DNA of 63,668 bases, filler included, from Reticulomyxa filosa (Eukaryota; Protista; Foraminifera), in NCBI GenBank assembly GCA_000512085.1. It is 19 parts of 19 records of this genome, joined end to end, with 100 filler letters (N's around TTAATTAATTAA, not from the genome) between each part and the next. Parts side by side here need not be neighbours in the genome. Positions count along the whole stretch, not along the records: positions 24,174 to 28,567 come from ASPP01003678.1; positions 28,668 to 29,814 come from ASPP01045024.1; positions 29,915 to 31,110 come from ASPP01005993.1; positions 31,211 to 32,780 come from ASPP01034648.1; positions 32,881 to 35,567 come from ASPP01028250.1; positions 35,668 to 39,194 come from ASPP01000739.1; positions 39,295 to 45,663 come from ASPP01018581.1; positions 45,764 to 61,303 come from ASPP01000652.1; 11 more parts are not named here. One strand, written 5' to 3'. Below, one piece after another: positions 1 through 63,668 of this stretch (position 1 is its first letter; each line of letters begins with the position of its first letter). Position numbers and translations under genes: made by a program. The notes beneath the pieces were generated by a model, which ran no database searches, was not told the origin of the DNA, and saw only the letters and a program-made list of their open reading frames with translations.

Positions 1-147
1 TTTGTGGAAAGCCAATCACCATCATTTTCTATGATCCGGCATATGAGGTGTTGTCAATAAAAAAAAATTGTTTTTTAGCTGCTTTTCATAGACTGTTTTC
101 CCAAACGGATAACAACACCAAAACAATAATAAAAAAGGAATATAGTA

Positions 148-830
148 AATGAAAAAGGGTTTTTTCGATCATACTACGGACTACCAGCATTATTTGGGAG
201 TTGTATAGAGAATTTGATACTGTTTTGGTCGTATGTGATGTCCGAAAGAAGACTCGAGCATTGGAATGAAGAGCATTACGGGAAGTATCAGAAAGAGTTG
301 TCAATGGTGCAAGTCGGTTTGTGCGGTGGTTTTAGTGGCATTGGCGTTGGTTTATGACTGACACACCGTTTGAATGTGTGAAATATCAAATGCAGATCCA
401 AAACTGCATTAACGTGAAAGCTGCAGTCGGGAGTCATCCCCCTTTGGGATTCACGCAAATGTATAGCAACACGTGGCATCGCTTTCGATACATTGTGCAG
501 ACCCACACTTGGCTATTGTTTAACGGACTAACTTCGATGTTGTCTCGTGAAGTTCACGGCACTTGTATCTTTTTCATTACTTACGAATATCTTTTACAAT
601 ATCTTAATAAATCTTACAAAAAAGAATATTCCTAACTCTTCTTCTTATTCTTCCACTAGTCAAGAACTGTTCTACACTCTCATCAGCGGGGGGCTTGTCT
701 GGTGTTGTTTTTTGGTTGACCATTTATCCTTTTGATACTGTTAAAACATAACAACAATTACACTTGGACTTGAGTATCAGTCTAATTTTCTTTGCTAAAA
801 CATGGGCAAACTAATGGATTGGACAAAGGT
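148..830 (+). pseudogene. Mitochondrial carrier (SLC25, ornithine/carnitine-carrier-like) pseudogene
   Basis: Carrier motifs are spread over shifting frames: GFFRSYYGLPALFGSCIENLILFWSY..GLCGGFSGIGVG, TPFECVKYQMQ (Px[DE]xx[KR]), LFNGLTSMLSREVHG..FFITYE and GGLSGVVFWLTIYPFDTVKT. The last is followed by an in-frame TAA at 749-751. At least two frameshifts. Confidence 0.8.
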
Positions 831-2100
831 TTATATCTTCCATTTTTGTTATTGTTATTGTGCATGTAATTGGGTTGAATGACGGCAATGCATATGAATT
901 AGCTCCATTAAGGGCGCGAAGCATATGGGTATTTTTTCTTTCTTTCTAATAGGCAATCATATATGTCATTTTTTTTATGTTTATAGGAATAAACTCTTTG
1001 ATGCATTTGGGGTATGCCAAGATTGTAGCACTCATTAAAAAATTGGGCCAAAAGGAAATTAACTGTATTATTGAAGAAGAAGAAAATGGCAAAGAGAACG
1101 TGGTGATTGTAGTGACAAGATAGAATAAGATGAAGTATTATTCTAAAAAAAAAATGTTTTGTAAGGCACTTTTTATTTTTGTTTTTTTTGAAATGCTGTC
1201 TGTGCTTTGTTGCAGTTGTTGACTGGAACCAAGGCACGTGTGTTTGTTTTCTCTGCTTACGAGTGCTTTTTTAAAGCGAAATTTTGAAGGAAACTTGGTT
1301 TGGATTAACAAAATGCTGAAACATGAGGTACATTTGTTGCCTCAAAATAACAGCCATAATGGGAGAGATATTAAAAGGGTGAATATTATTTTAAAAAAAA
1401 TAAAAATAAAAAGGGTTCAAATAAACGACATAGTTTTCTTTTTTGAGCAATTCGTGAATCAGATCTACTGACATTTACTCTTCAAAGTTTTTCAAAAAAA
1501 AGGCGTTGTTGTGGATGAATAGGAAAAAACTCGACCTATTTTATTATATCCTTTTTTCATCAAGGAAATACTTTTTATAATTCTTATCTAAAAAAATATT
1601 CCACTGTTCAACATTCTCGTTGTCAATAACATTTCCATGATTATCAATTTCAACTCCAACTAATTTATCAATTTGACAATCGAATTATTATTTGTTAAAT
1701 ATGCTTTTATATCATATGCAAATCGAGCAATGTTGAAGCAAGACTGCCATTATGTTGGCGCATTCCACACGATGCTTGAAGCATTCAAATTCAAAAATGT
1801 AAACACTCAAAAATAGCATTAAGCCGTGTTGCTATTATTATTTCATTTTTGGATTATGCAAAAAATTAATATTTATGATACTGTCACCATTGAAATATTT
1901 TTCTCATATATAATGCGTAATGTATTTTTGTTATAATCTTTAATTACATTTTGATTTCTGTCATAATCTCATCACTGCCTACGTCGTGAGCATATATTTC
2001 TTAAAAATTGCTATGATGGATTTATTACTTAAAGTGATTAGTCAATTTGAAAGAATAATGGAAAAAAAGCAAAATGAATATCAGATAACTATTTTTTATT

Positions 2101-2200
2101 NNNNNNNNNNNNNNNNNNNNNNNNNNNNNNNNNNNNNNNNNNNNTTAATTAATTAANNNNNNNNNNNNNNNNNNNNNNNNNNNNNNNNNNNNNNNNNNNN
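2101..2200. other. Artificial contig-joining spacer N44-TTAATTAATTAA-N44 (first of 18)
   Basis: Identical 100-bp spacers with a six-frame-stop core at 2101-2200, 4786-4885, 9701-9800, 12513-12612, 14180-14279, 19167-19266, 20857-20956, 22666-22765, 24074-24173, 28568-28667, 29815-29914, 31111-31210, 32781-32880, 35568-35667, 39195-39294, 45664-45763, 61304-61403 and 62405-62504. Genes are cut at these boundaries. Confidence 0.98.
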
Positions 2201-2644
2201 ATCCGTCCAACTTGAACTTGTGAATTGGATGATTCAACTGTCTTGTCAATCCAATGCTCATTGGGTAGCAATACACCTCACTTTTGCAGGCGATAAATAT
2301 CAACTGACTACTTGGACAGACCACCAACAAATTCATTTTCTTTTTTTTTTTTTTTTAAAAAAAAGGGGGTAGCTTACACGAATTAAAAAAAAAAATTCAT
2401 CTAAATTCAAAAAAAAACAAACCCAATCAGAAAATTCCAAAGGTTTCAAGGTATGGACGTCATGAGAGGGATATCCAGCATAAATGCACTGCTCAAGTTC
2501 ATTTGAGATGACGAACTCGGCGCAGCAGTCGTTGGAATGAGCCGCAGATATAGGCCACGTCCAAGGACGAGGGATGATTATCTTGTCTTTGTGACTCCAA
2601 TCACATTCACTCGACAAGCTATTCTCGCTCATTTTGCATCATCA

Positions 2645-2712
<68 letters not shown>

Positions 2713-2859
2713 GTTATTAGTAGTATGTTCATCGGCGTAATTCCTTTTCATTATCTTCTTAACGTGACATAATAGACCCGTGGTGTTGTACATAGGCAGA
2801 CAAGTGCCTTTAGATATTAGTGCTCTAGGGTCAATTGATTCGATATTGTGATATTTATA

Positions 2860-2909
<50 letters not shown>

Positions 2910-3292
2910 TAATGTCAAAATACAATTTTTGTTAAAAAGGCAACCTAGCAGTCGGGTCAAGTTTTGTTGAATGAGATGACACACTTGTTCAATGTGCTGC
3001 TGTTGATGTCGCGACTCTTGCTCCCTTCGCGGAAATAATGCATTCATCAGACTTCTCCATGACGAAGTATCCACTGCGTTCTCTTGGAAAAGCAATGATA
3101 GCCTTTCCAAATCCAATAAAATGTTTTCGTTCTCGTTTTCATTCTCATTTTCATTGCCATTGTCATCCGTTGCGTCTTCTTCTTCCACTTCTTCGTCGGA
3201 TTCGTTATCTTCCTCTCTTTCCACAGCTTGTGGACGTGTCGAGGCATCTTCTTGGGATTGAGGGGTTCAGGATGTTCATCTTGTTGTGACAT
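2201..3292 (-). CDS. 5' part of an intron-containing gene with an acidic N-terminus and poly-Asn, entering a probable CRT10-like/WD40 beta-propeller
   Basis: ATG at 3292. Exons are in ORFs 2871-3224, 2629-2925, 2333-2632 and 2145-2336. The spliced W-KMNLLVVCPSSQLIFIACKSEVYCY resembles the first blade of CRT10-family proteins. Two single-base frameshifts fall in or near short homopolymers (~3262, ~2632). Truncated by a spacer. Confidence 0.5.
2645..2718. repeat. (ATT)n/(AAT)n microsatellite encoding poly-Asn on the minus strand
   Basis: Trinucleotide run visible directly. Confidence 0.95.
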
Positions 3293-3534
3293 TTTTTTTT
3301 TTTTTTTTGCTCAATGATAAATGGAACTTTTTTCCCTTTTTGCTTTTGAGCGGTTTCTCTGTTCTCAGTCTGTACCTACCTTTGCAAAAAAATTTATTGA
3401 GAAACGCTTCGAAAATGTAAAGAATAAATTCTAAAAAACTAGTAGCTGGCCATAATTTACCATTTCAAGTGTCAATTAAACAGGTCTAACTTGTGTGCTT
3501 TTTGATTCGCTGTGGTGCCCCCTTGAGACACATC

Positions 3535-3959
3535 ATGACCGCTGTCAGTGCAAAGGAACACGACACTTCGAATGTAGCAGTTCATGAAGAAGTGGAGTTT
3601 AAGGTAATGTATCCTTTCATCTTTTTTTATTTCTTTATTGACAACCTTGGAAGCCGGAAGAGGCTGCAGAAACGACAAAAACGTTTTGGATAGGACCTGG
3701 AGTATGTGGAAGGTCTGGAAGGTTACGTTTACCCCTGTCCTTGTGGAGACGAATTTTTTATTTCAGTGGAAGATATGCTCACTGGATATGATATTGCTGT
3801 GTGTCCAAGTTGTTCTCTCAAAGTCAGGGTCCACTTCGACATTGTTAAGCTTTTTACATTAACAAAAAGAGATAACTGATAACATCAAAACAACAAATCA
3901 AACAAAAACAATAGGAAGAGATCAAAAAGCTTCATGAAAATGAGCAAACCAAAAAATGA
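3535..3959 (+). CDS. DPH3: Diphthamide biosynthesis protein 3 (CSL zinc finger), three exons
   Basis: Exons 3535-3603, 3694-3843 and 3915-3959 with GT-AG introns give [87 protein letters not shown]. The YPCPCGD...CPSCSL signature is present. Not captured by the ORF track. Confidence 0.93.
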
Positions 3960-4541
3960 AATTAGCCATCCTTTTTTTTTATCATCTTTTTAAATGTATC
4001 CAAAAAAAAAACTCTTTCGTTTGCTTCTTTTTCTTTTTTTTTTTTTTTTTTTGGCTTGGTTTAGTAGTCTGGTTTCATTAATTTCAGTAAAACTTGATCT
4101 TTTCTATTTCTTGTTATTATTTTCTATCGCACTTTTCACTCACACTTTTTTCTTCACAAAAATTCTAAAATGTCAAGTTCGTGAAGATTTTTTTTCTTCT
4201 GAACTTTACTTTTATTTTCTTCATATACTTGGATGACTGTTTTGAATGATATGCATTTAAAAAAAAAAAAGTGCCACAATTCTTTTTTTTCCATCAGTAT
4301 TGATTTGCAAAAGACTAAAGCTGCATTAACTTAAATACTGCTATGGAATTGTTTTGTTTGATGTTTTTTTAAATGGACTTTAAACTGTACAAACAGTAAG
4401 ATCAACGAGATTGACAATATAACTAAAAACAAATTACACCTTGACGATAATAATATAAAAAAATTTTTTTTTTTTTTTTAAAATTCTTTTTTCTTTTGAA
4501 GGAAAAAGTAATTGTGGAAGCAATCACATTGAATGTGAGTT

Positions 4542-4785
4542 TCAAAATGGTCTCCACAGTCGAATGATTTCATCATTTGAAGATGAAACAATTGTATTTC
4601 CATCAGATGAAATGTCCAGTCCTGTAACTTTAGTAAAATGTCCTTCTAATGTTTGTATTTCCACTCCTAAATGTACATCCCATAATCGAATTGTCCAATC
4701 CCATGAACATGATACAATAGTTTGACCATCTGATGAAAATTTGACATCACTTATAAGATCTAAATGTCCTTTGAATTGTTTTAAT
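4542..4785 (-). CDS. 3' end of a WD40-repeat protein
   Basis: LKQFKGHLDLISDVKFSSDGQTIVSCSWDWTIRLWDV...LEGHFTKVTGLDISSDGNTIVSSSNDEIIRLWRPF*: two GH..WD repeats. The 5' part is cut by a spacer. Confidence 0.9.
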
Positions 4786-4885
4786 NNNNNNNNNNNNNNN
4801 NNNNNNNNNNNNNNNNNNNNNNNNNNNNNTTAATTAATTAANNNNNNNNNNNNNNNNNNNNNNNNNNNNNNNNNNNNNNNNNNNN

Positions 4886-4923
<38 letters not shown>

Positions 4924-4966
4924 TATTATATATGTATATGTATATAAAAACTCCCCTCCCCCTTTT

Positions 4967-5932
4967 TCAATTGTGTGTTGAAGAGAAGAGAAAGCGAACG
5001 AAATAAGAACAGCGACAGCGTGAGCAATCGTGTGTTTCAAGCCATTCGTCCAAGGCCTTGACGCCGAAATCAGTGGGGTTATCAGTTTCGTAGTGTGCGT
5101 TGCAAGTGGTGAGAACGGGGTCGATGACGACGAGCACAAAGGTGTGTTCGGGACGCGGACGCGTGCGTATTTGCAAGAGCGCTTGAGACACGGATTGGAC
5201 ATGGCACTGTTGAATGAAGGTGTCCATGGAGACGCCGTAGCCTTGCCAGTCTCGGACGAGGTTGAGTCCGCGCGTGATGGCGGCGAAGCAATGTTGATAC
5301 CTGCCGACGACCGGGTCATGGACACAAGGACGGCCACTGTTGGGTTCGATCTTGACAAAGATGTTATGGTTCAAGGGCAAAAACGGGGCTTGGACTGTTG
5401 CCCAACGCCGACGGTCTTGGTACTCGAACAACACTGTTTCGACGGGCCAAATGCACAGGTCGTAACGCGAGTGATAGATTTGGTTCACACAAGCGGCTAT
5501 TGCCGATAAATACTGCGACACTTGTCTCTCCGTGTTGAAATGGTATTCGTTATCTTCGTTTGGGTCGCGTGCCAATTTCAACAGTCGTGTCACCACTTCA
5601 CCTCCATCACTTGGCTTCAGATATACCACAACCAACTCGTGACAGCTCCCTGCTATTCGACAACGCATTGGCGCAAATGCGTACTGCGCTGCATTGTCCA
5701 CGCTCTCGTCAAATCGGATCCATTTCAACAACGGCTTCCATTCCATCACCGCTGGCCTCTCTGCTGATATCGACTCTTTCATTATCTTTGACATCGTCTC
5801 GTAGTTCATCTCATACTTCCCATCGCTTGATCGACCTGTCGACTTGCTTTTCTTTTCTTTCCCTTTCTTGCTTTTGCTTTTACTTTTGCTTTTGCCTTTG
5901 CTCTTGCTTTTACTTTGGGTAGCTCCTGGCAT
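4967..5932 (-). CDS. Divergent alpha-kinase (MHCK/eEF2K-type atypical kinase) with a Lys/Ser-repeat N-terminus
   Basis: Motifs in the alpha-kinase order: RLLK (catalytic Lys), APFL..FVKIEPNSG, YQHCF (FSHF), LVRDWQG (DLQG), VIDP (LTDP), and PTDFGVKALDEWLETHDCSRC (Gly loop plus His/Cys zinc site). The 3' end may continue after an intron. Confidence 0.75.
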   Translation of the reverse strand: MPGATQSKSKSKGKSKSKSKSKKGKEKKSKSTGRSSDGKYEMNYETMSKIMKESISAERPAVMEWKPLLKWIRFDESVDNAAQYAFAPMRCRIAGSCHELVVVYLKPSDGGEVVTRLLKLARDPNEDNEYHFNTERQVSQYLSAIAACVNQIYHSRYDLCIWPVETVLFEYQDRRRWATVQAPFLPLNHNIFVKIEPNSGRPCVHDPVVGRYQHCFAAITRGLNLVRDWQGYGVSMDTFIQQCHVQSVSQALLQIRTRPRPEHTFVLVVIDPVLTTCNAHYETDNPTDFGVKALDEWLETHDCSRCRCSYFVRFLFSSTHN

Positions 5933-7863
5933 TATTCACCAACCCACCGATACAAACAAAACAAATATTGAAGGCCAATGGAATAACTGCTATCTTGCGT
6001 GGGAGATTGAAAGCATTCGATATTCCCAAAATTTAGCACAAACCCACTTGCTTCCCTAGGTGGAGAGAGAAAAGGCGAAGACGGACAACGACACTTAGGC
6101 AAAAGAAATTTAAACAAATATACTTGCTCAGCTTTTCTTTTTGAAAATTGGTGACATGTATCTCTAGTGATAAGATTACACAGCTAAATCGTCACACATT
6201 CAAATGTAGACTATGAAAACATCCAAAAGATGTGCAAGAAAGCAAGTTACGTTTATATAATTCAATCAAAGCCGTTAGAGCCAGATATTGTCAAATGTAT
6301 AACATCAAATATTTTAATAATTTTTGTAATTTTTTTTAAAGATCAATGCGCAAATTAGCGCTAAACTTGCAAACCGAGTTAGTCGCCTTATTCAAAAGAA
6401 CATAGCACATATAAAAAAGAAACGATACAAATAATAATTCGCATAAATACTTACAATAAAAAAAATTTAGCATGTTATAACATTTGTTGGTTTTGCATGT
6501 CTTTTGATAGAATTCTGTAGCTGATGTAATGCAATCTGAAGTGTCTGCGTCACCAGATTAAGCTATTAAAATTTTTTTGCCAAAGAAAGAGATAGATCTC
6601 TTTCTCCGTTTATTTTCTTTTGATCGTTTAAATTTTTTCTAAATTTTTCATTTAAAATAATTGCTATGTTTGTCTATTTTGAGTTCCTTTTAATTTGGTA
6701 TGTTTGCTTTTTCAATTAATTGATTTTCTTCGAAGCTTTTTCATTTCGACTTGTCCTATTGTAAAATCAGCATATTTTTAACAACATTAACATCTGATTT
6801 TAGTGTGTTTTATTTGTTTAGTTGATAATTGCTACTCACAAAACAAATTAGCAACTTTTCTTGTTCTTTTTGTTTTCTAACTTGTTCAACCGAATTTTAA
6901 TGAATGAGTAACAAATCGTAATTTCAAAGATTGATAAATTGCTTTGATGTTATACAATTAATCAACAAGTTATGCATTGATGTAGTCAATGTTTTCATAT
7001 AATACAATACACTAACAGCACTTCTTTATGTTTATATTCGTTGTCAAAAATATAACATGTAATATCTTTATTAACTGTTGATTTATTTATCTTTTCAACA
7101 ATTCCCTCCAGCGTTTGGTTGTTACAGTCTTTATTGACATATCGGTAACTCCATGTTTTTTGTAATCGATAATGAAGTCTAATATTCTAATAACTTACGA
7201 TAATGCTCAACTATTTATGTTCGTAAATTTCGTGATAGTTTTATTGTTGTATTTGCATTATATACTATTTTTGATTGTTTTTAAATGCGAACACAATAGT
7301 TGGAAATTGCTTTAATGTATAATTTACTTCCTTTTTACGACTTGCAATATTTACATAGTTTTCCATTTAAAAATAACAATAGCTTTTCCAAAAATTTCAA
7401 GAAATTTTTGAACACCTTTGATAAACCGAAATACTGACCTTGACTTTTCAAATGAACACCAAATTTCTACAGATATCGAAGTCAGTAACTAACTCAAATA
7501 CAAATCTTGTTCAAACTACAACTTTTTCGTAGTGTTGAAAATTATTATCAAGTGTGCTATGTTTTTAAATTTTTTTATTTTGTAATAAAATAAATTTTTT
7601 TGAAGCTTTTACTTTTATTTGATGTACAGCACTTTTTTAATGTACTGTTTTGTCTTCTGTTCATTTCAAATAGCTTCTTGTTTTTGTTAACAACCCGATT
7701 TGTTCGGAAACGAGCAAGAAAGGACAATGAGCGACAGTTTTCATTAACATTGCCACTGAAGGCCTAATATTGCTTTTACGTCGTAACTATTAGTCTTTCC
7801 ATTCTCCGTGGTTTAGGTACTTCTTTTGTTACAAACAAAAAAACTCGTCGAAATAGATTCACA

Positions 7864-8890
7864 ATGTTTTCAAGCACAACAGCAAATTCAGAGATCATTC
7901 AAAGATCATGGTTGAATAAGTTTACAAAAATGACAGAAGCACAGTTGTTGTATTTGGAAAATAGCTATAAAGCAAAAGTTGAGATTTTGTTAAACGACCA
8001 AACAAACGAAATCGGTTATACTTATGGTTGGGAAAAAACAAAAGATAACATCTATTCGTGAAGACACGTTGGGAGGTCCCAGCAACAAAATTCATTTACA
8101 CCATGCGTCTTCCAGCAGTCAGTCAATATCTGAAAAGGAAGCAGACCTACCATTGGAGCATTTGTTAGGTACGCTTTTGAGAAATCGTGTTAGCCTACTA
8201 TGCCAACCATATGTTATTATTAGTTGTCCCCCTTTTTTTTCCTCTCCCCCCCTTCTTCTTCCCTTTCCCTTCTTTTCAATTCTGCTCGTATCAGAGAGAA
8301 TTTGTTTGATTGAATAGAAACAAGTTCCAGGAACAATACTACGCACAGTCTTTTCGGCGTGACTTCCAATCGTTGGGTGGACAATCCACGAATATTGGCC
8401 ACCAACAGTGAGGCGCAAACGTCTTCCACTTCGTTTCGTCGAGTGAATGACAGCAGAAGTACTCCAAGCATTGGCACCACCCGAGTTAGTTTTTCATTCT
8501 TCATTAAAAAACAAGACAACACCGAATTTATTTAATTATTTATTTTGAGATAGCGTGCGTTGAGATTGGACGAAAGCCAAAGCAATAGTTTTAATCGAAA
8601 TGACAATAATTATCGCCAATCTCGTAACTTGTCCAGAAATTCAAATCATCAAAGCCAATCCCAATCATCGCTTTTGGCTAATGATATCAACCGTGATGCC
8701 AATATGAACGACTCTGTCTCACGCCCTGTTGCAAATTCTTCTCGTGTCGATGCCAATCAAACACCGATTTTCGGCCGATGTTTGTTTAAGTCTATTGTTT
8801 ATTTTCTTTGTTTTTTTTTTTGACCTCACTCTTTTTTTTTTTATGATTTATAACAAAACACAGAAATGGCATCCCAGTTTACAGTATAAG
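7864..8890 (+). CDS. Hypothetical multi-exon Ser/Asn-rich protein (possible frameshift near 8040)
   Basis: Coding-like segments 7864-8061, ~8045-8212, ~8317-8484 and ~8554-8780 are separated by GT..AG AT-rich stretches. No recognised domain. Confidence 0.4.
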
Positions 8891-9434
8891 GCCCGTCAGA
8901 AAAAGAAAACACTTGCCGAAACTTTTATTGCTCATGTGGTAAATAATGGCATTTTTTTTTTATGTTTTAGACAATGTCACATTTTTCCAAAACTATTTAA
9001 ATTTTTACTTTTTCAATATAATGGTTCACTTTTCAACTTTCAATAATTTTCAAAATAACCTTGGATCTTGTAAAAACATCCAAAAAAAAAAATAAGCCAA
9101 TAAAAGAGCGTTAGTGCAAAAGTTACTCACACATTGTAGCAATTGAAAAGTGAGTAACTGGTGTTGTTCGTCGAAACACCATTGTTTTTTTTTACACATA
9201 CTGTAAGTCAAGAGGAATGACAATATCACTTAAAAAAATCCTATTGACAATGAACTCAAGTGAATGGAAAAAATTTGCTCGGGCATCAAGAGTTTCTTGA
9301 AATAGGTTTTTCGCCCTTTAACAATTACAGCTGTGCAAATTGTTTTGGCTAAACTTTCTCCTGCCCCACTGAAAAATCTTTCCCAACACGAGCAAAAAAA
9401 AAAAAAGAAGGAAACAAAACGCGTTCTCCTTTTT

Positions 9435-9596
9435 CTAAATACATTCATTGATGTTAGTTTTGTTCAGTTGCAACGACTTTCTTTTGTGCCTTTTGCTTTT
9501 TTGCGCTTGTGCAACTTCTGTGTTGTCTTCAATATCTTCCTTCTCTTCTTGTTTGAGTGGCTTGACTGGTGCATCAGGCATAGACAATGCAACCTC
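9435..9596 (-). CDS. Terminal exon of an unidentified gene
   Basis: After a TTGTAG acceptor the frame reads EVALSMPDAPVKPLKQEEKEDIEDNTEVAQAQK..., loosely like ESCRT-III/Snf7 C-terminal tails. Upstream sequence is lost at a spacer. Confidence 0.3.
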   Translation of the reverse strand, partial: EVALSMPDAPVKPLKQEEKEDIEDNTEVAQAQKSKRHKRKSLQLNKTNINECI

Positions 9597-9660
9597 CTAC
9601 AATTCCAAATGATGCTTCGTTTAAAAATGATAACATAACTACGTAAACAAACAATGAGCA

Positions 9661-9700
<40 letters not shown>

Positions 9701-10928
9701 NNNNNNNNNNNNNNNNNNNNNNNNNNNNNNNNNNNNNNNNNNNNTTAATTAATTAANNNNNNNNNNNNNNNNNNNNNNNNNNNNNNNNNNNNNNNNNNNN
9801 AAAAAAAAAGTACCTATTTGAATAATTAATATTCTTCATATCATGATTTGCTATACAAGTTCGGTATTTCATTGAGTTTTTTAGCTTTAGGCTCTCTTCA
9901 CAAAACGAATTTCCAAACAAGTCTTCTGTTTAAGTTGTTGTGGCATAACACCAAATGGTTTTGGGGTTATTTTGTAATGGCTTTGATGTACCTGAAACAA
10001 CATTTTATTGTTTTTTTTCTGTTGATTGTTAACCCTGCCTTTTTTTTTTTGTCCAAATGTTGGAAATGATTGCATATTATCGATACAAAAACAAGTCTTA
10101 TCTTAAATGGCTTTTGAACTTTTTTTTTGTGCCTTTGGGAAGAGTTCTATTTTTCTTTCAAAAAAAAGTAGTTAAAGTGCTTGGCAGGTTAACCCTTGCA
10201 AAAAAATAAAATTCTTGCTTCCAAAAAATACATTTACTATTTTGAACCGTGTGCCAGTGGAAAATAACAATAAAATAACATTCTATAAAAAAAAATTTTC
10301 TGGCCAGTTAGGGCACTCCTCCACAATACCTATTTTCGAGTGATAACACTATCCACACGGTAATTTTAATTGCCATTGTCGACTATTGAAAGCAGGTAAG
10401 TGATTGTTTCTAAAACGTCGAAAAGTAATTGTTTTTTGACCATTTCACATACTCTGAAAGTTTCGTTGTAGGATTACTTTACTTCTTTTTACATTTCGTC
10501 CACAAACAGAAAATGACAGAAAATTTTCTCTTTACAGTAAAGAACAGTTAAATTTAATCAGTTGGTGTTCTGGGTTATGTATTATTGAAACAGCAAACAA
10601 CTTTTCAAATAAATTTATTCTGTTTACGTATATATTGGATTCGAATAAATCCAAGGCAATTTATCTTTTTTGTTTTGCTTTGTTACAAAAAGAAATTTTA
10701 AAAAATTACAAAAGCTTGGATAATGATAACGCCAAGTTGGCATTGTTACGAATTTTTTTTTATTATTGGTTGTTGAAGCAGAAAAGAGTTGTGACAAAAA
10801 AGATTAGTTTGAGTGAGTCTCTATATCAAAGTAAAAATCAGTTGTTGAACAAAATCAATGTTGAAAGCGCAAAAAGATATATTCAACAAAAATGTACATG
10901 GGGGGGTGTTGGAATAGAGCAAAGTCGA

Positions 10929-12060
10929 TCACTTTCTTTCAGACATTAATGAAGCGGAAACAGCATTGATTGTTTTCTTAGCCAACGTTTTTACTTTACT
11001 TTCAGATGGTCTTCCCCCCATAATAGTCCAAAACTCTTTGTTCGCAGTGGTTGTATCTTCCTTGAATCCACTAATGGTGACAACGTGAGTGACTTTGTCA
11101 TAGCGCTGGGCTTTCATTTCAGCGGTTATCACATTTGACTTTGTCCTATCTCGAGTGCTGGCTTTCTCGCCAACAAACCGGAATATTTTTGTGCCTGTGT
11201 CAAGGATATGTACCTTTCTTTTATTTAATTTGGTATTTCGTAATGTAACTTCAAGTAATAGCACGTGCCCCGTTCCCTATTCAACAGGTACATGCATATA
11301 TATTTATGTATGTACACGCATACTTTTGTTCCACACACACACACACTCTGTCTTTATCTCTTTGTGTACATTAAGAAAATACACATCGCAAACGCAAAGT
11401 GGGAAAAGAGAGAGAGAGAGAGTCACATTGTGGAAAAGTGCTTAACTCCAACAAACTTGAACAATCTTGGCTTAGCATCAGATCTGGCCCTTTTTTTAAA
11501 AGGACAAGGCAAAAAAAAGGTTTTGTTTTGGCTCATAAATACATATGTGATATGTTTTGTGTGTATATTACAAAATTAGTACCAAATGTTGGTTTCGAAA
11601 TCTCCCAAGTAAATTACAATTTTGGGGAACAGCCGACAAAATTTGACAGGTTCAGCCTCTTTTTGTCAAAGTGAAAAAAAAACAGAGTTTATACGTTATT
11701 GCATGTTATGACTCCATGTTTGGAAAAGAAATGTGAGACTTGAACCTTGTGAAACGCGGAACAACACAGGCTCATCCGGAAGAAGTGAAAAGAGTTCGAC
11801 GATTTTGAAGCTTACCAAATCGGAGTCATCTTCTCCTGCGTTCTTGCCATGCCAACTATACAGCTGTATTTGTTGGTTTGAATAAAGCAGACACAGTCTC
11901 TTAGTATTGTCGCTGCAATCATTGAATTTTTTCCATTCATTGTTTTTTGTTTTTGTTTTTGTTTTTGAGAAAAAAAAAAAAAAAGATAGCACATACGTCG
12001 TATTCTTTTTCACCATCTTTGTTGATCTATGCAAGACAAAGGAGACAAAGGAATGCAAAC

Positions 12061-12094
<34 letters not shown>

Positions 12095-12512
12095 AGTGAA
12101 CAAAACTTGAGTGTTCAAAATGATATAACAATGTTTAGAAAAGAAGATGCCATAAAATTCTTTGGACAAAAGAGTGAGTTCAGAATCTTGAGTCATCCAA
12201 ATTTGCGTTCCGATTTCTTTTCCAGGATTTACAAAGGTGGAGAATGTGGAAGGGGCGCCTGGAGTGTCCTTTACTTTTTTATTGACTTCACTTTCCGTCC
12301 TAGTGCGGTGTTTACTGACTTTCTTTTTGCTAGCAGAAGGAGACGCCACTGGTGATTTTGTTGATGATCTCGTTGAAGGCTTTGTTGATGACATTGCTGA
12401 TGACATTGCTGAAGGCTTTGTTGATGACATTGCAAATGGCATTGTTGATGACATTGCTGATGACATTACTGATGACATTGCTGAAGGCTTTGTTGATGAC
12501 ATTGCAAATGGC
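10929..12512 (-). CDS. Gelsolin/villin-family protein with two gelsolin repeats and a Ser-rich repeat N-terminus (5' partial)
   Basis: G1-like: GTQIW...FYGIFFSKHCYIILNT..LYSWHGKNA..FRVSQG. G2-like: KPRLFKFVG-GTGHVLLLEV..LNKRKVHILDTGTKIFRFVGEKAS..EFWTIMGG. About five introns and one apparent 1-nt deletion near 11620. Confidence 0.8.
12355..12512. repeat. 12/24-bp tandem repeat (GATGACATTGCT / GAAGGCTTTGTT units) encoding SSAM/SSTKPSAM on the minus strand
   Basis: Periodicity is visible directly, in frame with the gelsolin exon, and runs into the spacer. Confidence 0.9.
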
Positions 12513-12612
12513 NNNNNNNNNNNNNNNNNNNNNNNNNNNNNNNNNNNNNNNNNNNNTTAATTAATTAANNNNNNNNNNNNNNNNNNNNNNNNNNNNNNNN
12601 NNNNNNNNNNNN

Positions 12613-14178
12613 TTTATCAAATCTTTGCTTTTTGCAATTTTCAGGTTTAATAAATATAACATTTCGACTGGCCCCCCAATACAATAAATTCTTATTCACT
12701 AATATATCTTTTAATCCTTTTTGATTTTCTCCCAACAAGAATGTTGCACCTTCAAGTAATAATGTCTCATAACTTGTGTTATCAATCACTTTACTTACAC
12801 CACCTTCATCAATTAATTTATCTTTCACATAGTCAATTGCATATTCAATTTGTTTCATTGGATATATTGTCCGTTGTTTCAATATCCATTTACACATTTC
12901 CATCATTTCCAAGTACACTTGTCCATTCTCATTATTTTTATTTTTGTCTTTTCCAATTTTTTTTATCATACATTCAACAGGTGTTTGCAAGGAATCTTCG
13001 TCGAAGGCACCTCCTCGAACATCAATCCATGCACCTTGTCCAATGCAATAACGAGCAATATCCCAATGTTTTTTATGTATTGCCAAAATTAATGGAGCGT
13101 TTCCATATTCATTGAATGCATCATTGATGTCAATACGATGATCTCGTAATGCAGTCAATTGAGACATATCACCTAATTGTGCTAATTCACATACAACATT
13201 ATAGCAACCCTTGGGTTTGCTTGTGTCACAGCGAGGATGTGGAATGTCATTGTCATCAACATTCCATTTCTGTTCTATTGGAAATTTCCATCTAATGGCT
13301 TGTTCATTGCAACACTGTAGTAATTTATTGAAAGCATCAGAATTGATAAGATTTTTATCATTAGAATTAAATTGAATGCGAGGGATATATATCCATAAAA
13401 AGATTGCCAATACTTCCATTTGAATATCATTGAGACTATTCATTTCTTTGTTTCCATTCAATTGATTTTGTTGTGTGTATTTATTATCAATCAATTTTCT
13501 CTTCTCCTTCTTTCTTAGGGTATACATTACAAAGCGTTGGCACATCTCCCTTGACATTAATGATAGTATTTGAATTGCCTTCTTGTCCTTTTTTAAGAAT
13601 TGCGAAAAATATTTCGTAAATAAATACAATTGCTTGTCATTTAAATTTATAAATATGTCATATGCCGCGAGCAGAGTAAGATGTGGGCAACTAAAGTCCA
13701 AATATTTAAGCACTTTGTCCATTTGTTTTTCATTTAATTTCCATGCTATTCCTTCAATTACGTAGGATAAACGGCGAATATATCTATCCTCCGAATATTT
13801 GAAAAAAGAATTAAATATTTGTCTATTTAATTTCCATAAGAATTTAACCAATTCTAGGAAATAATTTGATTCGATAGAATCTGCATCTTTGAACTCATTG
13901 AACAACGACAAGGTATCATTGAATTGTTTTTCCTTGAGTATTGTTAGAGTTGTTTCAAGTGGTTGCCTTAATGATAAAGAGTTTTCATCGATTCCATTTA
14001 ATTTCATTAAAAGTCCCTTAATCGAGTATGCACAATATTTACGAACAAATCCATTTTCCTGTTCATCATTTAAACCATCCACCAAACATTTCAAAGCATC
14101 ATTCAATTGTGATTGACTTAGTTTCACTGCTATACTTCCAATAGATTCTGCACTTGACATTCTAACTAATATGTCTTC
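12613..14178 (-). CDS. HEAT-like repeat plus ankyrin-repeat protein (partial at both ends, intronless here)
   Basis: Open across the whole contig. N-terminal HEAT-like unit VRMSSAESIGSIAVKL..QLNDALKCLVDGLNDE..VRKYCAYSI. Ankyrin repeat DINDAFNEYGNAPLILAIHKKHWDIARYCIGQGAWIDV. Confidence 0.75.
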
Positions 14179-14279
14179 ANNNNNNNNNNNNNNNNNNNNN
14201 NNNNNNNNNNNNNNNNNNNNNNNTTAATTAATTAANNNNNNNNNNNNNNNNNNNNNNNNNNNNNNNNNNNNNNNNNNNN

Positions 14280-15667
14280 TTTCCAGCAAGTAATTGGTTG
14301 TTTTGCCACCCATCAATTGCAACTCATCGTTCATGAATATTTCCACGTATTTCCCAAACCTAGACGAGTTATTGTTTCGGAGAGTTTTTGCATTTCCGAA
14401 TCCTTCCAATATCGGATTCGCGTCGAACACTTTCTTCTCTACACCTGCGACTGATCCTGCGACGGCACCCAAGTAAGAGAGACATTGCTTGGTTGCCTCG
14501 GCATTTTTTTTTTTTTTATTTTAGGAATGACGACAAAACTTATTACAAAAAAATTAAAAAAAAAAAAAAAAAAAAAAGACAACCAAACATAATTTTTCAA
14601 AAATAAAAATAAAATAAAAATGTCGTCGATGTTTGGAAAAAAATTTCTCCCAAACTTTTTCCTGCTCCGGACTCTCCGGATATCACAATGGATTGGTTTG
14701 GACCGCTTTCAAATGTTAAACCCTTGTATGCTTGATCGGCCACCACAAACACGTGAGGAGGCACCTCTCGATGTTCTTCCAAAGAGTTGCGATACTTGCG
14801 AATCATTTGCGGCGTGTACAAATCCAATTGCGTATACGGATTAATGGATATCAAAATTGTACCAATTGCTGACTGTCCAATGTGTATGTGTGTGTGTGTG
14901 TAGAGTGAAGGCATAGTATTTTTTTTTAAAGTTTATTTTATTTATTTATTTTTTTTTTTTTTTTTGGTACATTTTTTTCCCCCCCCCCCCCCTTTTTTTA
15001 ATTATTATTTTTTTTTGTTACAAAAAAATTGTTTAAAATGTATACGTAACATAAATCTTGGCAGCTTCAAACCTCTTTCGCAAGCAATGCAAAATTAAAG
15101 GTACACTCATTTCATCCAATAGTGTTAAATCGGCGACAATGCGCTGCAAACTTGATTTGTTCATGGTGATCAAATCTTTTCGGTTGACATAACGCTCCTC
15201 CCCGGATTCGAGTTCCACTACCACTTGACCGTTGGATTCGTCCAGTTTACGGGCGGGTAAATACACATCCGTTTCATCAGGCACCCATACCCATGCTGAC
15301 TGTTTAATCATCACAATGCTATAGTCATAATTTTTCTAAAATCGCCACCCTCTGCAGACATATAATATACTTTTTTTTTGAAAAAAAATTAAATGGGCTC
15401 CTTAACTGAGCTTTGCTTTTCTTCATCAGTCATCAATTCTTCAGGCTTGTCCCATGTTGTCTCTTGGGTCACACGGTTGAAATAGTAAGCTAACCTGTTT
15501 GTTAACAAGAACGGACGTTAACAACATTTTTCGAACACACCAAACTTTTGTTGGTTACTTCTTCCTTACCCATCTTCTGTTCGCAATTCTTGCCAATCTG
15601 AAAAATTTTCTTCTTCAATATTTTTGTGGGCTTTCCACCACGGCTGACCGGAAGCCTGATTTGACAT
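14280..15667 (-). CDS. Myosin heavy chain, 5' part: WW domain, SH3-like domain and motor (probably class IV)
   Basis: ATG at 15667 gives MSNQASGQPWW..DWQELRTEDG/LAYYFNRVTQETTWDKP (WW), then AWVWVPDETDVYLPA (N-terminal SH3-like), DLTLLDEMS..LRKRF, ILISINPY, PPHVF, GESGAGK and NPILEGFGNAKTLRNNNSSRFGK. Cut by a spacer. Confidence 0.93.
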
Positions 15668-16795
15668 ATTGTCTTACAATACGGAACAGTTTAAATTTTA
15701 AAAGATCCCTTTTCTTCGTTTTCGCGCCAGCTGACTCTTTTTCCTGCTGTCAAGCAAAAAGAATATTAAAACCTAATGCGAGTGTGGTTTCTTTCGTTTA
15801 TATTGTTTGTTGAAAACTCATTGCACAGTACTAAAGTTTAAAAATCTGAACATAAATACTTTTTAATTTCAACTTTATATTTCATGCTGTCTTATCTGAG
15901 CGTATAGCAAACAATTAAATAACCTGTAGAAATTTTTTTTAAGTTGAAGGGGGTTTTTTTGCCGTTGGAAGTTTTTTTTTATTACTTTAAAAGTTTTTTG
16001 TTTGTCTTTTGTAACGTCACAGCAATAAAAACATTTTTTGGTGACATTTTGTACGTTTCGTTGATTGCATTTTACTTTTTTTGTTGAAATCGTTGCGCCC
16101 GCGTCCTCGCACTAAGCCTTTCATGAGACGTATGTATATTTTTGTTTTGTTTGTTAATTTTTGTTGATGAATTTACTGTTTGATTTTAAAATGAAAATAA
16201 TTTCTATTAGCAGAGCATCTGACCACACTTATAAAATATTGTTTAAATCAAAGTAAACTTTTTTTACTGGAGAATTGTTTGTTTTGAACAGGCGGTGCGG
16301 ATTTTTTTAAAAATACTTGCAAGTGTTACAAGTTTTCCAAAGAAAGCTGTACTTTAAAATATGTTGATGTAAAACTTGTAAATAATAAATGATTGAAGGA
16401 ATTTGTTTAAATGTGGTGACGTCTGGTTTTTTTGAAAAATTCAAAATTTTGGGTTGAAGTCTAAAAACTATTTTAGTGTTGTATTTCGAAAAATGTTACA
16501 AAAAGTGAATGCAAAATTCATCTGATGTAAAGGAAAGATGTTGTTTGTGGAGTATAAATATTTTGTTGAGGAAGAACAAAAGCAAAATTCCATTTTGAAA
16601 TTGCAAACCAAAAAAATTATATTGAAGAAAAATTTCAAGATTATACAAAGTTGGTCAGATTTTTTAAAATATGAGTGGTACGCTAATGTTAAACCACCAA
16701 AAAAAAAAACTGATATATTAAAAAAACATGCATGGCATATATTGTTGATTTGTGGTTTATTGCGGACAGTCGTATGCGTTCGCATACAGCAATTG

Positions 16796-17977
16796 TCAGG
16801 CATGGTGACGAACATGCTCTAATTCGTCTTGCAAATCGAAATTTTTATTGTTGACTTGCGGTGATAGCGATTCGGGGTCTTCAATATCATCAGCATCGTC
16901 CCCACTCATTCCAACCCAAGCGCACATCCCGTAAACAAATTCAGGAAACTCAATGGTTTTGTCACCATTGAAGTCTAATTCTTTCAATCGTTCTTGGATC
17001 AGGTCGTCTTCTCTCATGCTGAGAAATGCACTTTTCAGCTCTTCGAAATCAATTTCTTCACTTTTATTTTCATCGATTTGTTCAAAGGCATGACGAACGA
17101 CCTTGTTTTTTTGATCATTGGAAAATTAACACAAACAACATTGCAATTTTTTGAAATGGCTGTCGTTAAGAATACACACAGCACCTTCTCCAACTCAAAA
17201 AGACAATTTTCTCAAAGAAAACTAGAAATCCTTCTCGAATCTCTTGGAAGCGTGTCGAATGATGTTCACCACCTTTTCTCAAAAATAACCCAACCGCGCA
17301 AGCAATCAAAAATTCGCGGAATTCAATCTTTTCATTTCCGCCCAAATTGCTTACTTTTATTATCTCATCGACCTTTGATTCGGTTAGGTCTTCTGGATTT
17401 GCACCCAACTCAATCAACATTTTTTTTACCGATGTCTTTGCGATCCACTTTTCACCTTCGGCATGTTTGTTGAACACTTCTTGTATTGCACGGAATGACT
17501 ACACACAAACCAATTTTTTTTTTTTTACTTTTTTGATTGGTTGATCTTTGTGTGTCATTTATTTCGTTTTTTTTCATTCCGTGTTCCCAACCAAAAATGT
17601 CTTACCCTCCTTATTTTTGGAAACTTCATTGCCACTTGTGCCATAATTGCATTCTGTTCAAATCTCTGGCTTGGCGTTTTCTCGTGTTTCTTGCCCTGTT
17701 TTGTTTTGATTTTTTTAAAAAAAGGGGCAGAATTACAACTCAGAAAAATGGTCGTAGGTTATCTGTTGTCTCCGAATTAGGACTTTAATATAGTTGGAGG
17801 AAAAAATATCTTTCAAACTGATGATAAAGCAATTTGAGTGAAATACTCCTTTTGTGAATGGTGAGATTGCTCATCCACTATGCTCAACATCGATCTTTTA
17901 ATATCGCTCGACTTTCGTCGACGGTTTGCAGCTTGGCTGCGGTTGAAGGAAGTAGGTTTAGTACAACAACTACCCAT
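16796..17977 (-). CDS. Four-EF-hand calmodulin-like protein with an N-terminal MGSCC acylation motif
   Basis: ATG at 17977 gives MGSCCTKPT. Later exons read AQVAMKFPKIRR/SFRAIQEVF.., with EF loops NLGGNEKIEFREF, DENKSEEIDFEEL and DFNGDKTIEFPEF. Stop at 16796. Architecture resembles plant CML21/22-type proteins. Confidence 0.82.
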
Positions 17978-18420
17978 TTTATGCAATAGACGCTTTTATT
18001 GAAGAATTAGTAGGTACGTCAGGGACTTTTTGTTATTTTATTTGATTGGCAAATGCAACTTTTTCGAACTTGAACTTTTATTCAAGTATCCCACTCTGTT
18101 ATCAACCATACACTGTTTTAAATGCGTTTTTATTACTGTTTGGGGTTGACACACTATTAAAAGTTCATTAGATACAGAACTTTGAAGCTTTCAATACGTT
18201 AACTCTTTGGCGTAATTTAATCTTTAAGTTTGTCTAACCATGTTGCAGAACAAGCAATGCAAATAATGCCAAAAATTTTATTTCTATGAACAAAAAGTGA
18301 AAAGCACAAAAATAATTGTTTTTTTAGAGCACGAAGTACTTTTGTAACTGCAAAAGCTAGTAACACGCTTTGTGTTGTCCCTCCTTCAAAAAAAAAAAAT
18401 TCGATACCATTGATTCAAAA

Positions 18421-19100
18421 ATGAAACCGCGATCATATATCCTTTCATTTTGTTGCTTATTGTTTATGGTGCTTTCAATAACTCTTTTTGTGAATCTAAG
18501 CACGATATATTATAAGAAACAGTTACACGTTCGTCTTCCCTTGACACAATCAAACGACGCAAAGGGAGTAATTCTTCCATATTTGTCAGGAAGCGCAACA
18601 GAAAAGCAAATATCTTCTAATTACCAGCGTGTGCGTTATTTCTTCCCACCAAAAAACGTGTCAGCACTAAATAATACTCAGAGCGCGAAAGATAGACATT
18701 GCGACTACAAGGTTGAGTCAAACATTAATACGACTCTGAGTATACTGAGCAATATGAAAGCATTGGATTATGCGCCCTATTTCAACTGTGTCAATAATCC
18801 AGAGCTATTTTCATTTGCAAAAAAAAGCAGTACAGGAGTAAGCAATGAAAAAACATACGAGCAGAAAAAGAAAATGATATCATGTCAACCAGCATGGCCT
18901 TTTCAATTTGTATACGTAATGACACAATTGTTAGCTCCGACCTCTCATATTTTGACCATGGATGCATCATTTTCATTTGACACTTTATGGTTTAATTTTT
19001 TTTTGGAAAGCCCAGAGCAAATAGTCTCTGTTCAATCTGATTCTATGTGGATGCAAACTTTGGAGTCTTACATTACAAATTTTGACTTCAACGATAAGGT
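18421..19100 (+). CDS. Type II membrane (signal-anchor) protein, 5' exon, possibly methyltransferase-like
   Basis: MKPRSYILSFCCLLFMVLSITLFVNL hydrophobic anchor. The ORF is open to a GT donor at ~19100. HILTMDASFSFDTLWF is only weakly like SAM-binding motif I. Confidence 0.55.
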
Positions 19101-19266
19101 GACTCTCTTTCCAATTAATATTTGGATTATTTATTTATTTGTATTTTCATTTTTTTTTTTTTTTTTNNNNNNNNNNNNNNNNNNNNNNNNNNNNNNNNNN
19201 NNNNNNNNNNTTAATTAATTAANNNNNNNNNNNNNNNNNNNNNNNNNNNNNNNNNNNNNNNNNNNN

Positions 19267-20026
19267 AAATTATTTTTTCTTCCCCAAACTAATAAGTTCA
19301 ATTTTTCCACGACATCCAGAAATACTTCATTTTTTTTGTAAGAAATTCCTTCTTTTCGCCAAGGCACTTTTCCAGTAATACTTGCCGTTAAATCAACAGC
19401 TTTGGCAGAACTTTCACCAAACTCGAGTTTGTGCTTTTCCTGCACACAAATATAGTCTTTCAACATTTTCGGATCAGTGTGTTGGGGGTACCCAAAATCG
19501 CACATTTCATCAAACAGTTCATATATCAACACAAAGTTATCTCGAATTGATTCTTGTTCTAAGCCGCCAAAATAATCCTCAAACACCTACTCTCTCCGTA
19601 TATTCATTTGTTGCAATCATATTTTGCCAATTCGTCACAATTTATATCAAAAAAAAAAAGTATAGACAAATTCGCACCTCCACGATTTTGTACAGGAAGC
19701 TTAATATCAGCATCACATTCGCATTTTTCTGGGTCACGCTCAATACTTATTTTTATTTGTTTGTTCGCTTGTTTATGTTTTGAGGCTACTTTTTACTTTT
19801 TTTTGTTTGCTTGCTTGTGTTACGCTTAACTGAAGAGGTCATTGTGCTCGACATAAACAAAGGTAATATCATTTTCCAAGATTATTGGTCGACGTTCAGC
19901 ATCTTCTGTTTCTGCCAAAATACGCCGAAACTCTTCTGAGACGGACAATGGGATTTTACCCCGATAATTTCTTGATATTAAAGGCTTGCCTTTTTGATCA
20001 GTAATAAAAACACCGTGAGCGGCCAT
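19267..20026 (-). CDS. AP1M: AP-1 adaptor complex mu subunit (5' part)
   Basis: MAAHGVFITDQKGKPLISRNYRG...VFEDYFGGLEQESIRDNFVLIYELFDEMCDFGYPQHTD...VPWRKEGISYKKNEVFLDVVEKLNLLV. Multi-exon and cut by a spacer. Confidence 0.93.
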
Positions 20027-20386
20027 CAATTCACCACACTTGCTACCAATTTAATTATTCTAAAAAAAAAGCCTCCTTAGATTTCAACGTTCGATTAACC
20101 TTTTTTTGAGCCGAAATACTGCAACTTTACTTTTGTCGTTGTTGTTAACAAATCTTGATCTAGCTTCATTTAATATAGTACGAGCGACGAGTTAAGTTTA
20201 TCCTACGCTAATAATAAAATCTTCCAAGTTGCGTAAGCTGCTGAAAAGATTGCATGCAAACAAAAGAAAAAAAGCAAAACAACCAAAAAAAAATGAGATT
20301 TGTACAAGAGCATTTTCGCAAGAATGGTTCTAAAAAAAAGAATCAGAAGGGGGGGGTGGTGTGTGGAGGTGGGAATAATCGAAACG

Positions 20387-20790
20387 CTAGACAATGCCAG
20401 TGTCCTTGACACTATTAAAGAGAAAAACGGATTTGGCAGAAGGCCCCCGTTCTTGCAGAGGTCTGATGCCAATGGACGCTCGACCATCTGGTAAGAGCAC
20501 AACAGTATAACTTCCCCTGACGTGTTTTTTAAGTTCGGGTGGCAACACTGTTCGGTGAAGCTGTTTGCTTTCATCCACTACAACTGGAGAGCCAGTGTTT
20601 TTGTCATAATATCCAGAGCTACGCTTTTCAATATTTCTCACCGTCAAATGTAAGTCACTCAACATTAGCTCTCCATTGCTCCCGATGCCGGCTATGCCTT
20701 CCAACTTCTGTTCCTGAAGTTTCCTTAAGCCTTCCATGCGAATCGGAAAGGCGTCTTCTTTGGCTTCCTTTACTTCCTTTGTTATCCATT
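20387..20790 (-). CDS. Terminal exon of a hypothetical protein
   Basis: Open frame EAKEDAFPIRMEGLRKLQEQKLEGIAGIGSNGELML...KDTGIV*, with coding-like composition. Confidence 0.55.
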
Positions 20791-22059
20791 ATTATTGTCA
20801 TTGTCGTTGTCGTTATCGTTGTGATTGTTGTTGAAGAGAAGAGCAAATAAAGATATNNNNNNNNNNNNNNNNNNNNNNNNNNNNNNNNNNNNNNNNNNNN
20901 TTAATTAATTAANNNNNNNNNNNNNNNNNNNNNNNNNNNNNNNNNNNNNNNNNNNNGCGGTTTTTTTGCAATCTACTGTATATGATTTAATAAATGGTAA
21001 TTGATTATTGGTTTAAACCATTTGGAAACATAGAACGAATCAAATATTTCGTCAAGTACTTTTATTTTTTATGTTATCATACTTAATCTTTTCATTACAA
21101 TCAATTACATGACATATAAAAAATTTATACTAATTTTTTTTTGTTTGCCTATAAAAAAAGGACTTTCGTATGATTCGTTTCCTTAGTGCTGTGAGCAACA
21201 CGCACGAGAGTGGACAACCGAACAATGCGAAAGTTAATCTGGTAATAAACGATAGAGATAAAAAGGAGCTTTTTTTATTACCTAATCAATATAACATATA
21301 CGCATATATGTATATATCATCATATGTAATTTGCACACCCATGTAAGTATATATAATTTGTATGTATATTATTATCCCATCATTGCACTTTACATCGCTT
21401 TTAAAATACACTTTCTATCTTCTATTTTAGATTTAAAAAATTTGACAAAGAATACATCACTCCAGTTATAACTAAATAAAAGAGATATTCGATTGAATAA
21501 AAATCTTTCCTCTCAACATTTTTAATCCATTTTCTTTTTCAAATAATTGCATTATCCGCTTTTTGTAGTTTTATTTTAAAAATTAAATTGCTTTTTTTGT
21601 ATTAACATCACACAAGATCTCTAATAAAGACTAACATATTTGCTTAAATGAAACAAAAAAACGCACATAATTGAGTGAAAAATTAATCGGTCAAATCTCT
21701 TTGAAACATGAACAACGACAAAGTATTTGATTATTGTATCGAGAACGTTTCACAAACTATCATACAAAGGCATAATAATATTACAGCAAAGATCTTTAAC
21801 GATATTTATTTGTTTTATGATCATAATACTTTAATCACTTGTTTGTAAAAAGACAAGCAGTGAAAACGTGCTATTATTGAAAAAAATTGGATTTAACTAA
21901 AGTCATTTTGAAATCTTTTAGAAGATGCCTCAAATTAAAGTAGTGTTTTTATATTGAATGATTTCCATTACTCTTATTATTTTTTTGTACATAAAAGAAT
22001 TTTGTTTGTCTGTTGAAAAGTTAATTTAGATTACATCTTGAAATCATTATAAACCTTAT

Positions 22060-22215
22060 TTATGATTTATTGTTCACTACACATTATCCAAAAAATGTTG
22101 AAGTAATTGATTTGAAAACAATGAAATCATTGACTGGAATCAAAAATAACATTTACCAAAAGAAAACCATATATTTGGAATTGATTTCATTGTTTTGTGC
22201 CATTGACAATAAATT
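22060..22215 (+). pseudogene. Degenerate remnant of a repetitive (Kelch-like) protist gene family
   Basis: DLLFTTHYPKNVEVIDLKTMKSLTGIKNNI..FGI..HCFVPLT with frameshifts. The family assignment is from recollection only and needs a search. Confidence 0.3.
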
Positions 22216-22765
22216 TTTGTTATTGAAAAAATGATATGCAGCAAGTATGAATGGGGGTCGTCCAACGAAAAACTTGTGTCCCTTAAACATTCTTTTTAGG
22301 ACATTCAAGATTGAATCGTATTGAACCTTGCTTGCAAGATAATCTGCTACAAAAACCTACTCACTTTTCGCCGCAGTATCAATAATGAAAGCAGGTTTGA
22401 AAAATTGTTCCTACGTTTTTCGTTTGTGGGCTAAAAAAAACAAACAAAATTGATTAAAATAAAAACGATAGTAATTGAAAAACCAATTATTTTTGAAACG
22501 AACGTATTTTAACACGTTTGACGTATACGTCGTTGGAATGCAGAAAGAAATATCAACTCAATTTGTTCATGTGACCAACCATATTAACATTTTTTCCTCC
22601 TCCCCCCCCCCAATTCGTCTCGGTCATCATTTTGAAAACATAATATTGTTTATGTTTGACATAAGNNNNNNNNNNNNNNNNNNNNNNNNNNNNNNNNNNN
22701 NNNNNNNNNTTAATTAATTAANNNNNNNNNNNNNNNNNNNNNNNNNNNNNNNNNNNNNNNNNNNN

Positions 22766-23128
22766 CAAGAGGATGGGTTCATTATATGATACACAAGCCG
22801 GGTAAATTTTGTTTTTTAAAAAAAAAAAATTAAAAAAAAAACAAATAAAATAAAATAAATAAATTAAATAGAACCACACATTTTATTATTTCGTCGACCA
22901 GTAAATACTGATTCCGCAACAGGCAAATCAGCACCAGATTGGAAACCTCCTTGCCGATTGACGGAACGGGAAATACAAACTTGGTTGAATGTCAAACAAG
23001 CACATATTTATTATCAACAGTTTCCCAACAAAGAAAATACAACCAACGACGAAAACACCTTTTCCAATGAAAATTCCTCTGGTCAGGCACAATCTTCCTT
23101 GAATAATGCCAATACATTACAAAAGTAG
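22766..23128 (+). CDS. CKS1: Cyclin-dependent kinase regulatory subunit (Cks1/Suc1), 3' part
   Basis: RGWVHYMIHKP-(intron 22802-22872)-EPHILLFRRP is the Cks signature, followed by a long C-terminal tail ending at TAG 23128. Not captured by the ORF track. Confidence 0.92.
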
Positions 23129-24989
23129 TCTATTTCTTGTTGCCAACACGCCTTTTTATTATTATAAAAAAAGTGAGCGAAAGAAATCCCCCTTTTTTGT
23201 GTGTGTTTTGATGTGTTGAAAATGTAAAAAAGAGAAATTGAAGATAGGAAGAAAGGGGGGGGAAAATATTTAATTGCTGATATTTTTTTTCGGATTTTTT
23301 CGGGGTTTTTATTTAAAAAAAACACTTTTTTTCATTGATTTTTGTTTGGATCCAAATGCTTTTGTTTTTGTCAACAAGTCCGAAATAGTCTTTGTTGAAT
23401 TGTCACAGCTAACGAAACTACTTATAAAATAGATTTCTCAATGTACGTTCTTGCTGTGCTGCTTTTTTTCTCTTGTAATTATGACCAAATAGATAGCATA
23501 AGCTACATTTTGAGTTTAGCGGAGAGACAAATTAAGCAGAAAAACTCCATTGCCATCATTATCACCAAGTAAAAGGGACTGACATTAAACTAAAACTGTC
23601 AAAGACAGGCCACAGACATCATTCCAAACAGGTTGGAATTTTATAAAAAATTTTCAAAACTTTATGAGATTAAAAAACACAGTCAAATCAATAAGTATAA
23701 TCAAACAAACAACTTTGCATGCAACTAGTCTTACCACGTTGATTTAGATTGCAGTTGAATATTGTTTTCTTTTCAATTTTCCTTACTTTGTTTCATGTCT
23801 TGGAAAGTTGAAAGATGACAATGATATTGTGACAATCGATCTGCACTGAAACATTTTGTAATTTTGAAGTAAAACTGTGTTATTTTTATCTTATTCCATT
23901 TTTGTGCTTTATGCTTGCTGTGTCCTGCTCAGAACGAAGTGAACGAATTCAGTGTACGATTAATGCTTGCTGCATTGTGTCCTTAAAATAATAAAAGCTT
24001 TTTGTAGCACAAGTTGCTTACTTTTAGAACAATATACTTTGCAAAACCAAAGCAGGACGTTAACAAAAACACANNNNNNNNNNNNNNNNNNNNNNNNNNN
24101 NNNNNNNNNNNNNNNNNTTAATTAATTAANNNNNNNNNNNNNNNNNNNNNNNNNNNNNNNNNNNNNNNNNNNNTTACAGCTGCAGCCCTCTTTCCAAACA
24201 AAATAAAAAATGTATACGTACCCTCCCTCCAAAGAAAAATTTCGGGGTTGAAGCCACCTCAGTATTCAAAAAAAAAAGAAAGGTTTATTTTTTATTTTTT
24301 GTTTTTATTTTTTTAATAAAACGTATGTTTGTGTTGAATAGGCATGCCCCCTTCAAAAAAAGTGTTTTTCCTCTTCCCCTTCTCGTGCAAAGAAAAAAAA
24401 AGTATAGGAGATTGGAATTAGAGCTTATAGCTCCAAGGCAAAAGTATGTTGTTTTTTTTTGTTTTTTTAAAATGAAAAAATTTGATTTGTGATTTACAAA
24501 TAGGAGTCGTAGCAAAACAAGATTTGAAGTTTTTTTATTTTTGTTGTTTATTTTTTTATTTCTATTTGGGATAAGAGGAAATTGAAAAAAGGGATTGCAA
24601 AGTGGTGGGAAAGATTGGGAAAAAATTGTGAAAATATTGGGAAAATATTGTGAAAAAAATGAAAAAATGAATGTAAAAAATGGAGAAAAAATTTTATTTA
24701 ATAAAAGAATGAGAAAATAGAAAAAATAAAAAGAATGCAAAAATTGAAAAAAATAAAAAGAATGAGAAAAAAAGAAAAAAACAAAATTGGCAATTGGAAA
24801 AAAGTAAAAAAAGATTAAAAAGATAATAAATAAAAAAAAGTTTTAAAAGTAAAAGGGAAAAAGAGTGGAAATGAAAAGAATAATGAAGAAAAAAGAAGAA
24901 GAAAAGAGCAAAGACTGTTCGCTCGTTGTGAAGCGTCTTAATTTGGTGAAGTTTGCTCAAACTCAAGACAAGCAACAAAGCATGAAGAT

Positions 24990-27960
24990 TAGTTGCTGTT
25001 GAGACTGGTCGCTTATCGAAAATATCGTGTACTGCGCATATGCGCAACTTTGGATTTGTCATGAATGTTCTGATTATAGTAGTCATGATCAACGAAGACG
25101 CCCAAGAATGAATAAAAATGGTACTAACCAATCATCAAATCGCAAATAGAATATTTGATATACTAGAAATGTCGTGCAAAGTGTGTATCTTATCAAAAGG
25201 AACGAGTTTTTCCAATTACAAAGTCAATTTGCTATCGTGGAACAGTTCGACAAGATTTTTCCGATAAGTCCCGAAAAGTTAGATCTGGTGCCAGACGACG
25301 AAAGAAAGATCACCAACAAGAAAAAAGAAAGATGGCGATACTATCAAAGTAGAAAAGATGGTTTCGCAACGGCTGAGAGAAGAAGTGGAAATTGTTGAAA
25401 AAGAATGTGTAAGTTGTTAGGAAACACTTACTTACGCCAATTGAGAAAACCACTACATTGGAAGAATGAGTGGTTCAACTTGGATGAGGGATTGTGCGAA
25501 ACTCCGTCGGTATATTGACAGCCAAGAAGAGAAATATGATGAGGAGAAGGAGGAGAATGATGATAATGAAAAAAAGAAAGAATATCGAAGATTCTCGTTG
25601 GATCTGTTTTTTTTAAAAAAATGTTTGCAGATTTACTGAATGTGATTATGCACTGGATCTTCACATCCGCGAGTGTAGACTTCGTGTTTCCAGATATTCA
25701 CTACTTTCCCATAGAACGCTCCAATCAAAGAAAATGAAAAGTGTGTGGAAACGTCCAGCAGTGGCACCCGAACATTTGAAAAGAACTTGGCCATCATATG
25801 TCATACAAGTCTCTGGCGCTTTGCCAACAATCATCCGCAAAGAGGTAGTCTAGCTGCGATTTACATGTTCCAACGATCAAGTGAAGAGTGATTGTTATAA
25901 AAATAGGGCTAACTACTAGTGTCAAAACTGGTCGTGTGCGTACGCACATTCGCGACTTGGATTTTGTTCGTGCATAAGCTGATGGTAGTAATCGTTCGCA
26001 CGAATACGCTCAAGAAAGAAAAAAAAAAAAGAACAGTACTCAATACTTCATTAAATCGCAAATAGAAGCATGTGGATGTCTGGAAACGCCTGCTCAAAGT
26101 GTGTCTCTCATTACAAGGGAGACTATTTTTTTTTAAGTACGAAGTCCATCAGCTCTAGTGGAATAGTTGGACAAGAATTACCCGAGCAGTCCCGGAAAGT
26201 TGGATCTTGGTGCATCCAGACGACGAAAGAAAGCTCACCAAAAGAACAAAAAAGAAAGAGGTTGATACGCGTAAAGTGGAAAAGATTGTGTCGCAACGAC
26301 TGCAGAAAAGAAGTGGAAATCGATGAAAAAAGAGAGTGGAAGTCGTTGGTAAATACATACTTCAGTAATCAAGAAAACCACAGCATTGGGAGAACATTCC
26401 ATGTGAAAGTGGTTCAACCTGGTGGAGGAGTTGTGCGAAACTCCGTCAATAAATTGGCAACCAAGAAGAATAATGTAAGGAGAATGAGAAGGAGGAGGAT
26501 GAAGAGAAAGAAGAGAATATCGAAATAATATTCGCGTTGGACCTGTTTTAAAAAAAAAAAAAAAAAAGTCTACAGATTTACAATCGCTGGCGTGAAGATC
26601 CAGTGCATAACCACACTCAGTAAATTTTGTGTTTCCAGATATACACTACCTTCATATAGAACGGCTCCAATCAAAGAGAATGAATAAGTTGTGGAAAATC
26701 TTGCAGTGGTAACTGGAAAAAATTGAAAGAAATTAGCCATCAACATATGCGCACACAAGTCTCTGACGATTTGCTACGCCAACAATGATCCACAAAGAGG
26801 GCGCCGAACTGTGATTTACAGACTCCAACCAACAAGTGAAACCCGTTTGTCATAGAAATGATGCTAAATAATCGTGTTGAAATTAGTAGTGTCTGTGCGC
26901 ATATTCGCAACTTTGGCTTTTTAGTCGTCCGTGTGCTGCTGATGGGAGAAATGATGAGATCACGAATGACATAAGCATTATAATCGGTGAAAAGAGAACT
27001 GTTTCATTTTCTGTCTCAGTTCGGTAAAGATCATTAGCGCTTATTGACAGACTCAAGGCGCTCGACTCTTGAAGTGTGAACTACAGACGGCGTGTTGAAT
27101 GCGACGCAATAATTTATATTCGTTACGTTATCACAGTAATTGGAAAACATTAAAATGCATGTCGTTAAGTTTAATTGGATTCGAGTCGATGTGATTTTAA
27201 ATTGTGAATCGCGTAGTGACTTTGGCGTACTCAAAAACGAATAGTCCAATAGTGAAAAAGAAAATAAGAATGGTATCCTCTATCATTGAATCGACAATCC
27301 AAATATTGTCGAATGAGCACATCATGATGGATGCAGAAATTTTTAAGCGTGACCATTATCCAACGCCAAAGCGTGTCCATCATTACAATGGCGACAAAGT
27401 GAATGAACGTCGTATTTAGAAATTATCTATCCATAAGATAGCATTGAAATTTTTGAAAAAAATTGTCCCAGTTCAATCGTGGATAATATTTCTTTTTGGT
27501 AAGCTTCGTGTGGGGCAGCACCAAGATCCAGGAAAGAAAGACGTGGCGCAAAAAAAAAAACATATCAACATCACGACTGGATTGATCGAAGAAATGGAAA
27601 AATGGAAGACAAAGAAAAAGAGGATGCGCGTTATGAAAATAATCACATATATGATCAAGTAAACCACCTCACATGGAATCATTCTCCCGATATTGTTGTG
27701 GCTCCAATTTGGTAGAATGAGTTTTGCGATATTCAAGTCAAGATCATTAGCAAATAAGAAGGAGATGATGTGAAAGAAGATTATTCAAGGCCATACCGTT
27801 GTTGGATGTATTTTAAAAAAAAAAACAAACAATCTGTCGACTTTACTTTGATTAGGAATAGCTCTCTTCACACCCCACAGTAGCAACTTTGCGAATCTTA
27901 ACATGGACTGATTTCATATAGTGCGCCCCCTCAATAGAAACTACTGGAAGGTGTGTGTAA
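24990..27960 (+). pseudogene. Degenerate tandem array of a ~0.9-0.95-kb coding unit (two full copies, one truncated start, one more diverged copy), unknown protein domain
   Basis: Anchors recur: HMRNFGF/HIRDLDF/HIRNFGF at ~25038, ~25946 and ~26900; CAGACGACGAAAGAAAG at ~25292 and ~26217; TGTGCGAAACTCCGTC at ~25493 and ~26432; TTTCCAGATAT at ~25687 and ~26632. A diverged copy lies at ~27215-27960. Many stops and frameshifts. Confidence 0.8.
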
Positions 27961-29169
27961 CAATGTCAAGCGCAGTCCAATGATAATGACAACGACGATA
28001 ACGATAACGCAGTTCATGTTCATTCTACTCATTTGTCAATTACTTTAATACATTGGACTGGTATTGTGTGCGCCGATATTTGATCCACTGCTGTTGGTGT
28101 CGCGGAAGAGAGGTAGTATTGTTGCACCATTTATTGCAAAAAGCAACAAGTCGTACCAATCGATAATGGATCGACGATTCAAAAGTCGCTCTGTTATTTG
28201 CCGAACAAAACAAAAGCTGGATATCTGCAATGTGTTGGTGGCGCTGGACCCTGCTGAGTGCAATATTTGTGTCAGCGGTCGAGCCCCCCCTCTCTATTCT
28301 TTCATCTCACCTCTCTTATCTCAAAGACGCCGTCGCTGTGGATATGAGCGAATTGTTCGGTTATCAAAAACCGAATCACTCAAATTCGAAAAGTGGAATG
28401 GTCTGCCATTGACAAGACCGCCATCCAAAAAAGTAGTAGCTCTAGTGGAAGAGCCTTTCAATGATAATAGCTTCCCCAAGTAACAGTTCAATTGTTCCAA
28501 ATAACGGGATGGTTGATGGAAGCATTATCATTGAAACCAGCGCGCGCATTCCAACACAAGACTTCAANNNNNNNNNNNNNNNNNNNNNNNNNNNNNNNNN
28601 NNNNNNNNNNNTTAATTAATTAANNNNNNNNNNNNNNNNNNNNNNNNNNNNNNNNNNNNNNNNNNNNAAGACAAACAAACAAAAGCATATTTTTATATAA
28701 ACAAAAACGTAGATATAAATTTACAAACCCTTTTTTTTTTTCTCCATACGGGGTGGACTTCAACCACTTATTTTTTTTCATAGATGAAGTGTGTTAACAC
28801 TTTTTTTTTTTTCTTTGGATACTTGTGGCGGCGCTATTATAAAACAAATCACAATTTAATATATTAAAAAAAATAAATAAATAAATTACAAACCATTTAA
28901 ACCCCTTTCGGGGACTGGTTCCTCTCAATGCTCTTGCGCCGTCGTCAATGAATAACATCATTTTTTCTTTGGTCCGATGATTTTTCTTCGGCGATTTTTG
29001 GCACTAGATGATCGGCACCATTGGTGGAGTAGCGCCCGAGCATGTCAAATATTTGGTCTATGTATTTTTGTAAAAAGACAATCTAATAACAATATTACAC
29101 ACTATATATATATATATGCATTTGTATATGTACAGATACAATATTTATTTATACATGTATAAGATATAC

Positions 29170-29814
29170 CCAATGGCTGTTGATATATCTGCCAGTCCAT
29201 GTGTATGCCATCACGCTTTGCTCACGATTTACTGTTTGCATGTTGTCGCATGTGGATCCATGACATTCCATCGCCACTCCTTCCAATACACAAAAACCCA
29301 ATGCTCGTCCATGACCTCTGGTGAGTCTTGGTCACACACATCTCACCGAAGAGCGCCCACACAAAGCATATAACGGCGCACAATCGCCCATGAAAGATGA
29401 TGCATCCACATTGGCTAATCGCAAATCGACTGGGTTGGTCCATTGTCTCTATCATCCATTTGTGCCAAAAAAAATAGAAGCCATTAAAGTTCATTAATTG
29501 CGAAACTTGAATATGCGTTTGTTGCCTTCGGGACCGGTGCGTCGGCTTCAGATACAATTGTACTATAAATTCCGAGCCATGACATTGTAAATAGTGATAT
29601 GAATTTGAATTGGGGCCAAATTGGAACAGTCGCCGAGTCGAAAGGGTGCGACACATACATGGACAATCCCATATCACATTGTAAAGAATCAACCTTTCAG
29701 CAAATTTCGATTGGTCGTTGTTGTGAGTAATAAGCGTCACATATTGTCCATTCACACCATCCTTGCTATCATCACTTGCTTTAAATTTCCAATTGCGCAA
29801 GCATTCGTTATCAA
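29170..29814 (-). pseudogene. Pseudogene with tandem HECTD1-type SUN/F5-8 (galactose-binding-like) domains and a 75-bp internal inversion
   Basis: First domain: CLRNWKFKASDD..VTLITHNNDQS-[inverted]-RLFQFGPNSNSYHYLQCHGSEF. Second: FGTNG**RQWTNPVDL..VDASS..GRSSVRC..SGDGMSWIHMRQHAN. In-frame stops, frameshifts and a deletion are present. Confidence 0.75.
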
Positions 29815-30485
29815 NNNNNNNNNNNNNNNNNNNNNNNNNNNNNNNNNNNNNNNNNNNNTTAATTAATTAANNNNNNNNNNNNNNNNNNNNNNNNNNNNNN
29901 NNNNNNNNNNNNNNTTCTAATTCGGCTTCTCTGTTTGTTACGATTCAATGAAAACTAACTTTGAAACTACTTTGTACAACAACGGTCAAATAGCCTCGAC
30001 AATAACAATTTCCTGATAAACATATTTTGACACAATGCCTGAGCGATATGGAGAGCTGAATTTTGCTTTTTTTGGGTATGACTTGGGAAAAAAAAATAAC
30101 AAGGTATACGCATTTACTGTGCGTTAAAAAAATTTGTCCATTGTAAAATTGGTGAATTGATCGCTACTCCCTTGTGCATTTTTTTATTATGTTTGGCTTG
30201 ACTGATTATTTTTAGTTTTGTTTTTTTTTTTACTGTTTGCAAGGTGAGAATTTTTTACCTCACACCCTTGACAAACCGAGAAACGAGAAAAGCAAAATAA
30301 CTCAAGGAAAACTGATTTGTGATCTTTCTTATTGATAACGAAAATTGTTTGAAGGAATCAACAAAGGTAAATTCAATTAATTGAGGGAAAAAAAAGTAAC
30401 AATGAAATAGAAAATTTTGTTTTTTTTTGTCATTTTTGTTGAAAAATACGAATAAAAAAAAGTAAGAACGAAAAAAAAGATTTTA

Positions 30486-30830
30486 TCAATTATTTGGTTC
30501 TACTTGTTTACATCTCATTAACAACCATTCCAACATCTTGTTCAAAACTTCCTTTTGTTGCGGCTCTGTTTCGTTCAGCATGGAATAATCCAGGGAAGAA
30601 GTGTTTTTGTTTCAATTCTTTGGAGTCTTTGTCATTTAGTTATTTGTTGATGTTTTTATTTATTATTATATTATTCTGTTTTCCCAAAAATGAAGAACGG
30701 ATACTCAACCTTATGGAACAATTTTCTCATTTCTTCACTGACGTGCAAGCCTTCAGTAGCCAATCGTATAGTCAGACTGACAATGAAATGTAATGGATCT
30801 TGTTGCAAACGTAAATTTATCTTTAACACA
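30486..30830 (-). pseudogene. Monoglyceride lipase/lysophospholipase-like alpha/beta-hydrolase, C-terminal remnant
   Basis: QDPLHF..LTIRLATEGLHVSEEMRKLFHKVEYPFFIF, then KHFFPGLFHA/(frameshift)NETEPQQKEVLNKMLEWL*. This matches the Hydrolase_4 C-terminus with the catalytic His. The HGxxD segment is missing. Confidence 0.55.
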
Positions 30831-31239
30831 CATCGACAGTGCACTAAACAAAACACAGGGAAAAAAAAAAAGCATTTAAAAAATAAATCAAAACAACTTT
30901 TTTTTGTAATTTTTTTTTGATAATTTTCTTTATTGTTGATATTTTTAATTGACATTTTAAAATTTTGATATTAAAATATTGAAACTTTGAGTGCGTTTAA
31001 GAAAAGAGTTTCTGTTAGTATGCTAGTTGGTGGATCTAGAATTCGATCTGTAGTAAAGAAATTTAATATAATTATATCTTCGGTTTTGGCTGTAGTCATA
31101 TAAGTGTAATNNNNNNNNNNNNNNNNNNNNNNNNNNNNNNNNNNNNNNNNNNNNTTAATTAATTAANNNNNNNNNNNNNNNNNNNNNNNNNNNNNNNNNN
31201 NNNNNNNNNNTTTTTTTTTTTAAATAAAAACAAACTGTT

Positions 31240-32780
31240 TCAACCACGACATTTGATTCAAATTCAGTGGAAGAGGCCCTTTGTGCTATCTTCAAGAAGG
31301 TACAAGCATCCAACAGCTTGTTCAAAACAGTTTGGAGACGAGAATCAAAAGACTCGAGATTTTGTAGTGTGATTTCTTTGCAATACCAATTGCAATTGTT
31401 GATTTTGTTCTTGCACTGATTATCTCAATTGTTGCAATTCTCTTTGAACGTTGTTCAATGTCTTTGTGCTGTCCGTATCTTTATCCGTTTCACGGTTGGA
31501 AAGGATCGCAGACAAATTTGCAAACCAACTCTCTATTATCTTTTCCAGATCATTTAGCTCTTCCGTTGGCTGTTTTCTTTCTTCTTCCTGTAGTTTTTCC
31601 CCATACACACACATACGTCAAGATTTAACAATTCAATCCAAAACAATTTGTAATTTGCGTCAAAACAAAACAGTTCTATGTTCATTGCTTTGAGAAATTT
31701 CTTTGGATTTTTCCAAGTTTTTTTCTATTTCTTGTAACAATTTGGTAGGCAATAACGCTAATTCGCTCTATTTTTTTTTTAGGCAATAATAGCAATAATT
31801 ATTATTATTTTATTATAAACAAACTGTAAATGTTCTTGAATTTGATTCAATCAACGTTTTAATATCTTCATTTGTTTTGTAAGCAACTTCCAAATTTTTC
31901 AAAATTTCAGAAATGGATCTTTCGTCTGCTTCGTTGGCTGTTGCAGCAACTTGCTTTTGGCTCAGCATCAATTCGTTTAGTTTGTTTTGCAACTCCTCCA
32001 TTTTGATTGTCATTTCATCGTTGGTAGATTTGACCTGTTGGTCAATGGTTGTAAATTTATTTTGCAGCGATTGCCTCAAAAACACGTCTAGTTGTTTTTT
32101 CATCGTTGTGTTTCCTATTTACGTTATCATGTACAATTGTTTTTTTTTTGGTAATTCTGCGTTTTCCCGTTCGTTAAAAAAACACACATAAAAAGGTACA
32201 AAGATCACAATACTACAAACTGCAATTATTCATTGTATCCATCATGCTATTGAATTGCTTGATCGATTTATCTAACGACGTGGTGAGTTTTTCTAACGAA
32301 TCCTAATATTGATTTCTCTTTCAATAAGGGTAACATGATAATTTATTTTTTTTTGAAAAAAAAAAAAGCAAGTAATACCTGATTGGTGTTGTTGATGGAT
32401 GTTCCATTCGTGTTGGCATCAGTCTTTGTAGTTTCCGATATTTTTTCTTCTATTACCTTTTCTATTTTGGTTTTGTCCGCAGTTTGATTTTTGATTGACT
32501 CAGTGTCTTCAAGCTCAGCTTGCTTTTTCGTTTCGTTATTTGTTTTGATTTGTATTTACTCTTCGTTGCCATACGTTTCTATCTTCGACTTGGTGTCTTC
32601 TCTTGTCTTTTTTTTTGTTAGCAGTTTGCAACAGGAGTGATTTATTTTCATGTACGTATTGTTTTTTTTTCGAAATAAAATAAGTGTAAGAGCGTAATGC
32701 GAACAGGAGCCGAGTGAGTAATTTACAATTGTAGGTACAACTTGTCAATAGCGCCGCGAATGTACTCTTTCAAGTCATCA
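31240..32780 (-). CDS. Multi-exon coiled-coil protein (partial at both ends)
   Basis: Heptad-rich exons (31813-32103, 31420-31614 and others) separated by AT-rich introns. No recognised domain. Confidence 0.65.
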
Positions 32781-32880
32781 NNNNNNNNNNNNNNNNNNNN
32801 NNNNNNNNNNNNNNNNNNNNNNNNTTAATTAATTAANNNNNNNNNNNNNNNNNNNNNNNNNNNNNNNNNNNNNNNNNNNN

Positions 32881-35567
32881 CCACCATTAGAGGTAACAAT
32901 TTGGTCATGACAGGCAAAGTCAGTCCCTCTTCCAAATGATTTGGTGAATAGTCCAATTTGACCAGAGGTAGTGGCGCGTTTTATCAAAGACTCTTTTTCT
33001 GCAAAAGAATTCTCTTCTGTCATCACAATCGCAGTGCTCTTCATTGGTGCAAAGTCAACGGATTCGTAAAACTCGTTCAATGATTTTATGGAATCAAAGA
33101 ATACCAAAACAGCTCGCTTTGTTCCCCCCATTTTTCCAACAAGTCGGCAGTCAATTTCTGTTTTCAATGCATTAAAGTAGATGCTTTCATCTTCAATGAT
33201 AATATCAGGTTTTTCTGCAAAGGAAAGCTTATGCTCGCCAAACAAAGACGGTATATACGTAAATTTGGACACACGATAATCTTCTTCCACCACATTTTTT
33301 TCAATGTCGCTCAATGTCGTCAACGTTCCACTTACCCCCATGATGCAACAAAACTTTTTGGGAACCTCTGCATAAGAGAAGCTGCCAATTTGAAAGGAAA
33401 TAAAGACATTTTGTTTAAAACTTTCGTCACTAATCTTAGCTTGTTGATGTTCGTGATAGTATGCAAACAAAGTCTTGTATCCATAGCGAACATTGTAGGA
33501 AATACTGTTTTGGTCTTTGTATCTAATTTTGTCATTACTGACTTGATAACTTTGAGACGCAAATGTGTACACATCCCTCAACATATCTTTGATGGCTTCG
33601 TCCAACAACAAGTCCCATCCTTTCAATATGTTACAACAGGCCCTGTATACAAGTGATTCCCTCACTTTGTTCAATGTTAAACGAGGTTCTCGATTGCTCC
33701 AAATGAAATCAATCAATTGAATAATGGTGTCATGACGCAATGTCGCGGCCGGAGAATAGAAACTACCGTAAAACTCTTTACTAAAAAATATATCGACCTC
33801 ATCGATTAACAGTATTTTCGCACGAGCAGTACGAGCTGTTTCATTGAAAAATATTTGTTCTTCTTTTCTGTCTTCTCCTGAAAGCAGTAAGTGTTCCACG
33901 AGTTTGCGTACATCTCCTTCGTCATTGATAAGTCTCTCACAAAGTTGGTTAAAGGTGCCATAATGAATATGATCGGCTACTCCAAATGCATTAAATAACG
34001 GTTCAAAGATTTTCAAATCTCTACAGCTCAAGTATTCACTGTACGAAGCACAACCCACATCAAAGCCAAACAATGCCAATGCACATGCGGTAACGGCCAA
34101 GGTAATCGATTTTCCTTCTCCAGTTCCAATTTGAACAAAGTTGTTGATTAGTCCAGGTTTGCCTTCGTCAATGCCCAGCATACAAAAAATTGCAATAACC
34201 TGGGCAGCATGTGGCTTCAATAAATAAGACTCTTTGTCGTCCACACCGTTTGCATCGTGATAATATTGTGAATTTTGAAGTGTCCATAATGCAAAGATAT
34301 GTGCTAATAGACTCGACATGCTGTCTCGGATTGTTGCGTCCCACGTGATATTGTCTAGATTTTGTTTGCCTCTACGGCAATTCTTTTTGGCATTGCTTGT
34401 TAATACTGTAAAATTAGGCTCTTTTTCTACTAAGTGTTTGCTTATTAATTTATTGTACTCTTTATCAAATTCATCATATCTTTTTTTCAATGTGTCAATA
34501 GCATTTTGATTGCGAGCTGATTTAATTTTCTCCAAAACATGGTCAATTTCGATTGCCTTTGTCTTCGTATTGAACAACGAAATCAAATATCCTTTAAATG
34601 CCAAGTGTTCCGTAACAATCATTTCACCAATTCCAGTTAAGTCCTTTTCTAATTCAATCGCAAGTATGGCAATATTTGCACCACTTTTTTGTAATTTGAA
34701 AGTGTGCAAGATACCATCGATATCTTTGTTTATTATATCTTTAAAATTGAGAATATGTATGGACATTTCTTTCATTGCCAACAAATAAGGAGTGAGCACA
34801 ACACTATTCAAATTATCCATTGCTCCTTTTTTCAACTGTTCGATTCGGTTATGCACAAGAGTGTTGACAGCACTGATTTGAGATCCGACAATGTCCGAAA
34901 AGACACCATGCTTTTGCATGCAAGAGAGACATAGATAATAGATATTTATTTGCTGGTAGTCATGGGTTGTCCAATTCAATTTTTCTTTGATACTTTCAAC
35001 ACAGTCTTGCATTTCACTTTTGAATCTCATTTGACAACGAAGCAGCATATCAGTGTTGTTCACTTGGATTTTCAATTGCGACACTTGTTCAATAAAATCC
35101 AACTTTTTTTTCAAATGGCCAAAAAACCGATCTCGATCAGCATCATTTGTTTTGGTTTTGTCATTGATCATACCATCATTGGTGATTTCTTGTGTCATTT
35201 TGTTCAAATGAAAATTGAGGTCACGGACCATGTCAGAATAAGTCCATAGCTTGACAGTAATAGGATCACTGCTATTGTCATTATCGTTAGTACTAATCAA
35301 CAGCTTTGAATTGAAAAAGTACTTTACTTGTTGCAAAAAGGTTCCCTCGTTAGCAAATATATTCGTGACGTCGAATACAATAAATAACTGGGCAATGTCC
35401 ATATTTTCGACAATCCGTTTGAACTTATGCTGAAGCGAATGAAAACATTTGCCAAATTTGTTTTTCAATTCTTTGATCTTTTCGTTGAAATTGATTGGCA
35501 AAAATTGCTCCACACGAATGTCCACAAAAGTGGTTTTGGATTCCATGCATTCAATTATAAAAGCAAG
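32881..35567 (-). CDS. Eukaryotic SecA-DEAD-like SF2 ATPase/helicase (partial at both ends, intronless)
   Basis: KPHAAQ (Q motif), VQIGTGEGKS (SecA-type Walker A), YLSCRD, IHYGT, LLIDEVD (Walker B), GVSGT, RAVLVFF and TKSFGRGTDF. A long helical N-terminal region precedes them. The frame is open across the contig. Confidence 0.88.
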
Positions 35568-35667
35568 NNNNNNNNNNNNNNNNNNNNNNNNNNNNNNNNN
35601 NNNNNNNNNNNTTAATTAATTAANNNNNNNNNNNNNNNNNNNNNNNNNNNNNNNNNNNNNNNNNNNN

Positions 35668-36070
35668 TTTTTTTTTTTAACGTAGTTGTCGCAGCGTCTG
35701 CTCGGAAACAAAAGTTAGAATGCTTGCTCGTGATCATGAAGTTGTTCGCGTCCACCGTTTGTGCGCGACGCGCTTCCACTGCAATGACCACTTTCAACTT
35801 CATCGCGTCTGGACCCTCGGCTCCCAACAGAAAGTTGTTCGATAACACAAAGTACAGCTTTGTCCAGTCGTTGCTCTTCTTTGTGTCTTGGAATAACAGG
35901 TATCCCTCAATCGTTCGATTTTTCGGAAACGCACACTCTTTTGGAAATTCCATTGGAGTCGGCGGGGGATACTCAAACTGCGTTGGGGGCAACGCCGAAT
36001 ACGCTGAGAAGCAGCTCATTGGAGTACTATTTTTCAAATCTACTTTCGATTGGGGCTGCTGTGATGACAT
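35668..36070 (-). CDS. PH-domain protein (5' part)
   Basis: IEGYLLFQDTKKSNDWTKLYFVLSNNFL...LKVVIAV...NNFMITSKHSNFCFRAD matches PH strands. Cut by a spacer. Confidence 0.75.
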
Positions 36071-36603
36071 TAATATATATATATATCACTTCTTTCTCTC
36101 AAGGGGAAAAAAAAAATAATGTATGGGGGCAAAGTTCTTTTTCTAAAATCAAAACTCTTCTTTGTTTTCAAAAGTTCACTTTTCTTCAAAAATGGCGTAA
36201 ATGACAGACAAAGCTTTGATTGTCTTGAGAAAAAAAAAGATTTTCAAGTTTTCAAAAGTATTCTTTTTAACAATGTGAAACAAGTGATCTTTAAAAATAA
36301 ACTTGAATTATTATAAACTGCTTTGCAAAAAAGAAGGCAGCTCTTGTAATTTTCATTTTGAAAGTAACATCTTTCTCAAAAACTAGGGACAAATCTGAAA
36401 TTGAATTAAAAGATGAAAACTACATGCACAAAAGAACACCTTTTGTAAAAAAAACATCAAGTATTAAAAAAGTTAAAAAACAAGATCTATGATTACAAAA
36501 CAATACATATTTTAATCATTAAAGTTTTTAATTTTTTTTATTAAATGAATACGCACAAGCACAAAAAAATCACTTTATTTGTCCTTTAAGTTTTTGTGAG
36601 ACG

Positions 36604-37355
36604 TTAGTAAACGATTGGGATGAGCCGTGCTCTCCCTTCACAAAAATCTTCATATTCTTTTCCAAAATGCTCTGTCAGCAGTTTTTCTTCTTCTTGAATG
36701 CGAAACATCCCAAAATAAACACACCACAATGTTGCAACGCTAAAGGAGAACCAATCGTTAAAATACAGAGCGTCGCCAATATTTTGCAGCATTTGTCCAG
36801 TGTACCTACCAAACAACAACCGAAAAAATAAAAAGGGGAGAATATAATTATACGTAGTTTTTGTTTGAAGAGAAAAATAATGCGTGAGATAGATTAGTTT
36901 TGCTAAAGAAATAATTTTTTTTTTTAAAAAAAAAGCAAAAAGTAATTTCAATAAAAAAATAAAAAAACGTACCCCGGATGTCTCAAAATTCGATAGGGAC
37001 CAGTTTTAACCACTTTATGATCCTCACGGATTGACAACGAATACATAAAATGTTTGTCAAGTGCCCTTTTGGCCCACCAACGAAATACCCAACCAAACAC
37101 TCCCAAACCGACACCAATCATTTCACGCACTGTCCATGGCTTTTGGTCGGGGTACGTTTTATATGCTCGATAACACTCGTAAACCCATGGAATGTACATC
37201 ATTGCAAAAGACAGTGGCTGCCACACATAAAACATTAACTTGTTGTGTTTTTCAAAACTCTCATTTCGTGATGGTGGAACGCTCTCTTGAATCCACATTA
37301 TACTTCGAAGTACTGACCATGGTAAACGAGATTGTACTAATGTTATCGCGGACAT
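36604..37355 (-). CDS. Isoprenylcysteine carboxyl methyltransferase (ICMT/PEMT) family membrane protein
   Basis: Exons 37355-36973 and 36805-36604 give FRWWAKRALDKHF..SIREDHKVVKTGPYRILRHPG-YTG...RIQEEEKLLTEHFGKEYEDFC..RARLIP. Confidence 0.88.
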
Positions 37356-38179
37356 ATTCTTACGAGCAACAAAGGACGTCGAAAGACTCTTCACTAAAAA
37401 AGCACGTAAACACATACATGATTTCAAAAGATAGTCACTATAAAAAGCATTTACTTTCAAATGTTTTCAGATTCTTTTTTAATTGAAAAAGCAAAATTTA
37501 TTGGGAGTTGAGAAAAGATCAGTAAAATTTAATAAAGTAGTACAAGATACTATCCAATGGAGTCAAATTGACTCTAAATCTTTTTTATTTAATATAATTT
37601 TTTTATACTTCTTTTTTCGACAAACAAGTTGTTCAACCAAAGATGTATAACACGATACTAGAAAACGTAAGCAATTCAAATGAGTACGATTATGTGGCAT
37701 ATATTATCAAAAAGTTTTTAATCATGCAACAAAATGGAAATTATTATCCACAAATTTTTAAATATTTCAAAATTCTTTTTTACTTTTTTATCAATATAAA
37801 CATTTTATTTTTCACTCGAGAAATTTAATAAACATAATAAATATTATATTTAAGTATTAGAGAATGAACGATTTGCTAATGTTGGCATTATACATTTGCA
37901 AACCTTTTCATTTCAACATTTTAAACTTGATTCCGAACATATACTACATAATTGATCTTAAAACAAATCTAAACAAAAAGGACAAAGAATTTTGGCAGGA
38001 AAAATTTTATAAATGACCTAATGTTGATTTGTGTAAAACTAATTTTTGGAATGGATATATATAAAGATGTCAGCCTTCTTCATGCAGGCTAAAGTAAGGC
38101 AAAAACGAACGTTGGTATACCATTATCGGTAATACTTTGTTACTGTTTAATAACTGTGCTTTCTGTTGTGTTCAATAGT

Positions 38180-39095
38180 TAGAAAGACAAGTAGAGACAA
38201 TAATTCAAAATTGGATTCGAATTTTGGATGTTAAATTAGGATGTATTTCTGGTTTTGAAAATATGATAGCAAAATATGTTAATTTATTTGTGTTATTGAG
38301 AATACGAGTAAAATGTAAAATTTCAGTTAAATTAAAAAAAAAAAAGAATAGGTTTGACATTTTCGATTATTAAACGTCTTTCAAGGACACACAGGCGCAG
38401 TAAAAAGCGTAAGATTTTTGAACAGTGGCAGCGAGACTGTCATCATCGTGCGATAAAACAATTCGAATATGGGATATTCAATCGGGAAAACAACTTTAAA
38501 TTTTCAAAGACATTCTAACCACGTAAATTTGGTGGATTTTCTCCTGATGGATTCACGATTATATCATGTTCACAAGATAAAAGCATACGATTGTGGAATG
38601 TAGAATCAGGAACAGAATTGCTGAAATTATAAGGGCATTTGGATGCAGTATAGTATGTAAATTTTTCTCAATGGAAAATATATTGTATCAGGTTCATATG
38701 ATAAAATAATACGATTGTGGGACGTACATTCTGGAAAAGAGATTCAAAAATTACAGTGATATTTAAATGGAATAAGTAATGCTCAATTTTCATCAAATGG
38801 TAAAATGATTGTATCAGCATCTTTTGATAATACAATTGATCTATGGGATATACAATCAGACAAAATAATTCACAAAATATATGGACACAAGAATTACTTG
38901 TCATGTACAAAATTTTCTCCTGATTGCAAATGTATTGTGTCTTGCTCACATGATAGAACGATTCGTTTATTGGATTTGAAAACAGGACAAAAAACACAAA
39001 AATTGGAAGGTAATTCAAGTGTATATAGAATCGGTATTTCACAAGATGGAAATATGATTATTTCAGGTTCTCATGATAAGATTGTACCAGTGTGA
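38180..39095 (+). pseudogene. WD40-repeat pseudogene
   Basis: Leader IIQNWIRILDVKLGCI (same as the gene at 42272), then about six WD40 repeats with in-frame stops (e.g. TAA ~38497, TAA ~38630, TGA ~38757) and several frameshifts. Confidence 0.88.
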
Positions 39096-39315
39096 ATGGT
39101 CGAAGATATAACAAAGTTTTTTTTAGTGAAAAAAAATAATAGTAATTAATAACTTAATACTTATATTGTTTTCTTAGTGGCTTTATTCCATTTGNNNNNN
39201 NNNNNNNNNNNNNNNNNNNNNNNNNNNNNNNNNNNNNNTTAATTAATTAANNNNNNNNNNNNNNNNNNNNNNNNNNNNNNNNNNNNNNNNNNNNAAAAAA
39301 AAAAAAAAAAAAAAG

Positions 39316-40132
39316 GACCTTATATAAACGAGCGTTTGCAAGTAAATTTGAACGACCAACAACAATTTGTCCATTTGAGTCATTGCTGCTGGGAACACAT
39401 TTTGCGACATGTTTCGCAGTACATTTCCACTACTATTCTGTGGTCACAGCCAGTTGAAATCGATTGTCTTGACATTGCTCAAGAATTGCTTCCAATTTGC
39501 CCTGCAGATGTTATTGTTAAGAATATTACTTATTTTTTTCATTTATGTATTGATCTTTTGTTACGTGCATAAGCATGTATGTATGTGTGTACGTACACTT
39601 TGCACATGTGTTCGGAACGAAGGGTATCATTATCGAATACGTAGATGCCCCTTTTATGAATTATGTTCAAGTCAGTGGCGAGGCGATGATGAACAAACGT
39701 GAAAGATTCTTATTAACATACTGTCTGTCCACTGGCAATGATCTGGAACTTTTGGAAAGGGTCTTGTTGTTTGAAAAAAACTTAGACTATTTAATCCAAA
39801 ATGACCGACTTTTGCTCCAATTTGGATTAAACCACAAACACTTCAAAGAAATTCTTCTTTCCAGTAGCCGAGTCATGAATAAACTCCCCCAACCTCTCAA
39901 CTTGTTTGATATCTCATTGGACGTTTCCAAAATCACAACTCCTATGTACTTTCAAATGGGTAATGAAAAGTCCATATTTTTTGCTGGGAAAAATACTGTA
40001 ATGTGTTTTGAAAAAGAAAAAAGGAAGATCAAAAGCAGACGTCTTAAAAAAGAGGTTTTGCCTCGCAAACCTGATCCCACTCCTTCACCATCTCCTTCTT
40101 TCGATTTTAATCTCTTTGACCTCTTCGGTTAG
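39316..40132 (+). CDS. 3' exons of a hypothetical protein
   Basis: ORFs 39336-39572 and 39575-40132 are joined by a probable intron. No recognised domain. Confidence 0.5.
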
Positions 40133-40437
40133 TTTTTTTGTATCTTTTTCTTTTTTTTTAAATTCCCTTTAGTAGATTGGAATCAAATTGATCGAATGAA
40201 AAGCAATAAACATGAGGAGTCAACGCATTATTTTGCACAATTTACAGTATTACTTTTAATATTCAGAGCATATTTTAAAAAATATTCCTGTTTGCTAGTT
40301 CACATGGAACATGTGGCAAGACAAAGTTCGTTGAACAGAGGGGACTATGAGGAACAAAAAGTCGTTTACACATATAGATGCCTCTCCCTTGGAGTGTAAC
40401 TTTTTAATTGAAAAATTTTTGATTTCTATATGCAACC

Positions 40438-41292
40438 ATGCTGGCAAATCGCTCAGATAAAATAGTCGGAAAGCTCTTTACTAGGAGCAGCTCTTGTCTT
40501 GTGGTAAAGAGCAGGACGTTGCGAAATAACGTAGGCGTTATTGTAAAGCGACATATTCAAACACCAACGAAGACAATCGACTCATCGACAAGTAGTTTAC
40601 AAATGGAGTTGTTGCAAAGCATTGAAGGAATGGAAAAGATAGCAACAGAAAAAAAGAGCGCAGTATCGACCAGTGAAGTGATGTCATGGTTTCAGCAATG
40701 GCTTTCGACAGCAGCAAAGCATCCATGGATACTCGAAGCAAATGCAATGAGTTTATCCACAATATCTAGTGATAGTATCGGAGATGGGTTATTATATCCA
40801 GATTCACGTTTGGTGCTTTTGAAAGGCCAGGACAGCAACCAAGGCATATTTACATTTTTCACAAATTATGGGTCGAATAAAGCCAAGCAATTAACAAAAT
40901 TTCCCCAATGTAGTTTGTCGTTTTATTGGGAACCTTTGTATGCAGCGGTGCGTATTCAAGGCACAATCGAACGAACCAGTGCCAAAGTGTCCGATGACTA
41001 TTGGTATTCCCGGCCTTATCAGTCTCAATTGAGTAGTGCCGCCAGCGCACAAAGCCACAAAATGGAAAGTCGTGATGTGCTGAAGCACAAAATGAATCAA
41101 ATACACACGCAATGTCAACATACACAGAAAGTTCCTAGACCAAGTAATTGGGGTGGGTATCATGTCAAAGCTCTCAAAGTCGAATTTTGGAAAGGAGGGG
41201 AATTTCGCTTCCATCACAGAGTCATGTTCACCAAAGATCTTCACAAACTTTCTCAAAGTCAATATTGGCAAGCTGTTTGTCTTCAACCCTGA
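40438..41292 (+). CDS. PNPO: Pyridoxamine 5'-phosphate oxidase with a mitochondrial-type presequence
   Basis: EANAMSLST..PDSRLVLLK..FFTNYGSNKAKQL..LSFYW..VRIQG..YWYSRPYQSQ..SAQS..PRPSNWGGY..VEFWKG..RFHHR..LQP*. Intronless, with an Arg/Ser-rich N-terminus. Confidence 0.95.
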   Translation: MLANRSDKIVGKLFTRSSSCLVVKSRTLRNNVGVIVKRHIQTPTKTIDSSTSSLQMELLQSIEGMEKIATEKKSAVSTSEVMSWFQQWLSTAAKHPWILEANAMSLSTISSDSIGDGLLYPDSRLVLLKGQDSNQGIFTFFTNYGSNKAKQLTKFPQCSLSFYWEPLYAAVRIQGTIERTSAKVSDDYWYSRPYQSQLSSAASAQSHKMESRDVLKHKMNQIHTQCQHTQKVPRPSNWGGYHVKALKVEFWKGGEFRFHHRVMFTKDLHKLSQSQYWQAVCLQP

Positions 41293-42271
41293 TTATGTTT
41301 GTATCACATTACTTGCTTGTTTTCATTTCATTTTGTTTTTTTTAAAAAAAAAAAGATCAATTTTGTTCGATTACTATTGTCTCACTTCTTCCGATTTCAT
41401 CCGAATTCATTTCTTTCCATTGGAGTTTTCAAACTATGCTTCTAAAAAAGTTTACATTTTTGTTCAAGCCAATTTCCTTGGTTTCTAATAATCATGATCT
41501 TTCTCCTTTTCCTTCCTTCTTGCCCAGAACATTCGGGTTTTTTATATGGTCGGCCTTGTTGTGTTATCTTTCCTATCGTATGCTTGACACTTTTGCACCT
41601 TCAAAATTTACTCATTACAATTGCATTTCCGCAACTTTCGTTATATCCATTCGCTTTTCCTTATCTCTTTGAGACACAAACCAACACAATTTCCGATTTT
41701 GTGCTAATACTGGATAAAGCTTCTACAACAACTAACGATCAATTTTGTTGTCATTTTTTTTGAATCATGATTTTCCAAGTTGGAGAAGTGACAAGGTACA
41801 AATAAAATTAAAATTGGCAATTATTTCCTAATTTTAAAACAAAAGAAAAACGAAATTTGATTATTTGCTCTGTGTAAAAAAATTTCAATTTTTGACACAC
41901 AATGCATACATGTTATGCACTAGACTACTATGTATTTATAGTATAATAAAAAAGAAAATTGAACTTTGTATAGATGATTTTCTTCATGAAGAGACAGCAT
42001 TTGCTCCTCCCCTATGGAAATATTTATGATACAATATGTTAAATTAAAAAAAATGTTAAATTTGAATTTTTTTATCATACAAATCTCAAAAAATATCTTT
42101 TTTTGATAATTCTTTATACTTTTAAAAAAGTAATCATAGCATCAGCTTGTGTTTTATTCAAATATTTTCGTCAGTGTTTTTGACGTCCCCTCGTTGATCT
42201 TGAAAGAAAAAAGTTCAAACATTTTTTCATCTTACAATAATCTAAGACTAGCTCAAAAAGAAAAAGAAAAA

Positions 42272-43655
42272 ATGACCACTCATATAAATGAAAAACAAAC
42301 TTCAACACGACCAGCGTTGGTAAACTTCATTTCAATCTTTTCAAAAAGCTAACTGTTCACGTCTACAATGTACTTATATACTTGTTTTGCGTGAAGCTGT
42401 TAGAAGATATTCAAGTAGTTATTCAGCACTGGATTCGAATATTAAACATTACATTAGGATGGATCCATGATTTTGATAAAATTGTTGTCAATTATGTTAT
42501 GTTTCCTTTGTTTTTTATTTTCATTCAATCGCAAATGTATATTTGTTATAATTCATAATTACAATTTAAATAGGTAAGTACGGTCTTCATGTTTGACGTA
42601 TTTATTTCATCATCCAAATTAATAAATACATTCACTGGACATTCTGATATAGTGTGGAGTATTGATTATTCAATATTAGGTGATGGTCAATTCATCTGTT
42701 CTGGATCGGCTGATGAAACAGTTCGTGTATGGGATGTAGAAAACAACAAACAAATTCAATCATTTAATAAACATTCAAGTGCTGTAGCCTGTGTGAAATT
42801 TTCATCATATCATTATCATAACTATCGTCGTAATGTTATTTGTTCTGCATCGGTTGACAGAACAATTCGTTTTTGGGATTTCAAAGATAATAAGGAATTA
42901 CAAATTTTCAATAAACACACAGGTTGGATTGGCGGAATTGAATTTTCACCATTCAATGGTGGTAGATATTTATGTTCTGGATCTGAAGACAATACTATTT
43001 GTTTATGGGATGTTGAAACATCCAAATTATTGCATGTGCTCAAAGGACATAAGGATTGTGTTCGGTCTGTGGATATTTCATCATTACAAAGCAATAACAA
43101 TAAGAATGAAAGTAATAGTATTGGTGTAATTGGTGGTAATGGATATAACATTTGTTCTGGATCATTTGATAATACCATTATACTGTGGGATATTGAGACA
43201 GCCAAACAACTCATTGTCTTCAAAGGACATAGTAAAGGAGTGATGAATGTAAAATATGGATCAAATGAATTCGGTTGTGCAAATACAATACTATCTGGAT
43301 CAAATGATGAAAGTGTTCGTTTGTGGGATGTTCGATCTGGTGAACAAATTCAAGTGTTCAATGGACATGAACGTGGCGTGTACGCTGTTGAATATTCACC
43401 ATTTGTAATAAAGAATAACAGTGAAGCTGTTAGTGGTAATTCAAATGTGATATGTTCTGGATCAGTTGATAATACAATCCGTTTTTGGGATATTCGATCA
43501 AATAAGAATAAATTGCAAGCGATAAAGGGAGATGAAAAAAAAAAGGAATAATATGTCTTAAATTTATATCATCGAAAAAGAAAATAAAAAACAATGATTG
43601 TTGTGTTAATTTATGTTATGGTTCAAATGAAGGTCCAATTAATGTTTGGGGATGA
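42272..43655 (+). CDS. WD40-repeat protein (expanded lineage-specific family)
   Basis: MTTHINEKQTSTRPAL/EDIQVVIQHWIRILNITLGWIHDFDKIVVNY/ followed by six GH..WD repeats. A frameshift in the poly-A at ~43535-43544 precedes GIICLKF..GPINVWG* (TGA at 43655). Confidence 0.9.
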
Positions 43656-44574
43656 ATGCATATGTATAAAGTTTTATTGAATTTATAAAATTTTTTTGAA
43701 ATGACAGATAAGGATAAAATCTCAGTGTGTGCTACACAAACACAAAATCATTTTATGAAAGAGTCATTTTTATCGTACACTCAAAAACGAATACAAGTTT
43801 ATCTGTAAGTATTTAATGATGCCCATTTAGAAGAGAGTGTATGTAAAACTAGTGCGCAGCAACAAAGAACGCCTTTATTGTCTTTTTATGGAAACAAAAA
43901 GTACATTGGTGACGAAATATGTAAGCATTTTTGCAAATTTATTAATGTATCAGTATCGGCATCGCACTCAATTATATGTGGAAAGGGATACTTCTTTTTT
44001 GCTTGAACAAAAATATAGTAAGCATATTTTAGACTTGATACGTAGTCTTTTGGTTTTAACTCGCAAGGTAGCTGCATATGACACTAATGTGAAAACGCAC
44101 TCCAGTTTAAGTATAATATTTTGATTTCTATTTGTTGTTATACTTTCAAAATAAAAAGATACAAAACAAGTAATTACAATCGACTGCAAAAAAAAAGACT
44201 CGCTAAAATATATCACTATAAATATTTGCAATTTTTTTGATGAAAAATTGCAAATATTTATAGTGGTGCATTTTGGGGGTCTTTTGCGGTCGATTTTATT
44301 TAACATCTCTCTTATTACAACTAATACTCGACAATAAATGAAATTGTAAATTTACTCTTGTTCAAATATTAATATTTTCGAGTACGTTATTGTTATATTA
44401 CTTTCAAAAAGACACTTTTTGCATTTAAGATAAGAATGCTTAAAAGTAAAGAAAATAACCATTTAAACACAATCGATGGTAAAAAACCTTTATCATTCAA
44501 ATTGAAGAAAAACCCAATCAATTAATTTCCAAAAATCAGAACACTTTTCTCTTTCCAATAACCAAAACTTCTTC

Positions 44575-44776
44575 TCATAAGCCGTCACGCAAACGTAACA
44601 CCAAGTGTAACGTGCTTTCCTTTTGGATGTTATAATCACTTCAAGTTCTTCCATCTTCCAGCAAAGGTTAATCGTTGTTGCTATGGTATGATGCCTTCCT
44701 TGTCTTGGGCTCAACACGTCTAAGGTCCTGGTTTTGCCAGTCAAGGTCTTCGGGTGCTTAAAAATACAATTGCCAT
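44575..44776 (-). pseudogene. Ubiquitin pseudogene
   Basis: KTLTGKTRTLDV/../[42 protein letters not shown]. Two premature stops, two internal deletions, and GG changed to DG. Confidence 0.92.
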
Positions 44777-44939
44777 GCTCTTACACCAAATCCTTATAAT
44801 ATCAGTACCGCGTTTTTGAACTTCTAAAAAAGTGGGGCAAATCTTTCGTTTAAAATTTATACTTTATTATTGCACATTTTCTTGAAACAAGTCTCCAAAA
44901 TCACAGTTGAGATATAAATAGTAACGATATATTGCTTAT

Positions 44940-45663
44940 ATGAACAATGAAGGTATGTGTGCTTTTATTTTAACAGACAGACCAAAGTGTAAAGGAGGAA
45001 TGCAAGACAACGACAGCAACAATAATAATACCAATGCTACAAACGAAGGAGACAAGAAATATGAAAAGGAAATAAAAATATTGATTCGACTATTCGGTGA
45101 TTCAATTAACAAAGAAGAATTGAAACAGAAAATAATGAATAGCAATGGAAATATCGAATTGGTGATAAAAGAACTTGTTCGATTATCTGTTGAAAATGAG
45201 GTATATTACAACATATCTGTTTCATTACAATTGATGTTTTTTTGTATTAAAAAGATAAAAGCAAAATGAATGAATTAGGAAATATTAAATAGGTAGCAAC
45301 AAAATTATTTTATGACTTTTTTTTATCTTTATGTTTCTGTTTTGGAATTAATAGAAACAAGAACAAGAAAACACAATAAATACATTCGATGATAATAAAA
45401 GTATACAAAGAGAAATGGAAAAAGCAGAAATTGGAGAAACAAAACCAGGAATTAATTTGCAAGGATATTGCATCAATGAAATGTGTTTAGCATCAAAAGC
45501 GGAATTACCAGTATGGATTAATATTGGATTTAATGATATTACATTTATTTCAGATAAAACTTCTTTTAATTGTCCTGACTGTAAAAAAGAAACAGTTACA
45601 TCCATTGTTAAAGCAATGTTCTATAATTCCGAACATTCAATTTGTGCAAGTGGTGATTCAATA
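44940..45663 (+). CDS. Protein with a small helical (UBA/CUE-like) domain and a C-terminal four-Cys putative zinc domain (3' partial)
   Basis: YEKEIKILIRLFGDSINKEELKQKIMNSNGNIELVIKEL, then PGINLQGYCINEMCLAS..VWINIGF..FNCPDC. Several introns. Confidence 0.65.
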
Positions 45664-45799
45664 NNNNNNNNNNNNNNNNNNNNNNNNNNNNNNNNNNNNN
45701 NNNNNNNTTAATTAATTAANNNNNNNNNNNNNNNNNNNNNNNNNNNNNNNNNNNNNNNNNNNNATCATCTCTATAAGGTTGCATTTTAGGTGTCAACTT

Positions 45800-48700
45800 T
45801 CTTTTTTGTCTTACTGTAGTTGTTAACACACAGTATGGAGTTGTGCAACAATAATTATAATGCACATATTCGTTGGCATTGTGAGTGGCGCAGAGTTATT
45901 ACAAATGAATTGCGCCAGGAGATAGTAGCGAGCTCTCAAATGAAAAGGATTAGATGGGTATTACGATCAATACACATAGATGCGCAAATCCCTTGTCTAA
46001 CAAGAGCCAGTTTGTTTTCTGCTGTACATTACGGCTTGCAGTACCAAGTATGGAAGTTTCGGTGTGTGTTACTCTTTGTCGACATTTACATCGAATGGGG
46101 CAAAGTGTGTAAACTTTATCTGCACATAATTGGCATGTGGATATCTGATAGTATATCTATCTGATGGAAAATGTCGATTCTTTGGTTGTAGATATGGAAC
46201 AACGCAATGTCTGGATATTAAACATCCAAGCGTATGTCGTGTAGCGAGTGGACTTGAATAATATTGTGAGCAAAGTTTTGGACTTGCTTGTAATTCTTTC
46301 ACGTGTTGAAGAACTTGCTCACAATAATTTCCTATTTTCAATACGGGATCCTTCTCGTAAAGACATTGACATTTTATTCGATTCGGGGTAATGAAGGTAT
46401 TTCAAATGAATTGTTGGAAAGAATTGCGTGACTCATGTGATTGGACGTCACACTTGCGCATTTTCGCCATATGGCTTAATTCAACAGTTGTTCCATTTCC
46501 ATTCACCCCTTTTTGCAGACGCCAACGCTTATGCGAGTTGCAAGCTTTATCACGTACAGACGTGTCAAGAGCATAAATCTATACGACATTGTACAAAAGT
46601 TTGGTCTTACATATCCTCGAACGCCGGTTCGACTAGTGCAATCAAGCAATCAAGCAGTGTCAAAACGTACAAACAAGCTTGAGCACGTATACAAAAAAAA
46701 GGTCGCAATAAATCAAACAATACATCCATTGGTATTTATAATCCGGGGTTTGAATTATCGCAGCCTCTGGATGTGTTTGCACATTTGAATGCTGCCTCGA
46801 ATGAGTCGTACCAAGATAAAAGTGGATAATCATTGTCACATATGGGGCAAACAAGCAATCCTCCACGCGACGATACAAAGCTCTCCTTTAGATGGTGATA
46901 TTGTATATGTTGAAGTTGAAATCCAAAATACAATCTTTACGTTGTATCGCAAATATGGCCGGAACGACGGCAATGGTAGTCAATGGATCCCTATTTCTCA
47001 TACAACACGGTGCAATGTGTACAGACGATTCATTCAAACAAATGATGGGACAGTGTGCTATGACAAAACAACTCACAAAACCCACATATCGACTAGAGTT
47101 TATCCACAAGCGCAACGGAGGTAAGCCGCTGTTATTGTTGATCTGTTCGAAAAGGTTTTATCCAGATGAAATGAAAGGTTTAGAGATTGAAAAACAATTT
47201 GTCCACAGCATATCAGTATAATGTGTCCATAAGTTACAGATCTTTGATTGCGCAAGTATTGCACTATGCAAGATTTGAATGTTGTAGTGAAAAGTATTGA
47301 ACGTGATCAACCAACAACTTTTATAATATGATTTCCAATTCGTCCATATCGTTGTCATCGTTGTCGTTGGAACATTTGAAAAACTGTTTAATGTTACAAT
47401 TTGCATGTGATGACGTCAGGTAAACTAATCAACAGGGGATCATGCTCTTTCAACAAATTGACAATTGGTGTATTACAATGGCTTTGGCCTTTACATCCAT
47501 GTCTCTCGACATCATCATGTATTGTAAATTTCATCTCAATAGTGGATTGCTTTGTAGTAAATTTGCAAATCAATCCTTACATTTTGGATAGTGACTAGAA
47601 GACAAAAGCTTTACCCCGAGCTTTGATGAATATCTTTTAGCGATAGCTATATGGAATAATGGAGATATTCAAGTGGATGCATATTCCACATAAAATTTTC
47701 CTCATTGCGTGCAATCCTGCCATTATTCAAGCCCAAAAAGAGAACGGATAAACAGTGGAAGCAAAAAAAAGCATGGACAATGACAAGAAATAAGAAAGAT
47801 CAATCAGAAGTGAAGGATGAAAGTCAGTGTGATTATATGTTGTTTGTGTCATATTTTTAGTTGTTGAAATGTATCTCCATCAAAACAGTGTGAGCATGTA
47901 AAATGTTTTGCTTTAGATTTGAATGGAATATGAGAAAGAAAAAAAAAGAAACGAAAGAGCAAAAGCAGAAATTAGATCGATAGTAACAATATGGCAAGTG
48001 GCAATGTATTATATTAAAGGGAAACAACGATAACAATGTATCAATCAAAGAAGTACGAACATATCACAAGAATCAATGCGTGAAGATTATTGACACAACA
48101 AATCTATTGGAGACAAATATTTTTTGCCAAGACTATGCATATGCTATCAAAATCGATCAAACAAGCTTTCTCAAAGACTTAAAGTTAAATATTTATTATT
48201 GTCTTTTTTTTCTAAGCAATTTAAATTAATTTGTTGTGTTCTCTCTGAAGCACAAGAACTGAAATATGCTGAGACTACAAACAGTTGAGATTATGGTAAG
48301 CCAGACGATGAAGCCACAAGTGAATACAAAGAACGTGTACAAAAATGTTATTGCTGCCTTGTCAAAATGTAGAACATATGGCCCTCGATCATTAAATGCT
48401 TTAACAAACGAAAAAATAAAACTACTTGTCGGAAACCAAATGCTTTGAAATATTGTATTGAATATTAGAAGCTTGTGCAGATGCAACAATAGAAACGAAG
48501 TCGCAACAAGCTGAAGATGCATCCCTTTTTAAAGAAATTTGTGGTATCAATGGAACAGAACTATTTGACATCCTCTACATCGTAATGAAAGGCCATGGAC
48601 AAGTAATACTATTGATGACATTATTCCAAAGAAGAATCTTGGATTTCCACAATTATTGACATTGGTTTTGTTGTGATAGTTGATATGCTCCGAGATTCTC

Positions 48701-48900
48701 AAAGCTGTTGCCAAGTCATCACAAGTATTATATGTCCATCATATTTATTGAAAATGCGACCCAATGTACAACAAGTGAAAAAGCAATTTATTTAAATTTA
48801 GAACAGTCTCTAGTTAACGCCGATCTTCATTGGACCTTTGTTTCATTGTTTTGCAAATATCCAAAGTACTGGTCTTTGATTTTAAGTAATATATGTTTTA
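45800..48900 (+). pseudogene. Long, heavily decayed coding-like region of unknown origin
   Basis: Less AT-rich than the flanks, with few homopolymers and many short overlapping protein-like frames interrupted by stops. No family recognised. Confidence 0.35.
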
Positions 48901-49797
48901 TAAACTTTATTTCTATTCTCTCTATATGATATACTAATGTAAGATTTTATCTAACATTTTATTAATATAAATCAAGAAGTGAATAAATCTCGTATTCTCC
49001 AACCAAAATCGCTGCTGACACAAGCAGAAACGAAACAAACTCTTCAATCAAGCGAATGTAGCTTCTGACATACATACATGCTTTCCTGTCAAGTTGGGAA
49101 AAAAACTTGTTGGGGTTAGTGGCTTTACACAATTATAAATTTCAATTCACTGATACCTTCAAACGTTCTACTATTACAAGTCATGTTTCAAATTTTTGTG
49201 ATTCATAACCAATCTTCCAAAAGCACAAATCATGTCGAGTTTGCATGCCAAAATTTACTTCATCAAGATTAGTTCAAATTGTTCGTCTTGTCTTTAAAAA
49301 AACTTGTTTCTTTACCCAAACTAGATAGTATATTTGACTTAATTTACAAAGCGTTGAAAAAGCTGCATCAATAAAGAAAAACAAAATGTTAACAAGAAAA
49401 AAAGATTATCACTTTCTCAGAAAATGGTTTACTGAAAATATAATCAAAGTTATTCTTATTATTTTATTTTTTGTTGCAGTTTGTTTAATTGTGTGTCAGT
49501 CTTTTGGCTATGCGCCTTATCACAGGCATTTCGCAAATATTCACTCACATGTTTGTACTCATTAAGCATAGCCAATTTTTTGAATTAGTTTGCTAACTTA
49601 AACTTTGCAAATTGTAACGTTTTTGCTTTAAAAAAAATTATTAACAAAACGAATAACATTGAGCAGAAACAAGAAAAGATCTCTTGTAAAATGATGTGTT
49701 TCAGTGGTTTATTGTTTAGTTTGGAAAAGCTACGTGTGTGACTTGTTTTCTTCACAGTACTAAAGAGAAACGTTAACCGGAAGGGGAAACAAAAAAA

Positions 49798-50458
49798 ATG
49801 TCTCTTGATGGTAATCCGGACGAAAGTGGCGTTGAACAACCCAATAGTGAGCGAATCCAAATAGGGAGGCAAACAATTCTGGTACCAGTAGAAGTACTAA
49901 AAGAAATTCCATATTTTAATTCGTATCATTCTTTTTCAAACCTATCAACGTCACTGCAAAGTGTGGACAATAACAACAGCCCAAGCCAGGCAAGCCCAAG
50001 CCCAAATAATGAGCGCAGTAAAATGATTTCGTTAAATGACATCCCCCAAATAAAAGACGAAGATTTTTTCCGATTTTTCGCATTTTTGTCGGAATATCAC
50101 TCGCGCGTGTCAACGAGCAAGAATAAGAATGCGATCGGGCTAGCGAACACGAAGAAGAAGAAGAAGAAGAAGGCAACAAGTAGCACAAGCGTAAATGAGG
50201 CATTGTCTGTATCACAGGCCGATAGTAGTGAAGAAGAAGAAACAGAGAAGCAAATGGACAAGGAAGTGCTGCGACAATTGCTAAATGGATACGAGTGGTC
50301 AGACATGATTGGGCTGTTGAAAGTGTGTAATTATTTGAACACAGACAATTATGAACGAATGATTATCCAATACCTAAATGAAATGAGTAGTAAGCATGTG
50401 ATTATTGACACTCAATTTTTGAAGTGTTTACAGCAAGAGTTGTTACCCAATACTTCAA

Positions 50459-50531
<73 letters not shown>

Positions 50532-51009
50532 TAATAATTATAACAATGCTAACGACGTCAGTTATCATTCATCATCACCAACGTCAACATCGATAGCGAC
50601 ATCACCATTATCGCCATCGAATGTGGTGATTGGAATGTCGAACTTGAATTCGTGGCTGCGACAGTCGTTGACACAGCGGAAGCTGAACCTTGGCGACATC
50701 GAATGCGCACTAACAGCGTTGATGGACCAGAGCGTGAAGTCGTCAGGGGAAATGGACTTCCAAAAGCAATGGCTCCGAAAGTGGGGTCACATCCAAACCA
50801 TGCTCTGTCAGATTTTCAAGGACCACCTTCAAGGTCTGGCGATCCAAGCTCCCGATACTTCAAATGAAAAAAAATTGGAGGATGACAAGCCAATTGCAAT
50901 TCAAGCCATGGAGTTCTTTTTTGTTTGTTTTGATATACACACATACATATATATGTATATGTATACGTAAATAAATAAAGATATAAAAATATACATATAC
51001 ATACATATA

Positions 51010-51040
<31 letters not shown>

Positions 51041-52047
51041 TCATATTTGTATACGTATTTATATATCAAAACTTTTGGAAACAGTGAGGAACGGTATCAT
51101 GCAGAGCAGCTTTTGTGCAACGTCTTCGATCGTGTAATGGAGTCTTGCAAGGTGATCGGAAACAAATTGATAATAAACGAAGATGTGATGTGGCATTTGA
51201 GTAAGCTGTGGCCGTTCATCGTGCAATTCGAGTGCGAAGAGATGTGCTTGCGCGTGCTGAAATGGTTCGAAAAGGGCCATGTGTATTACATGCAACAGAT
51301 AAACAATTGGAGGATGAACGACTCGAACAACAATAATAATGGAGTGCTGCTTCCAATCGAAACCGAGTTAAACAATGCCAACGAGGTCATCATCGTCACT
51401 GCCGAAACTACCAAAATTGAAAAGCAAATCAAACAAATGGTCAAACAGCTGCTCCTGCTCATCCTTCAGAAAAAAGGCGGTTATCACGTCTGCGACGCAA
51501 GCAAACTCCTGTCTTTAATCTCCATTCGCAATGACGATATTCGAAGCATCTCCAATTCCACCGAGTCGATGCTCGAAATTATGCACAATATCGACAACCA
51601 TAAGTATGCCTCCATTTTTGTCAATGGGGTTATTCACAGCAATTTTAATCACAACATCGCAGTCAAAGTTTGGCATTGCGTCCTTTGTCAATCGCAAAAA
51701 GGGTGGGAAAATATCTCTTTTCAATTGCTCTTGGAATGGATCGAATCTGATCCTTTTTCCGTTGGAAAATTTTATCGCTTACGAGAAATGTTTGATTTCT
51801 TTTTCTTTCTTTCTTTTCTTTTCTTTTGTTTTCGTAACTTTATCATTTATGTCTGCACCTGGGTTTTTTATTATCTACTTTTGACTTTGCAAACAGGGTT
51901 AGGGAACATGATGCCGAATTGGCACAAATCATCATGAATTCTAATAATAAAGATGCTGTGACCATTTGCAAAATTATCTTTAAGCATGCCTATCCTCAAT
52001 GTGGAGAAAAGGTAGAAGGACTTATTTCCAAAATGTTATTTTATTAG
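49798..52047 (+). CDS. BTB/POZ(SKP1-like)-domain protein with poly-Asn, three exons
   Basis: RIQIGRQTILVPVEVLKEIPYF..ISLNDIPQIKDEDFFRFFAFL..DMIGLLKVCNYLN. Exons are ~49798-50910, ~51084-51760 and ~51897-52047 (TAG). Confidence 0.7.
50461..50545 (+). repeat. (AAT)n microsatellite encoding poly-Asn
   Basis: Trinucleotide run within the BTB gene exon. Confidence 0.95.
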
Positions 52048-53381
52048 GTTTTTTTTTTGTGTTTATTTTTGCTGTTTTTTGGTTTGCTTGCAATGCACAA
52101 CTTTTTTTTTTTGGAGTGTTTTTAAAAAATAGCGCAAAATAAGAGGGCCTGGGCAAAAAAATTTTATTAAAAGTTTTTCCTGTCGGCAAACCGTATTATC
52201 AAACTTTACATTAAATTTTGATTTTTATGCTGCTGTAAAAATATTTAACAAGTCCACAGCCTCAAGCCATTGACATTTTTTAAAGGTAATCAATTTGCTG
52301 GTATAAATAAATTGAACAACAATTTCAAAAATTTAGAATACAAAAACTTGTATTTTTGGGAGCGTGCACTGATCGATTTAGGTGCTAAGCAACAGTCTTT
52401 TTTGAGAAAACTTAAAAAGGAAGACAGCTGAGTTTTCTGTTTAGTTTATTCACGTCCTTGTCTCTTATTGTGTTCAATTGTCAAATTTATTTTGATTCAA
52501 TAAAACTTGAGAGTAATGGTTTTTTGAAGTCGAAACTTGACAACAAAGATTTTTCGAGAAACTGGGACCAATAGGTGTGATCCTTTTGTTAATTGCAAGG
52601 GAGGGTACCCATATTTTTTATTTTCATGTTTTTTATCATGTCCGACTTTGCGGTCGTGTGCATAAAATATTTTTTTTTACTTATCGTGATGATCAAAACT
52701 GGTACTGGCCGAGGCGTTTCTTTTCAAAGAAATTGCCAAATGATGTACTGTTTTATTCTGAGCTTTTCGTTTGTCTCCAATTTCAATTTTGCGAGCAATC
52801 ACAAAGATCGTGTTTGGTTGTTTCTTTGATTTAGGTGAAAAATTACATAAATCACGCCGCCTTAAAATTAGCGTGTAAACATTGCAAGTTGCACTTATTT
52901 GGGAAGGGAATTGAATAAGTTTTGTAATTTTTTTGTTTTAATTGGTTTTTTTGTGATGAATCTCTAACATACTAACAGATAGAGTCTCTGATTTTTGTGA
53001 TGGAGACATTTAGACTGAATTTTTTCAATTTTTTAAAAAATGTAAACAGAACGCAAAAATGTAAATCCTTTTTTTTATGTACTTGATATTTGATATAGAT
53101 GGCAAAAATCCGTTTGGTGTTAAACACTTGTGTTGACATTTTAAGAAATTTCAAACTTTTTTGAAAATTGTAACATTTTTTTTAATTCAGAATTTAAAAA
53201 CAAAAAATTTTCTCAATAATTTGAAAAAATACAAAAACTTTCACGTAACAATCCAAATTTCTTAGTTATCTCCAACGAAAATTGTCAAAAAAAGGTAGAA
53301 TAGTGTGGGGGCTTTTTTTAACTTAAAAATCACGTGCGTAAGACGCAAACCCCCCCCAGAGGAAAAAAAAAAGGAAAAAAT

Positions 53382-54730
53382 ATGGATGTTATCGACGAAT
53401 GGATGTATGAGTATTTCGCTCTTCATGATGACCACTCACTTTTGCAAGGTTAGCAGTAAAAAAAAATTAACGTTTGCATGGTGTATTGAAAGAAAAGAAC
53501 CCAACCAGAACGTTAAAGTTGCTGGAACAAATGAATAATAAATACGGAATAGCACTCATTGACGACAAACCTGTGCCGAAAAGCGAAACCATGGAATATT
53601 TGACAATGATAACAAAAGCAAAATCTTTAATGATGCAGACTGACTCTAAGAATCTGATTCACGTTTTGCCTGATATAGTGTTGTTGTTGCGGAAAATTTA
53701 CCCCTCTCGTTCATTGGTTGCAAAAAAAGAGTCCACAAAGATAGCAGATAGGAACTTATGTCAACTATTGATGATGTTGGTTCAATTAGAAAATGCAACG
53801 AAAGTGCGAGCAATTCTAAGCACAGAATATTATAAAAAAGGCGAAGCAGAGATGGAACAGTATAAATCATATTGTGAAAAGTATCTACGGCCAGATATAG
53901 TACTGAAATATAGTCCGATAGAATTTGGCAAAAAAGTAAGTGGAACCAAAGGCATCAAGCAAGGGAGTAGTGATAATGCAGACGTGGAATTGTTTGCAAT
54001 TCCAGAATATGTGTTAATGCATCTCAGCGGCAAGCTGAGACCAATAATTAACCAAGCGACAAACAAGAAACTGCCACAGCCGAATTATGTCTTATATACA
54101 ACCTATCGTAAAGCCGAAATACTACCAAAAACGTGGAAAAATGGTGCACAAAAATTTTTGGAATATTGTGATGAGAAAAAGTTAAACAATATTCTGATCA
54201 AATAATGTTTATTTATTTATTTTAAATTTGCTGAGTAATCCAAAAAAAAAAAAAATATATATATATATATATATGTGTATATAAATGTGTATGTATTTAT
54301 ATATTAAGATATGAAAAACGCATCAATGATACGTTGGAACTGGCCATCAGATACTATGGTGTGACGAAAGAAAAATGTTCGATAGTCCGTGTGAGTCAAA
54401 ACAATTGGGACACATTGATGGAACAGTACAAAAGCGAGCAAAAGAAAAAAGAGGAGGAGAACCAGAGCCGTTGGCGAAAGCGAACGGAAACGAAGATAAT
54501 GAAGAACAAGGAAGAATTGATCAACTTGATAAGGACAATAGACGAAAATTGTGGCGGGGCATTGTATCCTGTCATCAACAAAGATGATCTTACAGAAGAG
54601 GAGGAGGCATGGTTAAAGGTGAGACAAGCATGGAATCCAATTACACTGTATTGTGTTGTAGATATTACCGATGTTCCGGATACATGTCTGAGTCTAAACA
54701 AATCAAATAAAAAAAAAAAAAAAAAAATGA

Positions 54731-54761
<31 letters not shown>

Positions 54762-56878
54762 GTACATGTATATATAAATATATAAATATATAAATATTAT
54801 AATGCTATCTCTTATCAATTTGATCTTCTTACAGTGAGCGTGGTCGAAATGTCAGCCGAGCACATTCGCGGCATGGTGCATAACCTCACGGTGCCAAGTA
54901 CTCGGCCTTTTGCTGGCTCCAAGTCGATACCGATAGAAGACAGACACAAGGTGTGTCCACGCCGGAATGAAGCGGACAAGCTGATATTGGACGAGAGATG
55001 TCGCAGCTTCATCTCCTTGCGATCCCAATTAGCGGATACCGCAGTCCAAGCCAAGATCAAGATATTTGAGTCGTCGCCCAAATTCAAGTTGGCCGAAAAG
55101 ACGCGCAGACAATTGGAACATCTGTTTTGTAATATTTTTGACAGTCACAAGCCAAATGGGTATGAAATGGAGTTGCAAGAGGTTAATGGATCGAGACCAG
55201 AAAAGACCAAAAAGGAGAGAAAGAAGGAGAGTGTGAATGTGAAAGAAAATAGCAATGGTGCTAATGATTATAATTATAACGATAGCAATGACGATGACGA
55301 CCTTACGTTCATAGTTTCTGCGATTGAACACTCTGACGAAATAAAGAAACAGGAACAAAATGAAAAAAGATTCGCTTTGATTCGCGAGATACTTCCAACA
55401 CTGCTCGCGACAGCAAATCATGAAAAGCACTTGCTTCCCGCGAATAATAGCGCTAACATCGACCCTTCTTTTGTTGCCGTCGCATCTCCTTCCATTGGTA
55501 TCTCTGGGGTGACCACCGTTCACGATGCATTCGCTCGAGGGTCCTCCCATCTTTCGTCTATGGAACAGACGACGGAGTGGTCGTTGTCAAATATAGAGAA
55601 AATTATCAAGGAGGAGGAGGAGAAAGAAGAAAAAGAACAAAAAGAAGAGAAAAATAGAAAAAAAAATAATAAGAAAAATAAAAAAGAAAAGGAAAAGAAA
55701 AAAGAAAAAGAAAAAAACCAAAACAAAAAGAAAAAGAAAAAGAAAAAAAAAAGAAAAAAAAAAACCAACAACGGAGATAAGCGGATCTGAACCAATCACT
55801 AGTGATATGATCGGGTCCAGCTCTTCTTCCTCATTGATCACTACTAATCCGACGGAAATAAGGGTGGAAAAAGTGCTACCAACGCTGCCGCTAAAACACA
55901 AAGAGCTATCTTCCAAACCCTTGTTTTCACAACAAAAAATAAAGTTTCAGACAATCAACAAAGAAGGGAAAAAAAGCCCTGCCACGAAACAGGATGTGTT
56001 GTCTTTTGCCAAAAGTGTTGAGGATGTCCACGAACATATCTCTGTGAAGGAAGAAAAGGAAGAGACAGAGAAGGAAAATAAAAGTGCAACTCAAAAAACG
56101 AAAGAACAAAATAAACGAGTACACAAAGCAACTGACAAAAACGAAACACATGCGTTCAAACAACAAAAAAGACCCTTTTCCGAAATGCAACACGAAGATG
56201 CTTCTGTTGTCAGCTCTTTTTTTGAAAACGCCAGCACAACGCTATCTTCCAAACACAAATCTACTCCTGCACATACACTCTCAAAATCAACGAAAAAAAG
56301 TGCGATCCAAATCGCTCTGGAGGACTCCACTGGAAAACATGGCACTGAATTGAAATGGAAAGGGAATGGAGATGTTTTTGATTTGCTTGAAGGAGACGAA
56401 GCGAGCCAAATCGAAGGTTTGTAACGTTTTATGCGTGTATACATTGATTTCTTTGTCTGTCCATTTCCAAAAAAAATATAGACGAAGGTATGACTGGGGT
56501 GCTGTCAATTCCAGTGGTAGGAGAGATAATGCCGCTCTTAGAAAAAGAAAAAAAGAAAAAAAAATCGCGCAAACCACGTGAAAGAACTCCATGGACCCAA
56601 GAGGTATTTTTTCTTTGCTGTTCCACTTTTTTATCCCACACATTAACTTTTTTTCTTCTTCTCTGTGTAAATACACATAAAAGGAAAGTGACGCATTTGT
56701 CGAAGCTTACAAAAAACATCGAGAATACCGTGCAAAAAACCCCCATTACAACATATGGATAAAAATGCTGCGAGATCCAGAATATGAAAAAGTATTTTCT
56801 GGGAAAGATAACCTTCAGCTAAGGTTAAAAGCAAGAAATTTGATACGTGCCAAAAAACTTGAACCTTTGCCTAACTGA
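53382..56878 (+). CDS. Large protein with a single C-terminal telobox-type Myb domain (TRF/Tbf1-like)
   Basis: ATG at 53382 gives MDVIDEWMYEYF. Exons are in ORFs 53474-54205, 54334-54777, 54834-55790 and 55807-56424, with a poly-A frameshift at ~55760. The spliced end reads RKPRERTPWTQE/ESDAFVEAYKKH..IWIKMLRDPEYEKVFSGKDNLQLRLKARNL..PN*. Confidence 0.7.
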
Positions 56879-57044
56879 ATTACTCCACGGATAATTACAT
56901 GCAAGCAGTGTTTTATGAGCAATGCCAAAATTAAAAAGTGCTTTTGTTAGACATGCTACTAATATAAAAAAACAACAAAAAAAAATCATTTAATGAAGAT
57001 TTAATCTTTGCAACCGCAATGAACAAATAAATAAAATATTTCTT

Positions 57045-57735
57045 TTATTTCTTTGTTTTATCAGTAGATGGCATTTTTTCAACAAATGGCATTCCAAAGT
57101 CCTTCAATTTTTTCCGGAACGCTTCTTCTTCTTCTTTTGAAAACAAAGTATCTTCTGACATAGCATTGTAAACTTCCAACTCTTCGTCCCAAAACTGAGA
57201 ATTATCCCACACGTGCTTGATTCCAAAAAGGTGAATCGAATCAACAATGCCAATGATTGGGCGTACCTTTTGAATTTGTGAGAGTTTGGCTTGTTGTCGT
57301 TGTTGTTGTTCAAGTTCAGTAAATGGTTTGCGCAGACCACTTTTAATCTTTTCCGCTTCTACAGCGTCGTACTTGGCCCAGTTGCTGTTAATATCAGTTT
57401 CAATGCCTTTCAGCCTTCGATACAATTTTCTCACTAATCTGCGGTCTCTTGCTGCATACCATAAGCGCATTGCGTTGAATAAGCTCGTATGCCATGGTTC
57501 ATTTTCTTTTGAATTTCGTACCAACAATTGGAAATATTGATTCATCAATATATTTCGCATTTGTGCCTGATCCAACTGACTCTTTTCCCAATCCGGCCAA
57601 GTTTTCAAAGAGCCCCCACTTCTTTCATATTCAGACGTGCTCATTAGTTTTTCGTGGTATGGATCTGAAGGGGGAAGGAGGGAGTGTACATTATATTGTT
57701 GCCAACAAGGAGTGTAAGGACTCAAATGTAAAACA

Positions 57736-57770
<35 letters not shown>

Positions 57771-58756
57771 ACCTCAAACCGGCAATATTTTCAATAATTT
57801 TTAAAGTCTCCAATTGTATTTGATCTTCAATTGCGGCTTCGCGTTCGCCCTGTCCTTCCATGGAGCCCATAAACGAGGACGGAACTTTCTCGTTGCGTTT
57901 GGCTATATCCGGTTGTGAAGCTTTCTGCAAGGAATAGGTATCAACTAAGTTTTGCAACTCTTCCATATTCTTACTTCGATGCACTAAATATTCTCGCAAA
58001 GGACGAAAACCGAATGCCATTTGCGTCTTTTGCAAATGCAAAGCATCTTCGCTAATTTTATCCCATTTGCTTAATCCATATTTTTTCAGTATTGCCGTGC
58101 GTTCATTACGCTGAGATTCGTCTTTGTCATCTCCACCAACCGTGCCCTTTCGATGTGGCTTCTTTTCCTCTTCAATTTGTATCTTCCCCAATTGCTCGAT
58201 GTCTTGCTCTATTTTTTGATTGGTTGCCAATACTTTGTCCAACACGCTGAAGTCATGCGTGTGCTCTTCTGCCTGTCCTTCTTTTTCGTACGATGGCATC
58301 TGATGTTTCAATTGTGGATATTTCGATGCGAATGCTGAACGATATTGTTGATTCAACAAATTACCACGGAACCTTCATTGATTTTTTTTTTTAATTTTGT
58401 TTCATTTTACATTTTTCAAAAAAATAAAATAAAATAAATTACTTTGGGGAACGGAATTTGGAACGAGTGTACGCTTCATCTACTTCCAGTAACACAACTT
58501 TTGGCTGGAGTGTGTCAATTATACGCTCAATTCTTTCTAGAGATTTTGGACAGTTGTAAATGTCCCCGATCACGTAAACGTTCTTTTCTTCGTATTTCAA
58601 CACCAGTGCTGTTCTTGAATTTGTTAACTCATTCAATACTTTCTGTTCTCCTTCAGTTAGGGAGCCAGTTTGACTCGAAAAACGCTTTTGAGCTGCATTT
58701 ATGAGCCCTAAGCGAGCAATTCGACGAAGGTTTGCTAGGTTTTGAAGCATTATCAT
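57045..58756 (-). CDS. Divergent TraB/PrgY (TRABD-like) protein with a mitochondrial presequence
   Basis: MLQNLANLRRIARLGLINAAQKRFSS (presequence), NVYVIGDIYNCPKSLERIERIIDTLQPKVVLLEVD (TraB N-motif), and AARDRRLVRKL..IIGIVDSIHLFGIKHVW (TraB C-motif). Two introns. Confidence 0.65.
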
Positions 58757-59432
58757 TCCATAAAAAAAAGGGGTCTACTTCGACGGCGCGTTCAACGACG
58801 CTAACCAAAATCAGCATAGCAAAACAGAAAGAAAAGCATTTTGAGTGTGATTGTAATGTGCGACGTTTTTCAATAAATTTGTTTCTAAACGTTCATCAAT
58901 TTACTGCATGTATGTATATCAAAATAAACAACCTCATTTCAGAACTACAAAAGAGTCAGATAAAAGGAAAAATGAAATTAAATTTCAATGATAATCTAAA
59001 TTGCGGAGGATGAAAGTTTTGGAATTGAAGTACGGACTACAGAAGAAAAATCAAACACTTGCTGCGGGAACCACGTTTCCAGCGATCCCTTGATCTTAGG
59101 GTCTTGGGAATGAACAATGGAAATATCCACACATTCCTGAAGTTAATGATTAAAAAAGAAAAAACAACTCACACCAAACAACATCCAAGTTGTATTGATT
59201 TTATAACAATTTCTTCAAAACGTTATCCAGTAATATTTTTCAACGTACTGGATTGTGCGTGTTTGCCTTTCTCAAATTTTCCCTCTCCTCTTTCTCTCCC
59301 TCTCCCCTCTCTAAATGCGATAACGGTAATCGGGAAAAACAAAAGACAAATTTTCCGCTCCACCCTACCCCTCTTCCTTCCTCATCAATCACAACACGAA
59401 GCACAAGTTTTGCAGTTTTTCTTGAAACAATT

Positions 59433-61303
59433 TTATCTTTTACACGCAATGATTTCAGGATGTACCCGCCATTGCCACGTCGCTGCCTTTGTCTGTTTTT
59501 GGAGTCTGGCCAATAAGCACAACAAACATCCCAAATAGAATTATATGCACATGTGTGTATATTTCTTAAACATTTATAAAAGTTATGAAATGGTTAAGTA
59601 TATATATATGTATATATATATATACAAATATATGTATATGTGTTGTGTATATAATACACAAGATCTATTCTTACTTTTTGATGAGTATTTCTCCCAGTTC
59701 CAATGAGCAGCTTTTGGATCGGTGGAGCTTTGGCATAGGGTGATATGCCAGTGATATTGGCTTCTTTGTCTTTCCCCACTTCCGGTTCCCTCTTGTACAG
59801 TTTTTGTGGAGTAGGCACGGGATGGCTTTGCAACTGCGAAGTGGAAGGCTGAAGAAGAGGAGGTGGAGGAGGAGGAGGAGGAGGAGGCGGAGGTGGAATT
59901 GTGGATGACGTAGAAGCAACAGAAGGAAGAGGGGAGGTGGCAGACGGATAGGAGGCATAAGGTGAATATCCGTAATAAGACGGATGATATCCTGAGTAAT
60001 GGTAGCCATAGTACGAATACCCATGCGACACTGACGAAGATGATGAAGGAGGCGGAGGAGGAGGAGAGGGGGGAGGAGGTTGGAGTGGATTGACTGATTT
60101 GTTGACATCATTCGACGATGGCAACACTTTATTGTTATGATTCGCGATGCTCGTGTCACGATGATTGCTCGCGGGGATAGCCATGTCTTTGGTCATTTCA
60201 ATGTCATATTGTTGAGCAAGTTCTGCTCCGCCTAATGATGTGGTCATGTCTTCCAAACTTGTTCCTTTTGTTTGTATGTCGTCTTGACTTCTTTGTGGTG
60301 GCTCATTGTCTTGAAATGTATTTTTTGTTATTTTTTCTTTATCGTTATCTTTGTCTTTGTCCTTGTCCTTTTCCTCCATTGTGACTGAGTTGGGATGTAC
60401 ACTCCCCGATGAGTTTGATGGAACGGGTGGAAAAGGAGGCTGTGACGGAGGATAGATGGACATGACGTTGGGGGGCTGTGGATACGAGTATGTCCCATAG
60501 CCATGATATGGGGGATGGGAAGGACCGTAAGAGTAATAAGGGGAGCCATAGGCAAAGCTACCAGTCCCTGGAGGGGGTGCCGTGCCGCCACCGGACGGAT
60601 GTGTTGGAAGGGCGTTTGGCCGCCCACTCAGCGGCTGCTTACTGCTTCCCGCATTTGTGGCGTTGACGCCCCCTTTCGAAAGTGGCACACTCGACGGGAC
60701 ATGCATCTGAGGATGATATTCCACACCTCGCGCCTTCCCTTGCAGACAAAGTCGCAATTGATCCAATAAAGGACACGACGGCATACCTACTGCTTGGGGT
60801 TCGTCTTTGTGTTGTAATGTGTCTGTTCCTGTCGCATTTGGATTTGCATTTGCATTTGCATTAATATTTATATTTGTATTTATATTTGTATTTGTCATTG
60901 TATCAGTGGAATGACATGTGTCAAATGTGTTTGCATTATTGTCCGCTTTAGATTCCACGCGGTCGTATAAAGCCTTGTTTAGCTTTTCACAGTGCAAAAC
61001 CACATCTTTGGCGCGCTTCATGGACGAAATCAAAGCGTCGGACAAATTGTAAACGGCGTTACCATGTTCATTTGCTTTCTGTTGTTCCTGTTGGGCCAAT
61101 GCGACCAACCAAGGCACTTCTTCACTATCCACCACTTGTGCCAATGTTACGTCGTTTTTTTTCCCTTTCTTTTCTTTGCTATGTTCCCTTTCGTCTTTGT
61201 CTCCAAATTTTGTAGATTTCGAATAATACGCAATGTCTCCAAGTTCTTCGTCGTTCTTCTCTTCTTCTTCTTCTTCCTCCTCCTCTTCTTCTTCTTCTTC
61301 TTC
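59433..61303 (-). CDS. Pro/Tyr/Ser-rich low-complexity protein (5' partial)
   Basis: ORF 59594-61144 has poly-Pro and YGY repeats. An acidic stretch lies at the contig edge. Probable last exon TKAATWQWRVHPEIIACKR*. Confidence 0.65.
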
Positions 61304-62707
61304 NNNNNNNNNNNNNNNNNNNNNNNNNNNNNNNNNNNNNNNNNNNNTTAATTAATTAANNNNNNNNNNNNNNNNNNNNNNNNNNNNNNNNNNNNNNNNN
61401 NNNGGAACTCTTCAATTCGTCATAATTTTGTTTCAATTAAAAATATTTATTTTGAAATTATGCTTTATTGAGTTATTTTATTATTAAAATCACCTTCACA
61501 CATTCGTTCGATTGGAACACAATTCTATCATATCTTTGGTTGTTCATGATTTATATATTGGAGTTTCAATTACTTTATGAATAGCACATTTTCTAGCTAT
61601 TTGTTTATTTCATTTTTTTAGTGTCAAAGCGCAACCGTATAATCGACATTTACTTGGGTTTAACTTTAAAAAGAATATATTGAAACGTTATTGATGAACC
61701 TTTAAACAAATTATTCATTTATTAAGAAATTAAAAATACAACGTTCCTAATGTCAAGAAACATTCAAACATAGAGCAACTTGTATTTGAATGAGAAAATT
61801 ACAATAATAAAAAAAAGAGTTACTTTTGTTTTATTTATTTAATTCTCGTCTTTGTACATTGTGTGCACCAACCGGAATGTTAATTATTTATCCAAAATCA
61901 CTGGAATGTTTTTCAAGTTATTTAGTACATCGTTTTTCCTCGTTAAAATTACTAACCAAAATAAAATACAAACAAGAGATTCGTCTTCTCATTAGTACTT
62001 ATAAGCTTTTGTACCTGCCATATTGTGCAAATAAAAAATAACTGCTAGTCTCAATAAAAAGTGTATTTTTGAAATATGAAACAACACTCACTTTTTAATT
62101 AATATTTAATGATTTATCAAATGAAAAAGAAATTGGATCGATAAATTAACAGCTAAATTAAAAGTAAATACACAAAATTGCACTTGTGAAGTTTTATAAT
62201 TAGATGATAATAATTAAAATATCTTCAATATTAAATTAAGATCCTAATGAAAGGAAACAAATAGTGTGCATCCTTAATCAGTAATAGAGAATATGTGCTA
62301 CAAGAAGAATATTTTACAAAAAAAAAAAGATGCATGGAAAATATTAAAATTGTACCTGATTAGCAAGGAAATGATTGGTTTGTTTATTGATTCAATTACC
62401 TTTANNNNNNNNNNNNNNNNNNNNNNNNNNNNNNNNNNNNNNNNNNNNTTAATTAATTAANNNNNNNNNNNNNNNNNNNNNNNNNNNNNNNNNNNNNNNN
62501 NNNNTTTAATTGACGAAACAAACCCGTTGAATCCAAGATATTACCAAATTTGCCAGGTGCTGGGAGAAAAAATTTCTTTATACACCAATCATGTAACAAA
62601 CAAAATCCACCCCACCTCATGACTTTCCTTAGCAAACTGGCTTTTCGGTATGGGAAAAAAAAGAAGTAAACCACTCAAACAGCGGTGTTCAATGCAAATG
62701 ATATGCA

Positions 62708-63530
62708 TTAATCATTCTTTTCTTCATCACCTTGTTCTTGAGTACTGTTGTAATTTCCGTTAGTAGCTCGTGCCAAGTTAGCTTCCAATTGAGCAATTCG
62801 TTCCTTCAATTCGACATTTTCCTGTTCCAGTTCTCCATATGTTTTTTTCTTAACAAACGTACTGACTTGGCTTGTTGAACTAGTGTTTTCCTTCAAAGCT
62901 GGGTTCATTGATGTTGTCACTGGTGGTTTATTTTCACCTTTTAACCAAACATCAGACTGAAGAGCTGGACGACCTGCAAAAGCATCAGGGAAGATATCTT
63001 CTTGAAACACTTCAGCGCCTGCTTTACGTGGCACCTTACAAATAACAAAAAAGAAATTTTTATTATTGCTTTGGTTTGTATAATGTTCCCTTCTTTCATA
63101 TATGACATTGTATTGTATGTATATTTATTTGAATACAACATACAATGAAAGAGATAGGCACGACAGTACTCTTTGTAAGTTTATAAAACCTCGCAATTTC
63201 GCATTTCCACACATCACAAGCCCTTTTTGGAAGCCAACCTCCGCCTTTTTGAGGTTCAGGGTTTCGGTAAGCACTGAGCAAATAGGCAATTTTGTCATCA
63301 TTGACTAACTCATAATAAGTAATATTTCCTTCACCTTTTCCGGTCAAATACAACAGACCATTGTCGTTGTCAAAATAAGGATATAACACACTGGCGGCCT
63401 GATCAATGTCGTTTTCGTACAATGGCTTTTCGAGTTTTCGTAAATCCCATATTTTCATCTGTCGCTTTGCAGATCGTGAAAATCCAGTGCCTCCAATCCA
63501 TCCAAGGCTTTCTGACCAAAACACTTTGCT
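62708..63530 (-). CDS. CORO: Coronin, 3' part
   Basis: TGFSRSAKRQMKIWD..LYPYFDNDNGLLYLTGKGEGNITYYE..PQKGGGWLPKRACDVWKCEIARFYKL..PISFI/VPRKAGAEVFQEDIFPD, plus a C-terminal coiled coil. Confidence 0.95.
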
Positions 63531-63668
63531 GTGGTTATTATTTTTTTTTATTTCGTTGATCGTTTTGTGTTTGTAGTTATGGTATAATTATTCTTGTTTT
63601 TTTTTTTTGGTATGTTGTATACGTATCTCATATTCAATTAAGTGTTTCAAATTTTTTTTTTTTTTTTT

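Follow-up and report, generated by a model that had tools for sequence, protein, structure and literature searches.

Micro-inversions are regarded as rare events in genome evolution, and how they form is disputed, in part for want of clean cases. In human and chimpanzee, Potapova, Kondrashov and Mirkin (2022, PMC8755829) reported 59 micro-inversions flanked by inverted repeats genome-wide, 17–33 nt long in a search extending to 40 nt, and proposed template switching or microhomology-mediated break-induced replication as their source; the rate is ~2e-5 per substitution on their own numbers and 2e-6 as recomputed here. Short-range template switches in great apes have a median length of 12 nt and a maximum of 128, and 5.5% are length-neutral (Walker et al. 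2021, PMC7954356). In the coding DNA of functional yeast genes, spacers measure 2–5 nt and arms >9 nt (Abraham and Hazkani-Covo 2021, PMC8604942), and avian introns carry micro-inversions of 5–38 nt at 0.25–0.39 per Mb per million years, reaching 1.6 in hotspots (Braun et al. 2011, PMC3123225).

We analysed a stretch of Reticulomyxa filosa DNA of 63,668 nt, filler included (the window), in which a preliminary description had reported two short inverted segments and two long hairpins within decayed genes. The mutation type itself is already known and normally rare; our analysis suggests that it is unusually common here. A search of the open literature brought up no report of micro-inversions in foraminifera or of any in protist pseudogenes. 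The independent contigs of the earlier account were an overstatement, as the four features are spread over three contigs (the first inversion and the hairpin at 28456 share 24174–28567) and contigs 10 and 11 have a weak 146-nt similarity to each other by blastn and alignment. Neither an Rfam search of the whole window nor a Pfam search of 18 frames (six in each of three regions) returned a match.

Two inverted segments in decayed copies

The first inversion lies in a decayed tandem repeat with the following features.

25025..25965, + strand: copy A, decayed tandem repeat unit of ~950 nt (72% to copy B by blastn; alignments)
25637-25674: the 38-nt segment of copy A, reference orientation, arms 4/6 complementary
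25932..26921, + strand: copy B, the tandem unit carrying inversion 1 (blastn, alignments)
26576..26581, + strand: left arm of inversion 1, ATTTAC
26582..26619, − strand: 38-nt segment of inversion 1, reverse complement of the copy-A segment, length unchanged
26620..26625, + strand: right arm of inversion 1, GTAAAT, fully complementary to the left
27150..27960, + strand: copy C, more distant member of the same repeat as A and B (alignment)

The reported reversal of 38 bp was borne out by the tandem paralogue. Positions 26582–26619 match 25637–25674 of copy A at 32/38 nt when flipped and at 6/38 directly, the flipped match reaches 87% over 47 nt by blastn, and the exchange is length-neutral (38 vs 38 nt). 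An inverted microhomology of 6/6 nt adjoins both breakpoints in copy B, compared with 4/6 in copy A, which differs at two of the six right-arm positions; arms of this kind were found at 55 of 60,710 random positions (9e-4), under criteria fixed after the cases were seen. Copy C, a weak outgroup, has the copy-A orientation, with 10/11 nt common to the A spacer and none comparable with native B. A coding status for this repeat, as first described, was not upheld: copies A and B after the flip are identical at 730 of 934 aligned bases with no codon-position bias (p 0.29), and the region contains no Pfam family. The sole homologue of the contig-10 repeat among 1,126 candidate proteins is itself a hypothetical model drawn from a different decayed copy, whose match ends at 28210 and leaves the segment, in its A/B form, outside. 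Assignment of contig 10 to an F5/8-SPRY gene was rejected for lack of tblastn support.

The second inversion interrupts a pseudogene on the opposite strand.

29201..29812, − strand: pseudogene fragment (homologues, Pfam of the intact homologues P0003 and P0044, tblastn lesions)
29624..29632, + strand: arm of inversion 2, 7/9 nt complementary, with 3 perfect next to the breakpoint
29633..29707, + strand: 75-nt segment of inversion 2, its original reading now on the + strand inside the minus-strand pseudogene, no length change
29708..29716, + strand: other arm of inversion 2

The parent gene encoded tandem F5/8-type-C / Sad1-UNC-like domains and C-terminal SPRY domains, judging from the Pfam matches of P0003 and P0044, and the fragment has acquired stops, frameshifts and a deletion of ~25 codons (tblastn). 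Here too the described reversal, of 75 bp, is real. Compared with P0002, 22/25 amino acids are identical in the flipped orientation and 4/25 in the native one, between flanks matching at 30/35 and 17/19; the flipped reading aligns without gaps over 79 aa to an R. filosa paralogue, at 87% identity, and among 42 homologues it scores higher in 39, lower in 2 and equal in 1. All six R. filosa paralogues are unflipped (inversion in 0/6). Restoration of an in-frame homologous peptide on flipping holds for this case; for the first, a coding status was not confirmed. Short inverted repeats do flank each inversion, as claimed, and the arms are perfected, relative to copy A, in the first; those of the second remain imperfect. 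Arms like the latter were found at 86 of 60,007 random positions (1.4e-3), again with criteria fixed after the cases were seen. The frame of this inversion and P0047 had no match in a PDB sequence search, and 63 pattern matches to metagenome loci for P0002 yielded none that was confirmed.

The restored local reading is what would be expected of reversible or programmed flips, by site-specific inversion or ciliate-like scrambling, that restore the gene in some nuclei or life stage, and a report on Allogromia, not R. filosa, describes foraminifera genomes as dynamic and endoreplicated (PMC10936158). However, the stops, frameshifts and 25-codon deletion persist in the flipped pseudogene, the arms of the two cases are only 3–6 nt long with no common motif, the divergence between copies A and B shows no coding constraint, and the inversions differ in place from paralogue to paralogue. 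Very short spacers are also hard for recombinases to loop, an argument made for <33 bp (PMC8755829). We consider programmed flipping, raised in the preliminary description as a lesser option, to be very improbable.

Further predicted inversions in sister copies

We applied an antisense-peptide test to six other R. filosa copies of the family carrying the 75-bp inversion, using predicted proteins. The test recovered the known inversion as a positive control and flagged none in homologue pairs taken from elsewhere (19 slices, 3,808 aa). It predicted two further collinear inversions of ~42 nt each on other contigs, neither of them selected through the window, in RFI_36398 and RFI_31165 (predicted proteins only). 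Residues 31–44 of P0032 read as antisense to P0047 at 13/14 codons, with 0/300 shuffles as good, and residues 25–38 of P0048 as antisense to both P0047 (10/10) and P0032 (11/12), with 0/300 shuffles each. Both segments lie inside bubbles of otherwise collinear alignments, and the P0047 form is preferred by 42/44 homologues outside the Reticulomyxa set. The antisense support for P0032 fades with distant paralogues (6/300 shuffles against P0027, 155/300 against P0016), and ~58% of such flips would introduce a stop and be missed by the test. With the same test, no inversion turned up in P0046, the contig-10 paralogue, or in the two paralogues belonging to the 22 kb pseudogene. At the DNA level, an antisense block appeared in one of 22 paralogue pairs within the window (the first inversion), most other pairs being WD40 repeats at 60–70% identity with low power to detect such blocks.

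The three events of the 75-bp family fall on terminal branches, with none common to two copies and each paralogue having a different inversion in a different place. Since every event is a singleton, we retain as an unlikely explanation that they arose as artefacts of library construction, amplification or assembly (strand-displacement chimeras, for instance) and became fixed in contigs of low coverage. The assembly is highly fragmented (50,809 scaffolds, N50 3.6 kb; PMC13746701), and 85% of amplification chimeras are inversions, primed at 2–21 nt of complementarity (PMC1855051). Those chimeras, however, have a single junction and an intervening deletion (PMC1855051), whereas the cases here would require two switches and show no length change. 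Furthermore, a function-blind process acting once per 0.8–1.2 kb would leave six long frames (9 kb) stop-free at P 0.002–0.017, a calculation in which four of the six frames were picked for being open and two whole-contig frames alone give ~0.13. If artefactual, the inversions would expose a systematic fault in a rhizarian reference genome that is in wide use.

Frequency of inversion

With ~230 substitutions on the core tree of the family, the two unselected events give 0.009 per substitution (95% CI 0.001–0.031), and we estimate a rate of roughly 0.004–0.009 from these two events in one family. Birds accumulate 1–2e-3 substitutions per site per million years. The avian rate then converts to 1–4e-4 per substitution, and its hotspots to ~1e-3, some 10–70 times below the R. 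filosa point estimate, which stands, roughly and on small numbers, well above the published human-chimpanzee and bird figures.

The inversions might instead be real and arise at an ordinary eukaryotic rate, their density reflecting the choice of window and one inversion-prone family. At bird-like rates, chance would place two events in 2–28 of ~1,600 windows of this kind, and therefore the window by itself does not demonstrate a high rate; a Poisson expectation at 1–2.5e-4 per substitution likewise gives two events per window several times genome-wide. The 75-bp family entered our analysis via an inversion and could therefore be a hotspot, bird loci include hotspots ~six times background (PMC3123225), and comparisons of P0046, P0049 and P0050 contain no inversion. 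Against this, two events outside the window in ~230 substitutions have P 0.0004–0.004 at 1.25–4e-4 per substitution and P 0.023 at 1e-3, the first inversion belongs to a second family, and all four events (38–75 nt) are at least as long as the largest bird (38 nt) and human-chimpanzee (33 nt) events in those sets. We regard an ordinary rate as improbable. The unusually active process proposed earlier gains from the two unselected inversions in six outside paralogues and is limited by small numbers and a single family.

Mechanism and comparison with known systems

We observed two inversions in decayed hosts, with microhomology at the junctions, an arm perfected relative to copy A in the first, and no stable hairpins. 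The length-neutral micro-inversions in decayed copies are probably genuine fixed strand-switch mutations, and probably unusually frequent in dead copies of R. filosa. By analogy with established models, where a few bases are complementary DNA synthesis would switch onto the opposing strand, copy 38–75 bases backwards and return, leaving an inverted segment with no length change. The microhomology-guided template switching proposed in the preliminary description is supported, and the first inversion has a perfected arm. That inversion fits replication template switching because its arm was perfected, while microhomology-mediated break repair accounts for the second at least equally well because its arms stay imperfect. 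Such inversions presumably persist because the copies are dead, selection clearing them from working genes. Hairpin-loop inversion is known from plastid spacers, where the flanking arms form a stable stem. Neither inversion here has such a stem (folding z 0.33 and 0.59), and the "hairpin" part of the earlier proposal finds no support in these two cases.

The R. filosa inversions resemble the human-chimpanzee set in their clean reverse-complement bubbles and in arms of 3–8 nt, some imperfect, adjoining the breakpoints, but are longer (38–75 against 17–33 nt) and have an estimated rate hundreds of times higher (PMC8755829). They have in common with great-ape switches two-switch copying off the opposite strand, although both window cases, unlike most of those, are long and length-neutral (PMC7954356). 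As in yeast, a spacer is inverted and an arm perfected (in the first inversion and possibly at 22115–22196), whereas spacers here are long, arms short and copies dead (PMC8604942). As in avian introns, where loci include hotspots, the DNA is neutral and a stem-loop is not needed (PMC3123225).

It is plausible, though short of probable, that unselected R. filosa DNA undergoes microhomology-guided inversions of 40–75 nt about once per 100–300 substitutions, a frequency tens to thousands of times that of vertebrates, and that these may come from error-prone break-induced or end-joining copying or repair of gene-family copies in a many-nucleated cell. If so, ~1 event per kilobase of dead DNA would provide thousands of junctions with which to separate template switching from break repair, and would suggest that foraminifera repair or copy DNA by an unusual route. 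In R. filosa, alignments of paralogues would often be distorted, as would gene models, and micro-inversion would rank among the main ways in which genes die, and new antisense-derived peptide arises, in this lineage.

Hairpins and inverted repeats

Three further inverted repeats were considered.

28456..28536, no strand assigned: hairpin, arms 19/20 nt with one bulge (13 perfect), 42-nt loop, inversion candidate
46262..46326, no strand assigned: hairpin, arms of 12 perfect nt, 41-nt spacer, inversion candidate
22115..22196, + strand: inverted repeat of 15 perfect nt inside another pseudogene, spacer uninverted

The two additional hairpins reported earlier exist and fold well when taken alone (z -3.7 and -3.4), but as inversions they were not confirmed and they lie near window-wide chance. 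A hairpin as strong as that at 28456–28536 appeared in 5 of 53 window-wide shuffles. Low-complexity arms having been dropped before counting, the gapped scan found four hairpins with a score of at least 12 in the window against 1.5±1.2 in shuffled sequence (3/53 shuffles reach four), an excess over shuffles that was not significant, and the perfect-arm scan found a modest excess of inverted repeats of at least 10 nt (18 against 9.7±2.5 expected). The homologue search with the contig-10 repeat gave a protein match that stops at 28210, short of the hairpin at 28456–28536, the 46 kb region had no family in Pfam and no match in a PDB sequence search, and a codon-usage model, weak even on the known case, did not orient the loops. 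The two candidates add little to the case for an active process.

The repeat at 22115–22196 was listed by the perfect-arm scan and missed by the gapped one. Its right arm has a 1-nt deletion relative to two paralogues, making it a candidate for arm perfection.

Two segments reversed within decayed sequence

The preliminary description had placed two short segments in reverse orientation inside collinear coding remnants, and comparison with related copies bore out both placements. The first lies in a tandem repeat on the contig at 24174-28567:

25025-25965: tandem unit, copy A
25932-26921: tandem unit, copy B, which carries the inversion at 26582-26619
same contig: copy C, a more distant member of the tandem unit

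The 26582-26619 segment of copy B matched the 38-nt spacer of copy A at 32 of 38 positions when reversed and at 6 when unreversed. The arms (the short inverted repeat abutting both breakpoints) were complementary at 6/6 nt in B and 4/6 in A, and copy C showed weak agreement with the copy-A orientation. Because of this agreement and the perfect arms of B, its orientation is likely the derived one, and its arm was likely perfected, as two-switch copying predicts. Copies A and B differed at 22% of sites with no codon-position bias (p 0.29), and a protein family search on the unit found none; the unit is decayed sequence of putative coding origin.

The second segment, 29633-29707, lies in a minus-strand pseudogene (contig 28668-29814) whose parent gene, intact in other foraminifera, has tandem F5/8-type-C or Sad1-UNC-like domains and SPRY domains. 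When reversed, it gave 87% identity to the R. filosa copy RFI_30912 over 79 aa with zero gaps. Identity within the segment was 22/25 reversed and 4/25 native, and the reversed form scored higher for 39 of 42 homologues, lower for 2 and equal for 1. The further claim that flipping restores an in-frame peptide holds for this segment. After reversal the pseudogene still contained stops, frameshifts and a ~25-codon deletion (about 29300-29320, relative to the intact homologue P0044), apparently bounded by a pair of similar short motifs. This hints at microhomology-driven change more generally, with a putative junction at the DNA level.

Microhomology at the junctions

Arms as good as those of the first and second segments occurred at 55/60,710 and 86/60,007 random positions, by quality criteria set post hoc with both cases already known. 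Neither segment folded as a hairpin (z 0.33 and 0.59), and the hairpin half of the hairpin or template-switch process proposed earlier is not supported for them; the junction signal is microhomology, not stem-loop extrusion. By analogy with published models, DNA synthesis would stall, or a break would undergo resection, after which a 3' end would anneal to a few complementary bases on the opposite strand 40-75 nt away, copy the interval backwards and return at the other arm. The copy-B inversion fits replication template switching. The arms at 29633-29707 (7/9 complementary, including 3 perfect bases) are short and imperfect, a class for which PMC8755829 proposes microhomology-mediated break-induced replication.

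Probable inversions in copies outside the window

The window had been singled out for the inversions in it, and if such events arose at bird-like rates, chance alone would place two in a few of ~1,600 windows; we therefore turned to copies outside it. For each of the six further R. filosa copies obtained for the F5/8-SPRY family, predicted protein stretches were compared with the antisense reading of the matching stretch in another paralogue. This recovered the 29633-29707 inversion as a control and yielded two new events, both in alignment bubbles. Residues 31-44 of RFI_36398 were antisense-compatible with RFI_31000 at 13/14 codons, and residues 25-38 of RFI_31165 at 10/10 with RFI_31000 and 11/12 with RFI_36398, each score beating 300/300 shuffles. 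Against more distant copies, the RFI_36398 score was reached by 6/300 and 155/300 shuffles. Since 42 of 44 other homologues favoured the RFI_31000 form, RFI_36398 has the derived form. We infer that both events, known from predicted proteins alone, are inversions. A control on non-Reticulomyxa homologues covered 19 slices, 3,808 aa in all, drawn from the 14 pairs of highest similarity and flagged none; several of these pairs were near-identical or too distant and hence uninformative.

Programmed or reversible flipping, which the preliminary description already held less likely, is not supported: the arms have no common motif, the site differs in each copy, and reversal yields no intact gene.

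Inversion rate and the question of artefact

The core tree of this family spans 1.07 amino acid substitutions per site, or ~230 nucleotide substitutions assuming neutrality. The two unselected events give 0.009 inversions per substitution (95% CI 0.001-0.031), or ~0.004 with the denominator doubled to cover flanks beyond the core. Human and chimpanzee differ by 59 events of 17-33 nt, ~2e-5 per substitution by the numbers in PMC8755829, and for bird micro-inversions PMC3123225 gives 0.25-0.39 per Mb per million years. Our test would miss the ~58% of flips that add a stop. At a substitution rate of 1-2e-3 per site per million years, the bird figure corresponds to 1-4e-4 per substitution. The probability of two events is 1e-5 at the human-chimpanzee rate, 0.0004-0.004 at the bird rate and 0.023 at a hotspot rate of 1e-3. 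A high rate is therefore likely in this family; its genome-wide extension is unproven. The proposal of an unusually active process stands to that extent, but three paralogues from two other families gave no event.

All three events in the family lie on terminal branches and none is common to copies, as amplification or similar artefacts would also produce. Amplification chimeras are mostly inversions, but with one junction plus a deletion (PMC1855051), an anatomy that differs from the R. filosa events. A function-blind process this dense would usually disrupt long reading frames, and six are intact (P 0.002-0.017), although four were selected for openness and the two whole-contig frames alone give P ~0.13. 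An artefact is less likely than inversion in the genome. The mutation class is already known (PMC8755829, PMC7954356, PMC8604942 and PMC3123225), and our searches of openly accessible literature found no report of such micro-inversions for foraminifera; the event density, and long spacers combined with very short arms, may be new.

Other inverted repeats and window content

Two long hairpins, 28456-28536 and 46262-46326, had been named as candidate inversions. Both exist and fold well in isolation but are unproven as inversions: none of the homologues obtained covers either loop, and a codon model had too little power to orient them. The window held 18 perfect arms of at least 10 nt (9.7+-2.5 in 60 shuffles) and 4 gapped hairpins scoring at least 12 (1.5+-1.2 in 53 shuffles, 5 of which matched the best one). 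A further repeat was seen:

22115-22196: third inverted repeat, 15 perfect nt, inside the pseudogene 22025-22231

The spacer of this repeat lies in its ordinary orientation. Compared with two paralogues, the right arm is one base short, a frameshifting deletion that may represent arm perfection. The pseudogene belongs to a multi-copy, putatively 'Kelch-like' R. filosa family (RFI_00737, RFI_38178); Pfam assigned it no family.

Copy B also has a perfect 11-nt inverted repeat (26745-26755/26894-26904), imperfect in copy A. A perfect palindrome at 44214-44265 (23-nt arms, 6-nt loop), enclosed by an imperfect one of ~130 nt (44171-44302; 75%, E 4e-18), had no Rfam match and is a candidate fold-back element or templated duplication. 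An imperfect 25-nt inverted repeat with a 95-nt spacer (48595-48739) ranks second among the gapped hairpins.

The R. filosa assembly comprises 50,809 scaffolds with an N50 of 3.6 kb, according to PMC13746701. The 19 window contigs (1.0-15.5 kb, 25-38% GC, joined by N-linkers) have R. filosa gene models as closest protein relatives, at up to 87% identity. The start of the contig at 24174-28567 (24193-24335) resembles the downstream end of that at 28668-29814 (28674-28819) over 146 AT-rich nt (67-70%; E 1.6e-4 default, 1.3e-9 permissive), possibly a common repeat. Two contigs are each one minus-strand open reading frame: 32883-35567 (895 aa, SecA DEAD-like domain) and 12613-14178 (522 aa, weak ankyrin matches). 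WD40-repeat genes at 4545-4784, 38440-39094 and 42574-43548, on three contigs, are 60-75% alike in DNA, and other fragments encode myosin, EF-hand, gelsolin, PNPOx, ICMT and mitochondrial-carrier sequences. The 'hypothetical protein' annotations P0016, P0027, P0032 (RFI_36398), P0046 and P0048 (RFI_31165) resemble models of decayed copies, spanning frameshifts and inverted segments.

Follow-up and report, generated by a model that had tools for sequence, protein, structure and literature searches.

How does a short segment of DNA come to lie reversed, in exact register, in one copy of a tandem repeat, and does the reversal have any effect where it lies? The question is raised by a repeat array in the freshwater foraminiferan amoeba Reticulomyxa filosa, in the second copy of which 38 bp read as the reverse complement of the corresponding segment in the first. 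The array was found in a window (the whole stretch of DNA that was analysed, 63,668 nucleotides) that consists of 19 contigs chained by 18 artificial 100-base N spacers around a TTAATTAATTAA word. The contig that holds the array is 4.4 kb long (24174..28567) and is bounded by these spacers and, because they make adjacency artificial, the genes that neighbour it in the window have to be considered unlinked. A draft assembly of R. filosa comprises 50,809 scaffolds with an N50 of 3,609 and a repeat content of 30.5% (table in PMC13746701).

A tandem array in a short contig

The array consists of three copies of a unit of about 950 bp, all with approximate ends: copy 1 (25025..25930), copy 2 (25932..26890) and copy 3 (26896..28150), the last carrying some 280 extra bases near its start. 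Features given here without a sign have no strand assigned. Copies 1 and 2 align over their full length, with 72% identity in blastn, which counts gaps, and 79% over the 897 ungapped columns; the divergence of copy 3 from both of them is much greater. The homology of the repeat unit seems to reach slightly upstream of copy 1, into 24960-25025, and the DNA ahead of that copy (24174-24900) is A/T-rich and of low complexity, with degenerate tandem units of 9, 11 and 27 bp. At the other end of the array, an open frame of 144 codons (28049-28483, plus strand) runs on from the end of copy 3 and faintly resembles copies 1 and 2 at their ends.

The other contigs of the window carry genes of several kinds. 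A long ORF on the minus strand (32829-35567), cut by its contig end, encodes a SecA DEAD-like domain (PF07517, E 1e-9), which is unusual for a eukaryotic nuclear gene. The plus-strand ORFs 42589-43551 and 38760-39095 belong to a very large WD40 family, the first having 694 relatives at E<=1e-30; it is 100% identical over its full length to a Reticulomyxa filosa protein, and the same species name stands on 120 of the 120 relatives listed. Ordinary intron-containing genes are present at 14280-15314, 16850-17500, 19267-20030 and 36604-37466, all on the minus strand, and this set of four includes an adaptor medium subunit (PF00928) and an ICMT-family methyltransferase (PF04140), together with two genes that we take, from their motifs, to be myosin-like and EF-hand-like.

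An inverted core in copy 2

The micro-inversion is present in the assembled sequence. The preliminary description of this DNA had reported it as a 38-bp event and had predicted that a dot-plot of copy 1 against copy 2 would reveal a short anti-diagonal. Self-blastn of the contig produced precisely that, with one clear short match between copy 1 (25631-25677) and copy 2 read in reverse (26625-26579; 47 bp, 87%, E 3e-11). The reported size and position were confirmed by direct comparison, since the core at 26582..26619 is identical to the copy-1 core (25637-25674) at 32 of 38 positions when flipped and at 6 of 38 when left as it is. At the 79% identity that separates the copies, six or fewer matches in 38 have a probability of 1e-16, and 32 or more would arise by chance with a probability of 8e-13. 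Local reverse-complement alignment of copy 1 to copy 2 gave a top score of 32; over 300 shuffles such scores averaged 10.5 and peaked at 15.

We located the ends of the flipped segment by a scan of breakpoint pairs. The best fit (85 of 101 identities, compared with 59 unflipped) was reached only for symmetric flips, the seven best of which span 38-50 bp, from 26582-26619 out to 26576-26625. Because the best fits are symmetric flips only, the breakpoints lie inside the 6-bp arms that border the core, with no base gained or lost. The register between copies 1 and 2 stays fixed at 945 bases across the 50 bp, and the junctions contain neither indels nor extra bases. The feature thus combines a flipped segment of at least 15 nt, an inverted repeat (IR) at both borders, clean junctions and a lineage assigned by an outgroup, as an IR-flanked pure microinversion does.

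After flipping, 6 of the 38 core positions are unlike copy 1, a proportion similar to that of the flanks (identities of 36 of 43 and 13 of 16, and 79% overall). Since its divergence matches that of the flanks, the inverted core is copy 2's own DNA and not copy-1 DNA pasted into it. The same six differences speak against a library or assembly artefact, in which a chimeric read or a mis-assembly would have reversed the core in a low-coverage contig. Such an error would be in keeping with a contig as short as this one (4.4 kb), taken from a fragmented draft, and with arms that are perfect, as in a fresh event. It would, however, take two switches within 50 bases in exact register, and amplification chimeras usually carry a single fold-back junction. 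We therefore regard an artefact as very unlikely.

Direction of the change

Copy 3 provides an outgroup for deciding which of the two copies was flipped. Its homologous stretch (27841..27887, plus strand) scored 56.5 against copy 1 as it is and 40.0 against copy 1 flipped, and 77.0 against copy 2 flipped and 70.0 against copy 2 as it is. In 1000 shuffles of the core, the p values for the copy-1 orientation were 0.007 and 0.018, and those for the opposite one 0.45 and 0.20. The placement of the event in copy 2, proposed in the preliminary description, agrees with these scores, at a moderate strength that reflects how far copy 3 has diverged, and we take the copy-1 orientation to be ancestral, and the event to belong to the line of copy 2, with moderate confidence.

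A flip in the line of copy 1, or one that preceded the split of the copies, would reverse this polarity. The alignment of the copy 3 core does need gaps, the best ungapped matches being 16 versus 11 of 38, which leaves some room for that reading. Both copies nevertheless score higher against copy 3 when placed in the copy-1 orientation, at the p values given above, and the perfect arms are confined to copy 2. A wrong polarity is in our judgement highly improbable.

The flanking arms

In copy 2 the core lies between the arms ATTTAC (26576..26581, plus strand) and GTAAAT (26620..26625, plus strand), exactly as first described, the right arm being the perfect reverse complement of the left. The left arm is identical in copy 1 and is the putative donor. 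The homologous 50 bp of copy 1 (25631..25680, plus strand), in what is probably the ancestral orientation, carry the arms ATTTAC and GTAGAC, which pair at 4 of 6 positions, compared with 6 of 6 in copy 2. Perfect IRs of at least 6 bp flank about 0.04% of the 146,616 combinations of position and spacer in the contig.

That the arms are perfect in copy 2 alone had been offered as an argument for the event; the observation is true, but the argument is weaker than it seems, because the contrast amounts to two bases, one of which changed in copy 1. At the position of the right arm, copy 1 reads GTAGAC, copy 2 GTAAAT and copy 3 AGCAAC. At base 4 copy 3 agrees with copy 2, which assigns the change to copy 1, and at base 6 it agrees with copy 1, which assigns that change to copy 2. 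By parsimony, the last base of the right arm, a transition, is then the sole derived arm base in copy 2, and since just this one arm base is new there, the argument from perfect arms is weakened but not removed. Five of the six pairs would thus have pre-dated the flip, with one base perfected together with it or afterwards. Just upstream of the left arm of copy 2, the hexamer GTCTAC (26568-26573) is the exact reverse complement of the right arm of copy 1; this is probably a coincidence, as the inversion product does not fit its use.

Coding status and the unlikely reading as a programmed switch

Copies 1 and 2 have stops in all six frames, with 9-20 per frame, and are separated by 33 indels, of which 5 are multiples of three and 28 are not. 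Sequencing error was considered as the cause of these frameshifts and found unlikely, just 5 of the 33 indels falling in homopolymer runs of four or more. Mismatches are evenly distributed across codon positions (p 0.64 and 0.91), and a frameshift-robust test over 14 gap-free blocks gave a p of 0.35. The copies look neutral and decayed, and they probably no longer code for protein.

A coding ancestry of the repeat unit is plausible. The unit may descend from a gene because stop counts are below the mononucleotide-shuffle means in most frames, because three blocks were richer in synonymous changes when read in one minus-strand frame (14 synonymous, 16 non-synonymous), and because of an intron-like stretch of T-run and A-run (26536..26581, with 18 A at 26550-26567). 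In both copy 1 and copy 2 this stretch adjoins the left arm, and the pattern occurs eight times in the window. On the minus strand it can be read as GT..AG from 26581 to 26543, with the left arm as donor, and on the plus strand as GT..AG from 26536 to 26575, with the left arm following the acceptor. An early idea, that the minus-strand frame was the coding frame, was abandoned: the frame failed the global codon-position tests, and the intron-like stretch reads GT..AG both ways. Nor could we uphold as a real frame the peptide read from the repeat in the preliminary description: counting its own, the two strands offer three or more candidate frames, and selection is seen in none of them. The inversion adds two stops to the frame of that peptide and one to the minus-strand candidate, and a third frame is open (26529-26687). 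The affected frames sit in a copy 2 that is already broken, and the inversion is likely to be without functional effect.

Searches for relatives of the array were made with several of these frames. For the minus-strand read-through (P0002), 1381 word-sharing candidates, restricted to near-length proteins, included no match at E<=1, and a search of 1.84 billion representatives yielded no match at E<=0.001. With the same restriction, 954 word-sharing candidates included no match to the plus-strand read-through (P0003), and the originally described frame (P0001; 25030-25890, plus strand), compared with Pfam and PDB only, gave no Pfam match and two weak hits in PDB (E 0.24 and 1). In Pfam, where 41 frames were searched, 35 of them from this contig, nothing above cut-off was obtained for the contig; the ESM Atlas held no usable match for 28049-28480 or 25159-25395, and an exact look-up of 10 ORFs found 0. 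Nothing was returned by tblastn, either when the remainder of the window was searched with frames from copies 1 and 2 or when the contig was searched with 120 WD40 relatives. Rfam produced just two sub-threshold snoRNA matches (E 0.29 and 0.44), which we took as chance, and four metagenome loci with a 19-base core pattern were also dismissed as chance, the blastn similarity stopping at 19-27 bases.

These results bear on whether the inversion could be programmed or reversible, that is, a recombinase-driven switch or a ciliate-like segment turned during nuclear development. Perfect arms at both ends would suit such a device, as would the coincidence of the left arm with an intron-like boundary. 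In the scrambled genes of ciliates, germline and somatic versions differ; here, flipping the core back restores no gene and unscrambling yields no intact coding sequence, because 28 of the 33 indels are not multiples of three and shift the frame, and stops persist in either orientation. Foraminifera do undergo dramatic nuclear reorganisation, with a possible separation of germline and soma, and hardly anything is known of the Reticulomyxa life cycle (PMC10936158), but that account of foraminiferan nuclear cycles does not use the term scrambling. The spacer is also too short to loop easily for site-specific recombination, an argument made for spacers below 33 bp (Potapova, Kondrashov, Mirkin 2022, PMC8755829). 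As for a linked recombinase, no Pfam family was above cut-off in 35 frames of the contig, which at 4.4 kb is too short to exclude one. Taken as a programmed switch, the locus would be something we consider extremely improbable.

Template switching and break repair as possible origins

The reading that we prefer is that the core was flipped in place once, by a two-hop inter-strand template switch of type 3-1-2-4, in what is probably a fragment of a dead gene. Events of this type leave an inverted spacer, copied from the opposite strand, within an IR, and they represent 23% of the high-confidence human-chimpanzee events (Loytynoja and Goldman 2017, PMC5453318). In R. filosa, the copies would have duplicated first, and the arms of copy 2 would then already have paired at about five of six positions. 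The growing strand, its end in the left arm, would have moved over to the right arm that matches it on the opposite template; there the polymerase would have copied backwards through the core and the left arm before returning to the original template behind the right arm, so leaving the core inverted and the right arm rewritten from the left. The adjacent run of 18 A, which ends 8 bases before the left arm, may have been the stall site. Runs of A can stall replication forks.

When the event was simulated on copy 1, a 3-1-2-4 switch, whose product is the left part, the reverse complement of arm plus spacer, and the right part, recovered 44 of the 50 copy-2 bases, including the entire right arm. 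The count was 42 of 50 for a pure flip of the core, 40 for the mirror event, in which the right arm is the donor, and 16 if no event was assumed. DNA folding of the 50-mers predicted no stable hairpin between the arms (MFE -2.3 to -3.2 kcal/mol); as the predicted folds leave the arms unpaired, they argue against a route through a stable hairpin or cruciform and fit an inter-strand jump.

The same clean inversion could have been generated by microhomology-mediated break-induced replication after a double-strand break inside the core, in which the left arm invades the sister chromatid at the right arm, extends to the left arm and re-anneals. This model has been proposed for pure inversions of 17-33 nt with arms as short as 3-7 nt, on the grounds that template switching accounts badly for arms that are imperfect or very short (PMC8755829), and the arms here are of 5-6 bp and the flip is clean. 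In yeast coding DNA, moreover, spacer inversions are seen only where the arms exceed 9 bp and the spacers measure 2-5 bp (Abraham and Hazkani-Covo 2021, PMC8604942), an observation that counts against a switch, though selection limits which of them appear there. No sequence feature of the locus requires a break, and the signature given for template switching is that the right arm is a copy of the left (PMC5453318, PMC8604942). By three-copy parsimony, however, the rewriting of the right arm from its donor comes down to one derived base, the single arm base attributable to the event, and a possible ordinary point change at that base counts against the switch. Because both routes give an identical product, we rate the template switch as somewhat better than an even prospect, and repair of a break as possible though doubtful.

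Two palindromes at one homologous site

Copy 2 contains a perfect 14-bp palindrome (25935..25948) in which two right-arm bases are new compared with copies 1 and 3. At the homologous site copy 1 has a different perfect 14-bp palindrome (25033..25046), with one right-arm base new compared with copies 2 and 3. The two differ in sequence and in centre, and copy 3 is imperfect there. The new bases are all in the right arm and all complete the palindrome, the same direction as in the inversion. GC-containing perfect 14-bp palindromes number three in the 62,084 non-N bases of the window, two of them at this homologous site; under a Markov null at least two were obtained in 7 of 300 runs, a figure to be read with the two sites not being independent. 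The palindromes look like the arm homogenisation described in yeast (PMC8604942).

Discussion

The micro-inversion belongs to a mutation class already described in the literature, and in this array it is likely to represent a one-off copying or repair slip in a decayed repeat. Between human and chimpanzee, 59 pure inversions of 17-33 nt have been reported, all of them IR-flanked and 28 of the 59 with arms of 4-7 nt (PMC8755829). The event in R. filosa resembles these in its clean in-place flip, in having the arms at the borders, in its 4-7-nt arm class and in showing no sign of function. It differs from them in its length (38 bp), in lying between paralogous tandem copies at 79% identity, whereas theirs separate orthologues at 99%, and in its foraminiferan host.

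The locus also resembles the four-point models 3-1-2-4 and 1-3-4-2 (PMC5453318), with which it shares the IR around an inverted spacer and a right arm reproduced exactly in the simulation. Unlike the cases treated there, the ancestor is reconstructed from diverged paralogues, and one base separates the type from a plain flip. The combination of spacer inversion with arm perfection has a parallel in yeast REG2 (PMC8604942), although the yeast spacers are of 2-5 bp, with arms of more than 9 bp, in live genes, whereas in R. filosa the spacer is long, the arms are short and the DNA is decayed.

In a literature search that was incomplete we found no publication on microinversion in foraminifera. 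The present case extends the class to Foraminifera, with the little weight that a single event carries, and the inversion can serve as a marker by which to order the tandem copies. Its importance would grow only if such scars turned out to be far commoner in this genome than elsewhere. A 38-bp inversion and a pair of perfected palindromes within about 1.9 kb of two copies raise the idea that, in this polyploid-type lineage of foraminifera, the repeats undergo template-switch mutagenesis with unusual frequency. Three cases are too few for a rate, and we think it unlikely that the idea will hold. The estimate for apes is of roughly 1 microinversion per 100,000 substitutions (PMC8755829). If the rate in R. 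filosa proved to be far above that estimate, its repeat-rich genome would provide a natural record of template switching beyond animals, yeast and bacteria.

What the first reader, a model, noticed from the sequence alone, without database searches (positions are those of the whole stretch)
29624..29716. 75-bp in-frame inversion in the middle of a HECTD1-type SUN/F5-8 domain
The minus-strand frame reads LRNWKFKASDD..THNNDQS-[KFAERLILYNVIWDCPCMCRTLSTR]-RLFQFGPNSNSYHYL. The bracketed 25 codons do not fit the family. The opposite strand of exactly 29633-29707 reads PSRKGATHTWTIPYHIVKNQPFSKF. Flipping it gives HNNDQS-PSRKGATHTWTIPYHIVKNQPFSKF-RLFQFGPNSN, which matches the family pattern HxxDxSLxxxGxTxTWxl...frxxRixQxGxN. 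The flanks are an imperfect inverted repeat, GAACAGTCG (29624-29632) / CGATTGGTC (29708-29716). Both orientations keep the frame open.
Basis: seen in the sequence. Interest (0 to 1): 0.8.

Follow-up and report, generated by a model that had tools for sequence, protein, structure and literature searches.

The report
Small inversion in a dead foraminifer gene
One decayed copy of a repeated gene, most likely from the foraminifer Reticulomyxa filosa, has an 83-87 base stretch flipped in place between two short inverted repeats; this is a clean example of a known kind of mutation in a gene that was already broken.

Summary

**Orientation.** Five paralogous contigs of the Reticulomyxa filosa assembly GCA_000512085.1 (L001, L002, L003, L004, L007) carry the tract in the opposite orientation. 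That orientation matches the protein-family consensus. After flipping, the tract is 79/83 identical to L001 and 78/83 to L007; the flanks are about 90-92% identical.

**Score gain.** A profile built from 39 distant domain copies scores the window frame at 49.3 bits as it stands and 80.6 bits when flipped. With phmmer, 38 of 39 relatives gain, by 51 bits on average.

**Boundaries.** The inner mismatch of the 9-bp inverted-repeat arms has changed sides and the outer mismatch has not. The breakpoints therefore lie in a CA/TG dinucleotide, and the tract is 83-87 bp (29629-29711 at least, 29627-29713 at most), not 75 bp.

**State of the gene.** The copy is a pseudogene. It shares a 74-bp and a 1-bp deletion with its closest paralogues. 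It also has five private indels, starting with a frameshift at 29577/29576. The open frame in both orientations carries no functional meaning.

**Mechanism (inferred).** Replication-based inversion at short inverted repeats, by double template switch or microhomology-mediated break-induced replication.

**Gap.** No sequencing run was listed, so read support at the junctions is untested.

This is a new example of a known kind, of modest interest.

The parts
29629..29711 (.). Inverted tract, minimum extent (83 bp). The maximum extent is 29627-29713 (87 bp). The breakpoints lie within the CA (29627-29628) and TG (29712-29713) dinucleotides.
   Evidence: The reverse complement is 79/83 identical to L001 and 78/83 to L007. 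Minus-strand BLAST hits to L001, L002, L003, L004 and L007 occur only here. The inner arm mismatch is exchanged and the outer one is not.
29624..29632 (+). Inverted-repeat arm GAACAGTCG. It is the downstream arm in the gene's orientation.
   Evidence: It is 7/9 complementary to 29708-29716. Paralogues L001 and L007 have CGATTGTTC at this site and L002 has TGATTGTTC, in gene orientation, so the repeat existed before the inversion.
29708..29716 (+). Inverted-repeat arm CGATTGGTC. It is the upstream arm in the gene's orientation, where it reads GACCAATCG.
   Evidence: Paralogues L001, L002 and L007 have GACCAGTCG here. The window has the A that belongs to the other arm.
29577..29814 (-). Remnant of the C-terminal half of a galactose-binding-like (SUN / F5-8 type C-like) domain. 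It is cut by the contig edge at 29814 and stays in the ancestral frame down to 29577.
   Evidence: phmmer hits to 39 representatives cover query residues 1-80. It aligns to family profile positions 104-174.
29576..29577 (-). Private 1-bp deletion (CATGG^CTCGG). It takes the open frame out of the ancestral frame straight after ...YLQCHG.
   Evidence: L001, L007 and L002 all have one more base here. P0002 continues LGIYSTIVSGADSP, which the window encodes in another frame.
29338..29537 (-). Stretch holding four more private indels: a 12-13-bp deletion near 29536, a 1-bp deletion at 29505/29504, a 2-bp deletion near 29473, and a 2-bp insertion near 29340.
   Evidence: Alignments with L001, L007 and L002.
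29222..29307 (-). Relic of the second tandem domain. It has a 74-bp deletion at 29307/29306 and a 1-bp deletion at 29279, both shared with L001 and L007. A private 1-bp deletion at 29225 creates the TGA at 29222-29224.
   Evidence: Alignment with L002, the most complete copy.
28668..29221 (-). Rest of the repeated unit: more decayed coding remnants, AT-rich spacer and a conserved non-coding end. It is collinear with L007 and L002.
   Evidence: BLAST and alignment.

Best explanation
The piece is one decayed copy (pseudogene) of a multi-copy gene of the foraminifer Reticulomyxa filosa, or of a very close relative. The gene once encoded tandem galactose-binding-like (SUN / F5-8 type C-like) domains. 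After this copy split from its nearest paralogues, a single mutation replaced 83-87 bp by its exact reverse complement, in place. The ends of the tract lie inside a pre-existing imperfect 9-bp inverted repeat (ancestrally GACCAGTCG ... CGATTGTTC). The joints fall in the shared CA/TG dinucleotide. As a result the inner mismatched base of each arm moved to the other arm, while the outer mismatch stayed where it was. The most likely mechanism is replicative. Either the polymerase switched to the opposite strand at one arm and back at the other (template-switch type '1-3-2-4', which only inverts a fragment), or a break was repaired by microhomology-mediated break-induced replication. The inversion scrambles 25 codons that cover a core beta-strand, a short helix and the start of the next strand of the jelly roll. 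The common ancestor of this copy and its nearest paralogues was already broken, so the event is neutral. What is shown: the inversion itself, its direction, its extent, the earlier existence of the repeat, and the pseudogene state. What is inferred: the molecular mechanism, the species, and that the inversion exists in the organism and not only in the contig.
For: **Orientation and extent.** Window and L001 align at over 90% identity except in the tract, which is reverse-complementary. The only minus-strand BLAST hits to all five R. filosa paralogue loci are at the tract. After flipping 29629-29711 the tract is 79/83 identical to L001 and 78/83 to L007, and the two arm bases match all informative paralogues.

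**Direction of change.** All five paralogues carry the other orientation, and so do 39 distant domain copies. The family profile gives 49.3 bits as it stands and 80.6 bits flipped. With phmmer 38 of 39 targets gain, mean +51 bits.

**Species.** All paralogue contigs belong to GCA_000512085.1, which PMC6783311 names as R. filosa.

**Pseudogene state.** There are shared 74-bp and 1-bp deletions and five private indels. No predicted protein of this frame exists in either protein collection.

**Structure.** In the AlphaFold model of P0002:22-200 (pLDDT 85) the tract is residues 124-148. That covers strand 130-134, helix 137-140 and the start of strand 147-152.

**Mechanism.** Short inversions flanked by short, often imperfect inverted repeats, and the two replicative models, are described in PMC5453318 and PMC8755829.
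Against: No sequencing run was listed for the piece, and a scan of metagenome contigs for one junction found nothing. The inversion therefore rests on a single 1,147-bp contig, and the tract ends only 101-103 bp from the contig edge. The classic template-switch model predicts that an imperfect inverted repeat becomes perfect (PMC8755829). Here the arms stay 7/9, so the switches would have to sit in a 2-bp microhomology. That fits break-induced replication at least as well. The two replicative routes cannot be told apart from sequence alone.
Confidence: 0.85

Rival explanations
1. The inversion is an assembly or library artefact, such as a doubly chimeric read extending the end of a low-coverage contig, and does not exist in the organism.
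For: There is only one contig and no run was listed. The tract lies about 100 bp from the contig end. The assembly is highly fragmented: 50,809 scaffolds with N50 of 3.6 kb.
Against: An in-place inversion needs two joints that return exactly to a collinear sequence. The 103 bp beyond the tract are collinear with L001 and L007 at 90-92% identity. The exact repeat segments (CA, TCG) are far shorter than any assembler word, so graph ambiguity cannot flip the tract. Both joints fall symmetrically in a pre-existing inverted repeat, as in natural micro-inversions.
Confidence: 0.1
2. The tract is a programmed, reversible DNA switch, with recombinase-mediated inversion between the two arms toggling the domain between two protein versions.
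For: Both orientations keep an open frame, and the tract is bounded by inverted repeats.
Against: The arms are only 9 bp and imperfect. The copy carries many frame-breaking indels and deletions. The inverted version scores like unrelated sequence against the family, and no protein with it exists in the collections. All five other copies have one orientation. The antisense frame of 25 codons is free of stops simply because the sense strand has no TTA, CTA or TCA codon, which is not rare. Threading the window frame through paralogues shows that stops are sparse here in any case.
Confidence: 0.01
3. There is no inversion. The resemblance of the opposite strand to the family pattern is chance, and the 25 codons are simply a diverged or insertion segment.
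For: Pfam finds nothing in the window on either strand.
Against: The reverse-complemented tract has 79/83 nucleotide identity to L001, and 22 of the 25 residues are identical to P0002. Flipping gains 31 bits against a profile built without any R. filosa sequence.
Confidence: 0.005

Closest known systems
Short template-switch mutations, event type '1-3-2-4', which only inverts a fragment (Loytynoja & Goldman 2017, PMC5453318)
   Same: A short fragment is replaced in place by its reverse complement. No new repeat is created, the flanks stay collinear, and the switch points sit at short complementary sequences.
   Different: Those events were catalogued in human-chimpanzee alignments and are mostly a few tens of bases long. 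This one is 83-87 bp, lies between paralogues of a foraminifer, and the mechanism is only inferred.
Definite micro-inversions flanked by perfect or near-perfect inverted repeats, explained by microhomology-mediated break-induced replication (Potapova, Kondrashov & Mirkin 2022, PMC8755829)
   Same: The copy is 'pure' and precise. The flanking inverted repeats abut or overlap the boundaries. The arms are short and imperfect and are not made perfect by the event.
   Different: Their set spans 17-33 nt, so this tract is about three times longer. Here the exchange of an arm mismatch places the joints to within 2 bp.
Tandem galactose-binding-like domain proteins (Pfam Sad1_UNC PF07738 / F5_F8_type_C PF00754), often with a C-terminal SPRY domain
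   Same: The window's ancestral frame aligns to profile positions 104-174 of a roughly 195-residue domain that is repeated 3-7 times in relatives. Relatives hit Sad1_UNC, F5_F8_type_C and SPRY. The fold resembles CBM32, APC10/DOC, the muskelin discoidin domain and SUN2.
   Different: The window copy itself reaches no Pfam threshold and is broken. A specific link to HECTD1 was not tested.

Membership tests
Micro-inversion flanked by short inverted repeats | The tract is the reverse complement of the homologous sequence at about the same identity as the flanks | tested here: met
   79/83 (95%) identity to L001 and 78/83 to L007 after flipping. Flanks are 90-92% identical.
Micro-inversion flanked by short inverted repeats | Both flanks are collinear with the homologue (in-place event, not a transposition or a chimera) | tested here: met
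   103 bp on one side and more than 400 bp on the other are collinear.
Micro-inversion flanked by short inverted repeats | An inverted repeat at the boundaries existed before the event | tested here: met
   The un-inverted copies L001 and L007 have GACCAGTCG ... CGATTGTTC (7/9 complementary). L002 is 6/9.
Micro-inversion flanked by short inverted repeats | The direction of change is fixed by outgroups | tested here: met
   Five paralogues and a profile of 39 distant domains all have the other orientation.
Micro-inversion flanked by short inverted repeats | The junctions are supported by independent reads | not testable with these tools
   No run was listed. A junction scan of metagenome contigs found no match.
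Galactose-binding-like domain (Pfam F5_F8_type_C / Sad1_UNC) | The sequence reaches the family's Pfam threshold | tested here: not met
   The window frames give no Pfam hit, and P0002 gives none either. Of the 40 aligned domain copies, 26 hit Sad1_UNC and 25 hit F5_F8_type_C at E<=0.01. Membership is therefore by transitive homology (E down to 8e-25).
Galactose-binding-like domain (Pfam F5_F8_type_C / Sad1_UNC) | Beta jelly-roll fold | tested here: met
   This was tested on the paralogue P0002:22-200, not on the window itself. The AlphaFold model has pLDDT 85. Foldseek hits include CBM32, APC10, muskelin discoidin and SUN2, at E about 1e-5 and TM about 0.5.
HECTD1-type SUN domain specifically | Closer to the HECTD1 domain than to other galactose-binding-like domains | not tested
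   No HECTD1 sequence was available by reference. The profile search of PDB sequences returned only a GH92 mannosidase CBM.
Functional protein-coding gene | Uninterrupted ancestral reading frame through the domain(s) | tested here: not met
   The inversion, a private 1-bp deletion at 29577/29576, four more private indels, shared 74-bp and 1-bp deletions, and a TGA at 29222-29224.
Programmed invertible DNA switch | Long, well-matched recombination sites, a recombinase, and both orientations present in a population | tested here: not met
   The arms are 9 bp and 7/9 matched. The contig is too short to hold a recombinase gene. Population data are not available.

The most novel reading that the evidence does not exclude
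The many decaying repeat copies of the R. filosa genome might accumulate replication-based micro-inversions at an unusually high rate, or this one might be polymorphic among the many nuclei of the plasmodium. Paralogue families of this genome would then be a natural record for measuring template-switch or break-induced-replication events outside primates and bacteria. Nothing here shows an elevated rate: one event was seen in about 18 kb of compared paralogue DNA.
Probability: 0.08. Interest if true: 0.45.

Novelty: new member of a known kind. Interest (0 to 1): 0.3.

Why it matters
It shows that a tool-free reading of raw sequence can correctly spot a micro-inversion from protein-family logic alone. 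It also gives a well-resolved example in a rhizarian protist, because the exchange of one arm mismatch, but not the other, places both joints within a 2-bp microhomology. For annotation, it explains why this contig yields no gene model and warns that the long open frame is not a gene. It does not reveal a new mechanism or function.

Tried and rejected
- **Pfam on both strands of the window:** no hit.
- **Word-index protein searches** with the 79-aa frame and with residues 26-70 of the 196-aa frame: nothing, so no predicted protein carries the inverted version within the length ranges searched.
- **ESM Atlas feature search:** no usable hit.
- **Sequencing runs:** none listed, so read laying could not be used.
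- **Rfam:** only sub-threshold chance hits, for example mir-297 on a TA/TG-rich stretch at 32 bits against a gathering score of 90.
- **Metagenome contig scan for one junction:** no match.
- **P0030:** the only target that scored better with the as-is frame. It is a chitin-binding CBM_14 repeat protein whose weak chance match is multiplied by its repeats, so it was rejected as a relative.
- **Selection on the open frame:** I asked whether the 197-codon open frame across several frameshifts points to selection. Threading the same frame through L001, L002 and L007 gives only 1-2 stops each, so it does not.
- **Glockner et al. 2014 genome paper:** not held, so the sequencing method is not cited.
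- the flipped protein has no reference and was not passed to the Pfam, PDB or big-database tools.

Full report
**What is in the sequence.** The piece (28668-29814, 37.5% G+C) has one long minus-strand open frame, 29222-29812. The plus strand of 29633-29707 translates to PSRKGATHTWTIPYHIVKNQPFSKF. The flanks GAACAGTCG (29624-29632) and CGATTGGTC (29708-29716) are 7/9 complementary. The repeat finder also lists an overlapping 13-nt imperfect pair, I17. The window gives no Pfam hit on either strand, and no Rfam family reaches its threshold.

**Relatives and origin.** A full phmmer search of the 196-residue frame against 1.84 billion representatives gave 39 hits. The closest is P0002 (220 aa, 68% identity in one stretch). 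It reads ...NNNDQS-PSRKGATHTWTIPYNIVMNQTFSKF-RLFKFGPSSNSYHYLQCHG-LGIYSTIV.... This is the un-inverted version, and 22 of its 25 residues are identical to the window's opposite strand.

P0002 is NCBI 'hypothetical protein RFI_30912, partial [Reticulomyxa filosa]'. It lies on contig ASPP01027093.1 of GCA_000512085.1, an assembly that PMC6783311 names as R. filosa. Four more copies come from the same assembly: P0020, P0016, P0034 and P0040 (RFI_31165). The piece is 90-92% identical to L001 and L007 over coding and non-coding DNA. I therefore infer that it is a paralogue in the same genome or in a very close relative. That assembly is very fragmented, with 50,809 scaffolds, N50 of 3.6 kb and 30.5% repeats.

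**The inversion at DNA level.** The window's minus strand and L001 align at over 90% identity except across the tract, where identity collapses. BLASTN finds the tract on the opposite strand of L001 (93.5% over 93 bp), L007 (92.5% over 93 bp), L002 (77% over 93 bp), L003 and L004. There is no other minus-strand hit.

The multiple alignment shows the ancestral arms. In gene orientation the upstream arm is GACCAGTCG (L001, L002, L007). The downstream arm is CGATTGTTC in L001 and L007, and TGATTGTTC in L002. The window has GACCAATCG and CGACTGTTC. Number each arm 1-9 from the outside inwards. The mismatch at position 6 has changed sides, while the mismatch at position 3 has not. The joints therefore lie at positions 4-5, the shared CA/TG, and the flipped DNA is 83-87 bp (29629-29711 to 29627-29713).

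Flipping 83 bp gives 79/83 identity to L001 and 78/83 to L007. The arm codons change synonymously (CAG/CAA and TTG/CTG).

**Direction and significance.** All five paralogues have the other orientation, and so does the wider family. An HMM built from 39 domain copies of distant proteins, with no R. filosa sequence, scores the 79-residue frame at 49.3 bits as it stands and 80.6 bits flipped. In the flipped version the tract aligns to the conserved L..KGathtW......f.fRi.qtG.Nsn block. Pairwise phmmer scores rise for 38 of 39 targets, by 51 bits on average. The exception, P0030, is a 14-fold CBM_14 chitin-binding repeat protein with a weak chance match multiplied by its repeats. No predicted protein with the inverted version was found.

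**What the gene was.** Relatives are proteins of 800-1,700 residues or more. They carry 3-7 tandem copies of a domain of about 195 residues. Many also have a C-terminal SPRY domain, and one has IBR/RING. Of the 40 aligned domain copies, 26 hit Pfam Sad1_UNC and 25 hit F5_F8_type_C. A profile search of PDB sequences finds only a CBM32-like module of a GH92 mannosidase.

An AlphaFold model of P0002:22-200 (pLDDT 85.4, pTM 0.84) is a beta jelly roll. Its best structural matches are CBM32 modules, APC10/DOC, the muskelin discoidin domain and SUN2. 'HECTD1-type' was not tested. In the model the tract is residues 124-148. It covers strand 130-134 (THTWT), helix 137-140 and the start of strand 147-152, so the inversion would destroy the fold.

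**Pseudogene state.** Against L002, the most complete copy, the window, L001 and L007 share two lesions:
- a 74-bp deletion at 29307/29306;
- a 1-bp deletion at 29279.

Their common ancestor was therefore already broken in the second domain.

The window also has private lesions:
- a 1-bp deletion at 29577/29576, straight after ...YLQCHG; the ancestral continuation LGIYSTIVSEADAP is in another frame;
- a 12-13-bp deletion near 29536;
- a 1-bp deletion at 29505/29504;
- a 2-bp deletion near 29473;
- a 2-bp insertion near 29340;
- a 1-bp deletion at 29225, which creates the TGA at 29222-29224.

The frame stays open for 197 codons, but this is not a sign of selection. Threading the same frame through L001, L002 and L007 meets only 1-2 stops each. 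The antisense of the 25 codons is open simply because the sense strand has no TTA, CTA or TCA codon. The paralogues' own NCBI gene models are also fragments of decayed copies: L001 has an in-frame TGA, and L007 has its own 1-bp deletion inside the tract.

**Mechanism (inferred).** In-place inversion of a short fragment, bounded by short and often imperfect inverted repeats, is a described class of mutation.
- Loytynoja & Goldman's four-point template-switch model includes an event type, '1-3-2-4', that only inverts a fragment (PMC5453318).
- Potapova, Kondrashov & Mirkin found that every definite human-chimpanzee micro-inversion (17-33 nt) is flanked by inverted repeats of 3-75 nt. They argue that short or imperfect arms fit microhomology-mediated break-induced replication better than a double template switch, because template switching tends to make imperfect repeats perfect (PMC8755829).

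Here the arms stay 7/9 and one mismatch is simply exchanged. The event was therefore a 'pure' inversion with joints in a 2-bp microhomology, or 5 bp if one mismatch is allowed. Both replicative routes remain possible. Homologous recombination is unlikely on 9 imperfect bases, and nothing supports a site-specific recombinase.

**What is not shown.** No sequencing run was listed for the piece, so read laying could not be used. A scan of metagenome contigs for one junction found nothing. The eukaryotic assembly cannot be searched as DNA with these tools. The inversion therefore rests on one contig, and its nearer end is about 100 bp from the contig edge. An artefact would need two exact, symmetric joints inside a pre-existing inverted repeat, with a return to collinear sequence. 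I rate that at about 10%.

The flipped protein has no reference. It was built and scored only inside scripts and was not sent to the Pfam, PDB or database tools.

**Verdict.** It is a new example of a known kind of mutation, of modest interest.

Noticed in passing
window 28668-28918: The non-coding end of the piece holds a CCCCGAAAGGGG hairpin at 28902-28913 and long A runs. It is 79-82% identical to L002:2785-3030 and L003:2569-2812, which is better conserved than the domain-coding parts (72-77%). It could be a conserved untranslated or intronic element, or part of a larger repeat unit.
   Followed up: no
window 29222-29812 (minus strand): The 197-codon open frame crosses five private indels and leaves the ancestral frame at 29577. 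Paralogues threaded through the same frame show only 1-2 stops each, so the long ORF is chance and not a gene.
   Followed up: yes
L001 (ASPP01027093.1) and L007 (ASPP01027343.1): The NCBI protein models RFI_30912 and RFI_31165 are built on decayed copies. L001 has an in-frame TGA after the first domain. L007 has a 1-bp deletion inside the tract, so its model reads out of frame after ...FSNF. Both share the 74-bp deletion.
   Followed up: partly
L006 (Logan SRR32617133 contig, P0024): An intron-free 404-residue relative whose DNA is 80% identical to window 29743-29814. It may be a transcript of an intact family member of R. filosa or a relative. The contig ends before the tract, so it says nothing about orientation.
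   Followed up: no
window 29104-29172: Rfam mir-297 match at 32 bits against a gathering score of 90, on a TA/TG-rich low-complexity stretch that is also a TRF array. This is a chance match.
   Followed up: partly
P0030 versus window 29660-29782 (minus-strand frame): The as-is frame, including part of the scrambled segment, weakly resembles each unit of a CBM_14 chitin-binding repeat protein. The summed score gave E=1e-5 in the big search even though it is a chance match. This is a caution for repeat-rich targets.
   Followed up: yes
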